Below the pieces are notes generated by a model. The model searched no databases and was not told the DNA's origin. It saw nothing but the letters and a program-made list of their open reading frames with translations. A stretch of 64,000 nucleotides of DNA, from the IMG/VR virus record IMGVR_UViG_3300037067_019009, positions 32,001 to 96,000 of that record; one strand, 5' to 3'. Position 1 is the first letter of the stretch. Each line of letters starts with the position of its first letter. The DNA is from a virus (lineage: Duplodnaviria; Caudoviricetes). The position numbers were made by a program, and so were the translations under genes. Positions 1 through 64,000 of the stretch are shown here, piece by piece.

Positions 1-1798
1 CAGACATATACAACTTATCCACAGCTCTCGTCATGGCGACATAGCATAGTCTTCTTTCTTCTTCTATTGCCTCTTCAGAGTCGAGGCTTTTTAGGTGTGG
101 AAGCAGCCCCTCTTCCATCCCTACCACGAATACTACCGGGAACTCTAGACCTTTAGCCTGATGTATAGTCATGAGCTTGACGGCCGGGGCCTCTTCCTGA
201 CTAGCGAAGGCGCTAGAAACGGCAACTTTCTCTAGTATGATTGGAAGGGCCTCGCCGCATTCTCCATCATAATCGCGCAGCATATCTATAAACCTGCTTA
301 TAGTATTGAGTCTGGAGGGGCCATTGTCAAGGGACACGACATAATCTTTCAACCGAATGGACATTATTACGTCTATAACTGATAGCAAGCTTAAAGACTC
401 AGCCATACCTATTAGAGACTCTATTTCCTCTTTGAATGATACGAGCGTTCCCCATACCGTCTCAGCTATCCACGCAGGCCTATCCATACTTAGCGCCTGG
501 AACATACTTACCTCATGTGCAGCCGCGTAACCTTCGAGTTTTACTACCGATCCGGACGTTGTTCCGAATGCCAACAAGAGTTTTCTGAGTGCCAAGTCAT
601 CATTCTGGTTAAGGATAAGCCTGAGGTAGCTGATTAAAAGTTTGACTTCATGTTTGCTGGTTATGTTGGCGCCGCCAGACATCGTGTACGGGATATTCCT
701 AGTAAGCAATGCATGCTCTATGGTAAAACATAATACCCTAAGCCTACATAAAACAGCAATCTCCTCGAACTTATAACTATCAAGTAAAGACAGTATTTTA
801 TCAGCTACCCCTTCCGCCTCGTCCGAACCAGATTCAAACCATGCCTTAACAACCTCCCCACCTTCTTTTTCCGCGACGCTAGGGAGGTTGACGTAGCTTT
901 TATTTCTCGATATGAGACTGTCAGCAGCGTTAACAATTCTGCTGCCTGAACGATAATTCTTATGTAAAGCATATACCTTAGCTCCCTTGTAATTTTTAGA
1001 GAAGTCAAGCATCAGCTTGTAATCCGAGTCACGAAAAGAATAGATACTTTGCGATAGATCTCCTACCACAAATATATTGTTATGAAGTTCTACTATCTTT
1101 CTAAGTAGCAACTCTTCCGCATGAGCCGTGTCTTGATATTCATCCACGCACACGCACCGGAACCTGCCATGAATTGAGGCCCGAGCCACTACACTGTTTT
1201 CCATGACGTTAATAGTGGTAGTTATAAGATCATCGAAATCCAAACCGCCTATGCGGCGAAGTTCTTTTTGATACAGCTCATAGGCCAGGCTGAGCTCTTC
1301 TATCCACCTGGGGCTTAGTAAGCCGGAGTAGAGATCTTTTATCGAAGCTAGTTTTCTTTTAGATTTGGATACGGCATGGAGCAATGTTTCCGGCTTGGTC
1401 TCAGTTTCCAACTGCTTGGCTATATTGACCATTATCTTTAAGGATTCAGCACCATCTATTATAGTAAACTCTTTGGGAACCAAGCCCAATTCCCCGAATC
1501 CTCTCAGCATTCTGGCACATATGGAATGGAAGGTACCCACCCACATACCCTTTATTCTGCTATCTATGAGTGTGGCCAAACGTTCTTTCATTTCAGTGGC
1601 CGCCTTATTGGTGAAAGTGAAGCACGCGATAGCTTCTGGAGACACCCCGTGCTCTAACATGTATGCAATTCTGTGGGTAAGCAGCCTGGTTTTGCCAGAC
1701 CCAGCTCCACTCTGCACTAACACAGGACCATTTATAATCTTCGCCGCGGTGGCTTGGTCTTTATCGAGTGAAGAAAGCAGCTTACTCCCCATATCCAT
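1..1798 (-). CDS. pcrA: UvrD/PcrA-family SF1 DNA helicase (3' end runs off the window; absent from the ORF track)
   Basis: Manual translation: MDMGSKLLSSLDKDQATAAKIINGPVLVQSGAGSGKTRLLTHRIAYM...FTFTNKAATEMKERL; VDEYQDT; TIHQAKGLEF; EEERRLCYVAMTRA. Confidence 0.95.
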   Translation of the reverse strand, partial: MDMGSKLLSSLDKDQATAAKIINGPVLVQSGAGSGKTRLLTHRIAYMLEHGVSPEAIACFTFTNKAATEMKERLATLIDSRIKGMWVGTFHSICARMLRGFGELGLVPKEFTIIDGAESLKIMVNIAKQLETETKPETLLHAVSKSKRKLASIKDLYSGLLSPRWIEELSLAYELYQKELRRIGGLDFDDLITTTINVMENSVVARASIHGRFRCVCVDEYQDTAHAEELLLRKIVELHNNIFVVGDLSQSIYSFRDSDYKLMLDFSKNYKGAKVYALHKNYRSGSRIVNAADSLISRNKSYVNLPSVAEKEGGEVVKAWFESGSDEAEGVADKILSLLDSYKFEEIAVLCRLRVLCFTIEHALLTRNIPYTMSGGANITSKHEVKLLISYLRLILNQNDDLALRKLLLAFGTTSGSVVKLEGYAAAHEVSMFQALSMDRPAWIAETVWGTLVSFKEEIESLIGMAESLSLLSVIDVIMSIRLKDYVVSLDNGPSRLNTISRFIDMLRDYDGECGEALPIILEKVAVSSAFASQEEAPAVKLMTIHQAKGLEFPVVFVVGMEEGLLPHLKSLDSEEAIEEERRLCYVAMTRAVDKLYMS

Positions 1799-1919
1799 CA
1801 TTTATCTCATCTTGTTCATCTTCCAGCTCTTGCATCTCTTCAGCGGTCAGCTCATAGTAGCACTCCTCGCAGAAATTATCATAGCCTGGAATATCCTCTC
1901 CACAATTGAGACACTGCAT
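1782..1919 (-). CDS. small acidic zinc-finger protein (45 aa)
   Basis: Manual translation MQCLNCGEDIPGYDNFCEECYYEL...; GAGGAGG upstream. Confidence 0.65.
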   Translation of the reverse strand: MQCLNCGEDIPGYDNFCEECYYELTAEEMQELEDEQDEINDGYGE

Positions 1920-1921
1920 AG

Positions 1922-2107
1922 TTATTCCTCCTCTACCTCAGGTAATTCTTTATACCATTCAAAGCAGCTATTAGCATCTAGCGGGATCTCATAATCTATC
2001 GCGTCAAAGTCTCCATTCTCAGCCCGTATGATAGCCTCAGCTTCGTCCACTGCTGTTATAGTGGCAGTGGCTGGGCACACTAGCTCTCCAGCAAAACGAT
2101 AAATCAT
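1922..2107 (-). CDS. small acidic protein, 'xA-x-s-x-EEA' (DpnD/PcfM-like) family
   Basis: ATITAVDEAEAI motif; GGAG RBS. Confidence 0.6.
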   Translation of the reverse strand: MIYRFAGELVCPATATITAVDEAEAIIRAENGDFDAIDYEIPLDANSCFEWYKELPEVEEE

Positions 2108-2108
2108 A

Positions 2109-2291
2109 TTACTCTCCGACCTCCTCTATCTCTTGAATAACTATTTCGGCAGTCGCAGCATCTTCTACACTTAGTCTCCCATCGAGCAGCATAAGTTCAA
2201 CCTTATCCCCGGCGGCGTCGATATCCGGAGCTTCCACGATGACTTCCTTTGTAGCAGAAGTCCTCCTTGTTATAGTAACTCTATACTTCAC
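2109..2291 (-). CDS. small acidic protein, DpnD/PcfM-like family
   Basis: MKYRVTI...VIVEAPDIDAA. Confidence 0.6.
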   Translation of the reverse strand: MKYRVTITRRTSATKEVIVEAPDIDAAGDKVELMLLDGRLSVEDAATAEIVIQEIEEVGE

Positions 2292-2601
2292 CTAATATAT
2301 CCTCCAATGCTTCTCGCACCAAAGCGATAGTTTCTTTCGCTGTATCTCCACTACCCACAGCCTCGCAGGTGAATAAGTTTTCTACGGACCACGTCCACTT
2401 ATCTCCCTCATTGAAGGCAATGATCTGAATTAGCCTCATCTTACTAGTACTGTCTACCAATTGGTAACAGGCACGCCCGTCGGATACGCCGCAGTTAATG
2501 GTTATGACTTCCGGCGCAAGCAAAGATTCTAATAAATCTTGTAGCATGCTAACAAAGGTCTCTTGGCCAGGACACGTTGCTCCAGTGTACTTAAATGTCA
2601 T
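2281..2601 (-). CDS. hypothetical protein
   Basis: ORF with AGGAGG RBS, overlaps next gene. Confidence 0.7.
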   Translation of the reverse strand: MTFKYTGATCPGQETFVSMLQDLLESLLAPEVITINCGVSDGRACYQLVDSTSKMRLIQIIAFNEGDKWTWSVENLFTCEAVGSGDTAKETIALVREALEDILGEV

Positions 2602-2635
2602 CCTCTTTCCTCCTATAGTTCCTTACTTCACTACT

Positions 2636-2920
2636 TCATTTTACTTTAGCTAGAAGCCCAGCTTTCCTGGGCTCCAATAATGCCCCCAGCCCCAATAATA
2701 ACAGATCCCAAGGCCCACCAACCAGCCTCCTAAACCCGATCACCTTGCCTGCCTTCCAGATCCCAGGTTCCTTGTTTTTATTAGTCCACTTAAACAGTTT
2801 GATTATGTAATTACCAACCCGGCGATCTCCAGTACCATCATTGATGATATGCGCTGTCCCCAGGTTCACCTTCCTGGACTCATCCCCATGAGGCCACAGT
2901 TCTATCTTTACTACTAACAT
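2636..2920 (-). CDS. hypothetical protein
   Basis: MLVVKIELWP...IINDGTG...GNY; packed ORF. Confidence 0.7.
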   Translation of the reverse strand: MLVVKIELWPHGDESRKVNLGTAHIINDGTGDRRVGNYIIKLFKWTNKNKEPGIWKAGKVIGFRRLVGGPWDLLLLGLGALLEPRKAGLLAKVK

Positions 2921-2985
2921 TAACCTAGATAATCCTCATCTGCCTCACGTAAATCTAGTCTAGTATCTCCAAGGCAAGCATACTA

Positions 2986-3252
2986 TTACTTCTCCTTCTC
3001 GGTCACCAGTGGACGATCAAGAATATCATAAGATTCCTCTTTACCGAGTGCCTCCTGAGCCTTCTCGAAATATATGTCTACACGCGTCTGCACATCGTCA
3101 GGCATAGCATCGGTATCCTCAAACATAGTATCCCAGAACTCCACAACGTAGTTATCTAGTGCCTCATAAGCCAATTCATGAGTAGTATAGACGCTTGCAT
3201 CGATTCCATCATCGTTGGAAATCATCAAAACGTAAACAGTTTTACTCTCCAA
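2986..3252 (-). CDS. hypothetical acidic protein
   Basis: packed minus-strand ORF with AAGGAG RBS. Confidence 0.65.
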   Translation of the reverse strand: MESKTVYVLMISNDDGIDASVYTTHELAYEALDNYVVEFWDTMFEDTDAMPDDVQTRVDIYFEKAQEALGKEESYDILDRPLVTEKEK

Positions 3253-3257
3253 TAGCG

Positions 3258-3473
3258 TTACTCCTTTACTAACCCGAATGAGAAGTCTATATACTCCCAG
3301 CCTCCATCTGGCTCCTCATCCCAATCTATCCTAGGGTCTGTAGTTTGTATACTAAACGTTTTAAGTCTCTCTTCAAACTCCTCCACTGTCCCAGCGAATG
3401 TACCATACAAGGTAATATCACCGGTATCGGTATAATATGATTTCTCTACTCTTACTACCTTACTCACCCCCAC
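3258..3473 (-). CDS. hypothetical protein
   Basis: packed minus-strand ORF. Confidence 0.6.
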   Translation of the reverse strand: MGVSKVVRVEKSYYTDTGDITLYGTFAGTVEEFEERLKTFSIQTTDPRIDWDEEPDGGWEYIDFSFGLVKE

Positions 3474-3491
3474 TTCTAAAGTATCAGCTAC

Positions 3492-4250
3492 TCAAATATT
3501 GCGCTGGTCCTCCGAAATGTAATCGTTAACATAGTCAGCGAATTTCCCGCTCAGCCTTTGGCTATCAATAAAAGCACACGCTATTTCTAAGAGGTAGGTA
3601 TCGTATACATAGCAGCCTTCCAATTTGGTTAGCATATCCCATGATGGTCTAGCGATGCCAGACACATCGCTATTACACACCGTTTTAGTAGAGAGGTTAT
3701 CTATAATTTCCTTGCTAGCTTTAATAGCCTCATCTATACCCTCGAATCCCCACTGGGAATCCTCCTCGCAGCCTTCTTCATCCTCAATAACATAGCCGTA
3801 CACTTCCCCGTTTACCCATTTAGAATACTGGCGTATTTCTTCTACTAATAGCTTCTTAACTTTAGCCTTTAGCTCGGCGGCTATGTATGTAACGTCATAC
3901 TCCCTTGCGACATCTTCTCTAGTTGCAAGTATAAAACCCACTCTTCCCGAATCCCATGGACATGGAAACCCAGTAGTATTGAACATAACTCCACCATGCT
4001 CGTACTTGTACACTGGCACATATTCGCATTCAGGGTAGTCTTCCATGACCGCCGCGTCTAGTTCATTCCACCTAGAGTATTCTTTAGGGTTGTAATTAGT
4101 GGCAGTCTCACTAATCTCAGTAACTCCATGCTTACCGAAGATTACTAACTTTCCGAGATTATCCCACTCTCTCGGGCTTTCAGCCAAGTCATCTATGAAT
4201 ATTTTTATAGTGTATTTTTTGTAACTCAACTTTTCCAAATAGTCTGTCAT
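3492..4250 (-). CDS. conserved phage hypothetical protein
   Basis: SPREWDNLG / YxHGG / CPWDSGRVG / GEVYGY motifs typical of a phage/MGE family. Confidence 0.7.
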   Translation of the reverse strand: MTDYLEKLSYKKYTIKIFIDDLAESPREWDNLGKLVIFGKHGVTEISETATNYNPKEYSRWNELDAAVMEDYPECEYVPVYKYEHGGVMFNTTGFPCPWDSGRVGFILATREDVAREYDVTYIAAELKAKVKKLLVEEIRQYSKWVNGEVYGYVIEDEEGCEEDSQWGFEGIDEAIKASKEIIDNLSTKTVCNSDVSGIARPSWDMLTKLEGCYVYDTYLLEIACAFIDSQRLSGKFADYVNDYISEDQRNI

Positions 4251-4251
4251 G

Positions 4252-4557
4252 TCAACCCCCTAGTAGCAGCCATCCCATCACCCATTTACCGTCCGTGCTA
4301 TCGACTACCCTGGCGTCAGCGTCCACAGCTATATCGAAGTTGTCTTCGTAGAGACTCTTTGCTTCCGATATATCAGCTATACGTGTATGCTTTTGTGCAT
4401 CGATCTCACTCAATTCCCTGAGTAGCTCACGTATCACGTACGCACGCAACTGCCCCTCTTCAGCTGTGATGCCTAGAAATGCCAGGTCGGCCAGGGCGCG
4501 GGAAAGGACTTTATCTACCATAGGCAGTAATTCATCATCTATTCTTATCCATGCCAT
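4252..4557 (-). CDS. hypothetical protein
   Basis: packed ORF. Confidence 0.65.
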   Translation of the reverse strand: MAWIRIDDELLPMVDKVLSRALADLAFLGITAEEGQLRAYVIRELLRELSEIDAQKHTRIADISEAKSLYEDNFDIAVDADARVVDSTDGKWVMGWLLLGG

Positions 4558-4570
4558 AATGTGTCCCTCA

Positions 4571-5242
4571 TTAGTGTCTGTCTATGTAGAAGTGAGATCT
4601 ACCCAAGAGAGTTAGTTTGCCTTCTCGTATGTCTAATAAATCTGCTACTATCTCTTTCGGCGTTCTTGAAAATATTAACGGCTTGGCGATAATCTCCCAA
4701 GGGGCTAAGGCAACATCCAAGCCGGAGTCCACAATCCAGTTGATGAGTGCTTCGACCTCATCATAAACATCAGCGCCCAGCGAATTTTCCCACTCTATAA
4801 ACTTCGCGTAGGCTTCGCTAGCTACAGGAGAATCTCCTCCCCAATAGAGTTTAGTATCATACGTAAGCACGTCTTTCCACCCAGTGCCGATGAATCTAAG
4901 ACTTAACTCCTTTTCCAAAACCTCGGCCACACTAGAGGTAATATCAAGCCAGCCCTCACTATTTTTATATATGGACCCAGCGGCGAATTCCTCAGGCAGG
5001 TCTCCATCCTCAGCATAGTCTCCTACCACAGCTATCCTATCACCAGCCCACCTACCTACCATCGGGTGGTATTTAAGGTCACCTCCACCCCTACCATTAG
5101 AACAGGCTAAGAGTACTATAAGAGCCGCTCCCGTCCCTGGATAGGAGGCAATTTGCTCCCAGAGCTTCAACCCACTACCAAGACCATGTGGGTTGATGAC
5201 TTCCTTCTTATCCAAATTGCAGATTTTATAATATTGTCCCAC
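4571..5242 (-). CDS. conserved phage hypothetical protein (MGQYY...GRWAGDRI family)
   Basis: MGQYYKICNLDKKE; GRWAGDRIAVVGDY; GGAGG RBS. Confidence 0.7.
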   Translation of the reverse strand: MGQYYKICNLDKKEVINPHGLGSGLKLWEQIASYPGTGAALIVLLACSNGRGGGDLKYHPMVGRWAGDRIAVVGDYAEDGDLPEEFAAGSIYKNSEGWLDITSSVAEVLEKELSLRFIGTGWKDVLTYDTKLYWGGDSPVASEAYAKFIEWENSLGADVYDEVEALINWIVDSGLDVALAPWEIIAKPLIFSRTPKEIVADLLDIREGKLTLLGRSHFYIDRH

Positions 5243-5259
5243 TACATTACCTCCATTCC

Positions 5260-5652
5260 TTATTTGGGCGTGTTACCTGTCTTCCGGTAACCAAGTTCCT
5301 CTAGTTTAGAGAACGCCCACTCATAGGTGGACATCCAGTATTGCTTTCCTTTGTAGATCACTACGACCCCGCCGCCATAAGCATCTAATCTGGGGCTGGA
5401 GCAGCTGGCAGACCATTCTATAACCACCAGGTCTGCCTTAGGGTAATGCTCCTGGTAAGTAGATATGATAGTGGCTACTGCCTCGGGGGCATTATATTCG
5501 GAGTGGAACCAAATACTTTTGTCGCCCTGCCTTTCATACTCATAGGCCGATTCATTTTCCTCGCCGTTCTCAGCTAATGCTTCTAGAAAGTCGCATGCCT
5601 TCTTACTTACACATTCTACTTTCACGCTAAACATTGTATAATAGTTAGCCAT
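5260..5652 (-). CDS. hypothetical protein
   Basis: MANYYTMFS...CSSPRLDAYGGG. Confidence 0.7.
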   Translation of the reverse strand: MANYYTMFSVKVECVSKKACDFLEALAENGEENESAYEYERQGDKSIWFHSEYNAPEAVATIISTYQEHYPKADLVVIEWSASCSSPRLDAYGGGVVVIYKGKQYWMSTYEWAFSKLEELGYRKTGNTPK

Positions 5653-5657
5653 CTATA

Positions 5658-5885
5658 CTACCCTTCCTTACAAGCAACATTATCTATCAAATTCAACAAG
5701 TTTCCCTTGCTATCACATAGCTCCCATGGTACCTCACCTGGGTCAAACGTCCTACTAAATACGGCACCTGTGTCATCGTTAGCTAGTATTTCTTCGGGGC
5801 GTAATTTCCTGGCCTCCGCTACCGAGGCAGCGGTGATCTCATAGGTACACCAGTGCAGCTCCGGCACATTCACCTCAAATTTCAT
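5658..5885 (-). CDS. small acidic protein, DpnD/PcfM-like family
   Basis: YEITAASVAEARK; GGAGG RBS. Confidence 0.6.
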   Translation of the reverse strand: MKFEVNVPELHWCTYEITAASVAEARKLRPEEILANDDTGAVFSRTFDPGEVPWELCDSKGNLLNLIDNVACKEG

Positions 5886-5898
5886 GTTATCCTCCCTA

Positions 5899-6678
5899 TT
5901 AAATGTGGCAGTCTATTCCCACTATCTTGTCTTCAGGATACTGTTTCAGAATACTCATGGCTTGGTCTTCCCACTCATCTTTTTCATCCTTAACATTACC
6001 AAACCAACCCATTTCTCCACGCTCGTACCACTTAACATCCGGGGTAAGTAGAGCAAACGGCACTTTTCCAGTGGCTATAAAATCAGACACTCTAGCAATA
6101 TTGCTCTCGAACTGTCTGTATTCGTCACCGAAGTTAAAGCCCGATGAATCATTTTCTGGTTTGCCTGCTATCTCCCCATTCCATCTACCACCATAACTCC
6201 AACAATCCCACTTAGAGTTGGGGTTATACGTAGTAGTTCTTATTCCCGAACCATGGCAGTCCTGGCAGTCCGGGTCCGGCTTATCTTTCAATGGATGAGT
6301 CTCTGCTGTACTTTGCTCAAACCTTCCACGTGGGAGGCAGTAGTCATCTTCCCATAGCTTTTGCAGCCTGTTACCGATGGAAGTTTTATTCATTATCTCT
6401 TCATCTAAGTCAGGTAAAGACACGCCGAGTTTCTCGGCTTCTGGAATCAGTACTTCCTTCCTATAGCGGTCCTGGATATCTGACCAGGTACCGTAGGCCT
6501 CATCAGCCGCGCTTCTGACAGCCTTTACCGCCTGTATCCCTACGCAAAAACAATCCTCTTCATATGCCGGAACCTGCAGGTTCTCATCAAAAGGCTCCAT
6601 CAACTCATTAACTAGGCTATCTATTTCTTCTTCCGGCGTATCTTTTGGTATTATCACACCCAACATGTAATGACTCAT
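5899..6678 (-). CDS. conserved phage hypothetical protein with CxxCxGxG insert
   Basis: YNPNSKWDCWSYGGRW, GEMGWFG, C-terminal DCHI. Confidence 0.7.
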   Translation of the reverse strand: MSHYMLGVIIPKDTPEEEIDSLVNELMEPFDENLQVPAYEEDCFCVGIQAVKAVRSAADEAYGTWSDIQDRYRKEVLIPEAEKLGVSLPDLDEEIMNKTSIGNRLQKLWEDDYCLPRGRFEQSTAETHPLKDKPDPDCQDCHGSGIRTTTYNPNSKWDCWSYGGRWNGEIAGKPENDSSGFNFGDEYRQFESNIARVSDFIATGKVPFALLTPDVKWYERGEMGWFGNVKDEKDEWEDQAMSILKQYPEDKIVGIDCHI

Positions 6679-6681
6679 CTC

Positions 6682-7617
6682 TTATCTACCCTCCTTAGTA
6701 AAACTTTCGAAAAACTTTTCTCGCGGTATAGTGAAGCCGGCCGCACTCGGATGCCCGCCGCCCCCATATTTCTCAGCCATTTTCCCAACATCTACGCCAC
6801 CCTCACTAATAGGTGTAGTAGCTCGCAAAGAAACTTTACAGAAATCCCCATCAAAAGCAAAGGCCACAACTATCGGGTAAGAACTGGTATCATCGCCAAA
6901 AGCCTCTATTCCAGCGTCACCCAAATTCAAGCACAGACATCTGTGGCCTTCTATATATGAGGTAAATGCTCTCTTCCTGGTATAGGAGGAATACCACTGT
7001 TTTTTATAGTCCTTGACAACCTCGCCCCTATCCAGTATTTTCCTGTAAGCCGTGGCCTTATCTAGAAGCCAGTACGCTGTATCAACATAACTGGGGCCTC
7101 CCAGATCGAATAGCTCCTCCCACACGCAGCTAAGGGGGTCGGTGGGTAGGGATTCCAGGCCAGAAATAAACAGTTCAGTAATAGTGCCATATTCCCACGT
7201 CCATGTATCCATATCGCTAATAAACTTTATCGCTAAAGGCACACCACACGTTTCATATAAATATTTCCATGTCAGCAGGCACGCTGACTCTTTAGTATCT
7301 CTAACGCCCATGGGATGAACGTTCGCAGATTCGTACTTTTCTAGGGCCGATCTATGATGATCTATCCATATGACATCAGCAGCTTTCTCCATAAGAAGTT
7401 TGTATTCATCAGGGCTTACCGAAAAGTCCACTATGAACACTAGATCCCCGTCATGTATATCTTCTGTTGAGATTGTAGCTGGATAATCTATTTGACAAAA
7501 GTCGCTATGCTCTACCGGTATATGATTGTCTATATGCCACTTATACACTATAGCAGCCGCACACTTCCCATCCAGGTCATCATGATAAAAACATTTCATA
7601 TCAAACTTTAATACCAA
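6682..7617 (-). CDS. DHH/DHHA1 family phosphoesterase (nanoRNase-like)
   Basis: YHDDLDG, VDFS, WIDHH, SLR, GGGGHPSAAGF. Confidence 0.92.
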   Translation of the reverse strand: MVLKFDMKCFYHDDLDGKCAAAIVYKWHIDNHIPVEHSDFCQIDYPATISTEDIHDGDLVFIVDFSVSPDEYKLLMEKAADVIWIDHHRSALEKYESANVHPMGVRDTKESACLLTWKYLYETCGVPLAIKFISDMDTWTWEYGTITELFISGLESLPTDPLSCVWEELFDLGGPSYVDTAYWLLDKATAYRKILDRGEVVKDYKKQWYSSYTRKRAFTSYIEGHRCLCLNLGDAGIEAFGDDTSSYPIVVAFAFDGDFCKVSLRATTPISEGGVDVGKMAEKYGGGGHPSAAGFTIPREKFFESFTKEGR

Positions 7618-7680
7618 TTTCCTTCCTTATAGATGCAGCACCCACTGATTAGTTTACCTAGCAAGCCGCGCCCTTTACAA

Positions 7681-8688
7681 CTACAGCCTCTTGGCCTCCA
7701 ACAGCACATCCACCAGCTCTTCTCTACTATGCGATAGTAAAAATGAATCTATATCTATCTTACTTTCCTCGTATAAAGGCAGGAACGCTCTATATACCTT
7801 AATCCCCGCGGCACTCAGCTTTTCTCCGAGCGAATATGCGGCATAATCTACATACTTGTTATTTCTTATCTGGGAATCGAACAATATCGTGCTCTCTTGT
7901 ATCCCCTTTTCTTTGCACACCTTAGCCACTATGTCATGTGCTGAATTCATCCCAGGAAGCCCGACGCAGTGAAACCCAGCCTGCACTGCCGCCATCGCCT
8001 TGAACTCACCTTCAGTGATTATTAGATCGCATTTCCTATCTGGGTTTACAAATCCCCAGAAGTAGTTATTAGACGATACATCATAAGGCCCAAGATAATC
8101 CCCAGACGTGACTACCCCGCGGCTCCTGAAGTACCACACTTTACCATCTACCCAGTAAGGGATGAGGATTCTGTTGTTGTACACGCTGCGATGGGTAAAA
8201 GTTTTACCGCCATCCGTACAGAGTAAGCCGCATGAAATTAGGGCAGGCTCGTCGAACTTCTTCGATAGTATCTTAATAGCGCCATTAGAAGAACGCAGCC
8301 CAAACTTTGAATACGGGCTCTTTATGCCCCTCTCAGCTAACTTATCTCTATGTTCTCTAGTGAGCCCAGCTTCGTTGAACAAATGAGTATAGACATCAAG
8401 GGCCACACCTTGATCAAATCTAGAAATTGCAGTCTCTCTTTTATATAAAGAGTAACTTCCGCCTGGAGAGTCCCTCATTATGCGAGCGAACTTCACTGCG
8501 TTACCTTGACCGAGCCCATCAGGAGCCGTAGCACACTTGTGACAGTAGTACAGGCCCTCAGAGTTTACATAAAGATGCCGGCTTCTTTTTCCCTGATCGC
8601 ATCGCCAACAGTGGAAAGCCCAGACATTCCCGCACCTCTTGCCTTCACCGAGGTGTTTTTCAAAAAGCAAAAGATTATCAAGCGCCAC
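7681..8688 (-). CDS. DNA primase-like protein (Zn finger + TOPRIM)
   Basis: CWRC...H...YCHKC zinc finger; IITEGEFKA; FDS; DIDSF. Confidence 0.85.
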   Translation of the reverse strand: MALDNLLLFEKHLGEGKRCGNVWAFHCWRCDQGKRSRHLYVNSEGLYYCHKCATAPDGLGQGNAVKFARIMRDSPGGSYSLYKRETAISRFDQGVALDVYTHLFNEAGLTREHRDKLAERGIKSPYSKFGLRSSNGAIKILSKKFDEPALISCGLLCTDGGKTFTHRSVYNNRILIPYWVDGKVWYFRSRGVVTSGDYLGPYDVSSNNYFWGFVNPDRKCDLIITEGEFKAMAAVQAGFHCVGLPGMNSAHDIVAKVCKEKGIQESTILFDSQIRNNKYVDYAAYSLGEKLSAAGIKVYRAFLPLYEESKIDIDSFLLSHSREELVDVLLEAKRL

Positions 8689-8697
8689 GTCTCCTCC

Positions 8698-8904
8698 CTA
8701 CTCAGTCTTCCTAGGAACTAAGTCTTCAGCCAGTATCTCCATGCTGGACCAATAAAGCTGCTCCACATAGTCGTTTTCCATCCTCTCTGCGAGACGCTCC
8801 ATATCTTCATCAGAGGTATTAGAAGTATCGAACCCCAACATTCTAAGATCATCCCTGTGGATACGAGTAACGATGAAAAATCCATCCTCCGTATTTCTAT
8901 CCAA
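8698..8904 (-). CDS. hypothetical protein
   Basis: GGAGGTG RBS; packed ORF. Confidence 0.65.
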   Translation of the reverse strand: MDRNTEDGFFIVTRIHRDDLRMLGFDTSNTSDEDMERLAERMENDYVEQLYWSSMEILAEDLVPRKTE

Positions 8905-8940
8905 AACCAGTCACCTCCTCAAGCCACCAATGATCATAGA

Positions 8941-9489
8941 CTATTTCTTTCGCTCTTTGTACTTCCTCTTACACCACTCCCGTTGCTTTGCCAGCTTTTC
9001 CTTATGCCTGAGTTTTGCTTCCTCTTCCTTATTTTTGTCTACACCAGCAGCATCAGCGCAACGTGTTATAGAGATGAGATCATCCAATGGGATAACTATC
9101 CATGAGCCAGCGGTCTTGAAATCAAACTGCTTGTAATGGTAGTGGCCGTAAGGATACATGCGGTGCTGCTTCTTATTCGTACAGTCTACTACCTCTTCAA
9201 TACTATAATCTTCCTGGCCTGGCCAATCTTCGAGTGGTAGCATAGCAAGAGTCCAGTAGTTATCACAGCATATACCGAGTACTGACTTTTTATTTCTGGC
9301 CGTGGCATGTTTGAGTAAGGTAATGAGCCAAGTTTCGCTTAGATCAAGAACCGGGCTTCGCCACTTAGCTTCTACCAAAAAGAACTTGTTTTGTGCGTCA
9401 CCCTTCTGCCACTTGTTACCACTTCCTATTGTCAGGTACCCATGTATCTTACGAGCTAGATCCTTCTCCAGGCGTCTCCAGTTTTCCAT
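8941..9489 (-). CDS. PD-(D/E)xK Holliday junction resolvase-like nuclease
   Basis: E..LAR...GSGN...KGD...LVEAK catalytic pattern. Confidence 0.7.
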   Translation of the reverse strand: MENWRRLEKDLARKIHGYLTIGSGNKWQKGDAQNKFFLVEAKWRSPVLDLSETWLITLLKHATARNKKSVLGICCDNYWTLAMLPLEDWPGQEDYSIEEVVDCTNKKQHRMYPYGHYHYKQFDFKTAGSWIVIPLDDLISITRCADAAGVDKNKEEEAKLRHKEKLAKQREWCKRKYKERKK

Positions 9490-9832
9490 GCAGATCTACC
9501 AAACTCCTTATACCTTCGATAGCGGCGTAGAGAAGATCAATGCTGGCCTCTAGCTTAGAAATAGCTATTTCTACAAGGTCCGGGTTATCATCCTCTCCAT
9601 CACATCCCTCTATAAGTTCTATTACTAGATGATCTAGTAAGGAGTCTCCCGATTTAAGTTCTACCGCCTTGTTATAAGAGGTTGGGCTGACAAAGCCATG
9701 TTCTCTGCAAAACCCTTCTTGCGCTGCCGCTAATACTTTCTCCATAGGACTTAGCGTAGCGTACACGCTACGCGGTATCTTACCTTCATTATCAGTAGTA
9801 AGTTTACTCGGATCGAAGTCATGTATATCCAT
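9449..9832 (-). CDS. hypothetical protein
   Basis: packed ORF. Confidence 0.6.
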   Translation of the reverse strand: MDIHDFDPSKLTTDNEGKIPRSVYATLSPMEKVLAAAQEGFCREHGFVSPTSYNKAVELKSGDSLLDHLVIELIEGCDGEDDNPDLVEIAISKLEASIDLLYAAIEGIRSLVDLHGKLETPGEGSSS

Positions 9833-9838
9833 AATTAA

Positions 9839-10876
9839 CTACATCCTCTTGGTGACAAAGTCCAGCCGTCTTTCTGCTATCTTCTGGATTGCTTTCAGCC
9901 GACCAACCGTATTAGTATCATTAAGCTTCCCAGACAGAAGTAACTCTTTGATGGCCGTATGATACATGCACATCACATCTTTAAGCTCGACTACATTAGT
10001 TGCTACATCATAATCCGGTACGGGTTTTCCAGAGGTGTCTGGTATAAACCACGTAGTTTTGTTATAATTGGGATCATCGGCCATGTCCACCAACCAATAA
10101 GCTATCTCCTCGGCAAAACTCATCTCAGTCCAGTTTCCACCTTGGTTATCCCTTTCGAACAACGCATCGAACGATACCATTCTCTCGGCTTTATCTATTG
10201 CTTCAGTCATAGAGTCAGCCTGTATATCTGGTATCATTATTCTAACAACTGGATAGACATGTACATTATACTTAGGCATACTTACCTCCGGACTAGCATT
10301 CTGTGTCATAAAATCAAAGACCTGGGCAAACAGAGCTTTTACTTTCAAGGCAAGCTCTTCCTCAGTGCCGTCATTGATAATTATGCTGTTCCATCCATCA
10401 AACTTTCTCCACTCTTGCTCAGAAACGTGCGTGTCTACGACCTCCGAAAGCCCCGGACGGTCTACCAGAATCAGGTAGCCTCCGTTGTCAGCTATATATA
10501 AAATCTCATTAGTGAATCTTATGTCAGGAATGATTACGAGTTCATGCTCCGGGCATTCACTGGACTGCAGCCACGAATCCATCCTCTTGACCCAGTAGTC
10601 CTTATCCGCTGCTCGCCTGTACTCTGTACCCCACCACTGCATGATAAGTCTCCAGCGCTCTTTTTCCCCAGTAGTGTTCATCTGTCTTAGCAGTTCTTCC
10701 TTAGGCACGCTCATCCTTTGGCTGAAGCACTCCGCTATTTCTTCCTTAACATAGTCAGCCATTCCTCTACGAATTGTTCTTATAGCATCAGCGCCAGCCA
10801 TCTTCGCAAGAAGAGCAGCCACTGTATCTTTACCGTGCTGTTTTCCACCACAAATCCCTACCAACGTAAACTTCAC
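9839..10876 (-). CDS. deoxynucleoside monophosphate kinase fused to a C-terminal DpnD/PcfM-like module
   Basis: GICGGKQHGKDT P-loop, QWWGTE, IPDIRFTNE, HVSE; internal RBS+ATG at 10279. Confidence 0.85.
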   Translation of the reverse strand: MKFTLVGICGGKQHGKDTVAALLAKMAGADAIRTIRRGMADYVKEEIAECFSQRMSVPKEELLRQMNTTGEKERWRLIMQWWGTEYRRAADKDYWVKRMDSWLQSSECPEHELVIIPDIRFTNEILYIADNGGYLILVDRPGLSEVVDTHVSEQEWRKFDGWNSIIINDGTEEELALKVKALFAQVFDFMTQNASPEVSMPKYNVHVYPVVRIMIPDIQADSMTEAIDKAERMVSFDALFERDNQGGNWTEMSFAEEIAYWLVDMADDPNYNKTTWFIPDTSGKPVPDYDVATNVVELKDVMCMYHTAIKELLLSGKLNDTNTVGRLKAIQKIAERRLDFVTKRM

Positions 10877-10895
10877 TCACCTAACTTCTGATTTT

Positions 10896-11156
10896 CTATA
10901 GCTGAAGTATCTTCATGATACTTCCATCTTCATCTATATACAGCTCGCTGCCATCTTTACGCACTACTAGGCCATCTCTTATCATAGCCGCCACGATATC
11001 TTGGATATACCTAGTCTCTACTACTATATCTTCGCCTAAAGTCTGATGTTCCCCTACGTTAGCCCCTACCCAAGACTTTGCTCTATCGGAATACATGTGT
11101 AACAAATAAAAACTCGACTCATCCACGACCTCAAAGTCGACATGATCCACTGTCAT
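10896..11156 (-). CDS. hypothetical protein
   Basis: ATGA-coupled ORF. Confidence 0.6.
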   Translation of the reverse strand: MTVDHVDFEVVDESSFYLLHMYSDRAKSWVGANVGEHQTLGEDIVVETRYIQDIVAAMIRDGLVVRKDGSELYIDEDGSIMKILQL

Positions 11157-11453
11157 ACTAACACTCTCCCATCAGTACCTACTAAACCCATCGCTATAGC
11201 GTTGAACAACATAGAGTAACCACAGACGGGGCATACTACGACAACGAAAGGCACGCTGCCAGCGAACCGCGTAGGGCCAAAGCCACCAGACGTGGGACAT
11301 AGAAGTATGGAGGGCACAACAGTCCAGCTTGACGGTTTACTACCACACACCACGCATTTATCACACATCTTCATTTTACTGGAGAGCCACGCCGTTATCC
11401 GCTCTTCGATTCTTATCTCAACGTCATCATTAGAGCCACAGGCCATACTCATG
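11153..11453 (-). CDS. zinc-ribbon protein (start uncertain)
   Basis: CVVCG...CPVCGYSMLFN. Confidence 0.55.
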
Positions 11454-11930
11454 CCCCTCCCAGGTAACACTCTTATCAGCATCAGTATAAGGATCGTTAC
11501 CATGAAAACACCTATACAGAAGCACACCTGCTTCTGTGGCAAAAATAGCAGCCTGCTCCGTGCACCACCGCTCTAACTGGCTGATAGGTTCCCCGTCCGC
11601 TTCAGGTACGATTCCGGATGAATCCAGTGGATCGTTTCCAGCCTCATAAAGTACCTTCGCATGCATATCTGACGTGTTTACTAGCAGTATTCTATACCCA
11701 TGAGGGTAGAACTCTCCTTTTACGTAGACAGGTTCGCCGCAATGTATTTGCGTGGCTGATTTCCTAAGCGGATTCCATACTACATCATCAACCTGCTCTA
11801 TGTAACTGCTATCTACTCCGAACATGCCTCCGGACACTACGTCCTTATAAATAGATACTCCTATGTCATTGCCGCTATCCGGATCCGTGACATAAACATC
11901 GCCCACCCAAGTAGCATTATCCTGTGCCAT
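11430..11930 (-). CDS. hypothetical protein
   Basis: GGAGGAG RBS. Confidence 0.65.
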   Translation of the reverse strand: MAQDNATWVGDVYVTDPDSGNDIGVSIYKDVVSGGMFGVDSSYIEQVDDVVWNPLRKSATQIHCGEPVYVKGEFYPHGYRILLVNTSDMHAKVLYEAGNDPLDSSGIVPEADGEPISQLERWCTEQAAIFATEAGVLLYRCFHGNDPYTDADKSVTWEGHEYGLWL

Positions 11931-11943
11931 TTCACTCCTCCAC

Positions 11944-12291
11944 TTACGAATCTACGAACACCTCTCCTCTGCCTCCACACCTGGGGCAGAGTGTCCTATC
12001 CTTCGGCCCCTCTATGCTCATACCAGATATGTATGTCCCATCCGGACTGTGTATATTCTTTTTGTCATCTATCACTAAGGTATGACCATCCTCAGCCTCT
12101 ATACTCATGGCAGCGTTACTAATATTTATAGATCCATAATCGCTTATCGTGTACCCTATCTCTAAGGTATGTAAGTTATCATAGAACCAATCTTCTACGG
12201 CCTGCGTCGCAGTTTCAGCCACCACATAATAATCCGTCCAATGATTAAAGCCCCCAATAACCTCGCATATCCTTACAATAAAACCAAACAC
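11944..12291 (-). CDS. hypothetical protein, DpnD/PcfM-like N-terminus
   Basis: YYVVAETATQAVE; C-terminal CPRCGG. Confidence 0.6.
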   Translation of the reverse strand: MFGFIVRICEVIGGFNHWTDYYVVAETATQAVEDWFYDNLHTLEIGYTISDYGSINISNAAMSIEAEDGHTLVIDDKKNIHSPDGTYISGMSIEGPKDRTLCPRCGGRGEVFVDS

Positions 12292-12304
12292 TCAAATAGT
12301 TCTC

Positions 12305-12757
12305 CTACTCATACACGCTAACTGCTACCAAATCTCCATTCTCATCCCTATGAATGTAATCCCCCTCGTCATCTTCAATATCGTAGTCATGGATATGAAC
12401 TGCGACTCCCGCAGGCTTCTTAACCAAGTAGGCAATGCCTCCCGACAGAGTTATTACAACTACATTATCTCCTGATATATCAGGCATAGGAAGACGTTTC
12501 GCCTCCGTTTCGGCTATCTCTTGCATTTCTTCCAGTATCGACTCTATGCCAAGCGTACCACGCATATGCGTGTTTATTCTATCCCCAAGCGATACTACAA
12601 AAGTATCTGTAGCATGACTAGCGGTAAGAGTAAGAGCCCCACATGTTGCTAGGGGCTCTTTTTCCGGGTAATCTTCAGGCACGCTTGATTTCAACTCATG
12701 TATTATATTTACTTCCACCCCTATCCTCCTTCCTGAGCAGCATAACTCGCGGTGCAT
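12305..12757 (-). CDS. hypothetical protein (true start likely near 12718)
   Basis: packed ORF; AGGAGG upstream of an internal GTG. Confidence 0.6.
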   Translation of the reverse strand: MHRELCCSGRRIGVEVNIIHELKSSVPEDYPEKEPLATCGALTLTASHATDTFVVSLGDRINTHMRGTLGIESILEEMQEIAETEAKRLPMPDISGDNVVVITLSGGIAYLVKKPAGVAVHIHDYDIEDDEGDYIHRDENGDLVAVSVYE

Positions 12758-13317
12758 TTAGGATGCAGCATTGGCTTACCTGCCGCCTCTAACTCTCTTG
12801 CAACGGGAATCGGCACTAACTTGTGACAATACAAGCACTCATAACTACTACCACCACCCTTTTTAGCAGCTGCTCCTGAGCTTAAGTAGCTTTTTACTTC
12901 ATCAGCTACACTGGGCGGCCTGTTATTCGGCTGCGGCTTGGTTGAAGCTTGGGCGGCTTGAGAAAATATTTCATCAGCGGCAGCTAAAATATCGTCCTCG
13001 ACTGGCGCACTCTCCGGCGCTCGATCAGGCTTCTCTTCTGCCTGCACTTCTTTTTCCCGATTAGTGCTATCAGAAATACTCTGACTACTTGCCACTCCTA
13101 TCTGCTCTACACCACCGCATAGCTCCAGCATCGATAAGACCCTGTCCATAGCGGTATCTAAGTCATCCGTGTGGCTTACTACTTCTCTATTGACACCAAA
13201 CTCTTTTATCGTTATGCATAGCTTAACTAAATCGGACCCTAGGGAAGTATAAGACATATCCCACCCAGCAAACCCATACTTACCATCCAAAAGTTTGGCG
13301 GCATCCCAATCTCGCAT
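12721..13317 (-). CDS. possible Rad52/Sak-like protein with C-terminal zinc finger
   Basis: LLDGKYGFAGW resembles the Rad52/Rad22 'L..vfGf.gW' motif; CLYC...HPKC. Confidence 0.35.
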   Translation of the reverse strand: MRDWDAAKLLDGKYGFAGWDMSYTSLGSDLVKLCITIKEFGVNREVVSHTDDLDTAMDRVLSMLELCGGVEQIGVASSQSISDSTNREKEVQAEEKPDRAPESAPVEDDILAAADEIFSQAAQASTKPQPNNRPPSVADEVKSYLSSGAAAKKGGGSSYECLYCHKLVPIPVARELEAAGKPMLHPKCTASYAAQEGG

Positions 13318-13321
13318 GATT

Positions 13322-13642
13322 TTATTCCAGCTCCTCTGCCAGTATCATTATGAGCTTATTAAGCTCCTTAGCTCTCTTTATCTCTACCCTCATCCCAGGT
13401 GAGACACCTTCACCTATATAGGCCCATACTCTGTCACATTTCTCTAACATAGCAAGCCCACATTGTATTCCCAGTTCTCTGTCCTCTCCATCCTCGGTTA
13501 GTATTTGCGGGTAAAGCAGATGTGGCGCGAATGGAGCGTACCCAGCATCCATAGCCATTCTGCAAAGCTTTCTAGCTATCTCGCTATTATGCTCCATGTC
13601 TCCATTAAACTTACTACAAATAAATACAGTTTCTTTACTCAT
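13322..13642 (-). CDS. DUF4406/DUF7768 nucleoside 2-deoxyribosyltransferase-like protein
   Basis: VFICS, PFAPHLLYPQ, LEKCDRVW, SPGMRVEI. Confidence 0.8.
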   Translation of the reverse strand: MSKETVFICSKFNGDMEHNSEIARKLCRMAMDAGYAPFAPHLLYPQILTEDGEDRELGIQCGLAMLEKCDRVWAYIGEGVSPGMRVEIKRAKELNKLIMILAEELE

Positions 13643-13744
13643 ATTCCTCACCAAAAGTGTGGCTACAAGATATCCGCACCTATATTGGTGAGTGGGTGGA
13701 ATTACTATGCGTAAGGAATCCACCCACCAACCAATTCCTATAAA

Positions 13745-15515
<1,771 letters not shown>

Positions 15516-16301
15516 TTAGTTACTCAAATTAATACCATACTTCCATGCCTGACACTCTCTATAGTACTGACACAGCAGCTCGCTGCAATACTTGTCTCTT
15601 GGTTCTGGCGGAACTGTTCCCTCCCTCAAAGCCGACATAAGTGCAAGAGATCGTTTAGCATAACCCAAGAAGTCTTCCACATCAACGTAATCCCTTCTCA
15701 TAGAGATCACGTCTACCTTAGGCTTGTCTTTCCTCTGTACTACATGGAACTCAAAATCTACATAAGGCTTCCCAGTCAGAAACGTGTAGGTCGTGGCCTG
15801 TGTATTCGTGGCAGCTTCCTCTTCTTCATTCCACTTCTTAGTAGTAAGTTTATAATCTACTAAAGTATTATCGCTGCGAATCATATCGACGATACCTATT
15901 AAGCGGCAGTTCATTCCAGGCAAGTCTTTAGTTATTTTTACTTCGCAGGCATCCGGTGCTTGGTAGCGGCCCACCTCCGACCAATACTTTTCCACGGCGG
16001 CTAGACCATTGGCCTTGAACTTCTTTGGACTCTGGCCCGGCAAGAGCTCGAGGCTCTTGATACCCTTATCCCACTTAGAGTCGAATACCGCTATCACATA
16101 ATCGAGTTCAGCCTTGTTACCATTGCTAATAAACACCAAATTAGCCGCCTGCATAGCTTCATGGAAGCATGTTCCAGCAAACATGTATATTGTTTGAGGC
16201 TTACCGATCTTTTTGACGTACTTAAAGTACCAGGCTAAAGAGCAGTCGTCAAGCAGACTCAGCTGAGTATATGAAATAACCGGAGTCTTAAGCTCAGCCA
16301 C
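15516..16301 (-). CDS. Cas4/RecB-like PD-(D/E)xK exonuclease
   Basis: SYTQL...C, GTCFH, CE...GIVD...VDYK, Q..TY, C-terminal CxxxxCxxxxxC. Confidence 0.85.
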   Translation of the reverse strand: MAELKTPVISYTQLSLLDDCSLAWYFKYVKKIGKPQTIYMFAGTCFHEAMQAANLVFISNGNKAELDYVIAVFDSKWDKGIKSLELLPGQSPKKFKANGLAAVEKYWSEVGRYQAPDACEVKITKDLPGMNCRLIGIVDMIRSDNTLVDYKLTTKKWNEEEEAATNTQATTYTFLTGKPYVDFEFHVVQRKDKPKVDVISMRRDYVDVEDFLGYAKRSLALMSALREGTVPPEPRDKYCSELLCQYYRECQAWKYGINLSN

Positions 16302-16492
16302 TATGCTATCTCCTTCAGTAGTTCAGAGTACTTGCGTTCGCACTTGGCACACCGATTACTCTCATCGGTCTGACAAGCTTCCCTGTAGATAGCTTTATCT
16401 GTATCTACCGCCTTACCGCATAAGAGTTGAGCGGGATTGTCCGGATTCATACGATGCCATTTAGTCCAGTTTCCCTCTTTAACTAACAGCAA
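16301..16492 (-). CDS. small zinc-binding protein
   Basis: H...LCG...CAKC. Confidence 0.55.
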   Translation of the reverse strand: MLLVKEGNWTKWHRMNPDNPAQLLCGKAVDTDKAIYREACQTDESNRCAKCERKYSELLKEIA

Positions 16493-16504
16493 ATTAATAC
16501 TCTC

Positions 16505-16999
16505 CTATACTCCATAGGTAGGCTCAGTTATTTTGAGCATCTCTATAAATATATTTACTCCCCTGTTCTTTTTCTCCGTACCGTCTTCCTTCATATCTCC
16601 GCCCGTGTACTCCAGTACTTTACACGTGTAACTGATACCGGAATCCATGGCCTGGGCCAACTGAGTAGCCAGTCCAATGCGATCAAACTCCGTGCCATCA
16701 CATTCTGAGCACGCACTGGGAGCTCCCTTACCGCGCCCAGGCATTATATAGCCGCAATCAGCGCAAGCGTATTCCGAGTTAGAGATGTAACCCAGCTGGA
16801 TAGTCTCATATCCACCCTCTTTGCTGTACAACTCTACCCATACGCCTATGGCGTCGGGGTCGTAAGCATTCTCTGGTTCACGTTCCAAGTGAAGCATAGC
16901 AGCTCCAGCCTCTTTAGCTCTGACTATCTTCTCCTGGCGGTTATCGAAAGTAGTACCAACTATTTTAGAAAATACTTTATCCGGGTATTTTGTTCCCAT
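16505..16999 (-). CDS. HIRAN domain protein with inserted zinc ribbon
   Basis: KIVGTTF, LEREPENAYDPDAI, QLGYI; CADC...CSEC insert; GGAGG RBS before ATG at 16999. Confidence 0.85.
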   Translation of the reverse strand: MGTKYPDKVFSKIVGTTFDNRQEKIVRAKEAGAAMLHLEREPENAYDPDAIGVWVELYSKEGGYETIQLGYISNSEYACADCGYIMPGRGKGAPSACSECDGTEFDRIGLATQLAQAMDSGISYTCKVLEYTGGDMKEDGTEKKNRGVNIFIEMLKITEPTYGV

Positions 17000-17447
17000 T
17001 CTTATCCTCCCATGCCTCATATGTAGTTTCCAGCCAATCACCGGGTAGTACACAAGCCAGCTTATATCCTCTATCAGTAAAACCCGCATCAGCGGCATAA
17101 GAGATACCAAACTTCGATATCGTCATAGTGCTGAAGTGTATAATAGCTTTGCCGTTTTCTTGTGATACATCGTAATCATCAGGAAGCAGTATCGCTAAAG
17201 GCCCTTCCCCCCGTGCCGCCATGTCGTCCAACTGTTCCATCTTCTCTTCGTCGTTCAGGTCATTAAGCCAGATAATATTGGATTCATCATCGTACTCTAC
17301 GGTAAGGAAGTCCTCATCTGCTGCTGTTAGAAAGTCAACTGTTCGCGTACGCCTATTAACCTTAGTTATCAGATCTCGAGTCACCTCAAGTACAGCGTAA
17401 GCATCACCCGATGTCTGCGTTACAGCCGGTAATAGTAGTTTCATCAC
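16977..17447 (-). CDS. hypothetical acidic protein
   Basis: AAGGAGG RBS. Confidence 0.65.
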   Translation of the reverse strand: MMKLLLPAVTQTSGDAYAVLEVTRDLITKVNRRTRTVDFLTAADEDFLTVEYDDESNIIWLNDLNDEEKMEQLDDMAARGEGPLAILLPDDYDVSQENGKAIIHFSTMTISKFGISYAADAGFTDRGYKLACVLPGDWLETTYEAWEDKNGNKIPG

Positions 17448-17665
17448 TACTCCTCCTTAGGTTCCATTGCGATATCTACTCGCAGAAGCCACGGGCCCCT
17501 GCGCAGCATAGCAGGTAGCTTGTGCCGACGATATCCATCTGGTAGTTTGAACCCCAATACACAATCGCCACTATCCACCTGAATATCATCAGTAGCCTTA
17601 ATACTCGGATCTTCTCCGATCTTGATGACATTACCATCTTGATAATGTCCATATAATCTAAGCAT
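17447..17665 (-). CDS. hypothetical protein
   Basis: GGAGG RBS. Confidence 0.6.
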   Translation of the reverse strand: MLRLYGHYQDGNVIKIGEDPSIKATDDIQVDSGDCVLGFKLPDGYRRHKLPAMLRRGPWLLRVDIAMEPKEE

Positions 17666-17691
17666 CTGTTGTCCTCCCTAACACATCCTAG

Positions 17692-18069
17692 TTACAATCC
17701 AAAGCTGTCTAAGAACCCACTTTCCCTCACGACAATCCATTTATCTTTCACTCGAACTTCGTACCATTCGTTTCCAGAGGCTGGGTAAACTACCAGCTTT
17801 CTGTACCCCACTGGATAATCGCGTACCTTCCTTACTTCAATATTATTTATGCTCACAGGTACTCCCTGTTTCACTTTGAAGTCGTTACGTGTCGCTATAG
17901 TTAGAATGACACCAACTACAAATAAGACCAGTCCCGTTACGACTATGCTAAGTATGCCCTTCCCATCATCACGGCTTAGATTATCATCAGTCGCCAGTAT
18001 CCCTCCCACCACTACCATCATCAATCCAACCAGTACCATATATGTTCTAACCTTTACCCTTCCCACCAA
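17692..18069 (-). CDS. membrane protein (2 TM)
   Basis: two hydrophobic segments at the N-terminus. Confidence 0.65.
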   Translation of the reverse strand: MVGRVKVRTYMVLVGLMMVVVGGILATDDNLSRDDGKGILSIVVTGLVLFVVGVILTIATRNDFKVKQGVPVSINNIEVRKVRDYPVGYRKLVVYPASGNEWYEVRVKDKWIVVRESGFLDSFGL

Positions 18070-18080
18070 TTACTGTAATT

Positions 18081-18296
18081 TCAGCTACTCGTTAATTCTC
18101 CCTCTTCCATTATCCAGCCGTGCTTATTGGCGTAGTCGCACAATACATTATAAGCATCTTCATAAGAATCAAAAATGCCTCCTAGTTTCGCGGCACAGCC
18201 AACGCTATAACCCGGAGAAGCATAATTTATCTGCCACCTATTTCCACTACCGGCGACATAATGCCTGAATCCATGTTTACTAACCCAAAAAACCAT
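18081..18296 (-). CDS. hypothetical protein
   Basis: C-terminal L.DYA..HGW shared with ORF 63778-63975. Confidence 0.55.
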   Translation of the reverse strand: MVFWVSKHGFRHYVAGSGNRWQINYASPGYSVGCAAKLGGIFDSYEDAYNVLCDYANKHGWIMEEGELTSS

Positions 18297-18311
18297 TCGG
18301 TCATCACACCT

Positions 18312-18854
18312 CTATATAAACCTGACTACTATGTCTGACTCTTCTAAGAGCCTCTTAGCTAAACTATCGTACCAGTTATCAGACCCGCACACTAACTCTT
18401 TTATGCCGGCGTTAATTATCGCACCCGCACACTGCTGGCATGGAGTCACTGTCGCTGATACATATATAGTAGTCCCTAGAGTAGCCGTGCCTTGTCTGGC
18501 GGCGTTGGTAATAGCGTTCCTTTCAGCATGTTGTGCCGGGCATAGCTCTACCCCAGCTCCTGATGGCAGGTTTAGTCGCTTGCGCGGACACACACCTGAA
18601 TCCGAGCTTAGTGGAAACTGGCATAAGGATGATCCAGAGGGCGCACCATTATAACCAAAGCTTACTATCCTAGTATCCTTTACAATCATGGCCCCGCATT
18701 TCCTACTGGCACACTTAGACATACCAGCCGCTAAGTTCGCTATCGACATGAATAGATCATCCCAGTCGGACTGGCTCTTATGCCTATTAGTACAGGCGTC
18801 GATAAACTCCCTAGATTCCCACCACATAGACGGTGGTGCAAGTAACTCTGCCAA
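18312..18854 (-). CDS. dCMP deaminase
   Basis: GYNG, HAERNAI, PCQQC. Confidence 0.93.
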   Translation of the reverse strand: MAELLAPPSMWWESREFIDACTNRHKSQSDWDDLFMSIANLAAGMSKCASRKCGAMIVKDTRIVSFGYNGAPSGSSLCQFPLSSDSGVCPRKRLNLPSGAGVELCPAQHAERNAITNAARQGTATLGTTIYVSATVTPCQQCAGAIINAGIKELVCGSDNWYDSLAKRLLEESDIVVRFI

Positions 18855-19268
18855 TTAGTAGTTAGCCTCCGCTTCCTGCCCCAGCAGGCCCAATACTTTC
18901 GCGACAAGGTCTATGCTCGGATCACTCTTAAGCCGTATTTCAAGCATAGTTCCCGGATATTCCCCGTTTCCTCGCGTAATGGCAGCTTCCGGCGTATTTC
19001 TGGCCCACTCTTCATACTCTTCCCAGGACATACTCTCGACTTCTGGAAACTGCCCCCTCATATCGCAGCGATCCTTATAATCCTCATTAACCAGCCCTAT
19101 CTCAAAGTAGTCATCCACCTTACCACTGACTCCAAGAGCTGATAGAAGAGTCTCCAGTAACGAACGGGCAGCCGTTACTGAACTTTTCGTGCCCCATGTG
19201 AAAATCTCAGTAGACGAGTTAGTTATAAAATCCACCACAGAATGCACATTTACTATAAAACATTTCAT
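18855..19268 (-). CDS. ITNSS-motif protein, subtype A (paralog 1)
   Basis: HSVVDFITNSSTEIFTW...DDYF; similar to 39462 and 44968. Confidence 0.75.
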   Translation of the reverse strand: MKCFIVNVHSVVDFITNSSTEIFTWGTKSSVTAARSLLETLLSALGVSGKVDDYFEIGLVNEDYKDRCDMRGQFPEVESMSWEEYEEWARNTPEAAITRGNGEYPGTMLEIRLKSDPSIDLVAKVLGLLGQEAEANY

Positions 19269-20237
19269 CTATTCAATCACTCCTCTCGCTTTCTCAAAAA
19301 CCTTACGCATCTTCTCTATCTCCACTTCCTGCGTGGCTACATCCCCGCGCCTTGCTACACCGGCTGGATGCATAATAACACCTACGTACTCAACGCTAGG
19401 CGGTACTCCCACTATCTCAAGATCTTTCCTTGGTGCAAACATGCCGCTAGAGGCAGTAACAGAGAACTTACTCCCGAGGAATCGTTGGGCTGCCACTCTT
19501 CCTACAAGCACTATTACTTTAGGTTGAATCAGGCGCATCTGAATATTCAACCAACGGCCGCAAGCTCGTTGCTCCTCAGTGGTCGGTGGCCTGTCCTTAC
19601 CATTATTATCTGTAGGCCTGCACTTCACTATATTAGTTATATACAGGCCCGAGTAGCTAGCAGGTTCTCCATAGAACGTCAGTCTGTTGCTCGATGACTC
19701 TCTTGGAAATATTCCATCGAGAGCAGCGTTCAATATACCAGCTGTGGAGTTAGGAGTAGGCGCCTTATCCTCCAACCTTTTCCTGGTAACGGAATCCGGC
19801 ATCTTCAAGAAGCTACACCCCACGCTCGGCAGTGGAGTTCCCCTTGTCACATACGAAGGTGGGAAACAGTTCTCATGGTTTGCGCAGTACATGAAACATC
19901 GACTATTTATATACTCATCCTTATGACAAAATGGTATAAGAGTACGCTGTTCATACTGGCCAGGACCCTCTCCTATAGCCATTACTTTCGCATGTATAGA
20001 TCCGTCGGCGAACACGGACTCCCCATACCTATTATCGCACAGGTTACACTTATCACATGAGGAACAAGCATCGGAAGCAGCAGCCAGCAGGTTTTTCCTT
20101 ACTTCTATTATAAGCTCACCGCTTGGCATACTAAATGATTCTGTTAATAGCTTATATACACGTTCAGACGTAAACACTTCCGGCCACAGTTTCGCGGCCA
20201 TAGTTACCAATTTCTCTATCAAGTCGTGCTCATTCAT
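19269..20237 (-). CDS. family-4 uracil-DNA glycosylase with Cys-rich insertion
   Basis: CDKCNL, IGEGPG, ITNIVKCRP, DRPPT, IVLVGRVA, MHPA. Confidence 0.88.
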   Translation of the reverse strand: MNEHDLIEKLVTMAAKLWPEVFTSERVYKLLTESFSMPSGELIIEVRKNLLAAASDACSSCDKCNLCDNRYGESVFADGSIHAKVMAIGEGPGQYEQRTLIPFCHKDEYINSRCFMYCANHENCFPPSYVTRGTPLPSVGCSFLKMPDSVTRKRLEDKAPTPNSTAGILNAALDGIFPRESSSNRLTFYGEPASYSGLYITNIVKCRPTDNNGKDRPPTTEEQRACGRWLNIQMRLIQPKVIVLVGRVAAQRFLGSKFSVTASSGMFAPRKDLEIVGVPPSVEYVGVIMHPAGVARRGDVATQEVEIEKMRKVFEKARGVIE

Positions 20238-20269
20238 ACGATATTACCAAATCCATGTTCCACAAATGG

Positions 20270-20656
20270 CTAAGGCTCATAGTATTCTATTTCTAGATTC
20301 TCAGGTTTCATAGCATCAGCCACTCGCCTCTCCAACTCCCTATTGAAATCTTCGATTCCTCTAAGCGCCATCCCTACCGCCATTTTGTGCCAAAGCTTAA
20401 ACTTTTTGGTTTCCACTAGACGTAGAAATGCCTTACGTTTGTTTTGCAGCTGAGACCTTTCTTCCCTGCACTCCGCAACTGCTCCGGATTCCGGGTGGCG
20501 TATGCGAACTCCGGTCTCTACTTTATTTTGATTTTGTCCCCCCTTACCTCCAGCGCGAAAAGTCTCTACTATAAAGTCCCCTTTCTCTTTAGATAAGGAA
20601 AAGAGCAATTCTCTTTCTGGTTTCACCTGGCTATACTGCCTCCTCGTTAGTAGCAC
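20270..20656 (-). CDS. class I release factor catalytic-domain protein (GGQ peptidyl-tRNA hydrolase, ArfB/PrfH-like)
   Basis: [22 protein letters not shown]...ERSQLQNK..A; start uncertain (GTG 20626 possible). Confidence 0.88.
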
Positions 20657-21026
20657 GATTAAAATCTGCGTACTCCGCTATATAACCTTCTATAGAATCG
20701 TCAGAATACCCAAACAACTTACCAAGATACCAGGCCCTAGCTGCCTCTGGCAGACGCTCCTCAATCTCATTAAATGCTTTGATAAGTTCCTCGACAAAGG
20801 GTCGGTGCCACATCCAAACTCCTACCCAATCACAGCCAGCAAACTCTTCTACTAAGAAACTAATTCCATCTTCTTTTAGTAGATTCAAAACGTTACTAAG
20901 ATCGGCCTCATGAAGTTGTAGATAGGCGGCCAACTTGCCGCGCTTTACCATATAACTATATGCCTCAGCTTCTCCCATATGCCAGGACCCTATATCAACT
21001 GGCAGCATCATCGTTACTACCTCCAA
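20631..21026 (-). CDS. hypothetical protein
   Basis: GKLFGYS motif. Confidence 0.6.
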
Positions 21027-21327
21027 CCTTCTCCGTGCAGTATTTTTCCATCGCCGCTAGGTTTTCCCTAGCAACATCAGCAACCTCATCGCCAGGAAAC
21101 AATGCCGCTGCTAGAAAATCCAGTAGTTCATAATCGGATAGGCCTAACGTCACTGCAAGACGCAATAACCGCTCTCTACCTTGTACTGGGGGACAAATGC
21201 CTCTTTCAATTAGACTTATTTCCGAAGGCGATAGATCAAAATGCTTTCCAACTTCCTTCCAAAATGTCCTTAGGCTCATCTTGTTCCGTAGCCTATAAAA
21301 CTTAAGCAGTTCGCCAAAAGGTTTCAT
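20995..21327 (-). CDS. XRE-family HTH regulator
   Basis: FGELLKFYR...SLR...SEISLIERG. Confidence 0.8.
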   Translation of the reverse strand: MKPFGELLKFYRLRNKMSLRTFWKEVGKHFDLSPSEISLIERGICPPVQGRERLLRLAVTLGLSDYELLDFLAAALFPGDEVADVARENLAAMEKYCTEKVGGSNDDAAS

Positions 21328-21539
21328 TGAAAATCTATACTCTCAATTCTATTAGCGGCCTCTATGAGTAAATACTTATAAGACGCATCTACCGTATCAC
21401 AAGATAATGCGTATAAGATACGACTTAGCTGCTTATTGCTCATGAAACCCATAAGCCCTTCCTGAGCCAGAGATGCGACGGACTTAGAAGCTGCTTCGAA
21501 ATCCAGTAGCACTTTTCTATTATCAGCACTCTCACCCAT
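21324..21539 (-). CDS. hypothetical protein
   Basis: coupled ORF. Confidence 0.55.
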   Translation of the reverse strand: MGESADNRKVLLDFEAASKSVASLAQEGLMGFMSNKQLSRILYALSCDTVDASYKYLLIEAANRIESIDFQ

Positions 21540-22650
21540 CTTTACTTTCCTCCAAGCTGGCTTTTATGGCTTCGATTAGAACATCTGAACTCTTAATAGC
21601 GGCCAGAACCGCATCCTGTCCATGTAATCTCAACGGCTCATCCACCTTACCATCTGATTTCCACAGTCCTAGTGGGGCAAGAAGCTCCTTAGACATATTA
21701 AACTGATAGTAACTTTTGCTTCCTTCTACTATGGCTTTAGATATAAGCGCGACATTGAATAATAGAAGTATATTATCCGTTCCTACATTATAACGTACCG
21801 TGTACTCCGCCGTTTCATGTGGATGTCCGCCTAAACCCGCGTTATTCTTGTCAACGTATAACTTCACGGTATGTCCCACCACATGTCTGCTAGCTCCCGT
21901 CCCTTCCCAAATGAGGTCTTTCTTAGGAGCTGAGAATTTCAGAATAACTTTAGGATTAAACACCATGGCCCTTCCTCCAGGTTGTGTCTTACCGCCCCCG
22001 TAGGAATTAATATCTACTCTATCCTGGTTTATCATGACCATGGCACATTTGCCAAGGAATGGATTGATATCTCTTGTCGCTCTGCTCATAAGGCGAGCGT
22101 GTAGTCCTATGTTCTGAGACGCTATACCATCTTCCATAGTTTTATCCATTTCAGCCTTAGGTACCAGCATCGCTACTGAGTCTATAACGGCGACATCTAT
22201 TACATTCCTTGGAACTAACGTATCCTTATCTACAAGGAATTCTATAATCATATCCAAGGCCTCTTCGGCTATAGCAAACCCCTCTATAAATATGAGACTA
22301 TCTAAGTCCACACCCACCATACGGGCTTGCTCTATGGGAAACACTCCCTCTGATAGCGCGTACAGGCCAACACCACCAGCCTTCTGTGCCCCAGCTATGA
22401 TTTCCAGACCGGCGGTAGTTTTTCCGGTACCAGAATCTCCCCAAAAGACATGTATAGTTCCTCGCTTCAAACCACCATGTAGGGCTCGGTTTATGGCTAT
22501 GTTCGGCGTAGCTATAACACCAGGATTCATCAGGTCCGGACGCTCTCCAGCTATGAATACTGCTGGGCGGTCGTCTGTGGGGTGGTCTTTCTTCTTCTTC
22601 CTATTTAGTTTATCTATTACTTTAAGCAGCTCTGGATTATCTATTCCCAA
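21532..22650 (-). CDS. recA: RecA/UvsX-like recombinase
   Basis: GDSGTGKTT, VIDSVAMLVPKAE, GLHARLMS, INQ, PGGRA. Confidence 0.93.
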   Translation of the reverse strand: MGIDNPELLKVIDKLNRKKKKDHPTDDRPAVFIAGERPDLMNPGVIATPNIAINRALHGGLKRGTIHVFWGDSGTGKTTAGLEIIAGAQKAGGVGLYALSEGVFPIEQARMVGVDLDSLIFIEGFAIAEEALDMIIEFLVDKDTLVPRNVIDVAVIDSVAMLVPKAEMDKTMEDGIASQNIGLHARLMSRATRDINPFLGKCAMVMINQDRVDINSYGGGKTQPGGRAMVFNPKVILKFSAPKKDLIWEGTGASRHVVGHTVKLYVDKNNAGLGGHPHETAEYTVRYNVGTDNILLLFNVALISKAIVEGSKSYYQFNMSKELLAPLGLWKSDGKVDEPLRLHGQDAVLAAIKSSDVLIEAIKASLEESKDG

Positions 22651-22806
22651 TCAGCTCTCATCTCCTTATGGATAGGTACTCTGGCGACTCTATGAGTCTG
22701 GGTTATGGAGTCACTTATCAACCACCACGATTGGTCATTCACGAATGCAATCCTCTTCTAAAGCTCTTCAAAATGGGCATAAAAAACCGCGGTCTCATAA
22801 TATCGT

Positions 22807-23190
22807 TCATTGTCTATCCCATATTTCCTTAAAGTCCCTTACCCATCCAGACTTGCCCTCGCGCACTCCCAGTCCTCGAGTCTTTACATAGTTACGTATG
22901 TATTCTATATATTTCTCTGTTGGGTGGTACTCTAACCAAAACGTGATCTTATGCGTAGTGGGGTCTCTATCTTTTTCGTATTGCCTATGAATTATACTTT
23001 CATATATTACATTAGTATTCTCATCAAGAAGTTGTATAAATCCATCACTGGGTTTGGCACTAAAATCTACATCTTCATCTACAACACATGTAACAGCACC
23101 TTCTTCTATGTCGATTTCCCAATTTATTATAATAATAGGTACATCGGTTTCTTCATACTTAATAAATCCAAATTTTCCAGGAATCTTCAT
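22807..23190 (-). CDS. hypothetical protein (AT-rich)
   Basis: AGGAG RBS; low GC. Confidence 0.6.
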   Translation of the reverse strand: MKIPGKFGFIKYEETDVPIIIINWEIDIEEGAVTCVVDEDVDFSAKPSDGFIQLLDENTNVIYESIIHRQYEKDRDPTTHKITFWLEYHPTEKYIEYIRNYVKTRGLGVREGKSGWVRDFKEIWDRQ

Positions 23191-23239
23191 TTACATATTC
23201 TCCTTGTTTTTTACAGACAGCAAGTTCCCTGCACTAACC

Positions 23240-23536
23240 TCAATCCTGGACAGCCACGTGCTTGGGTTTGAAATATGGACAACGACCGCTCGCGTTTAAC
23301 TCATAACAACTACATCTATCGGTAATTTCTCCTGTTACATAGTTTCTAAAAACTGTCGTCTTTCCACTAGTACATATATGTCTATTATAAATTCCAGTAG
23401 TAACAAAGTTATCGCCTGCATAGCCGGAGGGTGGTAATACTTTATGGAATAAACAGTCGTTGCAACAAACATCTGTTTTTTCTCTTCGCTTTATACTGTT
23501 ATAAACTTTGATTGCCCTGTCTATATGATGATTCAT
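23240..23536 (-). CDS. Cys-rich hypothetical protein (AT-rich)
   Basis: CNDC...C...CYELNASGRC. Confidence 0.6.
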   Translation of the reverse strand: MNHHIDRAIKVYNSIKRREKTDVCCNDCLFHKVLPPSGYAGDNFVTTGIYNRHICTSGKTTVFRNYVTGEITDRCSCYELNASGRCPYFKPKHVAVQD

Positions 23537-23541
23537 TACTA

Positions 23542-23883
23542 CTACACTCCACTATTACTAGAATCACTTTCCTGATCGAAGCTATCATAAACCTCTTTAG
23601 CTTTTTTCTGTTCTTCTTCGGTGAACACTTCAGGATTCCACATAACTTTTCTATTCAGGAACATAGTTTCTGGTTCTATACAAACTCCATCCTTAAAGAG
23701 TTCCTCAGGATAAGCAGTGAATATTGTTTCATCCTCAAACTCAACCTCGTACAACGGACCGACTTCTTCATAATCGAAATCCTCATGTGGAGCTTCACGG
23801 ATCATTCGGCATTTTTTGCCCCTATGTTCGCTGCCACCATCAAACGGCGTATCAAATCTCAAATTGTAATCATGCACACACAT
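23542..23883 (-). CDS. hypothetical acidic protein
   Basis: GGAGG RBS. Confidence 0.6.
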   Translation of the reverse strand: MCVHDYNLRFDTPFDGGSEHRGKKCRMIREAPHEDFDYEEVGPLYEVEFEDETIFTAYPEELFKDGVCIEPETMFLNRKVMWNPEVFTEEEQKKAKEVYDSFDQESDSSNSGV

Positions 23884-23914
23884 TTTGAGAATCCTCCAGA
23901 TCTCCCAATTTCAC

Positions 23915-24265
23915 TCAGACCAAACGCTCCCATGTATAGAGTATTACATGGCATTTAGTATCGCCGAATTGCACGTAGTGCTCTAGCTCTTCTCTCCCAG
24001 TACGGTCCCAATAACATGGTTCCAACGAGTGGATTACAGATATTCTAGGAAATACATGCTGTATAAGATAGTCTAAGGTAATCTCGCCTGTCGTAAACAT
24101 TATCTTCGCGGCATGCGCGTCTTCTGGATAGTACCAGAACTTAGTATCAGGAGAATACAACTCCAGCCCAGCCTTTATCCTTTCGGCCATCTGCTGCTGC
24201 TCTTTGCGCTCTGGATGCCAAAAATAAAGTTCCCTGATATAACTATGCAAGTCCTTATTCTTCAT
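23915..24265 (-). CDS. hypothetical protein
   Basis: packed ORF. Confidence 0.6.
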   Translation of the reverse strand: MKNKDLHSYIRELYFWHPERKEQQQMAERIKAGLELYSPDTKFWYYPEDAHAAKIMFTTGEITLDYLIQHVFPRISVIHSLEPCYWDRTGREELEHYVQFGDTKCHVILYTWERLV

Positions 24266-24282
24266 TAAACTCTACCACTACC

Positions 24283-25197
24283 TTATTCTGTATTATTACT
24301 GGTTGCTATCTCTTCAAACTGCTCCTCCATAATAAGCTCTTTGTACCACTCTGGCACACCTCTTGTTATGTAACGTTTTATTTTAGGCCAGGCCCATTTA
24401 AACAGCTGGTCTTTAATCCAATCCTCTTCTTCCTCTTCAACATCTTCGACAATATAGTTTATAAGCTTACCTATATCTCTAGGAGATCCTTCGATTTTAC
24501 CCTCTTCCCTAAGATGCTGGACTGACTTCAACCACCTGGCACCTGTTCTTAGTTGAGTAGCTATAAGTTCAATAGTATCCTTGCCACTAGGATTGCTAGC
24601 ACCCCACTCTTCTATGTGTTTTTCTTTGAAGGATTCCGCGACATACTTAGCCATAAGAACTTTCTTGTTACGCCCGAACACCTCATACTGTTTCAGTACC
24701 ACCCCTTCTACCGTAGTTCCACCAAGAATGGACTCCCTCTGTAGAAGTTCCCTTAGTATATCAGCGGTAACAATCCCCTGGTATAGAAGTGGAACGCAAT
24801 CCAGACCAAGCCTATCAGCTTCCACTTTCTTAGCTTCGTAGTCCAGATAGTCTTCCTCTCCGGTGTTAATATCGAAAACAATAAAGAGGTTCTTAGGCAC
24901 TCGGCCGTAGGTCAGTACATTATGTTTTGGCTTCCTTACATATTCCCCTCGATATGTCCATCCATCATGTAGATCTAGCTTAGACAGTGCTTCGACGCCA
25001 GGAGCAAACATATGCTCCGGAGCATCCCAAGGGAACTCCGCACCAGAAGACCTTACTCTTAAAAAGCCATCAAATCTTCCTATGGAGAGCTGTGAACCGT
25101 CAACCTTCTCTTCCACCTGTAACGGTAATGACATAATCTCCGCTGCTGCTTTGTGTCCCACCATATAGATCGATGGATAACTATGCCAACTAGACAT
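24283..25197 (-). CDS. ATP-dependent RNA ligase (Rnl2-like)
   Basis: motif I EEKVDGSQ, GEY, FDI, EGVVLK, AKYV. Confidence 0.85.
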   Translation of the reverse strand: MSSWHSYPSIYMVGHKAAAEIMSLPLQVEEKVDGSQLSIGRFDGFLRVRSSGAEFPWDAPEHMFAPGVEALSKLDLHDGWTYRGEYVRKPKHNVLTYGRVPKNLFIVFDINTGEEDYLDYEAKKVEADRLGLDCVPLLYQGIVTADILRELLQRESILGGTTVEGVVLKQYEVFGRNKKVLMAKYVAESFKEKHIEEWGASNPSGKDTIELIATQLRTGARWLKSVQHLREEGKIEGSPRDIGKLINYIVEDVEEEEEDWIKDQLFKWAWPKIKRYITRGVPEWYKELIMEEQFEEIATSNNTE

Positions 25198-25225
25198 GTA
25201 ACTTATAGTCCTTTCTTACTACCTC

Positions 25226-25438
25226 TTATACTGCGACCTCTTCCACAAGTTTCCTCATAATAAACCCCTCTTCGAACCCACCTATAGCGGGATCACGACC
25301 CGGACTTCCTGACACTAGCACCCCCATACTACACACCAATGGGGAGCCACAATCAGGGCATAGTACCGGCTCATGCTCTCCAGTTCTCCGTTTATTATCA
25401 ACCCAACCACAAAACCTACAGATAGTGTAACCACTCAT
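25226..25438 (-). CDS. small zinc-ribbon protein
   Basis: CRFC...CPDC. Confidence 0.55.
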   Translation of the reverse strand: MSGYTICRFCGWVDNKRRTGEHEPVLCPDCGSPLVCSMGVLVSGSPGRDPAIGGFEEGFIMRKLVEEVAV

Positions 25439-25929
25439 TACGCTGCCGCCTCTTGCACATGTGCCATCTCACGTGCCATTTTTAGTGCCTGCTTTTTATC
25501 ACCAGCTATCCATATCGGCCTTACCTTTCGTATTATGTTGAAAGGAATACTATCATTCCCGCGTATCATATTACATACAGCACACAACGTCTGTAGGTTG
25601 CGGTAGATATCTTTGCCACCAAGAGACACTGGAAGTATATGGTCTTTGGTCAGCAGTACCGGTTCCCCGTTCTCCTCAGCATATAAATTGAGGTGTGCTA
25701 TATCTTTGGCCACCTGCAGGTCGCTAGTGTGTCTTTGCATTAGAAAGTAGCGGCCTACCAACCCACAGCACTTACACTTAAGACTTCTCCTAAATGTACG
25801 GTACCTGGCAGAACCCCCACGTACTCTGTAGACATTACCATCCGTCCCTTTGTACTTCCTAACTATGGTAGGGTCGCATAACGCAGGCAAAACATCATCT
25901 ATTTCGAGTCTTTTTAATGTTACTAGCAC
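25438..25929 (-). CDS. HNH endonuclease-like protein
   Basis: CKCCG...TKDHILPVSLGG...NLQTLCAVCN. Confidence 0.85.
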   Translation of the reverse strand: MLVTLKRLEIDDVLPALCDPTIVRKYKGTDGNVYRVRGGSARYRTFRRSLKCKCCGLVGRYFLMQRHTSDLQVAKDIAHLNLYAEENGEPVLLTKDHILPVSLGGKDIYRNLQTLCAVCNMIRGNDSIPFNIIRKVRPIWIAGDKKQALKMAREMAHVQEAAA

Positions 25930-25966
25930 CTATCGAATTATTCCTTCCACACCTCAAATACCTTGT

Positions 25967-26024
25967 AAAAAGAAAAGGCCAGCTAGTTCATCATACACTT
26001 ATATCATTGACGAGCCAGCTGGCC
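25967..26024 (-). terminator. Rho-independent terminator
   Basis: GGCCAGCUGGCUCGUCA / UGAUGAACUAGCUGGCC stem followed by UUUUCUUUUU. Confidence 0.75.
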
Positions 26025-26106
26025 CAGGCGCGAACAGTTCGTGGACTGGTATCCACTACCGCGCTAAGAGTGTAGTAATTGGGCTGGGTAACAGCTACGC
26101 CCAATA

Positions 26107-26766
26107 CTATGGTGGGTATACCACCATCCTTACTCTGCGTCTGCCGAAGTTGATAGCAGACTCATAACTCCCGAGTCTTATATCGACTCTGGAGCCTTTT
26201 ATACTTCCTCCAGTGTCATCAGCCAGATAGATTACGCCATCTATTTCTACCAGAGATCCCAGCTTAATAACTCTAGGATCTACCGCTATGCCTGATGTTC
26301 TGGAGTCTCTTCCGGTGGCCGTCCTTGGCCCAGTCCCCTGCCTCTTGCAGTTACCGGAGTACGCGGTAGCTACCGCGTACATTTCTATTCCTTTCGTGCC
26401 ACGTGCCTCGCCATTCTTACCCAGGTTTGCCGTTCTGTTCGGCACCAGGTAGCGAGCGGGAAGATCCCTCACGGAATTGTCTCGCGTTTTCACCGCTGGA
26501 ATGGCTTTTTTAGTTTGCGGAGATTTCCGCGCAGCTTTTGAAGACCTTGAGGCCTTCGCCGTCTCTACATTACACTTGGCATGATAGTCATCGCGTAGAA
26601 TCTTAGGTTCTTCTCTCACACTAAGCAAAGTTGCATGAGTAGCGAGACCATCATGAGCAGTGGCCGTTTTAGGTGTGTTAGCCACCTTACTGAAGGTTAC
26701 ATATGTAACAGCCAGCAAACCGACTATAAGCATGGCATAATGCAGCTTAGTGCTGTGCCATAACAC
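26107..26766 (-). CDS. 3D-domain (MltA-like) peptidoglycan lytic transglycosylase with N-terminal TM segment
   Basis: ATAYS, TATG, IAVDPRVIKLGS, ADDTGGSIKGSRVDI. Confidence 0.9.
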   Translation of the reverse strand: MLWHSTKLHYAMLIVGLLAVTYVTFSKVANTPKTATAHDGLATHATLLSVREEPKILRDDYHAKCNVETAKASRSSKAARKSPQTKKAIPAVKTRDNSVRDLPARYLVPNRTANLGKNGEARGTKGIEMYAVATAYSGNCKRQGTGPRTATGRDSRTSGIAVDPRVIKLGSLVEIDGVIYLADDTGGSIKGSRVDIRLGSYESAINFGRRRVRMVVYPP

Positions 26767-26804
26767 CGTTGCGGTTGTTTTGATAGGCTATGCTCCTTTC
26801 GGTT

Positions 26805-27464
26805 TTAGTCTAGCAGCGTTGCGGAATCTTGCTCCACACCTCCAACAAATTCTTCGATTGCTGAAACACACTGCTTTATGGAGTCGGCTAGCTTACCAGC
26901 CTCTTCCATATTGTAGTTCTCTTCACTCTGTATTACTTTTATGTATGGTAACGCCCCCGCGTCCGTGAAATGACAGTAAGCCACTATCCTAGTCCCGGGC
27001 TTCACCATAATATTTAGAATAGGTTCGTACTCAGAAAGCTTCTTACTTTGAGCTTGCTTGGTAGCGGCCTCTTCTTTGAGTATGGCGGTTGTAAGCTCGG
27101 CCATATTCCATGAAGACGACAACGCCTTGTCTATCCACTCCCTGGGGTTATCCGTTTTTGCCACACAGTAACTGTACGCGACCCACGGGAGGGATAGCTT
27201 GCGTGTCTGTGGTGGAAATACGCTCGATGTCTTATGCCTGAGCCATGCCCTGGAAACAGACATTGGTATATCTCCCGAAGAGACCAGCCTACTTATAGGA
27301 GATATCCCTGGTGTAGCATAGGCTTGTACTTGAATAAGCAAGTCGCCTAATCTCCACTGAATAACACTCTCCTCTTCGGAAAGCTTCTGAATCTCACCAA
27401 CAAGTAGTGCATGATCAGAAGTTCCTGATATCATTTCTAGCATACGTTTTCTACATCTCCCCAC
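26805..27464 (-). CDS. hypothetical protein
   Basis: QWRLGD; helical protein. Confidence 0.6.
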   Translation of the reverse strand: MGRCRKRMLEMISGTSDHALLVGEIQKLSEEESVIQWRLGDLLIQVQAYATPGISPISRLVSSGDIPMSVSRAWLRHKTSSVFPPQTRKLSLPWVAYSYCVAKTDNPREWIDKALSSSWNMAELTTAILKEEAATKQAQSKKLSEYEPILNIMVKPGTRIVAYCHFTDAGALPYIKVIQSEENYNMEEAGKLADSIKQCVSAIEEFVGGVEQDSATLLD

Positions 27465-27541
27465 TAATATTCCACGGCATCTTTTTTATCTGAACCCTCC
27501 GCTATTGCCCTAGTTTGCCTACCGGAGATATTTATTAGCTG

Positions 27542-27853
27542 CTAAACGCACAATAAATTAATCTCCTTGATTTCCTCACTAACAGTAGACTTGAGCCTGA
27601 CCAGCTCTCGTCTACCATGGTTGATAACTGCCTGCCTTCTGTCTCTTAGAATACCAGCGATGTACAACGCATCATGCACAGTGCCATAGGAGAGTCCCGA
27701 CCCCCTACTTATCTCTCTTATGCTAGCACCGGACAAATAGCTGCTGACCATCTCCATAGCACGGTAGATGTTAACCTTCGTAGTCCTACTATGATCTCGA
27801 AACATTATCTCAACGCTATCCTGGTTCTGCTTTCTATATGATCCTTTAAGCAC
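27542..27853 (-). CDS. HTH DNA-binding protein
   Basis: YLSGASIREISRGSGLSYGTVHDAL. Confidence 0.7.
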   Translation of the reverse strand: MLKGSYRKQNQDSVEIMFRDHSRTTKVNIYRAMEMVSSYLSGASIREISRGSGLSYGTVHDALYIAGILRDRRQAVINHGRRELVRLKSTVSEEIKEINLLCV

Positions 27854-28281
27854 TCTATCTGCGCCATAGGATCTAGCGACGTTATAAGACTTACTATATC
27901 AGGCGCATCTGATTTAGCATAAGCAAAGAGAGAGTTTAAACACTCCTCCTTGGACTGTCTACCAAAGCTATGCCTGAATACCACATCGGCCATCAACCGC
28001 TGAGCAAACTTTATCAGAGCTTCCTTATTCCAGCCCTGAGGCAGCTCAGTCCTCAGCTCTCTTACCGTCCCGGTACTTCTTACTAGCCCATTAGCAGTAC
28101 AGTTATGTGACTTACCTACCTCATCATTTAGAGGCTCGTAACAGTTGTCACAGTAGGTTGTATACCCCTGATCCAGCAGCATATTTATACTAGGCTGATA
28201 ATCGTCCTCGTCGATGAACAAATCACTACCAAAACTGTCCAAGTTCCACTTCCTCCAATAAGTATTTGGGCGAACATTCAC
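27805..28281 (-). CDS. hypothetical protein
   Basis: CDNC...HNC. Confidence 0.55.
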   Translation of the reverse strand: MNVRPNTYWRKWNLDSFGSDLFIDEDDYQPSINMLLDQGYTTYCDNCYEPLNDEVGKSHNCTANGLVRSTGTVRELRTELPQGWNKEALIKFAQRLMADVVFRHSFGRQSKEECLNSLFAYAKSDAPDIVSLITSLDPMAQIECLKDHIESRTRIALR

Positions 28282-28305
28282 AGAAGACTGGCCAGTTTGA
28301 CTGTG

Positions 28306-28977
28306 CTACTTACTCTTTAGTAGCGACTCATTATCGTCAATATCATTAGCGACATTACTCAAGAACGAAGAGGCGGCCGATGATATCGCGGAGTACGCAT
28401 CATCTAGTCCACTTCTACTGGGTATAAAGTTTCTTGTATTGAATGATGAGAATCCATAGGTCTTAGTGGCGCTTGCTATGCTCTCCTCACTAGTCCCTAG
28501 GTAGCAGAACGTCCACCTACCAGACTCTTTACACGCGCTTATCTTCCTCTTAAGTTTCTCCTCTGGGGTTGTTGAGTAATTCTCGGCGCCATCCGTCAGA
28601 GTTACGACTAGTGCTTTGGAGTCTTCGCTAGTCATAGACTCCTCAATAGTCGAGATCGCTAGCATCATACCGTCTCTTAGAGCCGTCATACCGCTTGGGT
28701 CATAGTCCTTTGAGTTGACAGGATCTAAGTTGCTTACCGGCTCGTTAGCAAATACTACTTTCGCGTGGTTAGAGAACACTATTAGCGTTACATAGGTGTC
28801 TACTCCAGTACTCTTAGCGTCTTTCTGTATCTGCTGCAGCTGCTCGTTATAATTTGAAATTGTAGTTTCCCGAAGTGGATACATAGATCCACTCTCATCT
28901 AACACTAAAGCGATGTACGCTTTCTTATCCCCGTGTTTCCTCACTCTTTGGGACTTTAGTCCTGCTCTTTCTCTCAT
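28306..28977 (-). CDS. von Willebrand factor A domain protein
   Basis: MIDAS LDESGSM, GMTALRD, LTDGAEN. Confidence 0.92.
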   Translation of the reverse strand: MRERAGLKSQRVRKHGDKKAYIALVLDESGSMYPLRETTISNYNEQLQQIQKDAKSTGVDTYVTLIVFSNHAKVVFANEPVSNLDPVNSKDYDPSGMTALRDGMMLAISTIEESMTSEDSKALVVTLTDGAENYSTTPEEKLKRKISACKESGRWTFCYLGTSEESIASATKTYGFSSFNTRNFIPSRSGLDDAYSAISSAASSFLSNVANDIDDNESLLKSK

Positions 28978-29051
28978 CTTATGCTTCCTTTATCTCCTTT
29001 AGCTTTCTCTGGTCTTTGAAGACCTCTGTACAATCTTTAATCGTGATATAT

Positions 29052-29765
29052 CTAATCCTCATCCTCTGGAGAGCCATAAATACGTCTCAATCCTTCATTG
29101 ATGATCAGTCTATCATAGTCGCAATACTGTTCATCGCAATAGATCAACTGCCTGAGTATTTTAACATACTCATCATTAGGTATTTCGATTAGATACCGCT
29201 TGATTGCTTCTTCTGAAGCAAGCACCATCTCTTGTCTAATATCCTCTAATGCCATATATCTACCCCCCCCCATCGCCCAGCTTTGAGGCTTAGCATAGAG
29301 TGCAATCATAAACACATCATCCATTGGGGGCCACTCTAGGGTTATCCCTGCGTTTAGGCAAGTCTTGGTTACATCCACTCCCATCGCTTCAGGGACAAAA
29401 ATTAGATGCTGCTCTTGCGGATTGCAGAATGCTAAAGCCTTCGCATGAAATATTTTACGGAAATAGCCTTGCCAATATATTGGATTCCGACATTGACGAT
29501 CATTCCATTCAGGGTGACGGCCCTTCATCATTTTCCTATAGTGCCCAAAGTCAATCCAAAGTGACACTATATGCGCTTCAGACTCATAAAGGTGATGAAA
29601 TAATGCCACACGTGGAGGACAATCCGATTTCTTTCCATAATTCGGGCAACCCCGGGGATGCCCTGGATATGGGAGACAACAATATGTCTGTATAGATTGA
29701 TCTACTTCCACGGTAACTATACCTGATATGTTGAATTCTCTACTTATATTGTCTAGCGCTGTCAT
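29052..29765 (-). CDS. DUF2284-like metal-binding protein (possibly fused to a second ORF via a G9 tract)
   Basis: GCPNYGKKSDCPP, PEAMGVDVTKT, LEWPP. Confidence 0.75.
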   Translation of the reverse strand: MTALDNISREFNISGIVTVEVDQSIQTYCCLPYPGHPRGCPNYGKKSDCPPRVALFHHLYESEAHIVSLWIDFGHYRKMMKGRHPEWNDRQCRNPIYWQGYFRKIFHAKALAFCNPQEQHLIFVPEAMGVDVTKTCLNAGITLEWPPMDDVFMIALYAKPQSWAMGGGRYMALEDIRQEMVLASEEAIKRYLIEIPNDEYVKILRQLIYCDEQYCDYDRLIINEGLRRIYGSPEDED

Positions 29766-29786
29766 TGTAATGCTCTTCTAACTGAA

Positions 29787-30458
29787 CTATGCATCCTCTA
29801 CAGGCCGAGCAAGGATAAACGAGCCTCGACAATGAGGACAGGATGAATACCGGTCGTCGTAAAGTCTCTGTTTGCAGAAAGGACAATAAAAATCGCCATA
29901 AAAATCATTCAACTCATCTAACGCTCTCCAAAGATTAAGGAATATTGCTGTGTTAAATTCCTTTCGGAATCCAGGGTATTCTTGCTTGTATTTCTTATAC
30001 ATGCTTGAACCTTCGTCCAGCGAGAATTTAGTATTGGAATATCGGTCGCACATTTTGGCAAATACAGCCAAGGCGTTTTCCCTGGTTTTAGGATATGTCT
30101 TTTCAGCTCGTTCCTTTCGATTTTTGCCAAGCTCATTCGAGAGAGCGTAAACGATATCAGCGACTTCAACACCAAATTCAGTCTTAATATCGTTATACGT
30201 ACGATCGGTATCCTCAATAACATCATGCAGCCAAATGGCGGCAAGAACAATTTCCCGCTCTTCCTCACGAATTAGGTGGATATACTTTTCAGCTACCAGA
30301 GCAACCTTGATTAAGTGAACAACATAAGGATAGTCGCCATATTTAGCATGCTCATGACACCTTATGGCGTATACCATCGCTCTATCAACTAGACTCATCA
30401 TCATTATCCCCTGTATACCACTTTCCGACGGAGCATTAATTATATTCTTGGCAGACAT
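29787..30458 (-). CDS. HD-domain RelA/SpoT-type small alarmone hydrolase-like protein
   Basis: A..YA...H...YG..PYVVH, WLHDVIEDT, FGVEVADIV, KMCDRYSN. Confidence 0.85.
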   Translation of the reverse strand: MSAKNIINAPSESGIQGIMMMSLVDRAMVYAIRCHEHAKYGDYPYVVHLIKVALVAEKYIHLIREEEREIVLAAIWLHDVIEDTDRTYNDIKTEFGVEVADIVYALSNELGKNRKERAEKTYPKTRENALAVFAKMCDRYSNTKFSLDEGSSMYKKYKQEYPGFRKEFNTAIFLNLWRALDELNDFYGDFYCPFCKQRLYDDRYSSCPHCRGSFILARPVEDA

Positions 30459-30669
30459 AAGTGATAATTCCTCTCTCTATCGGCCAGCTGCCCTCAAGAT
30501 AAAGATCAGCATTTACTTTTTCCTGATGATCTTCAGTGAAACTCCACCTATCCCCACTTTCCATTTCCTTTTTAACGAGAATTCTCCCATCTTCTTCAGT
30601 TTCTGCAATTACGAAGAAATTATCCACATCCCAATATTCACTATGCGAAAAATGAAAAACAAACATCTT
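30436..30669 (-). CDS. small acidic protein, DpnD/PcfM-like family
   Basis: FFVIAETEEDG; AGGAG RBS before ATG. Confidence 0.55.
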   Translation of the reverse strand, partial: KMFVFHFSHSEYWDVDNFFVIAETEEDGRILVKKEMESGDRWSFTEDHQEKVNADLYLEGSWPIERGIITYVCQEYN

Positions 30670-30874
30670 TTCTCCTAAAACGAAACAGGTCAGTTTCCCC
30701 AGCTGACACCACACCTAGCTCCACTACCCATTCCAGAACCATCGAGCAAGTCTGGTGGGAATATGGCTAACACGCCTCTGGCATTGCTCATGCCACTGCT
30801 TCGTTATCCTGGTTTACATATTGGAATCCAAGGTATTCTTGATATGGCTTACACCATCACCCCATCAATTAGTT

Positions 30875-30952
30875 TGGTCTGGGTGGGAGGATTCAAACCT
30901 CCGGCATCCTGGTTCCAGGCCAGGAACTCTGATCAGGCTGAGCTACACCCAG
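30875..30952 (-). tRNA. tRNA-Pro(UGG) with non-canonical loops
   Basis: Cloverleaf CTGGGTG/CACCCAG, A73, encoded CCA; anticodon loop CC-TGG-AA; T loop TTTGAAT. Confidence 0.85.
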
Positions 30953-31131
30953 AAATCGAAATCAGCTTCTATATATGCTAGATAACTCCCCATATTCAGT
31001 TATAATTCCAGCGGCTTGCAGCAAACGCAGCGCTTTGTCATGATCGTTAGCCACAGCCTCTTTAATAGTTAGCAACCTTTTCTTTAAAAGCTTCAACTCT
31101 TTCTCTGAACACATACGTTACCTCTACGCGG

Positions 31132-31470
31132 CTAACTAATTATCTGTAACCTACGTTTTATTCCAGTAATGCAATCTATTATATAGTAGGCCGCCTCTCT
31201 CAAGCCATAATCCACAGCATCATAGAAATCTTCCCAAGCAAATCGTAGCAACCTTACTGTGTATGACGACCAAGCTATACTACCTGAACCATTACAAAAT
31301 CTGCAAGCAGGCAAGCTAGTAGAATAATAAAACTTACCTTCCTTTACACTCAGAGTAAAGCTGCATGCAGAGTATCCGGTCCCGTCACACGCTGGGCAGT
31401 TACCAACTGGACCTAGATCAGTAACATAATAATTCAACCAATCTGGTATACTAACAGTAGTATAACCCAA
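31132..31470 (-). CDS. DnaJ-type CxxCxGxG zinc-finger protein
   Basis: CPACDGTG...CRFCNGSG. Confidence 0.6.
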   Translation of the reverse strand: MGYTTVSIPDWLNYYVTDLGPVGNCPACDGTGYSACSFTLSVKEGKFYYSTSLPACRFCNGSGSIAWSSYTVRLLRFAWEDFYDAVDYGLREAAYYIIDCITGIKRRLQIIS

Positions 31471-31548
31471 ATACTTCCCTCCTCTGCCTGTGTAGATATG
31501 CCTTTATCAGTTCGGTAAAGTTTGTCGCACCTGCCTCACGATTCAGCA

Positions 31549-32157
31549 TCACACCCATTTCTTCGCCTCCTTATAACCTTGCAGCTTATGGTTATAATTC
31601 TGCATTTCCAGCTGGATCTTAACGATATCCTTTAGCGCTAGCGCCGGGATCATAGTAGTCCTGAACGTATAAGGTAATCCACCAGAGGCTATTATACCTA
31701 TGCTGCGATGAATCGCGTTCATATCTACAGCTGTTCCGCATGCCTCATTATACTTTCGCTCATCACATAGTGGAGCCTTAATATCCATAGCAATATAAGA
31801 CACAAGGCCATCGGAACAGAGCTCAGAAATGATATCAGGATTACTGCCATTAGTGTCGAGCTTTACTTTAAAGCCTCTCTCCCTCAACACCTTTAGGAAA
31901 GGCATGAGTTCCGGCCGTACGGTAGGCTCTCCCCCAGTTATTACCACATAACATTGATTAGGCGTTCTATCAATGCGGTATTGCAGCACTTCGAGCCAAC
32001 GATCTATCTCACCGCGCTCAGATAGAGCTACAAAAGGCCACAGTCCCTTATTATGGCACCAAGGGCATCTGAAGTTACAGCCTTGGGTGAACAAGACACA
32101 GGCTACCTCCCCTGGGTAATCTGATAAGCTGCATGGCTCGTAGCCGCCGATGAACAT
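31549..32157 (-). CDS. nrdG: anaerobic ribonucleotide reductase activating enzyme
   Basis: SLSDYPG, GCNFRCPWCHN, TGGEPT, KLDTNG; start moved to ATG 32157 (the track start lies inside a tRNA). Confidence 0.93.
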   Translation of the reverse strand: MFIGGYEPCSLSDYPGEVACVLFTQGCNFRCPWCHNKGLWPFVALSERGEIDRWLEVLQYRIDRTPNQCYVVITGGEPTVRPELMPFLKVLRERGFKVKLDTNGSNPDIISELCSDGLVSYIAMDIKAPLCDERKYNEACGTAVDMNAIHRSIGIIASGGLPYTFRTTMIPALALKDIVKIQLEMQNYNHKLQGYKEAKKWV

Positions 32158-32189
32158 TACAGTAATCCTACCTTCCATCTTTTGAAAAC

Positions 32190-32268
32190 TGGGGTGGGTG
32201 GCGAGATTCGAACTCACGATCTCCGGGGCCACAACCCAGCGCTCTAACCAGCTGAAGCTACACCCACC
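32190..32268 (-). tRNA. tRNA-His(GUG)
   Basis: G-1/C73, GTGGGTG/CACCCAC, loop TT-GTG-GC, TTCGAAT, CCA. Confidence 0.95.
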
Positions 32269-32274
32269 TCGACA

Positions 32275-32350
32275 TGGCTCCTTCGCATAGACTCGAACTA
32301 CGATCCTACTAGTTAACAGCTAGCCGCTCTGCCGATTGAGCTACGAAGGA
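32275..32350 (-). tRNA. tRNA-Asn(GUU)
   Basis: TCCTTCG/CGAAGGA, loop CT-GTT-AA, TTCGAGT, G73, CCA. Confidence 0.95.
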
Positions 32351-32366
32351 ACATCTACTAAACGTT

Positions 32367-32618
32367 TTACCAGTTTTTCCAGTCGGTTATGGAGTATGCC
32401 TGCGCTAAGCCTCTCATCTCCAGCCTGGGCTCATAAACAGGATCATCTACATACACTTCGGAAAACCTTTTCCAGTAATATCTCCAGGCCCTATTGCATC
32501 TGTTCTTATAGTACTTGCCCTCATGCAGTCCCCATCCCCAAGGATGGCGGTTCTTAGAGCCTATCAGCTTCCACTTATTTCGTCTATTGTCAGCGCGAAA
32601 CCGCTGTCTGGTACACAT
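32367..32618 (-). CDS. small basic Trp/Arg-rich hypothetical protein
   Basis: GAGGAGG RBS. Confidence 0.6.
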   Translation of the reverse strand: MCTRQRFRADNRRNKWKLIGSKNRHPWGWGLHEGKYYKNRCNRAWRYYWKRFSEVYVDDPVYEPRLEMRGLAQAYSITDWKNW

Positions 32619-32636
32619 AATACGAACCTCCTCTAC

Positions 32637-34769
32637 TTAGCTCATGTCATGTGTAACCCTCCTACCCACATCTTGCAGAGTATAGTGGCTGCGAAGAGCA
32701 AACTCAGCTTGCTTACCATTATTCCACTGACTTACCGGGCGCAGGTACCCAACTACGCGTGAATACACTTCTGTAGCGGCCTCACAGGTGGGGCATTTGT
32801 CAACCTCGCCATCCAGATAACCATGTGTAGGACAGATAGAAAACGACGGGGTTATAGAGAAGTAAGGAAGCCTATAGTTATCGCAAACAGACCTCACGAA
32901 CTTCTTTACCGCTTGTGGATCAGGCTCAGCCTCACCAAGAAACACGTGCAGACAGCTGCCGCCAGTGTAGAGTGTTTGCAGTTCATCCTGGGCATCCAGC
33001 ACCCCGAATATATCGAAAGTCGTGTCTACTGGGAGCTGCGTAGAGTTCGTATAAAACGGTTCAGGGCTTTCAGGGTACGCGAATTTTATATCCGGGTACA
33101 GCTGCTTATCCAGTCTGGCTAGCCGGTAACTGGTACCTTCCGCTGGTGTTGCCTCCAAGTTGTAAAGGCTGCCTGTCTCTTCCTGATAAACGGTAAGCTT
33201 ACCCCTCATGAAATTGAGAACCTCAACAGCAAAAAGCCGACCCTCTTCAGTCGATATATCACTTCCTAGCAGATTAATGCACGCCTCGTTCATTCCTACG
33301 AGCCCTATCGTTGAGAAGTGGTTGGTCCAGTACTTACCGAACCTCCTGAAAGTATCTCTCAAATAAAAACATGTGTATGGGTAAAGCTTCTTGCTGGTAA
33401 ACTGTTCAAGGACATCTCTTTTTATTTCGAGACTCTCTTTAGCTATATCCATAAGCTTACCTAGGCGTACAAAGAACTCCTCTTTGCTTTCAGATAGGTA
33501 GCCCAGCCTTGGCATGTTGATAGTGCAAACTCCCAGCGACCCAGTTAGGCTGTTGGCTCCGAACAGGCCACCACCTCTGCGCTCTAACTGGTCAATCCGT
33601 AGCGATAAGCGACAACACATGCTTCTCGTATCGTCCGGGGACATATCAGATCCTACAAAGTTGGCGAAATACGGAATGCCGTACTTCGCTGTAACTTCCC
33701 ACAGCTTATCTAACTCAAGGTTATTCCAATCAAAATCTTCCGTTATACTATAAGTTGGAATAGGGAAAGTAAATACTCTTCCACATGCATCCCCTTCGGC
33801 CATGACTTCTAGAAAAGCACAGTTGAGCATGGCCATTTCCTTTACAAACTCACCGTAGCATCTGTCCTTGTACTCGCCACCAATAACCACTGGCTGGCTG
33901 GCCAAATGTTCAGGGGGCTGCAAATCAAATGTCAAATTAGTGAAAGGCGTCTGAAATCCTACTCGCGTTGGTACATTTATATTAAAAATAAACTCTTGGA
34001 TCGCTTGCTTTAGTTCTTCATAACTAAGATCATCATAATACACAAACGGAGCTAGAAGCGTATCAAAGTTAGAGAAAGCAGAGGCTCCCGCTACTTCACC
34101 CTGTATAGTGTAGAAAAAGTTAACGATCTGGCCAAGAACAGCACGTAAATGTTTAGCAGGCTTAGATTCTATTTTACCGGCGGCCCCTCTAAACCCAGAG
34201 ACAAGTAGATCTTGCAAAGACCATCCGGAGCAGTAATTCGCAAGTAGACTCAAGTCGTGTATATGAAGATCGCCTCTCACATGGGCCGTCTTTACTCTCT
34301 TAGGATAAATCTTATTAAGCCAATAGGTCTCGCTTACTGTACTGGCCACATAGTTATTAAGTCCCTGCAACGAGTAGGCCATATTAGAGTTCTCTCTTAC
34401 TTTCCAATCAAGCCTTTCCAGATAGTTATCTACCAAAGCTAGATCGGACTTCTTTACAGCCTCTCGCATCTGGGCATGCTGTTCTCTATATATGATATAA
34501 GACTTGGCTGTCGCCCTAAACGGGGTAGCAAGCAGCACTTCTTCGACTATATCCTGCACCTGTTCTACCGAAGGTACCTCGTCTGTGACAGACACCTGCA
34601 TGAGAGATAGTACTTTGTTAGTCAAGGACTTAGCGATGTCGGTAGAAAACTCTCCAGATACTTTCCCAGCAGCCAGAAGAGCAGCAGTTATTTTCCTTGA
34701 ATCGAACTGGACGAGGTTACCGTCCCGCTTGCGTATTTGAGAGAATGCTGGTTTAGCATCAACGGCCAT
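32637..34769 (-). CDS. nrdD: class III anaerobic ribonucleoside-triphosphate reductase with ATP cone
   Basis: IRKRDG ATP cone, HIHDL, RSMCCRL, EATPAEG, glycyl radical YSRVVGYL; start at MAVDAK. Confidence 0.97.
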   Translation of the reverse strand: MAVDAKPAFSQIRKRDGNLVQFDSRKITAALLAAGKVSGEFSTDIAKSLTNKVLSLMQVSVTDEVPSVEQVQDIVEEVLLATPFRATAKSYIIYREQHAQMREAVKKSDLALVDNYLERLDWKVRENSNMAYSLQGLNNYVASTVSETYWLNKIYPKRVKTAHVRGDLHIHDLSLLANYCSGWSLQDLLVSGFRGAAGKIESKPAKHLRAVLGQIVNFFYTIQGEVAGASAFSNFDTLLAPFVYYDDLSYEELKQAIQEFIFNINVPTRVGFQTPFTNLTFDLQPPEHLASQPVVIGGEYKDRCYGEFVKEMAMLNCAFLEVMAEGDACGRVFTFPIPTYSITEDFDWNNLELDKLWEVTAKYGIPYFANFVGSDMSPDDTRSMCCRLSLRIDQLERRGGGLFGANSLTGSLGVCTINMPRLGYLSESKEEFFVRLGKLMDIAKESLEIKRDVLEQFTSKKLYPYTCFYLRDTFRRFGKYWTNHFSTIGLVGMNEACINLLGSDISTEEGRLFAVEVLNFMRGKLTVYQEETGSLYNLEATPAEGTSYRLARLDKQLYPDIKFAYPESPEPFYTNSTQLPVDTTFDIFGVLDAQDELQTLYTGGSCLHVFLGEAEPDPQAVKKFVRSVCDNYRLPYFSITPSFSICPTHGYLDGEVDKCPTCEAATEVYSRVVGYLRPVSQWNNGKQAEFALRSHYTLQDVGRRVTHDMS

Positions 34770-34936
34770 AAAAATAAGAAGCCCCCTATAAGTTAGTAAC
34801 AGCCGGTCTATGACCGGCCGCATACTATATTATAGGCATCATTTCCCTAAAACTAAGGAGGCTGGCTATTTTTTCTTATAATTATTTATAGTCTTGGAAC
34901 ATCCGTTACACATGTAACTCCAGCAAGCCCGTGCCG

Positions 34937-35542
34937 CTATACAAACATACGATCATAGAAAGCGAGACTATGCGTTTTATTGGGCGCGTCATTTATATAA
35001 AGATCCTTACCCTCAAACCTGGCGTACTTGAGACAGTCAGCGGAAAACCTAGTACTCTGCTTCGTCGTCAGCGAGTTACCTTCCGACATTTGTGTCCCTT
35101 TTACAGTAACTACGAATTCCTTCGTCGAGTCTACACATGCGATATTACACATGATGCCATCCATACATATGATACATGCCCTACTCACCAGGTTGCATAA
35201 CCGCCTATACTTAGCACCGAGTTTAGCATCCTCTTCCATATCCTCGAACTTGGCATTGACCCTCTCTACCAGGTTTACAAACCTAGAGATTGCACGGCTC
35301 CTGGCTAAGGCTTTGCCAATTTTCCTGTTCTTCTGATCCCCTGGGGAAAGTTTAGCTACCCCAACAGTCACGTAGGTCTTACCTTCATAGATTCCGGTGA
35401 TGGAAACTACTGTAGTACTTTCGGCATAGTCTACGAACTCACGTATCTCAGTAACCCCGATCCATTTTAGATAGTCTGGATCCGTTATAGATCCTTCCGG
35501 CAGAATGTCTTCCAGTTTATTGTTTATTAATCCTTTCCTCAT
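34937..35542 (-). CDS. hypothetical protein
   Basis: GVAKLSPGD..NRKIGK.LA..RA motif common in phage proteins. Confidence 0.65.
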   Translation of the reverse strand: MRKGLINNKLEDILPEGSITDPDYLKWIGVTEIREFVDYAESTTVVSITGIYEGKTYVTVGVAKLSPGDQKNRKIGKALARSRAISRFVNLVERVNAKFEDMEEDAKLGAKYRRLCNLVSRACIICMDGIMCNIACVDSTKEFVVTVKGTQMSEGNSLTTKQSTRFSADCLKYARFEGKDLYINDAPNKTHSLAFYDRMFV

Positions 35543-35754
35543 TTACTAATCTCCTCCGTTATTTCTGAACCATCCCAGTGAAACTCCGTAGTCTCCGGGT
35601 TGCCCTCATCCACTATCTCATCATACCCGCACTGATCAAGAAGCGCCTCCGCCTCTTCCTTGCTGCCTGCATCTATACTGACTACCACATCACTCTCACG
35701 CGTGACCATTTCCCCGCGAAATAAATAAGTAGGCATAGCAATCCTCCTCTTCAA
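35539..35754 (-). CDS. small acidic protein, DpnD/PcfM-like family
   Basis: MPTYLF...SIDAGSKEEAE. Confidence 0.6.
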   Translation of the reverse strand: MKRRIAMPTYLFRGEMVTRESDVVVSIDAGSKEEAEALLDQCGYDEIVDEGNPETTEFHWDGSEITEEISK

Positions 35755-35779
35755 CTAGCTGGCTTACCTGCACATTTCT

Positions 35780-36067
35780 CTATATGTCAAAGCGAAAATA
35801 AAGATACCCGCCATCCCCATCCTCCGCAATCAATAACGCATCACTCGGTATATCTATTTCTTCTATCTCTGTACCGTAGCGTAAAGCATCTTCCTCGCGG
35901 TAGGTAACCCAAATCACAGCTTCCGCCGGATCGTTTTCCAACGAGTCAAGCAGGCGGTCGGGTATATCTATTCTATTACCAAGTGTATCACGTTCGTACC
36001 TGATTACATCCGCGGCAGTAACTCCCTTAGAATGCGTGTACCCAGTATAAGCTCTGTACGTAATCAT
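35780..36067 (-). CDS. hypothetical protein
   Basis: IWVT...A.RYG...EDGDGGYL. Confidence 0.6.
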   Translation of the reverse strand: MITYRAYTGYTHSKGVTAADVIRYERDTLGNRIDIPDRLLDSLENDPAEAVIWVTYREEDALRYGTEIEEIDIPSDALLIAEDGDGGYLYFRFDI

Positions 36068-36304
36068 TTAATCAGTTACCTGCTGACCAACATTGGCGGT
36101 GTTAAGTAGTTCCCTGACCTCGTCCCAGTCGGTATGCTCCTTCATCAACCTGCGTATTTCCTTCGTAAGTTGTGGTACTACTTTTCTCGCCATGGCCGCG
36201 GCGATGATAGTATCCTGCCCAGCGCATGCTTTGTCTATAGCATCTAGAGCCGCACACGTAAATCTCATCTTATCCATACAACACTCCCTACAAATCAAGA
36301 TCAT
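36068..36304 (-). CDS. hypothetical protein
   Basis: packed ORF. Confidence 0.5.
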   Translation of the reverse strand: MILICRECCMDKMRFTCAALDAIDKACAGQDTIIAAAMARKVVPQLTKEIRRLMKEHTDWDEVRELLNTANVGQQVTD

Positions 36305-36569
36305 TCAGCTTCATATCAGGATTGGAGGTCAATCTAACAACCCACTCCTGATGCCCAACTTCCGCCAGTTCTCTGGACTCATACTGCTGAACTATTATCC
36401 AAGAGCCTTTATCCCTGCTAATTCCCGTCTCCCACGTCTCTGTATCATACGCGATGCACGTATCTACTACAACCCCGCTATTAAGCTTAGTATTGAATAC
36501 GTCGTTTCTAAACGGATTACCTATTGTCATGGCCCAAAACAGCTTTAATGCGAAGGGGTCTTTATTCAC
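36288..36569 (-). CDS. hypothetical protein
   Basis: WETGI...QY...A..GH. Confidence 0.6.
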   Translation of the reverse strand: MNKDPFALKLFWAMTIGNPFRNDVFNTKLNSGVVVDTCIAYDTETWETGISRDKGSWIIVQQYESRELAEVGHQEWVVRLTSNPDMKLNDLDL

Positions 36570-37150
36570 TACTTACTTATTTCCTTTCCAACTCCATGAG
36601 TAAGCCGGTAGTCGATATCTAGCAGCCTCTCTACCACATCCGTTAGTAGATAAGGTTTGAACTCATTGGTGTCTACTCCGACATCTATACTCCTACCATA
36701 ACCATCTAAGGTACCATGAGAATGACCGAACAAATGAAAAGACCCATAATGGCTACAGTCCCACACCCGCATAGCGTAATGGCTCATGACCAAAGGCACC
36801 GGGTACCCCTCACCAATATCTATAGATATGGTATAAAGATCATACACCATATCAAACAACCACTCATCTATCGCCTTATCATGGTTCCCCCGTATCAGTA
36901 TCTTTTTCCCGGGTGGCGATCCTGGGTACCCCATATCGGTAAAGAACTCCTGATATAAGGGGTACTCCTTTCTGGGGTTCCACCAGAAGTCACCAAGAAT
37001 GTACACGGTATCTTCTTCGGATATCGTAGAGTACCAGTTGTCCAGGATAGTTCTATTCATATCTTCTACAGAAGAAAATGGGCGCCCACAGTACTTTATA
37101 ATATTAGTATGATTGAGATGGAGATCAGCGGTTACAAAAACCTTACTCAT
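36569..37150 (-). CDS. calcineurin-like metallophosphoesterase
   Basis: ADLHLNH, LGDF, GNHD, SHY, GHSH, DVGVD. Confidence 0.92.
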   Translation of the reverse strand: MSKVFVTADLHLNHTNIIKYCGRPFSSVEDMNRTILDNWYSTISEEDTVYILGDFWWNPRKEYPLYQEFFTDMGYPGSPPGKKILIRGNHDKAIDEWLFDMVYDLYTISIDIGEGYPVPLVMSHYAMRVWDCSHYGSFHLFGHSHGTLDGYGRSIDVGVDTNEFKPYLLTDVVERLLDIDYRLTHGVGKEISK

Positions 37151-37177
37151 TTATTTTTTACTTTCCTTTACGCTTGC

Positions 37178-37387
37178 CTAACTCTTAGCATCGAAGGCCG
37201 CTTGTTTCCCGCACTTAGCACACGTCCAAATGTCATTCGGATTGGGCCAAGTAACTACTCCCTCGTCCCCAACAATTTCCCTTATAAAATCTCCGCTGGG
37301 AGTGACCTCCCAAGTCTCAACAACAACTGCGTTGACAAAAAACGTAGTATCTGTCCCATGCTCTGGGCAAACAGCTTTGGTTATCAT
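37178..37387 (-). CDS. small zinc-ribbon protein
   Basis: CPEH...WTCAKCG. Confidence 0.6.
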   Translation of the reverse strand: MITKAVCPEHGTDTTFFVNAVVVETWEVTPSGDFIREIVGDEGVVTWPNPNDIWTCAKCGKQAAFDAKS

Positions 37388-37430
37388 AACTTTCCCCTAT
37401 ATAAACAAGAAGTTACAAACACACTACTTA

Positions 37431-37733
37431 CTATAACTTAGCTGGTGATGATTTGGCAGAGCAGTCTACCTCGGCCATACTTATAAGGAAAGCTACTTTA
37501 TCCTCAACACCGCTCGGTATGCTACCATACTCATAATAGAACCTAAGCTCCCCAAACTTCTCTTTGATTTGGTTAAGCCTGTATCCTGGAGCCAGCTTAG
37601 CTATTTCCTTATCCAACTCCAGTATTATATTATCCCAGCGCTGTGGGTAGGCCAACTCTGCTGGCCATGGATCGACAAACCTGGCTAGTACGGCAGCCAT
37701 CTTCTCAGACCTAGCACACTTTGCGCATTCCAT
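37431..37733 (-). CDS. conserved phage protein (QIKEKFGxLRFY family)
   Basis: NQIKEKFGELRFYY. Confidence 0.7.
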   Translation of the reverse strand: MECAKCARSEKMAAVLARFVDPWPAELAYPQRWDNIILELDKEIAKLAPGYRLNQIKEKFGELRFYYEYGSIPSGVEDKVAFLISMAEVDCSAKSSPAKL

Positions 37734-37791
37734 TATCTGTCCCTTCTATTTTCTACTCTTTTTCCTTTCTTTATAAGTAGCAAACTAAACC

Positions 37792-38049
37792 TCATAAAGA
37801 AACGTTATGTAGACACAGAGCTATTAGTGCTCTTGGGTCACCCATGCTAGCTCTCTTTATAACAAAGATGAGCGCATCTTGGTCTGTTTCAAACTGGTCC
37901 GCCTCATCAAGCTTCTGTATTTCAAACTTATCATCGCATCTAAACAAGGCCCAGCCATCATTCATACTCCCACAAGCAATAAGCGGTTCTCCACCTCCCA
38001 TTACCGACCTAATTTCGTGGATTACCATCATAACTTGGTCATCGTTCAT
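37792..38049 (-). CDS. hypothetical protein
   Basis: AGGAG RBS. Confidence 0.6.
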   Translation of the reverse strand: MNDDQVMMVIHEIRSVMGGGEPLIACGSMNDGWALFRCDDKFEIQKLDEADQFETDQDALIFVIKRASMGDPRALIALCLHNVSL

Positions 38050-38067
38050 ATAGATTTCTCCTAAAAC

Positions 38068-38457
38068 CTAGTCACTGTCACAGTTGTCTTCCACAGCTGG
38101 ATTAGAAACAGTTGTAAGGTCAGTATCCCATGTCCACTCGACATCCGCAAAATTAAGCGCGTAGTCTTCGACTGCCATATCGAAAATGCCATGGCTTCTA
38201 AGAATATCACGGAAGTCGGGATCATTATAATGAAAGAAAAGGTCATGAAGATCAAACTTCTCTCCGTGTTTACCCCAATAAAACTTCCCGTACTCAGTCT
38301 GAATCCACTCAGTGACGACATGGCTAAGCGTTTCAAAGAACCGCCTATTCGAACCACAGCCTCCCTGCTCATATCCAGCAACCTTGGCGTATATTACCTT
38401 AAGACGAGGATTGTCTTCATCTCTAGTATCTGGAATAAGGTAAGCTATATTATTCAT
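38068..38457 (-). CDS. hypothetical protein
   Basis: ATGA-coupled to upstream ITNSS gene. Confidence 0.6.
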   Translation of the reverse strand: MNNIAYLIPDTRDEDNPRLKVIYAKVAGYEQGGCGSNRRFFETLSHVVTEWIQTEYGKFYWGKHGEKFDLHDLFFHYNDPDFRDILRSHGIFDMAVEDYALNFADVEWTWDTDLTTVSNPAVEDNCDSD

Positions 38458-38825
38458 CCCATATGCTCCCTATGGCCATTGAAGACCTCTTCAATCCAAT
38501 CGAACAATGAGTAAGGGATAGTGTTATCGCTAGTACTCTCGATAACCAGCACCTCTTTCTTGTCCTCAGCAAGCTTTTTTATCCAGTAATTATCTTGACA
38601 GTAATAGTTATCTGCCACTAAAGCGGTGGCTGAGATTAAGTAGGGTTTTTTGAAGCAGCCACTGAAGGAGTAACTACTAGCACTCTGCTTATTAAACAGC
38701 CCGAGTAGATCACGGAGCATTTTCTCTACTGCTTCTGGTGTCTTATCCGTTTCGCAAACGAACAACTCAGAGCTCGAGTTGGTGATAACATCCACCATAG
38801 AATCTATCGCAATAATTAGTCTCAA
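38454..38825 (-). CDS. ITNSS-motif protein, subtype B (paralog 2)
   Basis: DSMVDVITNSSSELFVC...SDNTIPY..FDWIE. Confidence 0.75.
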   Translation of the reverse strand: MRLIIAIDSMVDVITNSSSELFVCETDKTPEAVEKMLRDLLGLFNKQSASSYSFSGCFKKPYLISATALVADNYYCQDNYWIKKLAEDKKEVLVIESTSDNTIPYSLFDWIEEVFNGHREHMG

Positions 38826-38835
38826 CTTTTTCTCC

Positions 38836-39075
38836 TTAGTCTATTATCTTCCACACCCGCAACCACCTAGAGTTGTTCGTCCCGGGAGCATCAAACTGCA
38901 GGCCACTTATTCCCCATGGAGAAAAATTCAAACCATACCACTGTTTAGAGAAAGTTCCGCAGTGATATGTTACACCTTCTCCTGAGTCGAGCTTGATCAG
39001 ATAATAATCGCCTATTACTATATCTGGGTGACAGCACCCTTCTCCTCTTCCAAGATCTACCTCTTCAAGTTTCAC
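38836..39075 (-). CDS. hypothetical protein
   Basis: packed ORF. Confidence 0.55.
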   Translation of the reverse strand: MKLEEVDLGRGEGCCHPDIVIGDYYLIKLDSGEGVTYHCGTFSKQWYGLNFSPWGISGLQFDAPGTNNSRWLRVWKIID

Positions 39076-39102
39076 GTCCCATTTCCTATCTCTCGCACCT
39101 AA

Positions 39103-39435
39103 CTACTCAGACTCTATCATCTTAAGAACAGCCTGTCTAACCACGGCTGGATCAAGAAACACACCATCACTATCATAGTTAAATGTTAAAGTCACTCTAG
39201 CAAAAGTGGTTCCTGCCGTATCATCTAATCCGCTAGCCCAATTCATTGCCACATCAAATTCGAGATCCACTTCCCCTTCACCAGAATCGTCTGGACCAGA
39301 CCAGCTTGGGCACTCCAAGCCTCCTCTAAATATCCAACTAGCAAGGAAATCAATATTATGGTTATCCTCTTTTATATCGGAAAGCGTCCTTGTAAGAAAA
39401 GCCTCAATTTCCGTATAGTCTAGTTCCACTAGCAT
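39103..39435 (-). CDS. hypothetical acidic protein
   Basis: GGAGG RBS. Confidence 0.6.
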   Translation of the reverse strand: MLVELDYTEIEAFLTRTLSDIKEDNHNIDFLASWIFRGGLECPSWSGPDDSGEGEVDLEFDVAMNWASGLDDTAGTTFARVTLTFNYDSDGVFLDPAVVRQAVLKMIESE

Positions 39436-39461
39436 CTGCCAGCCCTCCCGTAATCCTTTGA

Positions 39462-39893
39462 TTACCCATCTCGCCAGGCTTCCTGCCTGAATAGAGCAAG
39501 GAAAGCCTTTGCTATATTGTAGCTATCCTTCCCTTTTGGAGTGATGAACAACATTGTATGAGGATAGCCATATTCATTTTCTGGGTAGTTCGCCTGACTC
39601 AGGTTCGCCTTATAGGCTTCGAATTCTTCTTTCGTAGCGTCAGCCGGCAGGTCATCAAGCAGACCATCCATCCATTCCGAAAGTAAAACGTCTTCACCCT
39701 CTTCAGTGAGCTCTAAACCAAAATCGAAATAATCATCCGGGCAGCCCGGCACTCCCATGGCATTCATTATTTCCGACATAACGCTTTTGGCAGCAGCCAC
39801 GCTGCTCTGCGTTGCCCAGGTAAAAATAGTCGTAGACGAGTTTGTTATTACATCCACAACAGAAGATATAGACACCTTAATCCCTTGCGTCAT
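39462..39893 (-). CDS. ITNSS-motif protein, subtype A (paralog 3)
   Basis: SSVVDVITNSSTTIFTW...DDYF. Confidence 0.75.
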   Translation of the reverse strand: MTQGIKVSISSVVDVITNSSTTIFTWATQSSVAAAKSVMSEIMNAMGVPGCPDDYFDFGLELTEEGEDVLLSEWMDGLLDDLPADATKEEFEAYKANLSQANYPENEYGYPHTMLFITPKGKDSYNIAKAFLALFRQEAWRDG

Positions 39894-40068
39894 CTTATTA
39901 GCGCTCCTTATCCATCAGTGTGTAGTTCCTTTTCTCCGAGACAAACGCGGCACACCCACAAACGACACACTTACCAAGCCTCAGCCTACGATAGTCTACC
40001 AGCCGCATACCGAATTTTGTGGCACACTCTTTACACATAAGCCCTATTACTTCCGACCACCTCATCTG

Positions 40069-40374
40069 TTATGAACCTGCCTCTCCTCCGCCTTCAATCT
40101 GTTCCGCTATGCGCCTAGCTTCCATCTTATACTCCGCGTTGTTACATATGTAATCGTAATCTACGCAGGAGACACAGCCCGAGCCCTTGACGGTATTCAT
40201 TAGAAACCTCGCCTGCGTCTTAGCCTGGCAGTTCTCACAAACAACTGGCGTTTGGCCATAGATAGCCACCAACTCCTCCAGACGTTTTATTCTCGTCTCA
40301 TAGCACTCTCTGCTATTTGCTTCATGAGTATCATAGCTATTATGGCATACCCTACAGTATATTGGCTTTTCCAT
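40069..40374 (-). CDS. Cys-rich hypothetical protein
   Basis: three CxxC pairs. Confidence 0.55.
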   Translation of the reverse strand: MEKPIYCRVCHNSYDTHEANSRECYETRIKRLEELVAIYGQTPVVCENCQAKTQARFLMNTVKGSGCVSCVDYDYICNNAEYKMEARRIAEQIEGGGEAGS

Positions 40375-40381
40375 TGCGACC

Positions 40382-40771
40382 CTACCTTAATGACTTCTTA
40401 TACAGCTTGGGGTAGGTTTCCTTCATCCAAGCTATCCCATCTTCCGTTTGCGATACTTGAGTTGCTAACTCACAGAGAGTTCTGGTAAGAGCAGATGTAT
40501 CATAGCTAATCTCCGCTTTGCCTGTGACTACATCTTCCACATTTGAATCGAACCCGTCCTGAAGCAAACCATCGATATCAGTAATCGCGCATTTCGCTAT
40601 CGTCACTGATTCCTCGACTACTTTAGGTATTTTCTCTATAGCATCCATTAGACCCTGGACCGGAAAGTTATACTCTATTGCTGATTCTACTGCTTCTAGT
40701 TCTTCGATTGGTGCAGAATCATACCAATCCCGCGCATCTCGCAGCGCCTGTTCTACGATAGCTAACTTCAT
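40382..40771 (-). CDS. hypothetical protein
   Basis: GAGGTGG RBS. Confidence 0.6.
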   Translation of the reverse strand: MKLAIVEQALRDARDWYDSAPIEELEAVESAIEYNFPVQGLMDAIEKIPKVVEESVTIAKCAITDIDGLLQDGFDSNVEDVVTGKAEISYDTSALTRTLCELATQVSQTEDGIAWMKETYPKLYKKSLR

Positions 40772-40789
40772 AGTTTCACCACCTCTCTT

Positions 40790-40992
40790 TTAACTATTCA
40801 ACCACCTGCGTAGATTTCGTACGTGTACAGCACATAGCACTACTACAGATAGTAAGAGCCCCCACTGTCTTGTATTTACTGTGTAGATGCCCCATAATAC
40901 TTGACTGCCTAAACCGGATATTGGACCAGCGATAGTTTTATTTCCCATCAACCACATGTTTAAGATAGTACTTACTGATAGCACCCATGTCA
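40790..40992 (-). CDS. small membrane protein (PnuC/SWEET-like short repeat)
   Basis: W.LS...I...WLMGNK..G...GL..Q.LW..Y....QWG pattern; start at MTWVL approximate. Confidence 0.5.
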
Positions 40993-41041
40993 TTTCACTT
41001 CTCCTGTGCCTACTTCTCAGCACACATCATATTACCGGCAC

Positions 41042-41416
41042 CTATAGCATCAGCTCCTCGGAAACGTCTCCATTCACTGCAATGTGCAGTATATTGCCGG
41101 ACTCGAATCCAACTACCTCGTAACATATATCAGTCATCAGACCTCCTCCAGTGATAGCTGTAGATAAGTAGTCTAACAGTAACTCTAGCCCACTTTCTAC
41201 AACGCGAAGCGGTACTCTTACTACCCTGTCTATGCGTGCATTAAAATCTACTGCGTCCAGAAGCTGCTTAGTCGTGAGTGGGGCTTCTAGTATGCTATAA
41301 CCGGCCTCCGTTTCCTTCAAGACTCCAGAAAAATCTATAGCCTCAATCGCTTCCAGCACCATACGTCCTAACTCATCGGCTATTTCCCTTCGTCTTTTTT
41401 CATGCGGGCATATCAT
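41042..41416 (-). CDS. hypothetical protein
   Basis: packed ORF. Confidence 0.6.
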   Translation of the reverse strand: MICPHEKRRREIADELGRMVLEAIEAIDFSGVLKETEAGYSILEAPLTTKQLLDAVDFNARIDRVVRVPLRVVESGLELLLDYLSTAITGGGLMTDICYEVVGFESGNILHIAVNGDVSEELML

Positions 41417-41440
41417 GCGTACACCTTCCCGTAAGCACCT

Positions 41441-41761
41441 TTAACAATGTGCTTTACGTTGGTTTTCCTCTCTTTTTACCTTCACTTGTTTAAGCGCTTC
41501 CGCTTTAGTTGCAAATAACTTATCTTCCTTACAGGTGTCCAATTTACCATTATCACAATCGAAAAATTTATAAAATACCTGCCCAAGAGCATTATAAGTT
41601 ACACTCACTAGTTCGACCTTGGTTAGCTTCCAGTCATTAAATATACTTTTCACTCCACATGTTTTGCATGGTTTATCATAAACCACTATCGGTTGTAACC
41701 ACCAGACTTTTGTCCGTGGATTGCATATATTGAATTTAAGTTCGGGTTTGATAATTGTCAC
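41441..41761 (-). CDS. hypothetical protein (AT-rich)
   Basis: GGAGG RBS; LFATKAEA. Confidence 0.55.
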   Translation of the reverse strand: MTIIKPELKFNICNPRTKVWWLQPIVVYDKPCKTCGVKSIFNDWKLTKVELVSVTYNALGQVFYKFFDCDNGKLDTCKEDKLFATKAEALKQVKVKREENQRKAHC

Positions 41762-41765
41762 TAGT

Positions 41766-42113
41766 CTACCTCCACAACTTTAGTTCGCTTTGAGGAACCA
41801 TATCCTCTAAGCTAATTATAGTGACCGGATAAGCTCCTTCGGCGGAAGGCTCGCAGTCTATAAAAGTGACTTCAGTCTCAGAGTCTTCCAGTTCTTCCCT
41901 CCAATACTTATGCACTACATCCTTCGGGAGCGGGAAGTCCTCATCTAGTGGTGAAACCTCCAGCACCTCCTCTTGGAATCTGCATACCGCAAGGCAAAAA
42001 ACTTCTGGAAGATGATGGCCCTTGGACCAGTAACCCCCAGGCTCCCCAGACAAGCAGAACATATCTATATTTAGTTCGTAAGGCTCTTGATAGCCCTCAG
42101 GATACACACCCAT
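41766..42113 (-). CDS. hypothetical acidic protein
   Basis: SKGHH...GAYPVT. Confidence 0.6.
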   Translation of the reverse strand: MGVYPEGYQEPYELNIDMFCLSGEPGGYWSKGHHLPEVFCLAVCRFQEEVLEVSPLDEDFPLPKDVVHKYWREELEDSETEVTFIDCEPSAEGAYPVTIISLEDMVPQSELKLWR

Positions 42114-42994
42114 AACCCACTTCCTTTATCTTGAGATATAATTCTACTAAGAGACCCATACCTCTCTTCCAAGCAGCTCAGCAGAAGCCCATGGATCTTA
42201 TCTACATCCGGCGAATACTGAAGTTTGGAGCTAAGGTAGAGAGCCTCTAGTTCGATTTCCCGTCTCTTGAAGTGGGCTTCTATGTCTTCAGCGGCCCACT
42301 CCCCACGCCTGATACTTTTCAGCTGCTCGCGATTCCTCTCCAGGTCCAAGTCTCCTTCTTCCAGTATCTGCTCTGCCTCAGCTATAAGGCGAATCACATG
42401 GTAACCAAACTTGACATCGTATCCGTACTCCTCTATCATCTCTCTCCGCTTGCTGCCTGGCTCAGGATTCTTGCTTTTCATCTTAGAAACCTGGCTGTAA
42501 GCGTAACCTTTAAATGTATGCCAGACTTTCTTTGACAGAAATAGCTTCCTATTTTTTCTCACCATCTTCCCTACTTTAGAAGTGTAAAGCAGACAGCGGT
42601 CTGGTACAAATAAGGAGTCTATCATATTGGGGTTACCGTTCATGGTAAGGAGAAAATATTTGCCGATATTGTAAATTGCGAAGTCATGTTCTACGTGTGT
42701 GTCTGGGTGGATGATATGTTGGGGATTATACTGCTCGAAGGAAGGGCCGTAGGGGCCGAATCCCTGGACCTCTTTTCTGAGGCTCGGGAACAGGTAGTCT
42801 AGCGGAGGCGTAGCAAATCCGTAGATATCCCGGTCGCTCCCGCCGGAGGATACCGCGTAAGCCTCACTGCCCATGATGACTTCGTAATCCAGGCCATCAT
42901 AGATGAAGGGTGGCGGGGTCGCTAGCAGTTGGCTATCGATAAACTTACGAACAATACTCGACATGCCTTCCTCACTAATCCTCGTAATCTTCAA
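42071..42994 (-). CDS. DNA polymerase beta-superfamily nucleotidyltransferase (RlaP/YcgL-like)
   Basis: GSEAYAVSSGGSDRDIYG, GNPN, FKGYA, K..YHVIRL, LKSIRRG. Confidence 0.85.
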   Translation of the reverse strand: MKITRISEEGMSSIVRKFIDSQLLATPPPFIYDGLDYEVIMGSEAYAVSSGGSDRDIYGFATPPLDYLFPSLRKEVQGFGPYGPSFEQYNPQHIIHPDTHVEHDFAIYNIGKYFLLTMNGNPNMIDSLFVPDRCLLYTSKVGKMVRKNRKLFLSKKVWHTFKGYAYSQVSKMKSKNPEPGSKRREMIEEYGYDVKFGYHVIRLIAEAEQILEEGDLDLERNREQLKSIRRGEWAAEDIEAHFKRREIELEALYLSSKLQYSPDVDKIHGLLLSCLEERYGSLSRIISQDKGSGLWVCILRAIKSLTN

Positions 42995-43175
42995 TACCTA
43001 CTAGAGTATAGATATCGATCCACTTCTTACCACAAGCAAAGCATTCAGATCTGCCTGAAGCTGTATCTCCATCCGCCTCCAAGGGAGAAATGCCAGTGAC
43101 ATCCTCCGATAGGCAGTATGGGCACCTGAGTCCGCGGCTTTTCAGGTAATTCTTTTTTTGTTCCTCTGTAAGCAT
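42975..43175 (-). CDS. small zinc-ribbon protein
   Basis: CPYC...CFACGKKW. Confidence 0.65.
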   Translation of the reverse strand: MLTEEQKKNYLKSRGLRCPYCLSEDVTGISPLEADGDTASGRSECFACGKKWIDIYTLVGIEDYED

Positions 43176-43402
43176 CCATTTCCTCCCTTACTATCTGGTG
43201 TAGTCACAATGCTATAAACAATCCATGGATACACCACGTATGTACGCCATGATTCCGGAACCACTATATAGATATCTCTTTTACAATGGTGGCATACTAA
43301 GTAGGCAGATTCACTGGGGTGGCGCTTAGCCCCGAGCTCTGCGGCGTTCTTAGCCTCTGGGAGGCTAAGAAAAGTCGGGAGCTTGCTCAGACTGTAAGAC
43401 AT
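43142..43402 (-). CDS. hypothetical protein
   Basis: packed ORF. Confidence 0.55.
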   Translation of the reverse strand: MSYSLSKLPTFLSLPEAKNAAELGAKRHPSESAYLVCHHCKRDIYIVVPESWRTYVVYPWIVYSIVTTPDSKGGNGCLQRNKKRIT

Positions 43403-43422
43403 ACCTTCCCTCTATTCTACGC

Positions 43423-43773
43423 TCAATAATCTCTGCCGGCACTCCAGAACCTGCTAGGAAGCATGAAAGCTTCTACTACCTCGTTATTCTCGACATCAGT
43501 TTTCGTAGCGGGAAAACGTTTACCACAGCGTCGGCACTGCCACTCATAAAAATCCAGGTTGCCTTCAGCATCAAAAGTATGGTAGCTTGGAAGTGGAGCG
43601 ACACTGCCGCCTCCTCCACAGCGTGCAAAACACATATTCCCCCATGCCACCTGGAAGCTACTCGCCACTAGATGTATCATCGCCAGATCGTGATCGCACC
43701 CGAACCTTTGTAACACACTATTGAGTATCCGCTTTATCGCTTCCATCACCACTACCCCACGGCAGTCCGACAC
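43423..43773 (-). CDS. hypothetical zinc-binding protein
   Basis: GCDHD...QCRRCGK. Confidence 0.55.
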   Translation of the reverse strand: MSDCRGVVVMEAIKRILNSVLQRFGCDHDLAMIHLVASSFQVAWGNMCFARCGGGGSVAPLPSYHTFDAEGNLDFYEWQCRRCGKRFPATKTDVENNEVVEAFMLPSRFWSAGRDY

Positions 43774-44090
43774 GCCGTAACTACAAACGTCCTATCACAA
43801 AAGCTACAAGTGGCTGTCTCTAAGACTTGTAGCTCTCTGTTGTAAGTCCCACACACCGGACATGTCCATGTATAGACTGAGGCTACCATGTCCACACCTA
43901 AACATACCAACTTCTCCGGAGCATAGCAACCCATCGCAGACGCTATCTCCTCTATTGTATCTTTGCCTCTCGCCTTATTTGGATTTAGCCTGGCCGTGCC
44001 ATCATCCCCGATATCCAAATAGAGCAGCTTATGGATAGTTCCCAGTATACGTACCAACTCATCTTTAGATGGGTCTCTGAACTCCTTCAT
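43752..44090 (-). CDS. hypothetical protein with C-terminal zinc ribbon
   Basis: ATGA-coupled to the radical SAM gene; CPVC...CSFC. Confidence 0.6.
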   Translation of the reverse strand: MKEFRDPSKDELVRILGTIHKLLYLDIGDDGTARLNPNKARGKDTIEEIASAMGCYAPEKLVCLGVDMVASVYTWTCPVCGTYNRELQVLETATCSFCDRTFVVTACRTAVG

Positions 44091-44971
44091 ATCGATATTC
44101 CTCTCTTACCTAACCATGAGTAGACATCTTCTCCAGCATTTATAGAGAAGCTGGATGGATAGACTTTCATCTCAACCAGGTCTATAAACTGGCTCATTAG
44201 CTCAGGCTCGTATAGAGATAGCTGGAGCCAGCTCGTGTGCTTTTTCAGTTCCTCATAGAAGTTAGCGCCAAACGCTATCTTCGATAACTGGTCCTTGCTC
44301 ATGTTCTTAAGGACGGAAAATAGATAGGTATTATCTATGTCTTTGTGAGGAGCCCTTCCTTGGTTGCCATATGGCAACAGGACAAAGTAGTCCACGGTGG
44401 TAAACCACGCGTTAAATATGTCCAGGAAGTAGTCGATACTTTCCTTATCCGATATTATCAGATGGAAATTGAGCTTAATCTCAGCGTCACTAAACTTCTT
44501 AGCGGCACTCTCCCAGTAATCCTTGAGATGTGGGTGGCACGATATGGCTACCCCGCCACAATAGGTTTTCATAGCCGCCACCAACTCATCTGTCACAGAC
44601 ATACCGTTAGTCGTACAGTTCGGCACTATACCGAAGCCATGCAAAAGCTCTAAAACCTTAACAAAATCTGGATGTTCGGTGGGCTCCCCACCTCCAAGGG
44701 CACACTGAAATGGACGCTGATTATCATCCATACCCCCAAATATCTTGGAGAGCTTCTCTAAGATGTTATCCGCGTGCTGGCTGGTATCTCTGGAGTCCGT
44801 ATAGCATTGCCCACAATTCCCATGGCACTTTGATGTCAGCTTAATATCGTAAAACTCAGGAAATTTAAGCTCGGTAATAGGCTTACTTACATCCAGCGCC
44901 AGTCTGATGGTCTTGCCTCCACAGAAGATACCTCTGTAATTAGCTTCCTTTTCAGTTCTAACCCGTATCAT
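44087..44971 (-). CDS. radical SAM enzyme
   Basis: CHGNCGQCY (CxxxCxxC), GGGEPTEHPDF, TTNG; ATG overlaps the stop of the ITNSS gene. Confidence 0.92.
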   Translation of the reverse strand: MIRVRTEKEANYRGIFCGGKTIRLALDVSKPITELKFPEFYDIKLTSKCHGNCGQCYTDSRDTSQHADNILEKLSKIFGGMDDNQRPFQCALGGGEPTEHPDFVKVLELLHGFGIVPNCTTNGMSVTDELVAAMKTYCGGVAISCHPHLKDYWESAAKKFSDAEIKLNFHLIISDKESIDYFLDIFNAWFTTVDYFVLLPYGNQGRAPHKDIDNTYLFSVLKNMSKDQLSKIAFGANFYEELKKHTSWLQLSLYEPELMSQFIDLVEMKVYPSSFSINAGEDVYSWLGKRGISI

Positions 44972-45378
44972 ATTTCCTCGCACTCATCAATATCGAAGAT
45001 TTGTAGCATACTATTTTCTAGATCGATTGGTAGTCCGCATTTAGTCGTGACTACTAGCAGTGTGCCTGGAGGTGGGCCACCCTCACTGAACGCCATGTCT
45101 ACAGCTTCTCGGTCAAACCCCCGGCTTTCTACTATCCTGTCTATGACCGCTTCTGAAACTTCCCCGGCTAGCGCCTGACGTACCCTATCTTCCCACCCCG
45201 GACGAGTCTCCAGGCTGATATCGAAGTAGTCATCAACGCTGCCAGTCACTCCTAACGCATGCATTATCTCTTCCAACATGGATTTAGCAGCTTTTACAGC
45301 TGTTTCTCTAGGCCATGAGAAGATCTCAGTAGATGAGTTCGTTATAAGATCCACAATGCTATGAACAAGTATCTTCAA
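44968..45378 (-). CDS. ITNSS-motif protein, subtype A (paralog 4)
   Basis: HSIVDLITNSSTEIFSW...DDYF. Confidence 0.75.
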   Translation of the reverse strand: MKILVHSIVDLITNSSTEIFSWPRETAVKAAKSMLEEIMHALGVTGSVDDYFDISLETRPGWEDRVRQALAGEVSEAVIDRIVESRGFDREAVDMAFSEGGPPPGTLLVVTTKCGLPIDLENSMLQIFDIDECEEI

Positions 45379-45605
45379 AGCTTTCTCTCCTTTACAGCAG
45401 TATCATGTATATCAACGAGGACATCATACGATGCTCCCTCGAAGTGCCCATAGTCTCTCGGCTCTGTACATATTTTTAACTCCAGGCAGACATCACACTC
45501 TGTCTCATAGAACGTGGCAACACCATGTACAAGAACGGCCGTATGTCCTTTGGCGGCCGAAGCACATTCCTCGCAAATCACTGAAGGATACCACTCGTTA
45601 CTCAT
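45375..45605 (-). CDS. small zinc-finger protein
   Basis: ICEEC...CDVC...TEPRDYG; GGAGAGG RBS. Confidence 0.6.
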   Translation of the reverse strand: MSNEWYPSVICEECASAAKGHTAVLVHGVATFYETECDVCLELKICTEPRDYGHFEGASYDVLVDIHDTAVKERKL

Positions 45606-45613
45606 ACCCTCTC

Positions 45614-45991
45614 CTACCCTTGATGGCTGCGGCATGCATTGAACAGCCGCTCTATCCAATCAAACATCTCATAGGGGATGGTGTTATCAGATTCACTCTC
45701 TATAATAAGAACCTGCTCATCCTTCTCCTCTACCCGCTTAGCCAGACTGGCCTTATAGCTACTGCCTAAGTAGTAATAGTCCAGAATAAACCGTAAAGAT
45801 TCCATCTTCGGCTCTTTAAATACCTGCTCGAATGCGTAATCGGTCTCAAACTGCCTATTATATAGATACAGCAGCCCAACTAAAAGCTGCCTGACTACAC
45901 CCACCGGTTTATCGGTATCGCAGATAAACAACTCCGAACTGGAGTTGGTTATTACGTCTACTATGGAGTTTATGCACATAAGTAATTTCAT
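45614..45991 (-). CDS. ITNSS-motif protein, subtype B (paralog 5)
   Basis: NSIVDVITNSSSELFIC...SDNTIPY..FDWIE. Confidence 0.75.
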   Translation of the reverse strand: MKLLMCINSIVDVITNSSSELFICDTDKPVGVVRQLLVGLLYLYNRQFETDYAFEQVFKEPKMESLRFILDYYYLGSSYKASLAKRVEEKDEQVLIIESESDNTIPYEMFDWIERLFNACRSHQG

Positions 45992-46554
45992 GTACTCCCC
46001 CTAACTGGCTCCTTCGCTATTATAAGTCTACCACGCCTACTTACACTGTCAAAATATACTGATACTTCTCCCAAATAGTAAGAAGTCTTAAGGTAGTTCT
46101 GCCAACCTCTGGCCGTGTGTATACCTATACCATCACCTGACCGCTTATATCTACCCGATGAAAGCCGCTTAGTACTCCCCTCATGAATAAGGAAATACGC
46201 AGTCCCACTATCTTTTAACACCATCGCGGCCTTATGAATAATACCAAGCCCAATGCTAGACTCTTTAATGACATTAAGCACGTTATTAACAGTAACTGTA
46301 TCTACCGGCCCTTCGGATAACTTACTAACTATAGCAGCATTATGCTCTAGACTGCAGTTAAACGGGTCATAGACTAAATTTTCTACACCCTTTTTATTCA
46401 AGTATTCAGTCCCTGCATCGAATCGCCCGCCACCAATATCAAGATTACGAGTCCCTGGCTTGAACTCTACCAGCTTAAACGTCGCAGCTATTTGGTTTAG
46501 TGTTGTACCAGCGGAGCTTATAGCCTGATAGGGTAACTGCACACGTCCGCCCAT
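45988..46554 (-). CDS. class I SAM-dependent methyltransferase
   Basis: NLDIGGGRFD, VYDPFN, NNVLNVI. Confidence 0.8.
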   Translation of the reverse strand: MGGRVQLPYQAISSAGTTLNQIAATFKLVEFKPGTRNLDIGGGRFDAGTEYLNKKGVENLVYDPFNCSLEHNAAIVSKLSEGPVDTVTVNNVLNVIKESSIGLGIIHKAAMVLKDSGTAYFLIHEGSTKRLSSGRYKRSGDGIGIHTARGWQNYLKTSYYLGEVSVYFDSVSRRGRLIIAKEPVRGST

Positions 46555-46579
46555 CTGTTTAAGTGATTAACCTTTCTTA

Positions 46580-47010
46580 TGGAGGTAGAATGTGCCGGTA
46601 ATACTTCAAGGCGTACTCTCCGGTTGCGCGACTACAGTTTCAAGGCCCGATAATGATTGTTTAATCTCCTCCCACACTCAGTAGGACATGTTTCATGGGC
46701 CTTAACCGGCACATACTCTATACTATGTATCATACACTTTCCAATGCGCTACGTGCACCGTATTAGTCTTACGGCTTACTCGCGAGACTTTGTCTCACTA
46801 CATAAGCTGAATAGTAAAACTAAGCCTGTCATGATCTTTGATTACACGCTACCACTGGCCACTATGCATGAACTTGTACAGATATACTAGGGTTTCCTGC
46901 ACGCTTTTTCCACTCCCGCCCCACCAGTACAGACTAACCCTATGTGATTCTACCCCCTTGTGAGACTCCGTCTCACTATATAGGCTGAGTGACAAGACTC
47001 AGCCGTAAGT
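46580..47010 (-). ncRNA. candidate structured non-coding RNA / leader
   Basis: gene-free gap with long-range helices and a duplicated 48-nt double-hairpin unit. Confidence 0.5.
46779..47004. repeat. two 48-nt direct repeats (46779-46826, 46957-47004)
   Basis: 36/48 identical by manual alignment; each folds into two hairpins. Confidence 0.8.
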
Positions 47011-47081
47011 AAAGCAGTGGTCTGTGGATTCCCATCTTAAATGGCAGTGCCGTTAGCAGACGTACTTTACAAGTATAAAGG

Positions 47082-47957
47082 CTACGAAAAAGTCTTAAAT
47101 ACCCTGTTAAGAATCGAGTTGAATTTATTTACATCTACATCTATGGCAATGTCTATGTTGCCCGGCTCGTTTATAAACTTGACATAGCCATTGTCTCCAA
47201 CCTCCGCGCGTACCCCTCTGATATAGTCGCATACGGTCGGATCTATAATGGTAGCTAACGCAAGCGGGTCGTGCATGTAGGTGAAGGCACCATAGTTTGT
47301 GGACATATAAGACAGCGTCATGCCCCCAAGGAATTCCATGTATTCCGAAGACATATTGTCTGCTACTTGTTGGTAGGCTACGGCCACCTTCTTAGTAACG
47401 TTCAAGCCTACTGATACGATAGGGATTTCAGTCCGCTCGTACACTATCTTAGTCGCCATAGGGTCGAGTCTGACGTTATGCTCCTTTACTGGTACTCCCC
47501 ACCTAGTAAAGCTTGCTCCCATTATGTACAACTTAGAGATACACTTATGCAGGTCGGGAACATAACTTACCCAGTCTGCTACATTAGTCAGCGGGCCTAT
47601 TGCAAGCACATCTACGGGATCTATCTCCGTAGTTTTGCTGAACATATGCAGCGCACTTTCATAATGAGCACCATACCGAGGCACTTCCCGCATGTTTACT
47701 TTAACATAATCGGTTTCCCTACCATTCCAGTAGATAGGATAGCCGGGAGTCATCGGATCTCCACTCCCCCTGGCTACTGGTATGTTTCTGTTGGCCAGAT
47801 AGATAAGCCTACGAAGAACGCGCTCTCTTATATCCAAGAACCCGTGAACTAAGGTAATGCCTTCGATAGAAATCTCCGGAGACGCCATAGCCAATGAGAT
47901 TGCCCATGCGTCATCTACATCAGTCCCTATATCTGTGTCTATAATAACTCTTCTCAT
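47082..47957 (-). CDS. inosine/uridine-preferring nucleoside hydrolase
   Basis: IIDTDIGTDVDDAWA, IGPLTNVA, MG, EHN..LDP, MHDPLA. Confidence 0.92.
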   Translation of the reverse strand: MRRVIIDTDIGTDVDDAWAISLAMASPEISIEGITLVHGFLDIRERVLRRLIYLANRNIPVARGSGDPMTPGYPIYWNGRETDYVKVNMREVPRYGAHYESALHMFSKTTEIDPVDVLAIGPLTNVADWVSYVPDLHKCISKLYIMGASFTRWGVPVKEHNVRLDPMATKIVYERTEIPIVSVGLNVTKKVAVAYQQVADNMSSEYMEFLGGMTLSYMSTNYGAFTYMHDPLALATIIDPTVCDYIRGVRAEVGDNGYVKFINEPGNIDIAIDVDVNKFNSILNRVFKTFS

Positions 47958-48220
47958 ACAGCACAGTACCTTCCACACACACAAGCGACACGCTCTCGTG
48001 CGGCCGTCATTAGCAGCTCCTGCGCAAAGTCCGGATATTTATCACTGAGTAGCGGTATTATACACTCCGGACTACTCAAGATCTCATCCATCTCACAGAA
48101 TGAAAGCGATGGGAGCTCCTCCTCTACACCCGCGCATTTAACTACAAGCGTATAGGTGCATTCCTCAGGAGACTCTACCAGCTCATCTGAAGAAACTACC
48201 CTGGGAAAAATATTTATCAT
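47954..48220 (-). CDS. hypothetical protein
   Basis: coupled ORF. Confidence 0.5.
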   Translation of the reverse strand: MINIFPRVVSSDELVESPEECTYTLVVKCAGVEEELPSLSFCEMDEILSSPECIIPLLSDKYPDFAQELLMTAARERVACVCGRYCAV

Positions 48221-50310
48221 TTTACCACACCCTCAGTTACACTTTTAATTACAGATATGCATCTATTCAAATTGTCTTTAAGCGTAGCATCCGCGCTAAT
48301 CAACCCATCCTCAACTGTACCCATCTCTTTCTGCCAGCTGGAGTAGGTGGCGTAACACTTCCTATAAATATCAGCGAGACGCTGGCAGTTATTACATGTA
48401 CAGCCTGTGACCTTAGTATCAAATACTTCCGGCATTTCCTTCAGAGTCTTCTTAGCCAATAGTGACCGCAGTTGTAAACACAGAGTCTCAGCTACACCTT
48501 CTCCAGTCCTCTCAGTAACCAGTATAGCCGTAGGACTCATTGGGGTATTGCCACAGCCTTCGCATGTAAGATCACCACAGTGGTACAACTTACGAGTATT
48601 AAGTAACTTAGTAACACACTCAGACATATTGCAGAATAGAGAATTTTTAGATAGGGCAGCCACCCCTCCGACCCTTTCCTCATGGGTTATGCCAGTAAAC
48701 TGCGCCCAATCTTCAGACACTCCTAACTTGTGACACAGTGCCATCCTCATCGCTATCGTTTGGGCCGGAGTGAAACCCACAACCCGCTCGTCACTATCCC
48801 TCGAAGACTGAGGACAGTACGCTAGGCCTGTATACAAGTCCATAGACGTTATGCGCCCTATGGGTTTTGGTATCTTCTCCATATCTACGACGATCTGTTT
48901 ATGCGAGGGTTTGTTGCCCGCAATCTGCAGCTCTGGATATGAAGTGTTGCCGGAACATATTAGATAACCACTGACTCCAAAATCTATGCTGTTCCTGATT
49001 GCACTTATTATACTACCAGCGTATCCGGTGTCAATTACAACAGCTCCTCTTGGAACCTCTAACCTCCACCATTTCCTCACTGCCGTATCGGTTACCCCAG
49101 AACTGCTGCACACGTTCCTGGATACTAAGAAATATCTAACATCCAACCCCTCTTCCTTAAGCCTCCAGAATACAGGCTCCGCGTCGCGACCGAGTATAAC
49201 GGTCGGTCTGCCTTTAGCGGCTCTAGAAACAGCATCTGCAGCTCTTGCAGTTATGTCAGCGGTGGAAGAAAGATCGATACCGCTATCTTTGGTGATCATA
49301 TAGATGAAAGACATCGTATCTGCTGCTCCAGATGAGCACATATTATAGTCTTTCCTCATCTTCTGGCGGTTTTTCTTTATAGACTCTGCCTGAAGCGCCT
49401 TAATCTTTTCAGCAAGCTCCGTCATTCCAGAGCGGACTGCCGCGGATAGAGTGCCTTCGGTCACCTTAGCTCCAGCCGACAATAGTTGCATCGCCAAATC
49501 GCCTTGCCCACTATTCATAGCACAGGCTAAAAGTGGCTGATTCGATTTACTTGCATCGGCACCGGCATCTAGCAGCAGTTTAGCTTTATCGAAGTAGCCC
49601 TGAATTACTGCTATATCTAAAATAGTTTTCCCGCCTGAATCGGTGGAATCTATAATATCTTTGCTGGCGTTACTTAGGAACTTCTTAAACACTCCCATCT
49701 GCTGGTTCAGCGAAATCCGTAGAAGCGTAGTATTGTTGACCTTAGTACCAGGAGACACTCCGTGCGTGATAGCATAATCCCAAATTTGTGCATCAGTTGT
49801 GAGACTAAGAAAATGATATCCATGTTTACTGATACCATCCACATTTTCCCCAGCCTCTACGGAAGCCGCCACTATACCAAGCGTCAACAAGCATACGGAG
49901 TTAAGCATTTCCCACCAGCAGTAGGCGCCTTTGTACACCCCATTTGGGCTGAATGCTGGTGACCCTATGATAGTAAGTAGGGCCGCTTCCCTGACTTTCA
50001 ATGAGATGTTAAGGTCCGGCGAGCAGACAGCCGTAGCCAGATCCCAAGTATTGTCATCCGGCCCGCGCATATAATAGGGGCCACCATCTTTAAGGAGCTT
50101 GGATAGTAAATTTGGCCGGTTAGCAACTACAGCAGCGCCTGCCAGAGTGTCGGCGTTATACAAAACCTGACTCGTATCATCTACCCCGACCCAATCCTCA
50201 CTGGAAATGAGTTGGCCTTTCCTTATCTTCCAGTAAAGCTCATAAGCAGGAGGCTTAATCTCCCCTACCCAAAAGCACTCAGGATCATACATCCCTGAAC
50301 CCTCCAACAA
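48217..50310 (-). CDS. ankyrin-repeat protein with a central 'GRD...DTGYxGS' domain and Cys-rich C-terminus
   Basis: GKTILDIAVIQGYFDKAKLLLDAGAD and neighbouring ankyrin repeats; ILGRDAE; VVIDTGYAGSI. Confidence 0.75.
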   Translation of the reverse strand: MLEGSGMYDPECFWVGEIKPPAYELYWKIRKGQLISSEDWVGVDDTSQVLYNADTLAGAAVVANRPNLLSKLLKDGGPYYMRGPDDNTWDLATAVCSPDLNISLKVREAALLTIIGSPAFSPNGVYKGAYCWWEMLNSVCLLTLGIVAASVEAGENVDGISKHGYHFLSLTTDAQIWDYAITHGVSPGTKVNNTTLLRISLNQQMGVFKKFLSNASKDIIDSTDSGGKTILDIAVIQGYFDKAKLLLDAGADASKSNQPLLACAMNSGQGDLAMQLLSAGAKVTEGTLSAAVRSGMTELAEKIKALQAESIKKNRQKMRKDYNMCSSGAADTMSFIYMITKDSGIDLSSTADITARAADAVSRAAKGRPTVILGRDAEPVFWRLKEEGLDVRYFLVSRNVCSSSGVTDTAVRKWWRLEVPRGAVVIDTGYAGSIISAIRNSIDFGVSGYLICSGNTSYPELQIAGNKPSHKQIVVDMEKIPKPIGRITSMDLYTGLAYCPQSSRDSDERVVGFTPAQTIAMRMALCHKLGVSEDWAQFTGITHEERVGGVAALSKNSLFCNMSECVTKLLNTRKLYHCGDLTCEGCGNTPMSPTAILVTERTGEGVAETLCLQLRSLLAKKTLKEMPEVFDTKVTGCTCNNCQRLADIYRKCYATYSSWQKEMGTVEDGLISADATLKDNLNRCISVIKSVTEGVVK

Positions 50311-50329
50311 AAATTGTATATATGTACCA

Positions 50330-50368
50330 AAAGTTTACTGGGGGATAGCAACTCTATCCCCCCGAGTA
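50330..50368 (-). terminator. GC-rich hairpin, probable terminator
   Basis: GGGGGAUAG-AGUUG-CUAUCCCCC then AAACUUUU. Confidence 0.55.
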
Positions 50369-50385
50369 ATAGCTAACGGGATTGC

Positions 50386-50565
50386 CTAGTCGGCAATAAC
50401 ATTAGCGGTTGCGGCAGATGCCGCCTGGATGAGCTCCAGAGCTGCGGCGGGCGACACTCTCGTTCGTACTCGAGTGTTACCTGCCTTCAGGGTTACTGTC
50501 ACCTCTCCTGGCCTGCTCTCGCTAGGCCTGAATCCGAGATACCCAGTTTCCGTCTGTACTCTCAT
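50386..50565 (-). CDS. small protein (59 aa), missed by the ORF track
   Basis: MRVQTETGYLGFRPSESRPGEVTVTLKAG...; GAGGAGG RBS; followed by a hairpin. Confidence 0.7.
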   Translation of the reverse strand: MRVQTETGYLGFRPSESRPGEVTVTLKAGNTRVRTRVSPAAALELIQAASAATANVIAD

Positions 50566-50623
50566 TTCGTTTTCCTCCTCTAGAGTAGGTTTGGGTTCCT
50601 TGTCTGCAAATTACAGACAAGCT

Positions 50624-51421
50624 TTAAAAACTTTGTCCGTTCCTCAGTGCAGCCAACCACCACGCATCATAGTCTCCACTATCGTCTACTGAAACCGACA
50701 GATCATCCAGGCACTTTGGTGGTTTTCCCTCAGGCTTTTTCCCGGTCCTGACGGCCCGCACAAATTTACTCAGTAGATCGAAATCTAACGAATTAAACGA
50801 CTTACTTACGCCGGTAGCCACCAGAAACGCTTTAGCATAAGGTAGAAAATCTACCACGTTCCATGGCGTAAGTCCACTTGCTATAGCAAGCGGGACATCC
50901 CCCAGGACATCCGACATGTTCTTTATTTTCTCCACCGATGGGGCCGAGCCGGTCCCCTTGCCCGAGGTAGTTGGAACTTCCATATACTTCGCCGATTCCG
51001 CGGCAAGCCAACTCTCACTAGTCGATAAAGGCTGGTACTTGAATGCACACCCACCAAAAAGTATACCTTGCCAGGGAATCTTTTTGCGGAACTTCACGAG
51101 TTCCTTCGCATAGGGTTGATCCATGTCCTTCTGAGATACGATATGAGTATCACACCATATCCCTCCCAACCACTCGGGAGCATAGTACATGGCCTCATGC
51201 GGCATAAGATGCAGATAGTTAGCGCCTATCCACATCCCGGGCATGGCTTTGTGGAGACTCCATGCTATATCGCTCAAGTGTGGGCCATTTATCAGGAACA
51301 CCCCATCCGCCCCAGCACTCATAGCTATCTTTGCGTTCACCATGGCCTGCCCCTCAGACGCGACATGAATGACTGGAAGTATAACGTGTTCTCTGCCAAA
51401 AGTTTCGTAAAGCTTATTCAT
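50624..51421 (-). CDS. BtpA/SgcQ-family TIM-barrel protein
   Basis: LPVIH, GADGVFLIN, IGAN, FGGCAFKY, TSGKGTG, AIASGLTPWNV, LVATG. Confidence 0.8.
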   Translation of the reverse strand: MNKLYETFGREHVILPVIHVASEGQAMVNAKIAMSAGADGVFLINGPHLSDIAWSLHKAMPGMWIGANYLHLMPHEAMYYAPEWLGGIWCDTHIVSQKDMDQPYAKELVKFRKKIPWQGILFGGCAFKYQPLSTSESWLAAESAKYMEVPTTSGKGTGSAPSVEKIKNMSDVLGDVPLAIASGLTPWNVVDFLPYAKAFLVATGVSKSFNSLDFDLLSKFVRAVRTGKKPEGKPPKCLDDLSVSVDDSGDYDAWWLAALRNGQSF

Positions 51422-51950
51422 CTAGAACACTCTCCCAATCGCCAGGAATATAAATTATTACACTAGGCCCATGACTCATAAAAACTACCTCGTCTCCAAC
51501 GGTAACATCAGTATCATAACCATTTCTCCATGCTACGATATTCTTCCCACCCAGCGTGTGCTCTCTCATGAACCCACCCTCCGGTGTGTCCTTACCAGCT
51601 TTCACCCAGGTATTCACCTTACCAGGCAGGGACTCTCCGCCAGATGGACTGTTTTGTTCTAAGTCCTCCGGCGCTATGCCCATTATTGTCTGCAAGATCT
51701 TTCCAGTGGCATCAGGGCACTCGATAACGCTCAAGCCGGCCAGCTTGTCCCTGAATATAGAAAGCTCTTCCAACATTCCGTTTGTAATTTCGGGTTCTGT
51801 TTCTTTAGCAAGAATTACAGGCATTTCATCCTCAACATCTTCGGTATAAGGGATAGAATACAACAGCTCACCACCATCCGGCCCAATGCTTGTCGCCCAC
51901 TTCATAAGGTAATTACTGTGAAGTATCCCACTTGCAGTCTTCATATCCAC
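51414..51950 (-). CDS. hypothetical protein
   Basis: packed ORF. Confidence 0.6.
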   Translation of the reverse strand: MDMKTASGILHSNYLMKWATSIGPDGGELLYSIPYTEDVEDEMPVILAKETEPEITNGMLEELSIFRDKLAGLSVIECPDATGKILQTIMGIAPEDLEQNSPSGGESLPGKVNTWVKAGKDTPEGGFMREHTLGGKNIVAWRNGYDTDVTVGDEVVFMSHGPSVIIYIPGDWESVLDE

Positions 51951-52198
51951 TACAATATGGCCTTTTTCTTTCTTCCCAGGCTCCCCAGATCGTACTCGCC
52001 TTGAGAAAGTATCTGATTTCTCACAGCGTCGTCTTTACAGTTGATGGCGGCGTCCTTATAGACTGTGTGTTTATGTTTAGATACACCAGAGACTACTACT
52101 TCGCTACCATTTAGTACCACATAAATATATCTATGCACTACACCATCCAGGAGGTGGGGGGTATCGAGTTTACCAACAAGCAACTGAACCATTTTCAT
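51950..52198 (-). CDS. hypothetical protein
   Basis: coupled ORF. Confidence 0.55.
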   Translation of the reverse strand: MKMVQLLVGKLDTPHLLDGVVHRYIYVVLNGSEVVVSGVSKHKHTVYKDAAINCKDDAVRNQILSQGEYDLGSLGRKKKAIL

Positions 52199-52641
52199 AC
52201 TTCCTTCTTGTACTTAAATTCCAACAGTCCTTTACTGATGTCTGTATTTTTCTTATCTATCACCAGGAACAAATCATGGGTATTATCCCTTATCCACTTC
52301 GAATCCCTACCCTCAGTCCTGCAAAGCCTCCGCAAATCACGTGCTGGAAGTAATCTCGAGGACACAAAGGCATCACCAACCTGTGGTAAGTAAGCCACGT
52401 AAGAAAAGTTTAATACAGATTTGGCGTTGCGAATCATTCTACTTTCTTCGTCTATCCCATACCAAAGCAGTAGGTTCAGCAACATGTCTATCGCTCCCGT
52501 GACATTATCAATCCACTTCGGGGCTTGGCAATACAGTTTCATCAGTATATCGTAAGTGACGAAGGACTTCTCGAGAGAATGCTCCTTCTTCCAAGCGTCA
52601 AATAACTCAACTCTATAGTCTTGCTCATCGGCAGCCATCAT
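52195..52641 (-). CDS. hypothetical protein
   Basis: coupled ORF. Confidence 0.55.
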   Translation of the reverse strand: MMAADEQDYRVELFDAWKKEHSLEKSFVTYDILMKLYCQAPKWIDNVTGAIDMLLNLLLWYGIDEESRMIRNAKSVLNFSYVAYLPQVGDAFVSSRLLPARDLRRLCRTEGRDSKWIRDNTHDLFLVIDKKNTDISKGLLEFKYKKEV

Positions 52642-53222
52642 TTCACCTCAACCAAAGCTTTAGAGGAGGGTTTCTCCCGTGCACTTTTAAGCCGCTTAGC
52701 TTTTATATAGTCTCTTATGATCTTCACTGCGGCCTCGACCTCGGCGTCGGAAGATATGCCTGCCTCCCCCACATTCAGTATAATCGCCCCAGGCATATAT
52801 AATATATTTGGATCATGTGCTTTTTCTACCACGTTATCCCTTTCCCCACTAAGGGAATAGAAATCTCCATGGTAAGGCCGATAGTACGCCGTATACCCAG
52901 CTGCACGGAGCCTCCTGACCATTTCCGGGCCACTGCGATTATTCATGGAATGTATTGTGAACACGCAATCCTTCAAGTGAGAGGGTTTCTTTTTTATCAG
53001 CCACTCCACCACCTCCATGCCATCGCCTTTCCTGCCACTCGCCGGATATATGCTATCCTCCAGATCGTGGTCCAGAAACACCTCCCTCCATATATATTTC
53101 TCCAGGGCACTTATACAGGCTGGGGCCGTCTTGACCCACCAGGCACTAGGGTGAGCCCAAAGAAACTTCCTAGCCCTGCGCTCGTAGTCATCCAAAATCA
53201 GCGTAGCAACTATCTTACTCAA
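52638..53222 (-). CDS. cyclic-phosphate-processing receiver-domain protein
   Basis: LILDD..R, VFLDHDL, G.EVVEWL, IHSMN..G..M. Confidence 0.8.
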   Translation of the reverse strand: MSKIVATLILDDYERRARKFLWAHPSAWWVKTAPACISALEKYIWREVFLDHDLEDSIYPASGRKGDGMEVVEWLIKKKPSHLKDCVFTIHSMNNRSGPEMVRRLRAAGYTAYYRPYHGDFYSLSGERDNVVEKAHDPNILYMPGAIILNVGEAGISSDAEVEAAVKIIRDYIKAKRLKSAREKPSSKALVEVK

Positions 53223-53408
53223 CTGGCAGCCTCCTACCTCCCAGCTTATGGCCACTGGGGCAGTACACTGCGTTTTCCATTCGGTAGTGTATTTTCATTA
53301 AACTCATCCCTTCTAAGATTACTAGCAGCTATGATTGCATTATGATATAATATGGTGGGGCATAGTAATGACTAAACACAGAGCCTACACATGCCCCCGC
53401 ATCTATGT

Positions 53409-53870
53409 TTAGAACAACTTAGCTACCCCTATGTAGCCGCTCCATCCATACCCTCTAGGAGCATAGCCGATACCGACATTCAACACATTGGCTACCCGCT
53501 CTAGGGTGATAGATCCACCGACACCACCGTCTACTCCATCATCTAAGAACCCGATGATGTCCAGATTAACTGTGGCAACCCCGCCAACTATCGGAGGGGC
53601 GTTGAACGCAAACAGCGGGTAGTTACCCACTACCGCCAGGCCATTCAAATCCGATTTCTCGAATGACTGTAAATACACGACTCGTGTATCCAACTTATCC
53701 AGCAACGCACCGATAGAATCGAGTGGAGCGTCACTAGCAGGTGCTTCCTCAGTGACAGTAACTGCCATGGCAGACATCCTGCTGGACAGGTATAAAACGT
53801 CCGCACCAGCGTTAATCGTCATAGACGTACACGCAAGCAATAAGCTTACAAGTAGAATAATCTTTTTCAA
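53409..53870 (-). CDS. secreted, probable outer-membrane beta-strand protein
   Basis: signal peptide MKKIILL..., amphipathic Gly-rich strands, C-terminal Phe. Confidence 0.55.
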   Translation of the reverse strand: MKKIILLVSLLLACTSMTINAGADVLYLSSRMSAMAVTVTEEAPASDAPLDSIGALLDKLDTRVVYLQSFEKSDLNGLAVVGNYPLFAFNAPPIVGGVATVNLDIIGFLDDGVDGGVGGSITLERVANVLNVGIGYAPRGYGWSGYIGVAKLF

Positions 53871-53900
53871 TAATTCACCTCCTTACACCGTAGATTCGAA

Positions 53901-54122
53901 TCACTTCTTCGCGACGACAGCGAGCTTAAGCACACTGCCTATACAGCCGATAAGCCAAAAACCGGCGTAAGTTACCCAATAGGTAATCTCCTTACCACCA
54001 AAATAAGGAATAACCACATTCCATAAAAACATGATGACCCCAGATATGAGAAACCCCCAGACGATAGCCGCCACCAGCAGGCCTGCTATTGCTCCTACGA
54101 TAGCACTAATACTTCTTTTTAT
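53901..54122 (-). CDS. 2-TM membrane protein with apparent ATA start (73 aa)
   Basis: GGAGGTG RBS, ATA overlapping the upstream TAA; KRSISAIVGAIAGLLVAAIVWGF...WNVVIP..G..ITYW. Confidence 0.6.
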   Translation of the reverse strand: MKRSISAIVGAIAGLLVAAIVWGFLISGVIMFLWNVVIPYFGGKEITYWVTYAGFWLIGCIGSVLKLAVVAKK

Positions 54123-54625
54123 TTGATCACCTCCCTCACCAGCGCAAATAAGGCCATAAAAATCACTACCATGAACGCAGATGGTTCCGGCGTTACATAT
54201 GTAACAGCTAACTGCATACTGGGACTAGCAGCCACGGAGTTTTTACCGTTATGTAACTGCCACCCCGGGCCCGCGCCGGTAATCATAGCTTCGTGCATCC
54301 ATAGGCCCGATACATAAACGTCCACTTGCCCCAATCCTACGAAGCAGATACTATTCCAGACATAGGAACGGTAGTCTAGTGGAGCTACATAATCGGCCAA
54401 ATAATATCCGACTGGCCCTGTAGAGCTATCCTTATATAGAGCTACATCCCACCCAGGCAATGCAGGTAGATCAGTGCAACTGTCATATCCATCGGTAGAA
54501 CATGGAAAGCTGCGAAGCAGCAGCGTTGATGATCTATAATTGAACTCAAAATACACATCGCTCCATGCGTCATGCATGCAAGAACCCAGTATTACCAAAA
54601 ATATCATTACGAACAGCGTCTTCAT
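54119..54625 (-). CDS. secreted PEP-CTERM protein
   Basis: signal peptide; C-terminal VTPEPSA + TM helix + basic tail (REVIK). Confidence 0.8.
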   Translation of the reverse strand: MKTLFVMIFLVILGSCMHDAWSDVYFEFNYRSSTLLLRSFPCSTDGYDSCTDLPALPGWDVALYKDSSTGPVGYYLADYVAPLDYRSYVWNSICFVGLGQVDVYVSGLWMHEAMITGAGPGWQLHNGKNSVAASPSMQLAVTYVTPEPSAFMVVIFMALFALVREVIK

Positions 54626-54637
54626 ATATCTTAGCCC

Positions 54638-55618
54638 CTATGTATTATAGGCAAGCGAGCCTTTGTATTCTAATATAGATTTCCACGCGTACTTAGCGAC
54701 AGCCGCATTCGTAGCCTCATCGCCAATCTTCAGTTCTGGCGGTATCGGCCACTCGAAAAGGTCCTCCATAAGGATTTCCAATTCCTCACTGGGTTCCGAG
54801 GCTATCTGCCATATAAGCAGATCCATATTCATATAACTTTGCCCAAGGAAGACAAAGTCTTCTGGATTAGTCTTGAAATCCCACTTCACCACACTCTTAT
54901 TCTCTTTAGGCTTATCGGCTGCATGCTTAGTGTCTTTGCTACTCGTAGCCTCTGCAGTAGCAGTCTTTGCCGGAATTGAAGAAACGCCAGACTCAGCGTG
55001 ATAAGTAGAGTAATCTTTTACATTCTCATCGAAGGTCTTAGACATCATTGCCGTCACGCTGGGGGGCGTCTGCACATCGATGAACCAAGACACGTCTTCT
55101 ATCTTCACTCCAGCATCATAAAGGTAAATAGTTGATGACATCGCATTCGTCACCCTAGAGACTATAGAATGAATAAAGAGCGGACCGGTCTCGTCCGTAA
55201 ATATAGCCAGCATCTCCAGATCGTCTTTAGTAGGGGCAAGACTATGATCAGAGTGTATAGTCACCAGCATCTTGAGCATATCAGGCGTAGTGCCAGACGG
55301 AAGCTGCTTCATGAACGAGGATATATCCACATCCGATACTGAGGCACTCTGGTACTTCCTCGTTTGCGGAAATAGAAACAAATCTTTGACATATATATCC
55401 CCACCCACGACCTCTACTGACCCAAGCATACCAACAACACTCTTGGTCACAAGTTCAACAATAGCGTTCAGCTTGCCGTAAGCTAACGGAGACATATAAA
55501 TAACTGGAAGTTCGGTGAGCAGTTTCACCCTGGGCCCATAGCCAGACGGCAGTATAGAATTAGCTGGTTGAACCGGGGGCTCCTTCTCAGAACTATAAGA
55601 ATAACCACCATTCGACAT
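54638..55618 (-). CDS. degenerate (MPN-minus) JAB-domain protein
   Basis: colinear with JAB 60338-61192, but the HSH motif reads TIH and the catalytic Glu is absent. Confidence 0.7.
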   Translation of the reverse strand: MSNGGYSYSSEKEPPVQPANSILPSGYGPRVKLLTELPVIYMSPLAYGKLNAIVELVTKSVVGMLGSVEVVGGDIYVKDLFLFPQTRKYQSASVSDVDISSFMKQLPSGTTPDMLKMLVTIHSDHSLAPTKDDLEMLAIFTDETGPLFIHSIVSRVTNAMSSTIYLYDAGVKIEDVSWFIDVQTPPSVTAMMSKTFDENVKDYSTYHAESGVSSIPAKTATAEATSSKDTKHAADKPKENKSVVKWDFKTNPEDFVFLGQSYMNMDLLIWQIASEPSEELEILMEDLFEWPIPPELKIGDEATNAAVAKYAWKSILEYKGSLAYNT

Positions 55619-55623
55619 TTAAA

Positions 55624-56481
55624 TTACCTCACTACTAGAAGTTTTGGCTCCGGGCTGGTAGTATCCTTGGCCCTAGAGAACTCCTCCTCAAATAACTCAT
55701 AGTATTCTTTACGCAAATAGGAGAGTACGGCCTTCTTCACGGCATGTACTTTCGCCGTGGCCGTCTTCCCATCTATTTCCAACTCCGCCGCCACGTCAGA
55801 CGCACGGCAGTCCTGGCCCATGATAGCCGCCACTACTTGTAGTTCCTCTGGAAGGTGGCTGATAGCCTCATAAATCGCTGCCGCCTTAGCACGGTCGACA
55901 CAAATATCATGGATATCCGGCCCCTCCTCTATGGGCTGTTGGGCGCTCGACTTGGTTTGTATCTGGTCCGGAGTGGCTAACGTAAGTGCGGAGTACTTCA
56001 CGGCAAACTCATCCGTGGCCATACCCATATAACCGGCCAGCTCAGCACAGGTAGGTGGTCTTCCGAGCCTCTGATGTAGTATAGCCGCCGTACCAGCGAT
56101 ATCAGCCTCCATCTTTTTCGCCATCCCCTGGCGGCGCTTCCCAAGCAGCCCCCAGAACTCAGAACGCCGCTGCCCGATAGCTCTCCGCAGCACGCCTATG
56201 ACGAAGTTTTTAGCACTGGAGTACTTGTTGGAAGGCAGAGTGTCTACCGCTTTCGATAGTGTTGCCACCGCCGCCTGCGTTAGATCCTTACGCGTTATAT
56301 CATGCGCAGCCACTACAGCAGCCCGCTGGATGGATACTTCTATATAAGGAGCAGCCTCCTCTAAGAACTTGAGCTTGCTGGCGCGTGCTGTTTCGATGTC
56401 TCCCGAATCCCTTGCGCATATGAAAGCTTCTAGTGCATTATCCAACTTACCACCCAACTCATTACTACCTAACTTAGACAT
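55624..56481 (-). CDS. divergent sigma-70 family (FliA/SigB-like) sigma factor
   Basis: region 2 DLTQAA...L.KAVD; region 3 LHQRLGRPPT.AELA..MG; region 4 AISHLPE...DVAAELE. Confidence 0.75.
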   Translation of the reverse strand: MSKLGSNELGGKLDNALEAFICARDSGDIETARASKLKFLEEAAPYIEVSIQRAAVVAAHDITRKDLTQAAVATLSKAVDTLPSNKYSSAKNFVIGVLRRAIGQRRSEFWGLLGKRRQGMAKKMEADIAGTAAILHQRLGRPPTCAELAGYMGMATDEFAVKYSALTLATPDQIQTKSSAQQPIEEGPDIHDICVDRAKAAAIYEAISHLPEELQVVAAIMGQDCRASDVAAELEIDGKTATAKVHAVKKAVLSYLRKEYYELFEEEFSRAKDTTSPEPKLLVVR

Positions 56482-56677
56482 CGCGTAACTCCTTGACCAC
56501 AATGGGTTTCCTGCGTGCAGCCAACGCCGCGGCGTATAGCTTACTAGAACCTGATCTACCGGAGTGAACAAAAACATCAGCGGAAGCTTCCGTAAGTTCT
56601 ATAACCCCAATCTCCTGATCCAGTTCTTCGAGTTGTCTCTCTTCAAGTTCAGTAAGATCTTCAAAAGCTGTCCCCAT
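56474..56677 (-). CDS. small acidic hypothetical protein
   Basis: GGAGG RBS. Confidence 0.55.
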   Translation of the reverse strand: MGTAFEDLTELEERQLEELDQEIGVIELTEASADVFVHSGRSGSSKLYAAALAARRKPIVVKELRDV

Positions 56678-56692
56678 AATCCCTCCGTCCTA

Positions 56693-56724
56693 AGTGGGCG
56701 GGGGCTAAGAGTCTAGCCCCCACT
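56693..56724 (-). terminator. hairpin downstream of ssb (no clear U tract)
   Basis: GGGGGCUA-GACUCU-UAGCCCCC. Confidence 0.4.
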
Positions 56725-56754
56725 ATCAGTAGATTAAAAATCTACTCAACACCC

Positions 56755-57153
56755 CTAAAATGGGTTGCTGACCGCCGCTGGTTCAGGCGCTGGCTCAGAT
56801 TCTACCACTTCTTCAGTCGCAGACCCGGACTTGCGCTTATCGAGGAATGTGACCTCATCAGCAACCACATTTGTGTAGGTGGTCTTCGTCTGCGTAGACG
56901 GATCTGGAACCGTTCTTACCTCTATGCGACCGACAACCGCAACCAGCGAGCCCTTAGCGGTATAGTTGGCCATGTTCTCGGCTGTCTTCCTCCATGCCAT
57001 GCATCGGATGAAGTCAGTTTCCCGTTTGCCATCGACCACGTAATTGCGATCCACGGCTATTGTGAATGGGAGCTTTGCCACTCCACCTTCCGTATAGGAA
57101 AGATCGGGGTCGGCAGTCAGCCTACCTACAAGCACTACGTTATTTAACATCAT
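56755..57153 (-). CDS. ssb: single-stranded DNA-binding protein
   Basis: LNNVVLVGRLTADP, AVDR, ETDFI, KGSLVAVVGRI, C-terminal PF. Confidence 0.96.
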   Translation of the reverse strand: MMLNNVVLVGRLTADPDLSYTEGGVAKLPFTIAVDRNYVVDGKRETDFIRCMAWRKTAENMANYTAKGSLVAVVGRIEVRTVPDPSTQTKTTYTNVVADEVTFLDKRKSGSATEEVVESEPAPEPAAVSNPF

Positions 57154-57175
57154 TTCTCACCTCCTTCACTTATAA

Positions 57176-57538
57176 CTAGACATACTTATTATAATTTGAC
57201 CCCCACCCACTACCGGCCTTAGTGACGCTATAGTGGTGCAGTACCTCCAGTGGGGCCTTACAGCAGGGACAAAGAATGTATTCTGTCCCAGTATTAGCTT
57301 CTGGTACGATCTTACCACCACAACAAGGACAAGTCTCCAGTGAGATCTTCTCACTACAACGAGGGCATCTGGCTGCGGTGGTATCGGCGCTCTTTGGTTT
57401 TCTGCCCAACTGGACGAAGATCCATGTAGAGAACCAAAGTGCCAGGGCTGCCACTGCGATCACTAACAAATACCCAAGCAGAGGTAGAATAGCAGTAGCC
57501 ACTATAATGATGACTAAGGCGTAAAACAAAAACCTCAT
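57176..57538 (-). CDS. membrane-anchored zinc-ribbon protein
   Basis: 2 TM segments then CPRC/CPCC/CPCC. Confidence 0.6.
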   Translation of the reverse strand: MRFLFYALVIIIVATAILPLLGYLLVIAVAALALWFSTWIFVQLGRKPKSADTTAARCPRCSEKISLETCPCCGGKIVPEANTGTEYILCPCCKAPLEVLHHYSVTKAGSGWGSNYNKYV

Positions 57539-57539
57539 A

Positions 57540-58367
57540 TTATAAAGTCTTGGCAAGTTTATCTAACACTTCGAGCTCGATTGGCTCTTTCTTGGACTCC
57601 TCGCCACCCTCCTCCCTCAACGTCAGAAAACCATTCGGTAGTCCCGTTTCTTCCACCAAGGCTATATACTCAGTCAACGGCATCTGAAGGCTGGAGATAA
57701 CGACTGAGGCAGATTGTACCTTAGTCCCTATAAGCTCCGCAAGCTTCTCGGCGGTAGGACCGTACGCTACCACCTCTTTCCCTGACGCCTGCATTACCAA
57801 CACAATATCCGGGACCCGCATCTGAACCCTGAGGTAATCACTTATAGAGATCACCCTATCCGATGACATAACATTACTCCTTTCACTTTTGCTAGCTATA
57901 TAGGCTTCTATCTCAGTAGTCTTATCCATCTTCTCCATGCTCTCTCGCAGAGCTTGAAGCATAAGCTTATACACTATTGGATTGGGATTCGGCTCCGACT
58001 CCATATCCAGAGGCGTTATTCCCATACCCGCCTCGGCTATGGCTTTCGTTACCGCCGTTGCGCGTGATTTACCATTCGGAGAACTAACAAGTAAGTAGTC
58101 TGCTTTAGCCGCAAGTGCCGTGCGTATATGTATCGCCATTCTCTCAGCGACAGCCACAGACATAGCTACCTTGCTCTCTTGCTGAGTATATGCCTCAGCA
58201 TTTGAAAACATGGCAAATGCCGTCTGTCTTACAGCCGCCCAGTTAGCATCAGGAATCTTAGAACCTGGGTCTTCTATCAATAGCACCCAGATACCCCCAC
58301 TAATCGTGGAGGACTCCTCGCTGAGCAGCCATACAAGGTCGGCATGACTCATGCTAAGAACTTCCAT
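57540..58367 (-). CDS. degenerate protein tyrosine phosphatase-like domain + MutS-I-like domain
   Basis: LLVSSPNGKSRATAV (CX5R with C>S), PNPIVY; C-terminal AYGPTAEKLAELIG. Confidence 0.5.
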   Translation of the reverse strand: MEVLSMSHADLVWLLSEESSTISGGIWVLLIEDPGSKIPDANWAAVRQTAFAMFSNAEAYTQQESKVAMSVAVAERMAIHIRTALAAKADYLLVSSPNGKSRATAVTKAIAEAGMGITPLDMESEPNPNPIVYKLMLQALRESMEKMDKTTEIEAYIASKSERSNVMSSDRVISISDYLRVQMRVPDIVLVMQASGKEVVAYGPTAEKLAELIGTKVQSASVVISSLQMPLTEYIALVEETGLPNGFLTLREEGGEESKKEPIELEVLDKLAKTL

Positions 58368-58953
58368 TTCTAGCCTCCATTATCTGGCGGATCTCAGACT
58401 CCGATAATGGCGTAAACATCTCAGCCTTACCGATGAACTCTGACCCATCGTCTTTATCTATCAACCAGAAATATCCATCCTCGCGGGTTTCTGTCACCTC
58501 GACCAGCCTAGCCTTAGGCCAGCCAGGTTCCTTATACAGCCCATAAGCCGAGGGGACTGCTTCATTGGAAGACGATACTAGTGCCTCGCCAAGAGTCTTC
58601 GCCTCTTCCGTCGGCATGATATAATTAGCTATGCAGGTATCACCGCGCATCACATTGACCCCGACATCACCACTGTCCTCGGTGTAAGGAACGAGGTGGA
58701 TATCCTCATCTCTATTAAGCTGTGCCTCTATCCCAGGAAACAGCGCACGACCCATCTCGGACGCCACATCACTCGGCTGCGTCAATATAAACTGGATCTG
58801 CCCGGACGCCAGCTGCCGGAACGTCAAAACTTGTATGGGTGTCTCACACCAGGACACCAACGCCTGTATTAGATGCGCTCTTTCCTCCGGGGATAAATGA
58901 ATCCCAATCACGGGGTACACCCCGTCCCTTGCCTCCAATGTCCTGACCTCCAT
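58354..58953 (-). CDS. hypothetical protein
   Basis: packed ORF. Confidence 0.6.
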   Translation of the reverse strand: MEVRTLEARDGVYPVIGIHLSPEERAHLIQALVSWCETPIQVLTFRQLASGQIQFILTQPSDVASEMGRALFPGIEAQLNRDEDIHLVPYTEDSGDVGVNVMRGDTCIANYIMPTEEAKTLGEALVSSSNEAVPSAYGLYKEPGWPKARLVEVTETREDGYFWLIDKDDGSEFIGKAEMFTPLSESEIRQIMEARNGSS

Positions 58954-59015
58954 TGATTATTTCGTTCGCTTGCCTATTGTAGCATTTATAAGCTCAGCCG
59001 CCGCAAGCAAGCAGG

Positions 59016-59285
59016 CTACAAATTAGAAATAAGATCGCCCCAGTCAACACCCGAATCCACTATAGGCATATCTGATAATACCAAAGCGTCCAAACCATGC
59101 TTCCATCTAGTCGGTGTAAGCAAACTGAAGTAGTTATAAGCAGGCATGAGCTGTTTATCTTCAAATATGACTACATCTCCAGGCTTCACGTAATGTACGT
59201 TCTGTGCAGTTCGTGGAGAAATGACAAGCTGCTGTGGAAAAAACAAACCGTTACTATCTCTAAGAGCTATATAATAAGTCAACAT
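59016..59285 (-). CDS. hypothetical protein
   Basis: GGAAGG RBS. Confidence 0.55.
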   Translation of the reverse strand: MLTYYIALRDSNGLFFPQQLVISPRTAQNVHYVKPGDVVIFEDKQLMPAYNYFSLLTPTRWKHGLDALVLSDMPIVDSGVDWGDLISNL

Positions 59286-59317
59286 TTGTTTACCTTCCGG
59301 GTGCTATGGGTATAACG

Positions 59318-59350
59318 AAGACAAACACCCCCGAACCCACTCGGGGGTGC
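59318..59350 (-). terminator. terminator closing the Ubl operon
   Basis: GCACCCCCGA-GUGGGU-UCGGGGGUGU-UUGUCUU. Confidence 0.65.
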
Positions 59351-59403
59351 ATATTACTCCATATTAAGTTTTATATTATGTTGTATATTTAGTCAGGGGT
59401 TTC

Positions 59404-59619
59404 CTAGCAGGCGCCCTTGACTTTTTTTGCCGCGACGATTGTATCACCATTGCGCACCTGAACCACTTCTTCGTCTGCGACTGGTTCGCCGTTCAGCTTC
59501 AAGTCGTAGCCACCCCAGTCGAATCCGGCTGAGTTCAGCGCGTCCGCGACAGTCATCCCCTCCTCGGGCTCAACGTCGTAGACGGAGTTCTCCGCCCCGA
59601 TTGCAGCGATTGTAATCAT
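59404..59619 (-). CDS. ubiquitin-like (beta-grasp, ThiS/MoaD-like) protein
   Basis: 71 aa; EGMTVADAL...LNGEPV...VRNGDTI...KKVKGAC; GAGGAGG RBS. Confidence 0.88.
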   Translation of the reverse strand: MITIAAIGAENSVYDVEPEEGMTVADALNSAGFDWGGYDLKLNGEPVADEEVVQVRNGDTIVAAKKVKGAC

Positions 59620-59657
59620 AGTTTTTCCTCCTCGTAACATTAGCTAACGTTATAGCC

Positions 59658-60329
59658 TCAGAACTTACTCGAGACTATGAGTGGCGGCGACGCGGAAAGG
59701 AGTAGTTCGTTTTCCACGCTACTCCCTTTGAGCCACCGCATAAGTTGCCATGTGGCATAGCTTACCACAAGAGCAGCAGTAGGGGCTATAGATATTACCG
59801 CCCCACAGGCTGAAGTCTCAGCCTCATCGTCAGAGCATAGCGTTTTTTCCCACGCACTACACTCTGATAGCGAATTAGGATTGAAGGCATAGACACGCCC
59901 AATCATCGCACCCATCCTAGTTTCTATCACCAGTTTGGTTGACACGGACATCTTCAGGGACGATTCATATATCCCTCTACGTCCAGAGTTACCATCCATA
60001 GAATCGATGGCCAGGAAGACTACCTCCCCAAATGTATTGGGGCCTTCTACCTTCTCAAACCTACTCTCTATCTCGACACCCGACCCCCGATAAACCATAT
60101 CCTTAACGGCTTCCACCTTAGGGATCCCGACGTGTTCCAGCATGAACATCTGGTTCGGCAGGTTATGGTCCTCAACAATATCATGGTCCCAGACACGGAT
60201 CTTAGTTGCTCCGACTTTGGCTAACTGCCAACAAAGGCCGGAACCAATAGCGCCTGCCCCCACTACATCGATCCTTACATTGCGGATGAGTGAGGGATTA
60301 AAAACTTCTTGCTGTCGCATGAATTCCAT
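59658..60329 (-). CDS. E1-like ThiF/MoeB adenylyltransferase
   Basis: R near the N-terminus, VVGAGAIGS, WDHDIVEDHNLPNQ, PKVEA, AIDS, ETRMG, putative catalytic SACG. Confidence 0.93.
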   Translation of the reverse strand: MEFMRQQEVFNPSLIRNVRIDVVGAGAIGSGLCWQLAKVGATKIRVWDHDIVEDHNLPNQMFMLEHVGIPKVEAVKDMVYRGSGVEIESRFEKVEGPNTFGEVVFLAIDSMDGNSGRRGIYESSLKMSVSTKLVIETRMGAMIGRVYAFNPNSLSECSAWEKTLCSDDEAETSACGAVISIAPTAALVVSYATWQLMRWLKGSSVENELLLSASPPLIVSSKF

Positions 60330-60337
60330 AAATGCTA

Positions 60338-61192
60338 CTACCTCTTAGGCAATTTCTGCTGGTTAATGACATCTTCTACGCTTTCCGAGTCACCACCAAC
60401 CAGCGGCACCGACGACTGTACTGCCGAACCGGATGGTCGCCCTAACAGCGACCGCACTACATCAGGGCTGAGAGGATCGTCATAACCGTCCTCACCTGGC
60501 TGATAATCAGTATCATCGTACGTAGCTTTACTGCTCCTATTACCATTAAAGTAGCCACCACGATAACTATCAGCTCTGGCTGGAGCCTTCTTAACTTTCT
60601 CGGAGACTTCCTTTGCCAACCCCTCCTTATCTAGCATTTCAGGTAGATAGGGAAACCACCTTACATCTCGGAAAATGAGATTATCCGAGGCCCTGTATAC
60701 TGTCCACTCCATATGCCCTTTCTTGTTGCAGATGAGCCGTATGGAGAATGGCTTACCGGTGGCTATGAACTCCGAAAACGTCTTGCAGTCCTCAGCGCTG
60801 GGGTTGGTAGACATGTCCACATGGCTGTGCCCCCATCCCCTAAGCTTAAGTATTATGTCACGCCCTCCAGGGGTGCTAAGCAGCTCCTCCGCCAAAGCGA
60901 CCTGCCCATCCGTGGTATGCTCCACCTCAGCCGGTCCCGCCTCCTGTCCGACTAGGAAGGCACCGGTTATTATATAATCGGTCCCCGCCTCCTCCACTGA
61001 GCAGTACCATGAAACCTCCTCGTCAGCTAGCTCGACAATGGCTCCCATCTTTACTAAGGCCTCTGGCTTTACGAAGATTCTAGGCGTGTCTCCAGAGTAT
61101 AGAATCTCCGTTTTGGCTTCGTGTGGAATAAACGTGATCGGGTCGTAGTCTACTCTCAACTCTTTCTCCACCTGATTGAATCTAGTCTTCAT
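60338..61192 (-). CDS. JAB/MPN+ metallo-isopeptidase
   Basis: upstream Glu (EEVSW) and HSHVDMSTNPSAED = HxH-x7-S-x2-D. Confidence 0.88.
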   Translation of the reverse strand: MKTRFNQVEKELRVDYDPITFIPHEAKTEILYSGDTPRIFVKPEALVKMGAIVELADEEVSWYCSVEEAGTDYIITGAFLVGQEAGPAEVEHTTDGQVALAEELLSTPGGRDIILKLRGWGHSHVDMSTNPSAEDCKTFSEFIATGKPFSIRLICNKKGHMEWTVYRASDNLIFRDVRWFPYLPEMLDKEGLAKEVSEKVKKAPARADSYRGGYFNGNRSSKATYDDTDYQPGEDGYDDPLSPDVVRSLLGRPSGSAVQSSVPLVGGDSESVEDVINQQKLPKR

Positions 61193-62666
61193 CTTCTTCA
61201 TCTTCTTCGTTTTCCTCTTCGTCCTCTTCATCGTCCTCGTCTTCCGCGTCTAGATCTTCGCCATCCCACTCTATAAGCTCCCCAGTATCAGTGACTCTCG
61301 GCCAGCGATTAACGTACTGCCCGGCATCGTCAGACACATTGACCGACGATAGAAAACTTATCAGTAGAGATACCAGCACCGCGTCCTCTCTGGAAGCCAT
61401 CAGCTCCGAAACGGATATTTCTATATTGCCGAAGCAAGCATCCCCGTCAAGAAAGACATGTGGCGCCTGACATGGACTACTTTGATAAGCTCTGACCTGT
61501 CGATCCTTATTATAGAACCGGATCGGACCCTCATCATAATAATCTATCACTATCGTAAACCGCCCGAGCTCATGTGTATAACCAGTTCTTACGTCCTTTA
61601 CCCTGATGGTGTCGGTATGCACCATTAGGACATCTCCAATATAGAAGGCTGATTTCACTCCAGCTATCCGATGGATCTTATCAATCATCGAAATGGTTCG
61701 GTCGGTACCTTCCAATACTCTCTTATACAGCGAAGCCAGTTCCTTCTCCGCTTGTATTCTGTTCGAGACTATTCGTATATAGCGCTCTTTGCATGACCGT
61801 TCCTCTCTTTTGTGGGCCTCTGCTACCTCTATCGCGTGTTGCACTGAGTAAGACATTCTCTTAGTTTCCAGTGCCTTGAGCCACTCCTCCGAGGGAGCAA
61901 ACATACGCTCACATAACTTCTTGAACAGCTCTAATTTATCTCTCTTCTTTGCCATATGCTCGGCTAAGGCCAGGATAAACTCCATATAAAGGGGTATTAC
62001 CACAGCTGTGGTCCCGCAAAGTAGGTTGAGATGTACCATACACGCATTTTGGTATATATCCGCCACTATATCAGGTTCATCGGAGTCCGAGTCACTCCAG
62101 AGGTGCTCCACACCCTTATCAGTATCCGCGGAAAACGCTCTAGTGTCTTGCGGAATCATGCCCCAGACAGCATTATCAATGATCCTACATGGACGCTGAA
62201 ACACACTGTTACACTCCAAAAGCCCAGTGCCTATATGGACGACAAACTTTCCTCTATGCTGCAGATCGTTCCTCGGAACTGCACATTCCATATTCCAGTT
62301 GGAGATAACTACAGACTGCTCTACAATAGGCGCAAGTATAGCAGACGTCAGCGTTTTCACGACTACTTCTACCGAGTCGGGTAAGCTCCGTGTTATATAT
62401 GTCTCGTACTCCTGGACATCCGCCTCTCCAGCTGAGCTGTTAGGGATCGCTCTATAGTGAGCCCTCACCAGCCTCTCATAATCTGGAATAGGGGTACACT
62501 CTACAAACTCATTGGACGTCGCCACCATAAGTTTTCTCACATCCTCCATAGTGCGCATCAACACCCCATCAGTTGTTGAGCCATCCTCATTACCGATTGA
62601 CCAAAGTAGCCCCTGTAGACCTATCCTCAATACATCGGACTTATCTATTCCCGGCACAAATATCAT
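61182..62666 (-). CDS. coiled-coil protein with C-terminal prokaryotic E2-like (UBC-fold) domain
   Basis: LGRFTIVI...APHVFLDGDACFGN..helix..FL matches the HPH/HPN-x-G-x-C E2 pattern; acidic tail. Confidence 0.72.
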   Translation of the reverse strand: MIFVPGIDKSDVLRIGLQGLLWSIGNEDGSTTDGVLMRTMEDVRKLMVATSNEFVECTPIPDYERLVRAHYRAIPNSSAGEADVQEYETYITRSLPDSVEVVVKTLTSAILAPIVEQSVVISNWNMECAVPRNDLQHRGKFVVHIGTGLLECNSVFQRPCRIIDNAVWGMIPQDTRAFSADTDKGVEHLWSDSDSDEPDIVADIYQNACMVHLNLLCGTTAVVIPLYMEFILALAEHMAKKRDKLELFKKLCERMFAPSEEWLKALETKRMSYSVQHAIEVAEAHKREERSCKERYIRIVSNRIQAEKELASLYKRVLEGTDRTISMIDKIHRIAGVKSAFYIGDVLMVHTDTIRVKDVRTGYTHELGRFTIVIDYYDEGPIRFYNKDRQVRAYQSSPCQAPHVFLDGDACFGNIEISVSELMASREDAVLVSLLISFLSSVNVSDDAGQYVNRWPRVTDTGELIEWDGEDLDAEDEDDEEDEEENEEDEEDED

Positions 62667-62690
62667 TATATTACCATCCTTTCTGAACCA

Positions 62691-63227
62691 CTATTCGCTT
62701 AAATCTACGAGCATAACATCTGTAGTTCCAGACATCAGTAAACGAACAGGTATGCCTAGCTTACTGGTTATAGATTTAACCAATCCGATTGTCTTATGTG
62801 GGTACATGGCTGCACCCTGCCCTAAAACAAAACTTCTATCCCCAATATCAACCATAGATACCACGCGCTGCAAAGAATCAGAGCCAACCAATCCATCGTA
62901 GCTAAACAGATCATCTACAGAAATACTGCCTTTAGTAGTGACATATAACCATACCTCAACTACATCTTTCCCCACCAAAGCGAAGTATTTTCCAGCGTAC
63001 TCCGCTATTACTATGGGGTGTCCGACCATTGCCTCACATACCTTTTGGGGTCTCTCTCCAAGACCAACGAGCGCTAACTTATTGGCGTTATCAGACAGAT
63101 TTACAGGACACAGAACCCCACCAGTTACGCCAGAATATACATAAGTAAATACAGAACTTCCTTTGCCTGGTTTTATAATCTCCGGGATATCTGTTATCTC
63201 AAAAGATTGCCATTTATTATTGCTCAT
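62691..63227 (-). CDS. hypothetical protein
   Basis: GGAGG RBS. Confidence 0.6.
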   Translation of the reverse strand: MSNNKWQSFEITDIPEIIKPGKGSSVFTYVYSGVTGGVLCPVNLSDNANKLALVGLGERPQKVCEAMVGHPIVIAEYAGKYFALVGKDVVEVWLYVTTKGSISVDDLFSYDGLVGSDSLQRVVSMVDIGDRSFVLGQGAAMYPHKTIGLVKSITSKLGIPVRLLMSGTTDVMLVDLSE

Positions 63228-63235
63228 TACTGGCT

Positions 63236-63598
63236 TTAACCTCCATAGCTACCAGTTACATATGTAACATAATACGTGCAATCGACATGCCAAGGATAAA
63301 CCATTACCAAAGCATCGTTATAGATACCATGTACATCAAACAAGGGATCTATAGATTTAAATTCCACAGTCTCGCATACTACTCCCGGAAGATAGCTTTC
63401 TTGATCACTATAAAACCTCGAATCCAGAACCGCTTCCGGCTTTCCGCGAACGATCAGATAGAAATCTACGTCGGCTTCCTGGTTAGTGAACCTTACTGTC
63501 GTTCCAGCAGGCAGATGCTGAAACGCCTCCCAAGATATTCTGTACGGAAACTTCTTGTATCTATCTGGAACAATCTTATAATCCTCGTTATGAGCCAC
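63236..63598 (-). CDS. hypothetical protein
   Basis: AAGGTG RBS. Confidence 0.6.
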   Translation of the reverse strand: MAHNEDYKIVPDRYKKFPYRISWEAFQHLPAGTTVRFTNQEADVDFYLIVRGKPEAVLDSRFYSDQESYLPGVVCETVEFKSIDPLFDVHGIYNDALVMVYPWHVDCTYYVTYVTGSYGG

Positions 63599-63777
63599 GG
63601 CTTATCACCTTTCTTGCTATGACTGTATCTTTATCAGACACTAGAAGCAATCTTTTAACTTCTTCCACTCCCGTAAACCACAAAAAACTGGGTGTAATTA
63701 AGATAAGACAGCCAAGCAAGTTAGTGCCTTCAATACTTTATATTCATCCACCAACTTTTCCTCGCTTCACCTACTAA

Positions 63778-63975
63778 CTAGCCTACCTGCGTCCAGCCGT
63801 GTTCCCTGGCATAGTTATCCAGAGCCTCTTGCACTGCATGGAACCCACGCTTGTCTTTACCTATTCTTATCGGAAAAGTGTTATTACAGCATGGACAACA
63901 CTTCCACACTTTATAGGTGTCATCCAAATCTCTACCGACTGTATATTTGTAACCCTCGTCATCCTTCCACGACAT
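63778..63975 (-). CDS. hypothetical protein
   Basis: GAGGAGG RBS; LDNYAREHGW. Confidence 0.6.
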   Translation of the reverse strand: MSWKDDEGYKYTVGRDLDDTYKVWKCCPCCNNTFPIRIGKDKRGFHAVQEALDNYAREHGWTQVG

Positions 63976-64000
63976 CCCACAAACCTCCTCACCATGTCTC

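Follow-up and report, generated by a model that had tools for sequence, protein, structure and literature searches.

A conserved phage module of ITNSS-motif proteins and a radical SAM enzyme that points to an undescribed protein-modification system

Much new chemistry comes from radical SAM enzymes that modify proteins or peptides, and we know of almost no phage examples with defined protein clients. Among the described systems, the RiPP maturases (SuiB/SuiA of streptide, SkfB, CteB, MftC/MftA) include the solved structures nearest in fold to the enzyme studied here and are accompanied by one or several substrate genes lying directly upstream of, and translationally coupled to, the enzyme gene. 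Their precursors carry a conserved N-terminal recognition element followed by a variable remainder and are recognised by addition of a beta-strand to the N-terminal sheet of the enzyme; the adaptors PqqD and MftB are RRE domains. In the maturation of Ser-type sulfatases by anSME/AtsB, the target is a Ser within a short invariant motif that lies close to the N-terminus of a full-length protein encoded beside the radical SAM enzyme, while in PflA/PFL, NrdG/NrdD and GrcA one defined residue of a partner protein is the site at which a small radical SAM enzyme acts. The phage locus presented here resembles each of these systems, the strand addition being a prediction and the action on a partner residue a proposal.

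The window, i.e. the whole 64 kb stretch of DNA analysed, comes from an uncultured phage with a genome of 212.7 kb. Five paralogs with a shared N-terminal motif (here ITNSS proteins) had been described in the initial annotation, and all five ORFs could be identified on the minus strand as listed below, together with the radical SAM gene and other features of the window.

18855..19268, minus strand: ITNSS subtype A, 137 aa, ends in ANY; dispersed copy
31549-32232, strand not given: NrdG-like activase, adjoining NrdD
32637-34823, strand not given: NrdD, separate from the radical SAM gene
38454..38825, minus strand: ITNSS subtype B, 123 aa, ends in HMG; dispersed copy
39462..39893, minus strand: ITNSS subtype A, 143 aa, ends in RDG; dispersed copy, used for structure modelling
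44087..44971, minus strand: radical SAM enzyme, 294 aa, ATG at 44971; PF04055 at 32.1 bits
44968..45378, minus strand: ITNSS subtype A, 136 aa, ends in EEI; stop overlaps the radical SAM start (ATGA); used for the complex prediction
45375..45659, minus strand: 94 aa ORF between the B and A copies, no family match
45614..45991, minus strand: ITNSS subtype B, 125 aa, ends in HQG; carries SDNTIPY..FDWIE
45988..46554, minus strand: 188 aa ORF upstream of the array, matched only by phrog_14016 (unknown function)
59658-60329, strand not given: ThiF/E1-like protein

Alignment of the five copies reveals S10, V12, D13, I15, T16, N17, S18, S19 and F23 as invariant columns, with the D-x-I-T-N-S-S motif at about residues 10-20. 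A six-frame scan of the window for D-x-[IVL]-T-N-S-S returned exactly five sites, all of them at the N-termini of coding-strand ORFs, namely the five ITNSS genes, against a chance expectation of ~0.002 sites that is our own estimate and not the output of a tool. When the full 212.7 kb genome was searched with a profile, these five copies were found and no others. The division into subtype A (DDYF; copies at 18855, 39462 and 44968) and subtype B (SDNTIPY..FDWIE; copies at 38454 and 45614) is borne out by the alignment, and Gly termini are seen in three of the five copies (RDG, HMG, HQG), as had been described. The earlier reading of an overlap between an A copy and the radical SAM start is confirmed by the coordinates, the TGA stop of the former occupying 44968-44970 and the ATG of the latter 44971-44969. 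Among the dispersed copies, that at 39462..39893 lies ~4.2 kb downstream of the radical SAM gene end and that at 18855..19268 is flanked by genes for a UDG-superfamily protein and a dCMP deaminase. The 94 aa ORF falls outside the conserved neighbourhood clusters and is therefore no conserved part of the module; the 188 aa ORF, which had earlier been taken for a methyltransferase, has no Pfam or NCBIfam match and is not conserved across loci. The methyltransferase-like and zinc-finger genes of the window operon are likewise no conserved partners.

The ITNSS family comprises 2,755 clusters at 50% identity, is essentially virus-only and acidic (median pI 4.6), and has no entry in Pfam, NCBIfam or PHROGs. 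Its members are 73-332 aa in length (median 147), and their sole invariant stretch is an N-terminal 15-residue motif with the consensus H-S-x-V-D-x-I-T-N-S-S-(S/T)-E-x-F, the D being always near residue 11-16. Outside the motif the proteins are hypervariable with large insertions (mean column identity 18-19% across the proteins) and no second element is invariant across the subtypes; subtype B has a second conserved element, SDN(T/S)IP, at the end of its last strand. About half to four fifths of the members end exactly in Gly, and RxHLG and (Y/R)(D/N)G tails are conserved. The A/B pairing seen in the window is not obligatory, as loci with a single ITNSS gene of either subtype occur, and single-gene loci without a terminal Gly exist. 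In its AF2 monomer model (pLDDT 79), the 39462..39893 copy is predicted to fold as a beta-alpha sandwich, in which a 7-residue loop formed by the motif connects strands 11-14 and 22-25, making it a hairpin loop and not a buried strand. Structure search with this model gave generic best matches with Z of 5.4 or less, the MoaD-related protein 1v8c (residues 87-165, the domain C-terminal to MoaD) reaching a Z of only 4.3, and no RRE-domain fold was found.

A conserved two-gene module, in which ITNSS genes accompany a radical SAM gene of this clade, recurs across dozens of unrelated phage lineages. Co-occurrence was analysed in both directions. Of 81 viral loci for which the motif family served as seed, 75 have a co-oriented radical SAM ortholog (phmmer E 1e-35 to 1e-106 against the window enzyme) immediately downstream, while two of the six loci without an adjoining enzyme gene are cut by contig ends; dereplication of the motif-seeded loci at 85% radical SAM identity gave 43 lineages. 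Seeding with the enzyme, 1-6 ITNSS genes adjoin it at 78 of 79 loci, the sole exception being a complete genome (G050) with three ITNSS genes unlinked to the enzyme gene. Both genes are also present and unlinked in G028. All 12 genomes that are at least 93% complete have both, and three out of three ENA/Logan contigs carry an ITNSS gene followed immediately by a 275-286 aa PF04055 gene. Within 5 kb each side only the ITNSS genes (137 copies) and the radical SAM gene (43/43 loci) are conserved, the next best neighbour cluster being present at 7 of 43 loci; no protease or exporter, and no E1, E2 or JAB gene, is conserved in this interval. The system is confined to viruses, and no description of it was found in the searchable literature or family libraries.

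The radical SAM protein begins MIRVRTEKEANY, as its orthologs do; the GTG at 44983 given by the ORF finder was rejected as its start. Its PF04055 match exceeds the cut-off of 29.5 bits and places it in the radical SAM superfamily. It carries a CxxxCxxCY cluster motif, a GGGEP SAM motif and PNYTTNG; C53, C57 and C60 are invariant and GGGEP is conserved in an alignment of 37 orthologs. The AF2 model (pLDDT 94) has the partial TIM-barrel core with the GGE-type SAM-binding motif, preceded by a three-stranded N-terminal sheet. Foldseek returned 257 PDB matches at E <= 0.001, and all matches listed are radical SAM enzymes, with SuiB at the top (E 7.5e-14, TMq 0.73) followed by SkfB and CteB, and then by BlsE, viperin, anSME (4k39, E 1.3e-7) and EpeE; DesII is also among the neighbours. 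Membership of the SPASM/twitch subfamily was rejected, since no auxiliary-cluster cysteines are conserved after residue about 150 in the 37 orthologs and NCBIfam SPASM maturase profiles match residues about 40-150 only, far under their cut-offs. Identity with pVip was also rejected, the PADLOC pVip profile matching with 43.9 bits, and only along its positions 5-100 out of 257 (the N-terminal half of the enzyme), and NF038283 reaching 35.8 bits with its cut-off at 180. An NrdG/PflA-type activase is not supported by TIGR02491 (14.9 bits, cut-off 126.1), and the NrdG-like gene adjoining NrdD is a separate one.

Complex prediction for the 44968..45378 copy and the enzyme gave an ipSAE of 0.64, compared to 0.01 for the best of three controls. 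Of 80 solved complexes 58 attain this score, and of 110 mismatched pairs 2 do, a calibration which is only rough here since the prediction started from our own alignments and included SAM and a 4Fe-4S cluster. At least 61% of contacts are shared between runs, with a partner pLDDT of at least 66, and the model supports, rather than shows, binding. The motif hairpin is predicted to dock onto the N-terminal sheet and invariant barrel residues, with client residues 3-21 contacting residues 21-29 of the enzyme and barrel contacts at 44, 46, 93-97, 122-124, 143-146, 170-174, 198-203 and 233-240. Invariant enzyme residues in the predicted interface are T25, R27, F44, D46, Q93, A95, N122, T124, G144-A146, N172, H174, V201, L203 and G239. 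The motif had been proposed as a recognition or modification site for the enzyme; the prediction places the motif in the conserved cavity of the enzyme, and a modification is one that we infer.

We judge it slightly likelier than an even chance that the ITNSS proteins serve the radical SAM enzyme encoded with them as its dedicated protein clients, most probably as substrates. One enzyme and 1-6 diversified acidic clients would be present per phage. The first strand of the client (..I-x-I-H-S-x-V-D) would extend the N-terminal enzyme sheet (G-K-T-x-R-x-A) by one beta-strand, resembling leader binding by RiPP maturases, and the invariant I-T-N-S-S-(S/T) hairpin tip would thereby be placed in the SAM/[4Fe-4S] barrel, where the 5'-deoxyadenosyl radical would abstract hydrogen from the Asn or one Ser. 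The product may be a Ser oxidised or dehydrated to an electrophilic residue, an epimer or a cross-link, and the modified proteins would act via their variable bodies, host takeover or counter-defence being a guess only. The combination of one short invariant motif, variable bodies and variable copy number appears client-like, the modelled fold of the enzyme places peptide maturases as its closest solved relatives, and motif and enzyme clade switch together, a sister enzyme going with FVSNSSSSSF proteins. Against this reading, a conserved peptide in a conserved cavity could fit substrate, inhibitor or adaptor alike, the enzyme is devoid of the auxiliary clusters used by most protein- and peptide-modifying relatives, and several ITNSS copies are far from the enzyme (three of the five in the window, and copies in G028, G044 and G050). 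In the monomer model the motif is flanked by strands that belong to the sheet of the ITNSS protein itself, so that docking may need an unfolded or strand-swapped state. The conserved Gly tails are left unexplained by the client model.

It is rather unlikely that the ITNSS proteins are unmodified partners, i.e. interchangeable specificity or regulatory subunits which dock by their N-terminal strand and either present another substrate (small molecule, nucleotide, nucleic acid or host protein) or plug or gate the active site. The same co-occurrence and predicted complex would be expected, as neither separates a substrate from an adaptor or inhibitor, and several diversified paralogs per enzyme would suit alternative specificity subunits. 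The structural neighbours after the maturases (BlsE, viperin, DesII) act on small molecules, and the pVip score of the N-terminal half of the enzyme fits with this. However, the invariant part of the client is a short hairpin predicted to enter the barrel and not a surface patch, the RRE fold of known adaptors was not found for the ITNSS model, and no conserved gene within 5 kb each side would supply or use a small-molecule product.

That the ITNSS proteins are small enzymes, in which the D/T/N/S/S loop is catalytic or ligand-binding and which share a pathway with the radical SAM enzyme (e.g. nucleotide or DNA modification), or that they process themselves by N|S or S|S cleavage or pyruvoyl formation, seems improbable. 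Invariant polar D, T, N, S and S residues after a beta-strand do resemble an active-site loop, subtype B has its SDN(T/S)IP element, and one window copy lies between UDG-superfamily and dCMP deaminase genes. This nucleotide-metabolism context is not conserved across loci, however, the family is hypervariable outside the motif and has no second cross-subtype element, and 1-6 divergent paralogs per genome would be unusual for a pathway enzyme; the predicted complex also puts the loop inside the radical SAM enzyme, which is unexpected of an independent active site. A role as ubiquitin-like modifiers, marked as such by the C-terminal Gly and handled by a phage E1-like enzyme, is disfavoured and very improbable, as the Gly-ending tails and the ThiF/E1-like protein of the window are set against a ThiF-like match in only 2 of the 12 near-complete module genomes (one of the two over the cut-off), which also speaks against the link to E1/E2 machinery drawn earlier, the lack of conserved E1, E2 or JAB genes near the arrays, and the single-gene loci devoid of a terminal Gly.

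Returning to the client reading, the linkage and the predicted grip on the hairpin point to an undescribed phage protein-modification system, and variable copy number with hypervariable acidic bodies suggests effectors tuned to different targets, in which case the modification would be relevant to host takeover or evasion by large phages. The module combines near-perfect two-way co-occurrence with a clear recognition element and a specific docking prediction, and its client sequences number in the thousands. We regard as evenly balanced the broader proposal of a widespread, virus-exclusive post-translational modification, in which a stand-alone, SPASM-less radical SAM enzyme would modify the Asn/Ser hairpin tip of diversified acidic phage proteins, with an ITNSS branch of >2,700 protein clusters and a sister FVSNSSSSSF branch.

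In comparison to RiPP precursors, ITNSS clients are large (100-330 aa), the modelled one is predicted to fold, and what is predicted to reach the active site is the invariant element itself and not a core that follows it. Unlike the RiPP maturases, the window enzyme has neither SPASM/twitch cysteines nor a full RRE domain, and the system is virus-confined with no conserved protease or exporter nearby; a classical RiPP system was therefore rejected. Sulfatase maturation was rejected as well, since the (C/S)xPxR target motif of anSME, also in its (C/S)-x-(P/A)-x-R form, is absent from the ITNSS family, no Pfam sulfatase match was found among 93 ITNSS members, and anSME has two auxiliary clusters in its SPASM domain compared to none in the window enzyme. 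Glycyl-radical partners have an RVxG-type glycine loop, which the ITNSS family does not possess.

The FVSNSSSSSF proteins, described in the initial annotation as often lying beside radical SAM genes, do exist, and MK(I/V)RxGFVSNSSSSSF proteins go with a sister radical SAM enzyme (phrog_7293, also the best PHROG match of the window enzyme) in all six of the examined cultured T4-like phages that have this enzyme (RB16, Lw1, KP15, Miro, GAP161 and Vibrio phage D479). They are absent from four T4-like phages that are not among the matches of the enzyme. All are annotated as hypothetical, and no functional study was found in the literature. Like the ITNSS proteins they are multi-copy, acidic and 120-170 aa in length, with an invariant N-terminal h-(S/T)-N-S-S-(S/T)-x-x-F motif sharing the core N-S-S, and some end in (Y/R)(D/N)G as subtype A does. 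In contrast, the sister enzyme is 25% identical to that of the window and about 100 aa longer, hhalign of FVSNSSSSSF (phrog_7397-like) and ITNSS proteins aligned only the 12-residue motif (probability 2.8%), and ITNSS profile searches of RB16 and D479 gave no matches. In RB16-type phages the motif genes (RB16p106/p111 in RB16, with the enzyme as RB16p156) are about 20 kb from the enzyme gene, compared to adjacent in ITNSS loci. As this sister system is present in T4-like coliphages and Klebsiella phages, including laboratory phages such as RB16, RB43 and Lw1, the question is directly testable.

All five ITNSS ORFs proposed in the initial annotation are present in the window, and their alignment contains an invariant S-x-V-D-x-I-T-N-S-S...F block at residues 10–23. 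The alignment also bears out the two subtypes, A (DDYF) comprising the copies that start at 18855, 39462 and 44968 and B (SDNTIPY..FDWIE) those at 38454 and 45614, as well as the C-terminal Gly in three of the five. A six-frame scan for D-x-[IVL]-T-N-S-S returned exactly five sites, each at the N-terminus of one of these ORFs and on the coding strand, and a profile search of the whole genome found no sixth copy. The described ATGA overlap between the A copy at 44968–45378 and the gene of the radical SAM enzyme (rSAM; 44087–44971, minus strand, 294 aa) was confirmed, so the rSAM start is the ATG at 44971 and the protein begins MIRVRTEKEANY, as in its orthologs.

The link between the ITNSS family and rSAM is general and bidirectional, as counted in a sample of about 160 loci. 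On the client side, the motif family as seed gave 80 IMG/VR loci, to which one locus from an ENA contig was added; most of these 81 carry 2–6 tandem ITNSS genes. The proposed co-occurrence holds in 75 of them, the ITNSS genes being followed directly, in the same orientation, by an rSAM ortholog (phmmer E 1e-35 to 1e-106). Of the six exceptions, two are truncated by contig ends, a 305 kb genome with an rSAM-less ITNSS array has an rSAM ortholog 100 kb away and the remaining ones are fragments (22–60% complete). The reverse search, with the rSAM alignment as its only seed, yielded 79 loci, and in 78 of them the enzyme gene adjoins one or more ITNSS genes, mostly located upstream of it but directly downstream in a few lineages; the remaining locus belongs to a complete 180 kb genome that carries three ITNSS genes at other positions. 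Both families occur in 12 of the 12 examined genomes that are at least 93% complete, and three ENA/Logan contigs, assembled independently, show the same gene arrangement.

At a cut-off of 85% rSAM identity, 43 lineages are distinguished among the client-side loci. Clustering of same-strand ORFs within 5 kb on either side gave 137 ITNSS copies, rSAM in 43 of 43 loci and a next cluster in 7 of 43. Only ITNSS and rSAM are conserved within this distance, which places the methyltransferase-like and zinc-finger ORFs of the window operon outside the system, and these genes were dropped as parts of it. Obligate A/B hetero-pairing was ruled out since, where a locus has a single ITNSS gene, this can be of either tail type or of neither.

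Neither the five window proteins nor 93 relatives matched any model of Pfam, NCBIfam, PHROG or PADLOC. A word-indexed search collected 586 relatives, all unnamed or hypothetical save one evident mislabel, and an exhaustive profile search gave 2,755 cluster representatives at 50% identity (E <= 0.001), or 1,658 at E <= 1e-10. Among 231 retrieved members the motif extends to H-S-h-V-D-h-I-T-N-S-S-(T/S)-E-h-(F/Y), with T, N, S and S at 100% and the D constantly near residue 11–16; median length is 147 aa (range 73–332), pI 4.6 and net charge -12. The proteins are hypervariable outside the motif (mean column identity 18–19%, large insertions) and many of them have Gly as the very last residue (91 of 182 ORFs from dereplicated loci, 183 of the 231 top matches), in a tail of the form RxH(L/M/I)G or (E/D)(A/G)x(Y/R/F)(D/N)G. 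Prokaryotes (185,579 species, one genome each) yielded only six matches, all on MAG contigs of 2.7–41 kb, and ESM Atlas neighbours of the ITNSS model are viral hypothetical clusters only; the family is essentially viral. Among 50,697 deposited phage records no match was found to the DNA or, by tblastn, to three different ITNSS proteins. Three metagenomic proteins (P0235, P0236 and P0129) each consist of two ITNSS modules fused in tandem, ordered B-A or A-B, in which the second motif is internal and the first module, in P0235 and P0236, is without the RxHLG tail. The search for longer forms returned such ITNSS-ITNSS tandems only and no rSAM-ITNSS fusion, a null result of little weight as evidence.

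Common to 37 rSAM orthologs are CxxxCxxCY, FQxAxGGGEP, PNYTTNG and a C-terminal SLYEPE...SSF, and no conserved auxiliary-cluster cysteines were found in them. Matches to NCBIfam are sub-threshold and lie in the cluster-binding half (SPASM peptide maturases, viperin, MoaA and NirJ). The AF2 model (pLDDT 94) places a three-stranded N-terminal sheet (residues 7–11, 16–21 and 24–29) ahead of the barrel, and its nearest solved structures are the RiPP maturases SuiB (E 7.5e-14, TMq 0.73), SkfB and CteB, followed by BlsE, viperin, DesII, anSME and EpeE. In the ESM Atlas the enzyme falls in viral-only clusters which are structurally near rSAM/SPASM proteins.

The ITNSS-linked rSAM gene appears fractured in four related phages (loci L006:10830–13055, L042:6659–8945, L078:10296–12561 and L081:12928–14343), where the N-terminal fragment ends N-intein-like and the C-terminal fragment begins with a C-intein-like MKIKKITK..HNYF..NG; precomputed Pfam Hint/intein matches are on record for the L006 fragment. 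A free-standing Cys/His-rich ORF of 291–320 aa lies between the fragments in the first three of these loci, and the fragments in L081 are separated by a 150-base gap with no ORF of at least 60 aa. At two other loci (L052:939–3088 and L077:10309–12449) the gene is broken within the SAM-binding motif, between FQIAIG and STGEP, by an insert of about 1.2 kb with small ORFs, which could be an intron with a homing-endonuclease gene.

Searching the 50,697 deposited phage records with the window rSAM returned two weak matches only. A Salmonella phage Arash gene annotated as 'methyltransferase' (OQ632216.1:84880–85194) has 41% identity to rSAM residues 42–148, the cluster-binding part, and could represent another type of rSAM. 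Vibrio phage D479 encodes a protein, annotated as hypothetical, that matches weakly along the full length (25% identity across 90% of the window rSAM) and belongs firmly to phrog_7293 (E 3e-146), the PHROG that the window rSAM itself matches best. This sister rSAM family is found in 173 deposited phages, chiefly pseudo-T-even phages of Klebsiella, Enterobacter, Cronobacter, Citrobacter and E. coli, and its carriers include RB16, RB43, Lw1, KP15, Miro and GAP161.

The initial annotation had likened the motif to FVSNSSSSSF proteins, said to lie often beside radical SAM genes. Such proteins exist, and D479 has five acidic paralogs upstream of its enzyme (pI 4.0–4.4, 123–161 aa), all starting MK(I/V)RxGFVSNSSSSSF; adjacency fails in RB16, Lw1, Miro, KP15 and GAP161, where some 20 kb separate the enzyme from the two true S-N-S-S-S-S-S-F genes that each phage carries. 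A CYTH-domain protein (L172:2698–3183) is encoded between one FVSNSSSSSF gene and the sister rSAM of D479. The degenerate S-N-S-S-S-S-S-F pattern gave only spurious matches (non-Ser codons or stops) in T4, RB69 and RB32 and zero matches in KVP40, and these four phages are absent among the sister-rSAM matches listed. KVP40 is without the sister rSAM because the sole Vibrio record among the 173 is D479; T4, RB69 and RB32 are not known to carry it. Each of two distant rSAM clades is accompanied by a separate variant of a protein family with the N-terminal motif h-(S/T)-N-S-S-(S/T)-x-x-F. The tails of RB16p106 (GGGYDG) and D479_0132 (GAGRNG) resemble the (Y/R)(D/N)G of ITNSS subtype A. In profile comparison the 12-residue motif alone aligns (probability 2.8%) and the ITNSS profile does not detect the FVSNSSSSSF proteins, so common ancestry of the two client families is plausible.

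The initial annotation had counted a buried strand as evidence against a recognition site, and the ITNSS motif is modelled as a loop instead. In the AF2 model of the 39462 copy, a small beta-alpha sandwich (pLDDT 79, pTM 0.67), V-I-T-N-S-S-T forms a seven-residue loop flanked by strands 11–14 and 22–25, and this loop is the lowest-confidence part of the N-terminus. Foldseek against the PDB returned nothing at E <= 0.001, and VIA-align wide gave only generic alpha/beta sandwich or ferredoxin-like matches (best Z 5.4); phage SAM lyase, at Z 4.1, was not accepted as a match.

We folded rSAM (alignment of 37 orthologs) with a 4Fe-4S cluster, SAM and the adjacent A copy. The prediction scored 0.64 as compared to 0.01 for the best of three controls, with at least 61% of contacts in agreement between runs and partner pLDDT of at least 66; this mark is reached by 58 of 80 solved complexes and 2 of 110 mismatched pairs, counts which hold only roughly here because our own alignments were used and small molecules were included. 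The model supports, but does not prove, binding of the client by rSAM. The top-confidence pairs join client residues 4–10 (L-V-H-S-I-V-D) to rSAM residues 24–29 (K-T-I-R-L-A), a predicted strand addition to the N-terminal sheet of the enzyme. Client residues 3–21 are predicted to contact barrel positions 44, 46, 93–97, 122–124, 143–146, 170–174, 198–203 and 233–240, which take in most residues invariant across the rSAM family, so that the modelled contact joins the invariant surface of the enzyme family to the invariant element of its clients.

We consider it very probable that ITNSS proteins and rSAM constitute a single functional module and are in direct contact. The predicted contact of the invariant parts fits a substrate, although an inhibitor or an adaptor might make it as well. 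On balance, and with modest confidence, we favour the ITNSS proteins as substrates of a maturase-like radical SAM enzyme which recognises and modifies their N-terminal hairpin. A role as non-substrate adaptor or gate of rSAM, which the same contacts would accommodate, seems rather unlikely to us, and it is doubtful that the ITNSS proteins are independent small enzymes or self-processing proteins in a pathway shared with rSAM. Their acidity, hypervariable bodies and variable copy number lead us to guess at effectors aimed at host targets.

The C-terminal Gly had also been linked, tentatively, to E1/E2 machinery, for which the window offers one candidate:

59658–60329, minus strand: ThiF/E1-like protein, 223 aa (PF00899, 73.6 bits)

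Its PADLOC E1-E2 model matches are confined to the Rossmann part, any ThiF-like match occurs in just 2 of 12 near-complete module-bearing genomes and no E1, E2 or JAB gene is conserved among ORFs within 5 kb of ITNSS arrays; the connection was given up, and ITNSS proteins as ubiquitin-like modifiers are most improbable.

The record is 212,668 bases long (completeness estimate 84%), of which the window covers bases 32001–96000. All long ORFs of the window are on the minus strand and GC skew is negative throughout. A UvrD-like helicase, a RecA/UvsX-like protein, an RNA ligase, a dNMP kinase and a dCMP deaminase are encoded, together with the following, among them an anaerobic ribonucleotide reductase (NrdD) and a nucleoside hydrolase:

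13745–15364, minus strand: GroEL-like chaperonin
31549–34823, minus strand: NrdD (728 aa, ATP-cone), then a 227 aa NrdG-like radical SAM activase directly downstream
42071–42994, minus strand: RlaP-type nucleotidyltransferase
47082–47984, minus strand: inosine-uridine nucleoside hydrolase
48217–50310, minus strand: ankyrin-repeat protein, 697 aa

This content is typical of a large lytic phage, and the NrdD and NrdG-like pair suggests a host that lives without oxygen. As NrdD has this separate activase, rSAM was rejected for that role. A third radical SAM gene of the same genome lies outside the window (G000:C1:116629–117126, 296 aa frame). The ITNSS copy within 18312–20237 (minus strand) sits between a 322 aa UDG-superfamily protein and the dCMP deaminase, a context not kept in other phages.

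No description of the ITNSS or FVSNSSSSSF motif proteins or of the module turned up in full-text literature searches on the motifs, on radical SAM enzymes of phages and on the RB43/KP15 group. Radical SAM enzymes that have ribosomally made clients of their own are already known as a general kind. In comparison to such systems, the clients here are full-length proteins, the modelled one being predicted to fold, and what is predicted to bind in the active site is their conserved N-terminal element itself. The enzyme, moreover, is without a SPASM domain, no protease or exporter is conserved near the module, and the module is essentially restricted to viruses.

Follow-up and report, generated by a model that had tools for sequence, protein, structure and literature searches.

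A probably peptidase-dead JAB-family protein encoded apart from the ubiquitin-like cassette of a jumbo phage

Does a phage that carries a ubiquitin-like (Ubl) modification cassette also encode a catalytically dead partner for the JAB peptidase of that cassette? The question is raised by a 64,000-nucleotide stretch of DNA (the window), which covers positions 32001-96000 of one virus record of 212,668 bp, a jumbo phage whose DNA is found in groundwater and landfill metagenomes. An initial annotation had described the product of one ORF of the window, here called pseudo-JAB, as a dead paralogue of the phage's JAB and as half of a possible MPN+/MPN- pair, where MPN+ denotes an active JAMM peptidase. 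The minus strand of the window carries, in this order, an E2-like gene (61182-62666; a putative label, with homologues in most operons of the E2-JAB-E1-Ubl family), the active JAB gene (60338-61231, true start perhaps at 61192), a ThiF-type E1 gene (59658-60329; Pfam ThiF, E 9e-21) and the gene of the ubiquitin-like protein (59404-59640, probable start at 59619; NCBIfam ThiS, E 3e-4). Then follow a terminator-like hairpin (59325-59350), located between the Ubl operon and the pseudo-JAB gene, four unknown ORFs, an SSB gene (56755-57153; Pfam SSB, E 4.8e-27), a short ORF, a sigma-70-type factor gene (55624-56577; NCBIfam SigBFG, E 3.4e-6), the pseudo-JAB gene (54638-55618) and a PEP-CTERM-like gene. 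A scan for promoters and terminators was overall at chance level.

The active JAB has all elements of a JAMM peptidase: E72 and the motif H135-x-H137-x7-S145-x2-D148. It keeps 23 of the 26 columns that are at least 80% conserved in the family and 15 of 18 conserved groove residues, and the net charge of its Ins-1 hairpin is -3. The Ubl ends with K-G-A-C, a tail that would have to be trimmed to expose the Gly; by analogy with BilC, which trims Gly-Ala, the active JAB would be the trimming enzyme.

The pseudo-JAB gene is a free-standing ORF of 326 codons with an ATG start. A Shine-Dalgarno sequence (GAGGT, 55626-55630) lies 7 nt upstream of the ATG and overlaps the last codons of the sigma factor gene, whose stop codon precedes the ATG by 5 nt. 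The pseudo-JAB sequence was found in identical form in one long contig, possibly itself the source of the record, and short contigs of low depth from a second study, covering part of the gene, contained no differing letters. This agreement across contigs of two studies makes a sequencing error unlikely. No RNA dataset was listed among those that contain the sequence. Two features of the neighbouring genes deserve mention. At 317 aa, the sigma factor exceeds its counterparts in the two nearest phages (239-240 aa) by about 75 aa, and its sigma-profile scores are weak. The PEP-CTERM-like gene directly downstream (54119-54625) has its own ribosome binding site 13 nt past the pseudo-JAB stop codon; it was seen in neither of the two nearest phages.

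Comparison of the two JAB-like proteins bore out the colinear alignment reported in the initial annotation, and all four quoted motif pairs were present. BLASTP aligned them with 28% identity over 170 aa (E 3e-9), and the Smith-Waterman score was 94, compared with 34 ± 5 (maximum 76) over 2000 shuffles. The pseudo-JAB is the only JAB-like ORF in the whole phage genome besides the active JAB. At the DNA level no similarity is left between the two genes, which indicates that the split is old. Searches of Pfam, NCBIfam, PHROGs and PDB sequences with the single pseudo-JAB sequence gave no match. A profile built from canonical relatives, with the pseudo-JAB itself left out, matched residues 23-202 with 90 bits, and hhalign against the family profile gave 99.5% over 193 columns. 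The match to the JABs of the phage/CPR E2-JAB-E1-Ubl family thus extends over the whole domain. Cassettes with this JAB family occur in phages, CPR bacteria and Melainabacteria, and their JAB gene is usually a neighbour of the E1 gene (within 400 nt in 161 of 171 loci); the pseudo-JAB gene, about 4 kb from E1, does not share this position.

AlphaFold2 modelling of residues 1-215 (116 sequences) resulted in a pLDDT of 90.6, with all helices of the domain predicted. The best match of the model was Rpn11 both with Foldseek (E 2.4e-9, probability 1.00) and with VIA-align (Z 15.5, rmsd 4.4, 149 aligned residues), and the top 39 VIA-align rows were all JAB/MPN-type folds. Further fold matches included Rpn8, CSN6 and Abraxas chains (Z 13.7-14.9), PfJAMM1, BilC (Z 13.6), CsRpn11 (13.4), Cap3 (12.2) and BubCD (10.9), as well as Prp8, eIF3, the ER membrane complex and Npl4. 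In the Atlas, the pseudo-JAB resembles Prok-JAB-labelled and viral clusters with a TM of about 0.8. The MPN fold on which the initial annotation depended is therefore borne out by structure prediction and, judged by its model, the pseudo-JAB is a member of the JAB/MPN superfamily. The MPN/JAB domain, delimited by AlphaFold2, Foldseek, VIA-align and the HMM match, comprises approximately residues 20-202 (55013-55561). It is followed by a linker of low-complexity composition (about residues 203-240, 54899-55012) and a C-terminal region that is acidic and probably helical (about residues 241-326, 54641-54898), for which single-sequence AlphaFold2 gave a pLDDT of 53. No relative of the C-terminal region was found; Atlas TM values were at most 0.55, with no usable feature match. 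A weak match of 50 aa to a repeated stretch of the 964-aa protein P0137 (E 4.7e-4) is probably due to chance.

The catalytic residues were assessed in family alignments. All five are intact in 239/239 non-redundant relatives of the pseudo-JAB and, once E1-anchored loci were added, in 302 of 304 non-redundant family members. The two exceptions are the pseudo-JAB and P0153, an unrelated dead JAB of another two-operon phage. Loci retrieved by the WGHSH pattern are biased toward canonical JABs; the sets free of this bias were the search with the pseudo-JAB itself and the E1-anchored loci, in which 97 of 98 non-redundant JABs were canonical. The catalytic Glu (E72 in the active JAB, E in all 239 relatives) aligns with S60 or V61 of the pseudo-JAB (55436-55441); a one-residue insertion blurs the register at this position, and neither residue is acidic. 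In the degenerate JAMM motif (residues 118-133, 55220-55267) the W-G-H-S-H of the relatives corresponds to L118-V119-T120-I121-H122. The first zinc-binding His is replaced by T120 and the motif Ser by T130, and the second His (H122) and the Asp (D133) are retained. This ungapped register was obtained with MAFFT, HMMER and hhalign. Pairwise BLAST alone gave a different register, in which H122 takes the place of the first His next to a two-residue gap; one His is absent either way. The loss of the first metal-binding His and of the catalytic Glu, noticed in the initial annotation, was thus confirmed, and the pseudo-JAB has neither the Glu nor the H-x-H-x7-S-x2-D motif of an MPN+ protein.

Two of the three metal ligands are kept, and the new D124 and H125 lie nearby; His was found at the positions of H125 and H150 in 0/239 relatives. 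H122 and D133, together with D124, H125 or H150, might bind zinc in a rewired site acting on another substrate, and the residual activity of the E33A mutant of BilC (PMC10557695) can be cited in favour of such a site. No Glu that could serve as general base is found close to the canonical position, and retention of H122 and D133 can be structural; we regard a rewired metalloenzyme as very unlikely.

Is the dead protein maintained, or is it on its way to being lost? The pseudo-JAB keeps 11 of the 26 columns conserved in at least 80% of the family and has changed 15, compared with a family median of 24 kept. By a rough estimate, neutral drift to this divergence should have left about 8.5 stop codons in the domain, and the probability of seeing none would be about 2e-4. 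The reading frame is nevertheless uninterrupted, and hydrophobic character persists in 38 of 43 hydrophobic columns. The losses are not evenly distributed: 4 of 18 conserved residues were kept in the active site and Ins-1, compared with 21 of 35 elsewhere (Fisher P 0.011). A functionless remnant drifting toward loss would fit a singleton that is absent from relatives and sits on one of the longest branches of the family. Such a remnant is highly improbable in view of the open frame, the ribosome binding site, the preserved hydrophobic core and the placement of the losses on the groove. Signs of neutral decay, which would have spoken against the initial annotation, were thus not seen, on the evidence of the frame, the hydrophobic columns and a good ribosome binding site. 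The open frame, the kept core and the groove-placed losses suggest that the scaffold was maintained and that the surface for tag binding and cleavage was released or remodelled. Taken together, it is very probable that the pseudo-JAB is a peptidase-dead MPN protein that is under selection rather than decaying, and is kept for protein binding.

The change of the groove is clearest in Ins-1, the hairpin that grips the C-terminal tail of the tag (PMC6043591), which was located through profile alignment to Rpn11 (residues 85-95, 55334-55366). The E2-JAB-E1-Ubl family combines an acidic Ins-1 with a basic Ubl tail, which ends K-G-[NA]-x and has K or R before the Gly in 99 of 119 cases. The pseudo-JAB has lost both acidic positions of Ins-1 and gained R87 and K88, giving a net charge of +2 in place of the -1 to -3 of most relatives; 3 relatives out of 302 have +2. 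Near the groove, a Met and both conserved Trp residues are replaced as well. These changes weaken the proposal of the initial annotation that the protein is a Ubl 'reader', because the hairpin and the groove are its most altered parts. In a role of this kind the pseudo-JAB would bind the tag, or proteins that carry it, and leave them uncut and protected from the active JAB, or else it would trap a Ubl of host defence. The initial annotation also raised the possibility of a decoy for host JABs. Npl4 is an MPN- protein that binds ubiquitin, and in the pseudo-JAB Ins-1 is still predicted to form a beta-hairpin (strands 86-88 and 91-93) with the near-invariant Q85 retained. Binding of the ubiquitin tail is largely by backbone beta-sheet (PMC6043591), and catalytic-mutant BilC still binds its Ubl (PMC10557695). 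With a net positive hairpin facing a basic family tail, and with the two Trp and the Met gone, we consider a reader or trap quite unlikely, although the charge argument leaves room for a host Ubl with a different tail.

Next we consider whether the pseudo-JAB is a conserved companion of the active JAB. A search of 1.84 billion representatives with the pseudo-JAB returned 155 matches, the best non-self match having 31% identity. No orthologue was found in the 90% clusters, the 50% clusters, metagenome and viral contigs or GenBank phages, the pattern searches for orthologues detecting close relatives only. When 48 related viral records were searched in full, 45 proved to have one JAB and three to have two. 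The two nearest phages in IMG/VR (211 and 217 kb; the only full-length matches to the RecA-like marker) share 55 and 66 reciprocal best hits with this phage, arranged in collinear blocks, and its E1 groups with their E1s (SH-aLRT 89, not starred). Each has a single canonical JAB, in the gene order SSB, sigma, one ORF, JAB, E1, Ubl, E2. In the present phage the dead copy stands behind the SSB-sigma pair, a synteny anchor common to the two nearest phages, and the complete cassette lies just upstream of SSB. In the 217-kb relative a GroES-like gene was noticed by eye inside the Ubl operon, between Ubl and E2 (L074:11515-11817).

Co-occurrence across related phages, by which the initial annotation proposed to check its idea, turned out negative: both nearest phages lack the pseudo-JAB. 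Since an obligate partner would be expected there, an obligate pair of the eukaryotic kind is unsupported. Rpn8, CSN6, Abraxas1/2 and eIF3f resemble the pseudo-JAB in having an MPN fold, a JAMM motif that is not intact and an active paralogue in the same genome. They differ in being conserved obligate partners in large complexes, whereas the pseudo-JAB is a singleton missing from close relatives and derives, by sequence, from the phage/CPR JAB family and not from eukaryotic MPN- proteins. A looser heterodimer, in which the pseudo-JAB binds and activates or restrains the active JAB as Rpn8, CSN6 or Abraxas do, would be in line with the presence of one active and one dead JAB in the same genome, here and in a second phage, with the complete set of predicted helices in the domain, and with the eukaryotic precedent of BRCC36, which needs its MPN- partner (PMC13462971). 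Most of the evidence points the other way. JABs are single in 45 of the 48 viral records, two-JAB genomes mostly have both copies canonical, and neither dead JAB is a relative of the other. The C-terminal tail of the active JAB is low-complexity, judged by composition only, and does not appear to resemble the C-terminal helices used by eukaryotic pairs; the tail of the pseudo-JAB has a low-confidence helical prediction. Complex prediction with active JAB, zinc and the dead domain gave a best score of 0.24 against a mark of 0.32, with controls that did not fold, and speaks neither for nor against a pair. BilC cleaves alone (PMC10557695), and CsRpn11 is active and monomeric in solution (PMC6043591). 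BilC, BubC, Cap3 and CsRpn11 share the fold of the pseudo-JAB, keep E and H-x-H-x7-S-x2-D, work alone and belong to host systems, not to phages. We think it improbable that the pseudo-JAB is the MPN- half of such a heterodimer.

Where did the second copy come from? Positional orthology of the pseudo-JAB with the JABs of the nearest phages fits the synteny, and was rejected by the AU test (p 0.03, with a long-branch caveat). Duplication of the phage's own JAB was not rejected (p 0.18). The best candidate relative is P0009, a JAB from a contig with two cassettes. P0009 and the pseudo-JAB are the only 2 of 318 sequences with a common one-residue insertion, and they also share a Trp-to-Met and an Asn-to-Ser change; the motif spacer of P0009 is one residue short. 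In one tree P0009 was the sister of the pseudo-JAB (98/95), on a very long branch, and the relation was not recovered in a 55-row tree. The longest branches of the JAB family are those of the two dead copies. Several large phages have two cassettes, with JABs that are mostly both canonical. The pseudo-JAB is likely to originate from a second cassette since stripped of its other genes.

The other dead JAB, P0153, belongs to a 188-kb phage (IMGVR_UViG_3300014204_000114). It keeps the Glu, has lost the whole HxH-S motif and has an intact frame; the two copies of it that were found are identical DNA. In its locus (L021:1148-11772, same DNA in L347) one operon contains E2, the dead JAB (3190-3846), E1 and a tandem two-domain Ubl, and a second operon 6 kb away contains E2, an active JAB and E1, without a Ubl of its own. 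The sole Ubl of this phage ends with K-G-A, indicating that the active JAB is needed there. P0153 is like the pseudo-JAB in its JAB family, its intact frame and its occurrence in a large phage with a second, active JAB; unlike the pseudo-JAB, it lies inside an E2-JAB-E1-diUbl operon and retains the Glu. The two proteins are 15% identical, which argues that the two losses were independent; in each case the genome had a JAB to spare. Judged from the sequences, a free-standing dead JAB would have arisen in phages at least twice.

Which protein, then, might the pseudo-JAB bind? Our tentative answer, drawn from analogy, is that it may be a non-obligate adaptor of the phage's own E1 or E2. One cassette would have stayed complete and supplied the trimming, and the other would have lost all genes but the JAB. 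The pseudo-JAB could then use surfaces other than the groove to bind E1 or E2, positioning or dampening them, with the acidic C-terminal region perhaps supplying a second contact. E1 and E2 are suggested as partners because inactive prokaryotic JABs are fused to E2, as in Pycsar-like-4 loci (10.64898/2026.08.12.744502), because the Cap2 linker of Type II CBASS and the N-terminal domain of Atg7 position E2 (10.1101/2022.03.31.486616), and because P0153 was retained between E2 and E1. The recurrence of two-JAB loci in large phages and the general proximity of JAB to E1 genes were also counted in favour of an adaptor. The parallel has limits. The Cap2 linker, the Pycsar-like-4 JAB and the Atg7 domain are, like the pseudo-JAB, non-catalytic JAB-like folds, which position E2 or are predicted to do so. 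They are fused in cis to E2 or E1 in one chain and are anciently diverged (Cap2 and the Atg7 domain stand far down the fold list, Z 5.5-5.7), whereas the pseudo-JAB is free-standing, lies outside the operon and is still 25-30% identical to active JABs. Against an adaptor also speak the distance from E1, beyond the terminator-like hairpin and in the unit of the sigma factor, and the want of orthologues that could indicate which surface is conserved.

The position of the gene allows another explanation, that the pseudo-JAB is uncoupled from the Ubl system and that the partner of its dead fold and acidic tail is some unrelated protein of phage or host, such as sigma. Eukaryotic MPN- domains such as those of Prp8, eIF3f/h and EMC8/9 work outside deubiquitination. 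The gene starts just past the sigma gene with its ribosome binding site inside it and would be co-translated with it, change has been greatest in the groove that faces the Ubl, and the C-terminal region is unique. On the other hand, in the nearest phages the active JAB operon also stands behind SSB-sigma, so being next to sigma may be a matter of inheritance or of an insertion hotspot rather than of function. We rank uncoupling shortly after the adaptor, as possible, if rather doubtful.

Pseudo-JAMMs are already known as subunits of eukaryotic complexes and, in bacteria, as fused domains of E2-E1 proteins. No description of a free-standing phage pseudo-JAMM was found in the literature searched, which was mostly without subscription papers. 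If the pseudo-JAB of our phage binds JAB, E1 or E2, it would provide a small reconstitutable model for the origin of dead JAB partners and would point to a non-catalytic JAB role in an uncharacterised operon family; with some other target it would be one more lineage-specific pseudoenzyme. Its being a singleton in an uncultured phage limits the reach of the finding. A broader reading would be that in large phages with two cassettes the spare JAB has repeatedly become a free-standing pseudo-peptidase, which regulates conjugation by binding the active JAB, E1 or E2. Viruses would then have arrived independently at the MPN+/MPN- or Cap2-linker design, with P0009 as a drifting stage and the pseudo-JAB and P0153 as dead ones. 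We consider this generalization unlikely.

Several observations on related loci were made in passing. The P0009 locus (L345:948-9807, and L350) has its two cassettes split by an IS605-type gene, P0009 being the first JAB. The second Ubl of L345 and L350 ends with I-V-S-N, without Gly, and the second JAB of L350 is broken into pieces of 167 and 82 aa. In the large phages L025/L076, L168, L177, L184 and L291 the JAB domain of the second cassette is part of a protein of 630-870 aa and has a canonical motif of the IWIHTH type. Six Saccharibacteria/CPR loci (L105, L106, L108, L109, L110 and L121) contain a long Ubl-like ORF without the C-terminal Gly motif, and the JABs of L109 and L121 have a seven-residue insertion between the motif Ser and Asp. 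A TROVE/Ro60-like gene accompanies the Ubl cassette, at a distance of about 2-12 kb or less, in this phage (genome positions 104472-106163), in one near relative (L026:15115-16710) and at the end of the P0009 contig (L345). In a 185-kb phage (IMGVR_UViG_3300005936_000001; L167:7103-7357, also L166) the active JAB gene of this family is interrupted within its zinc motif (WGH / SH) by a group I intron (58.9 bits to Rfam RF00028).
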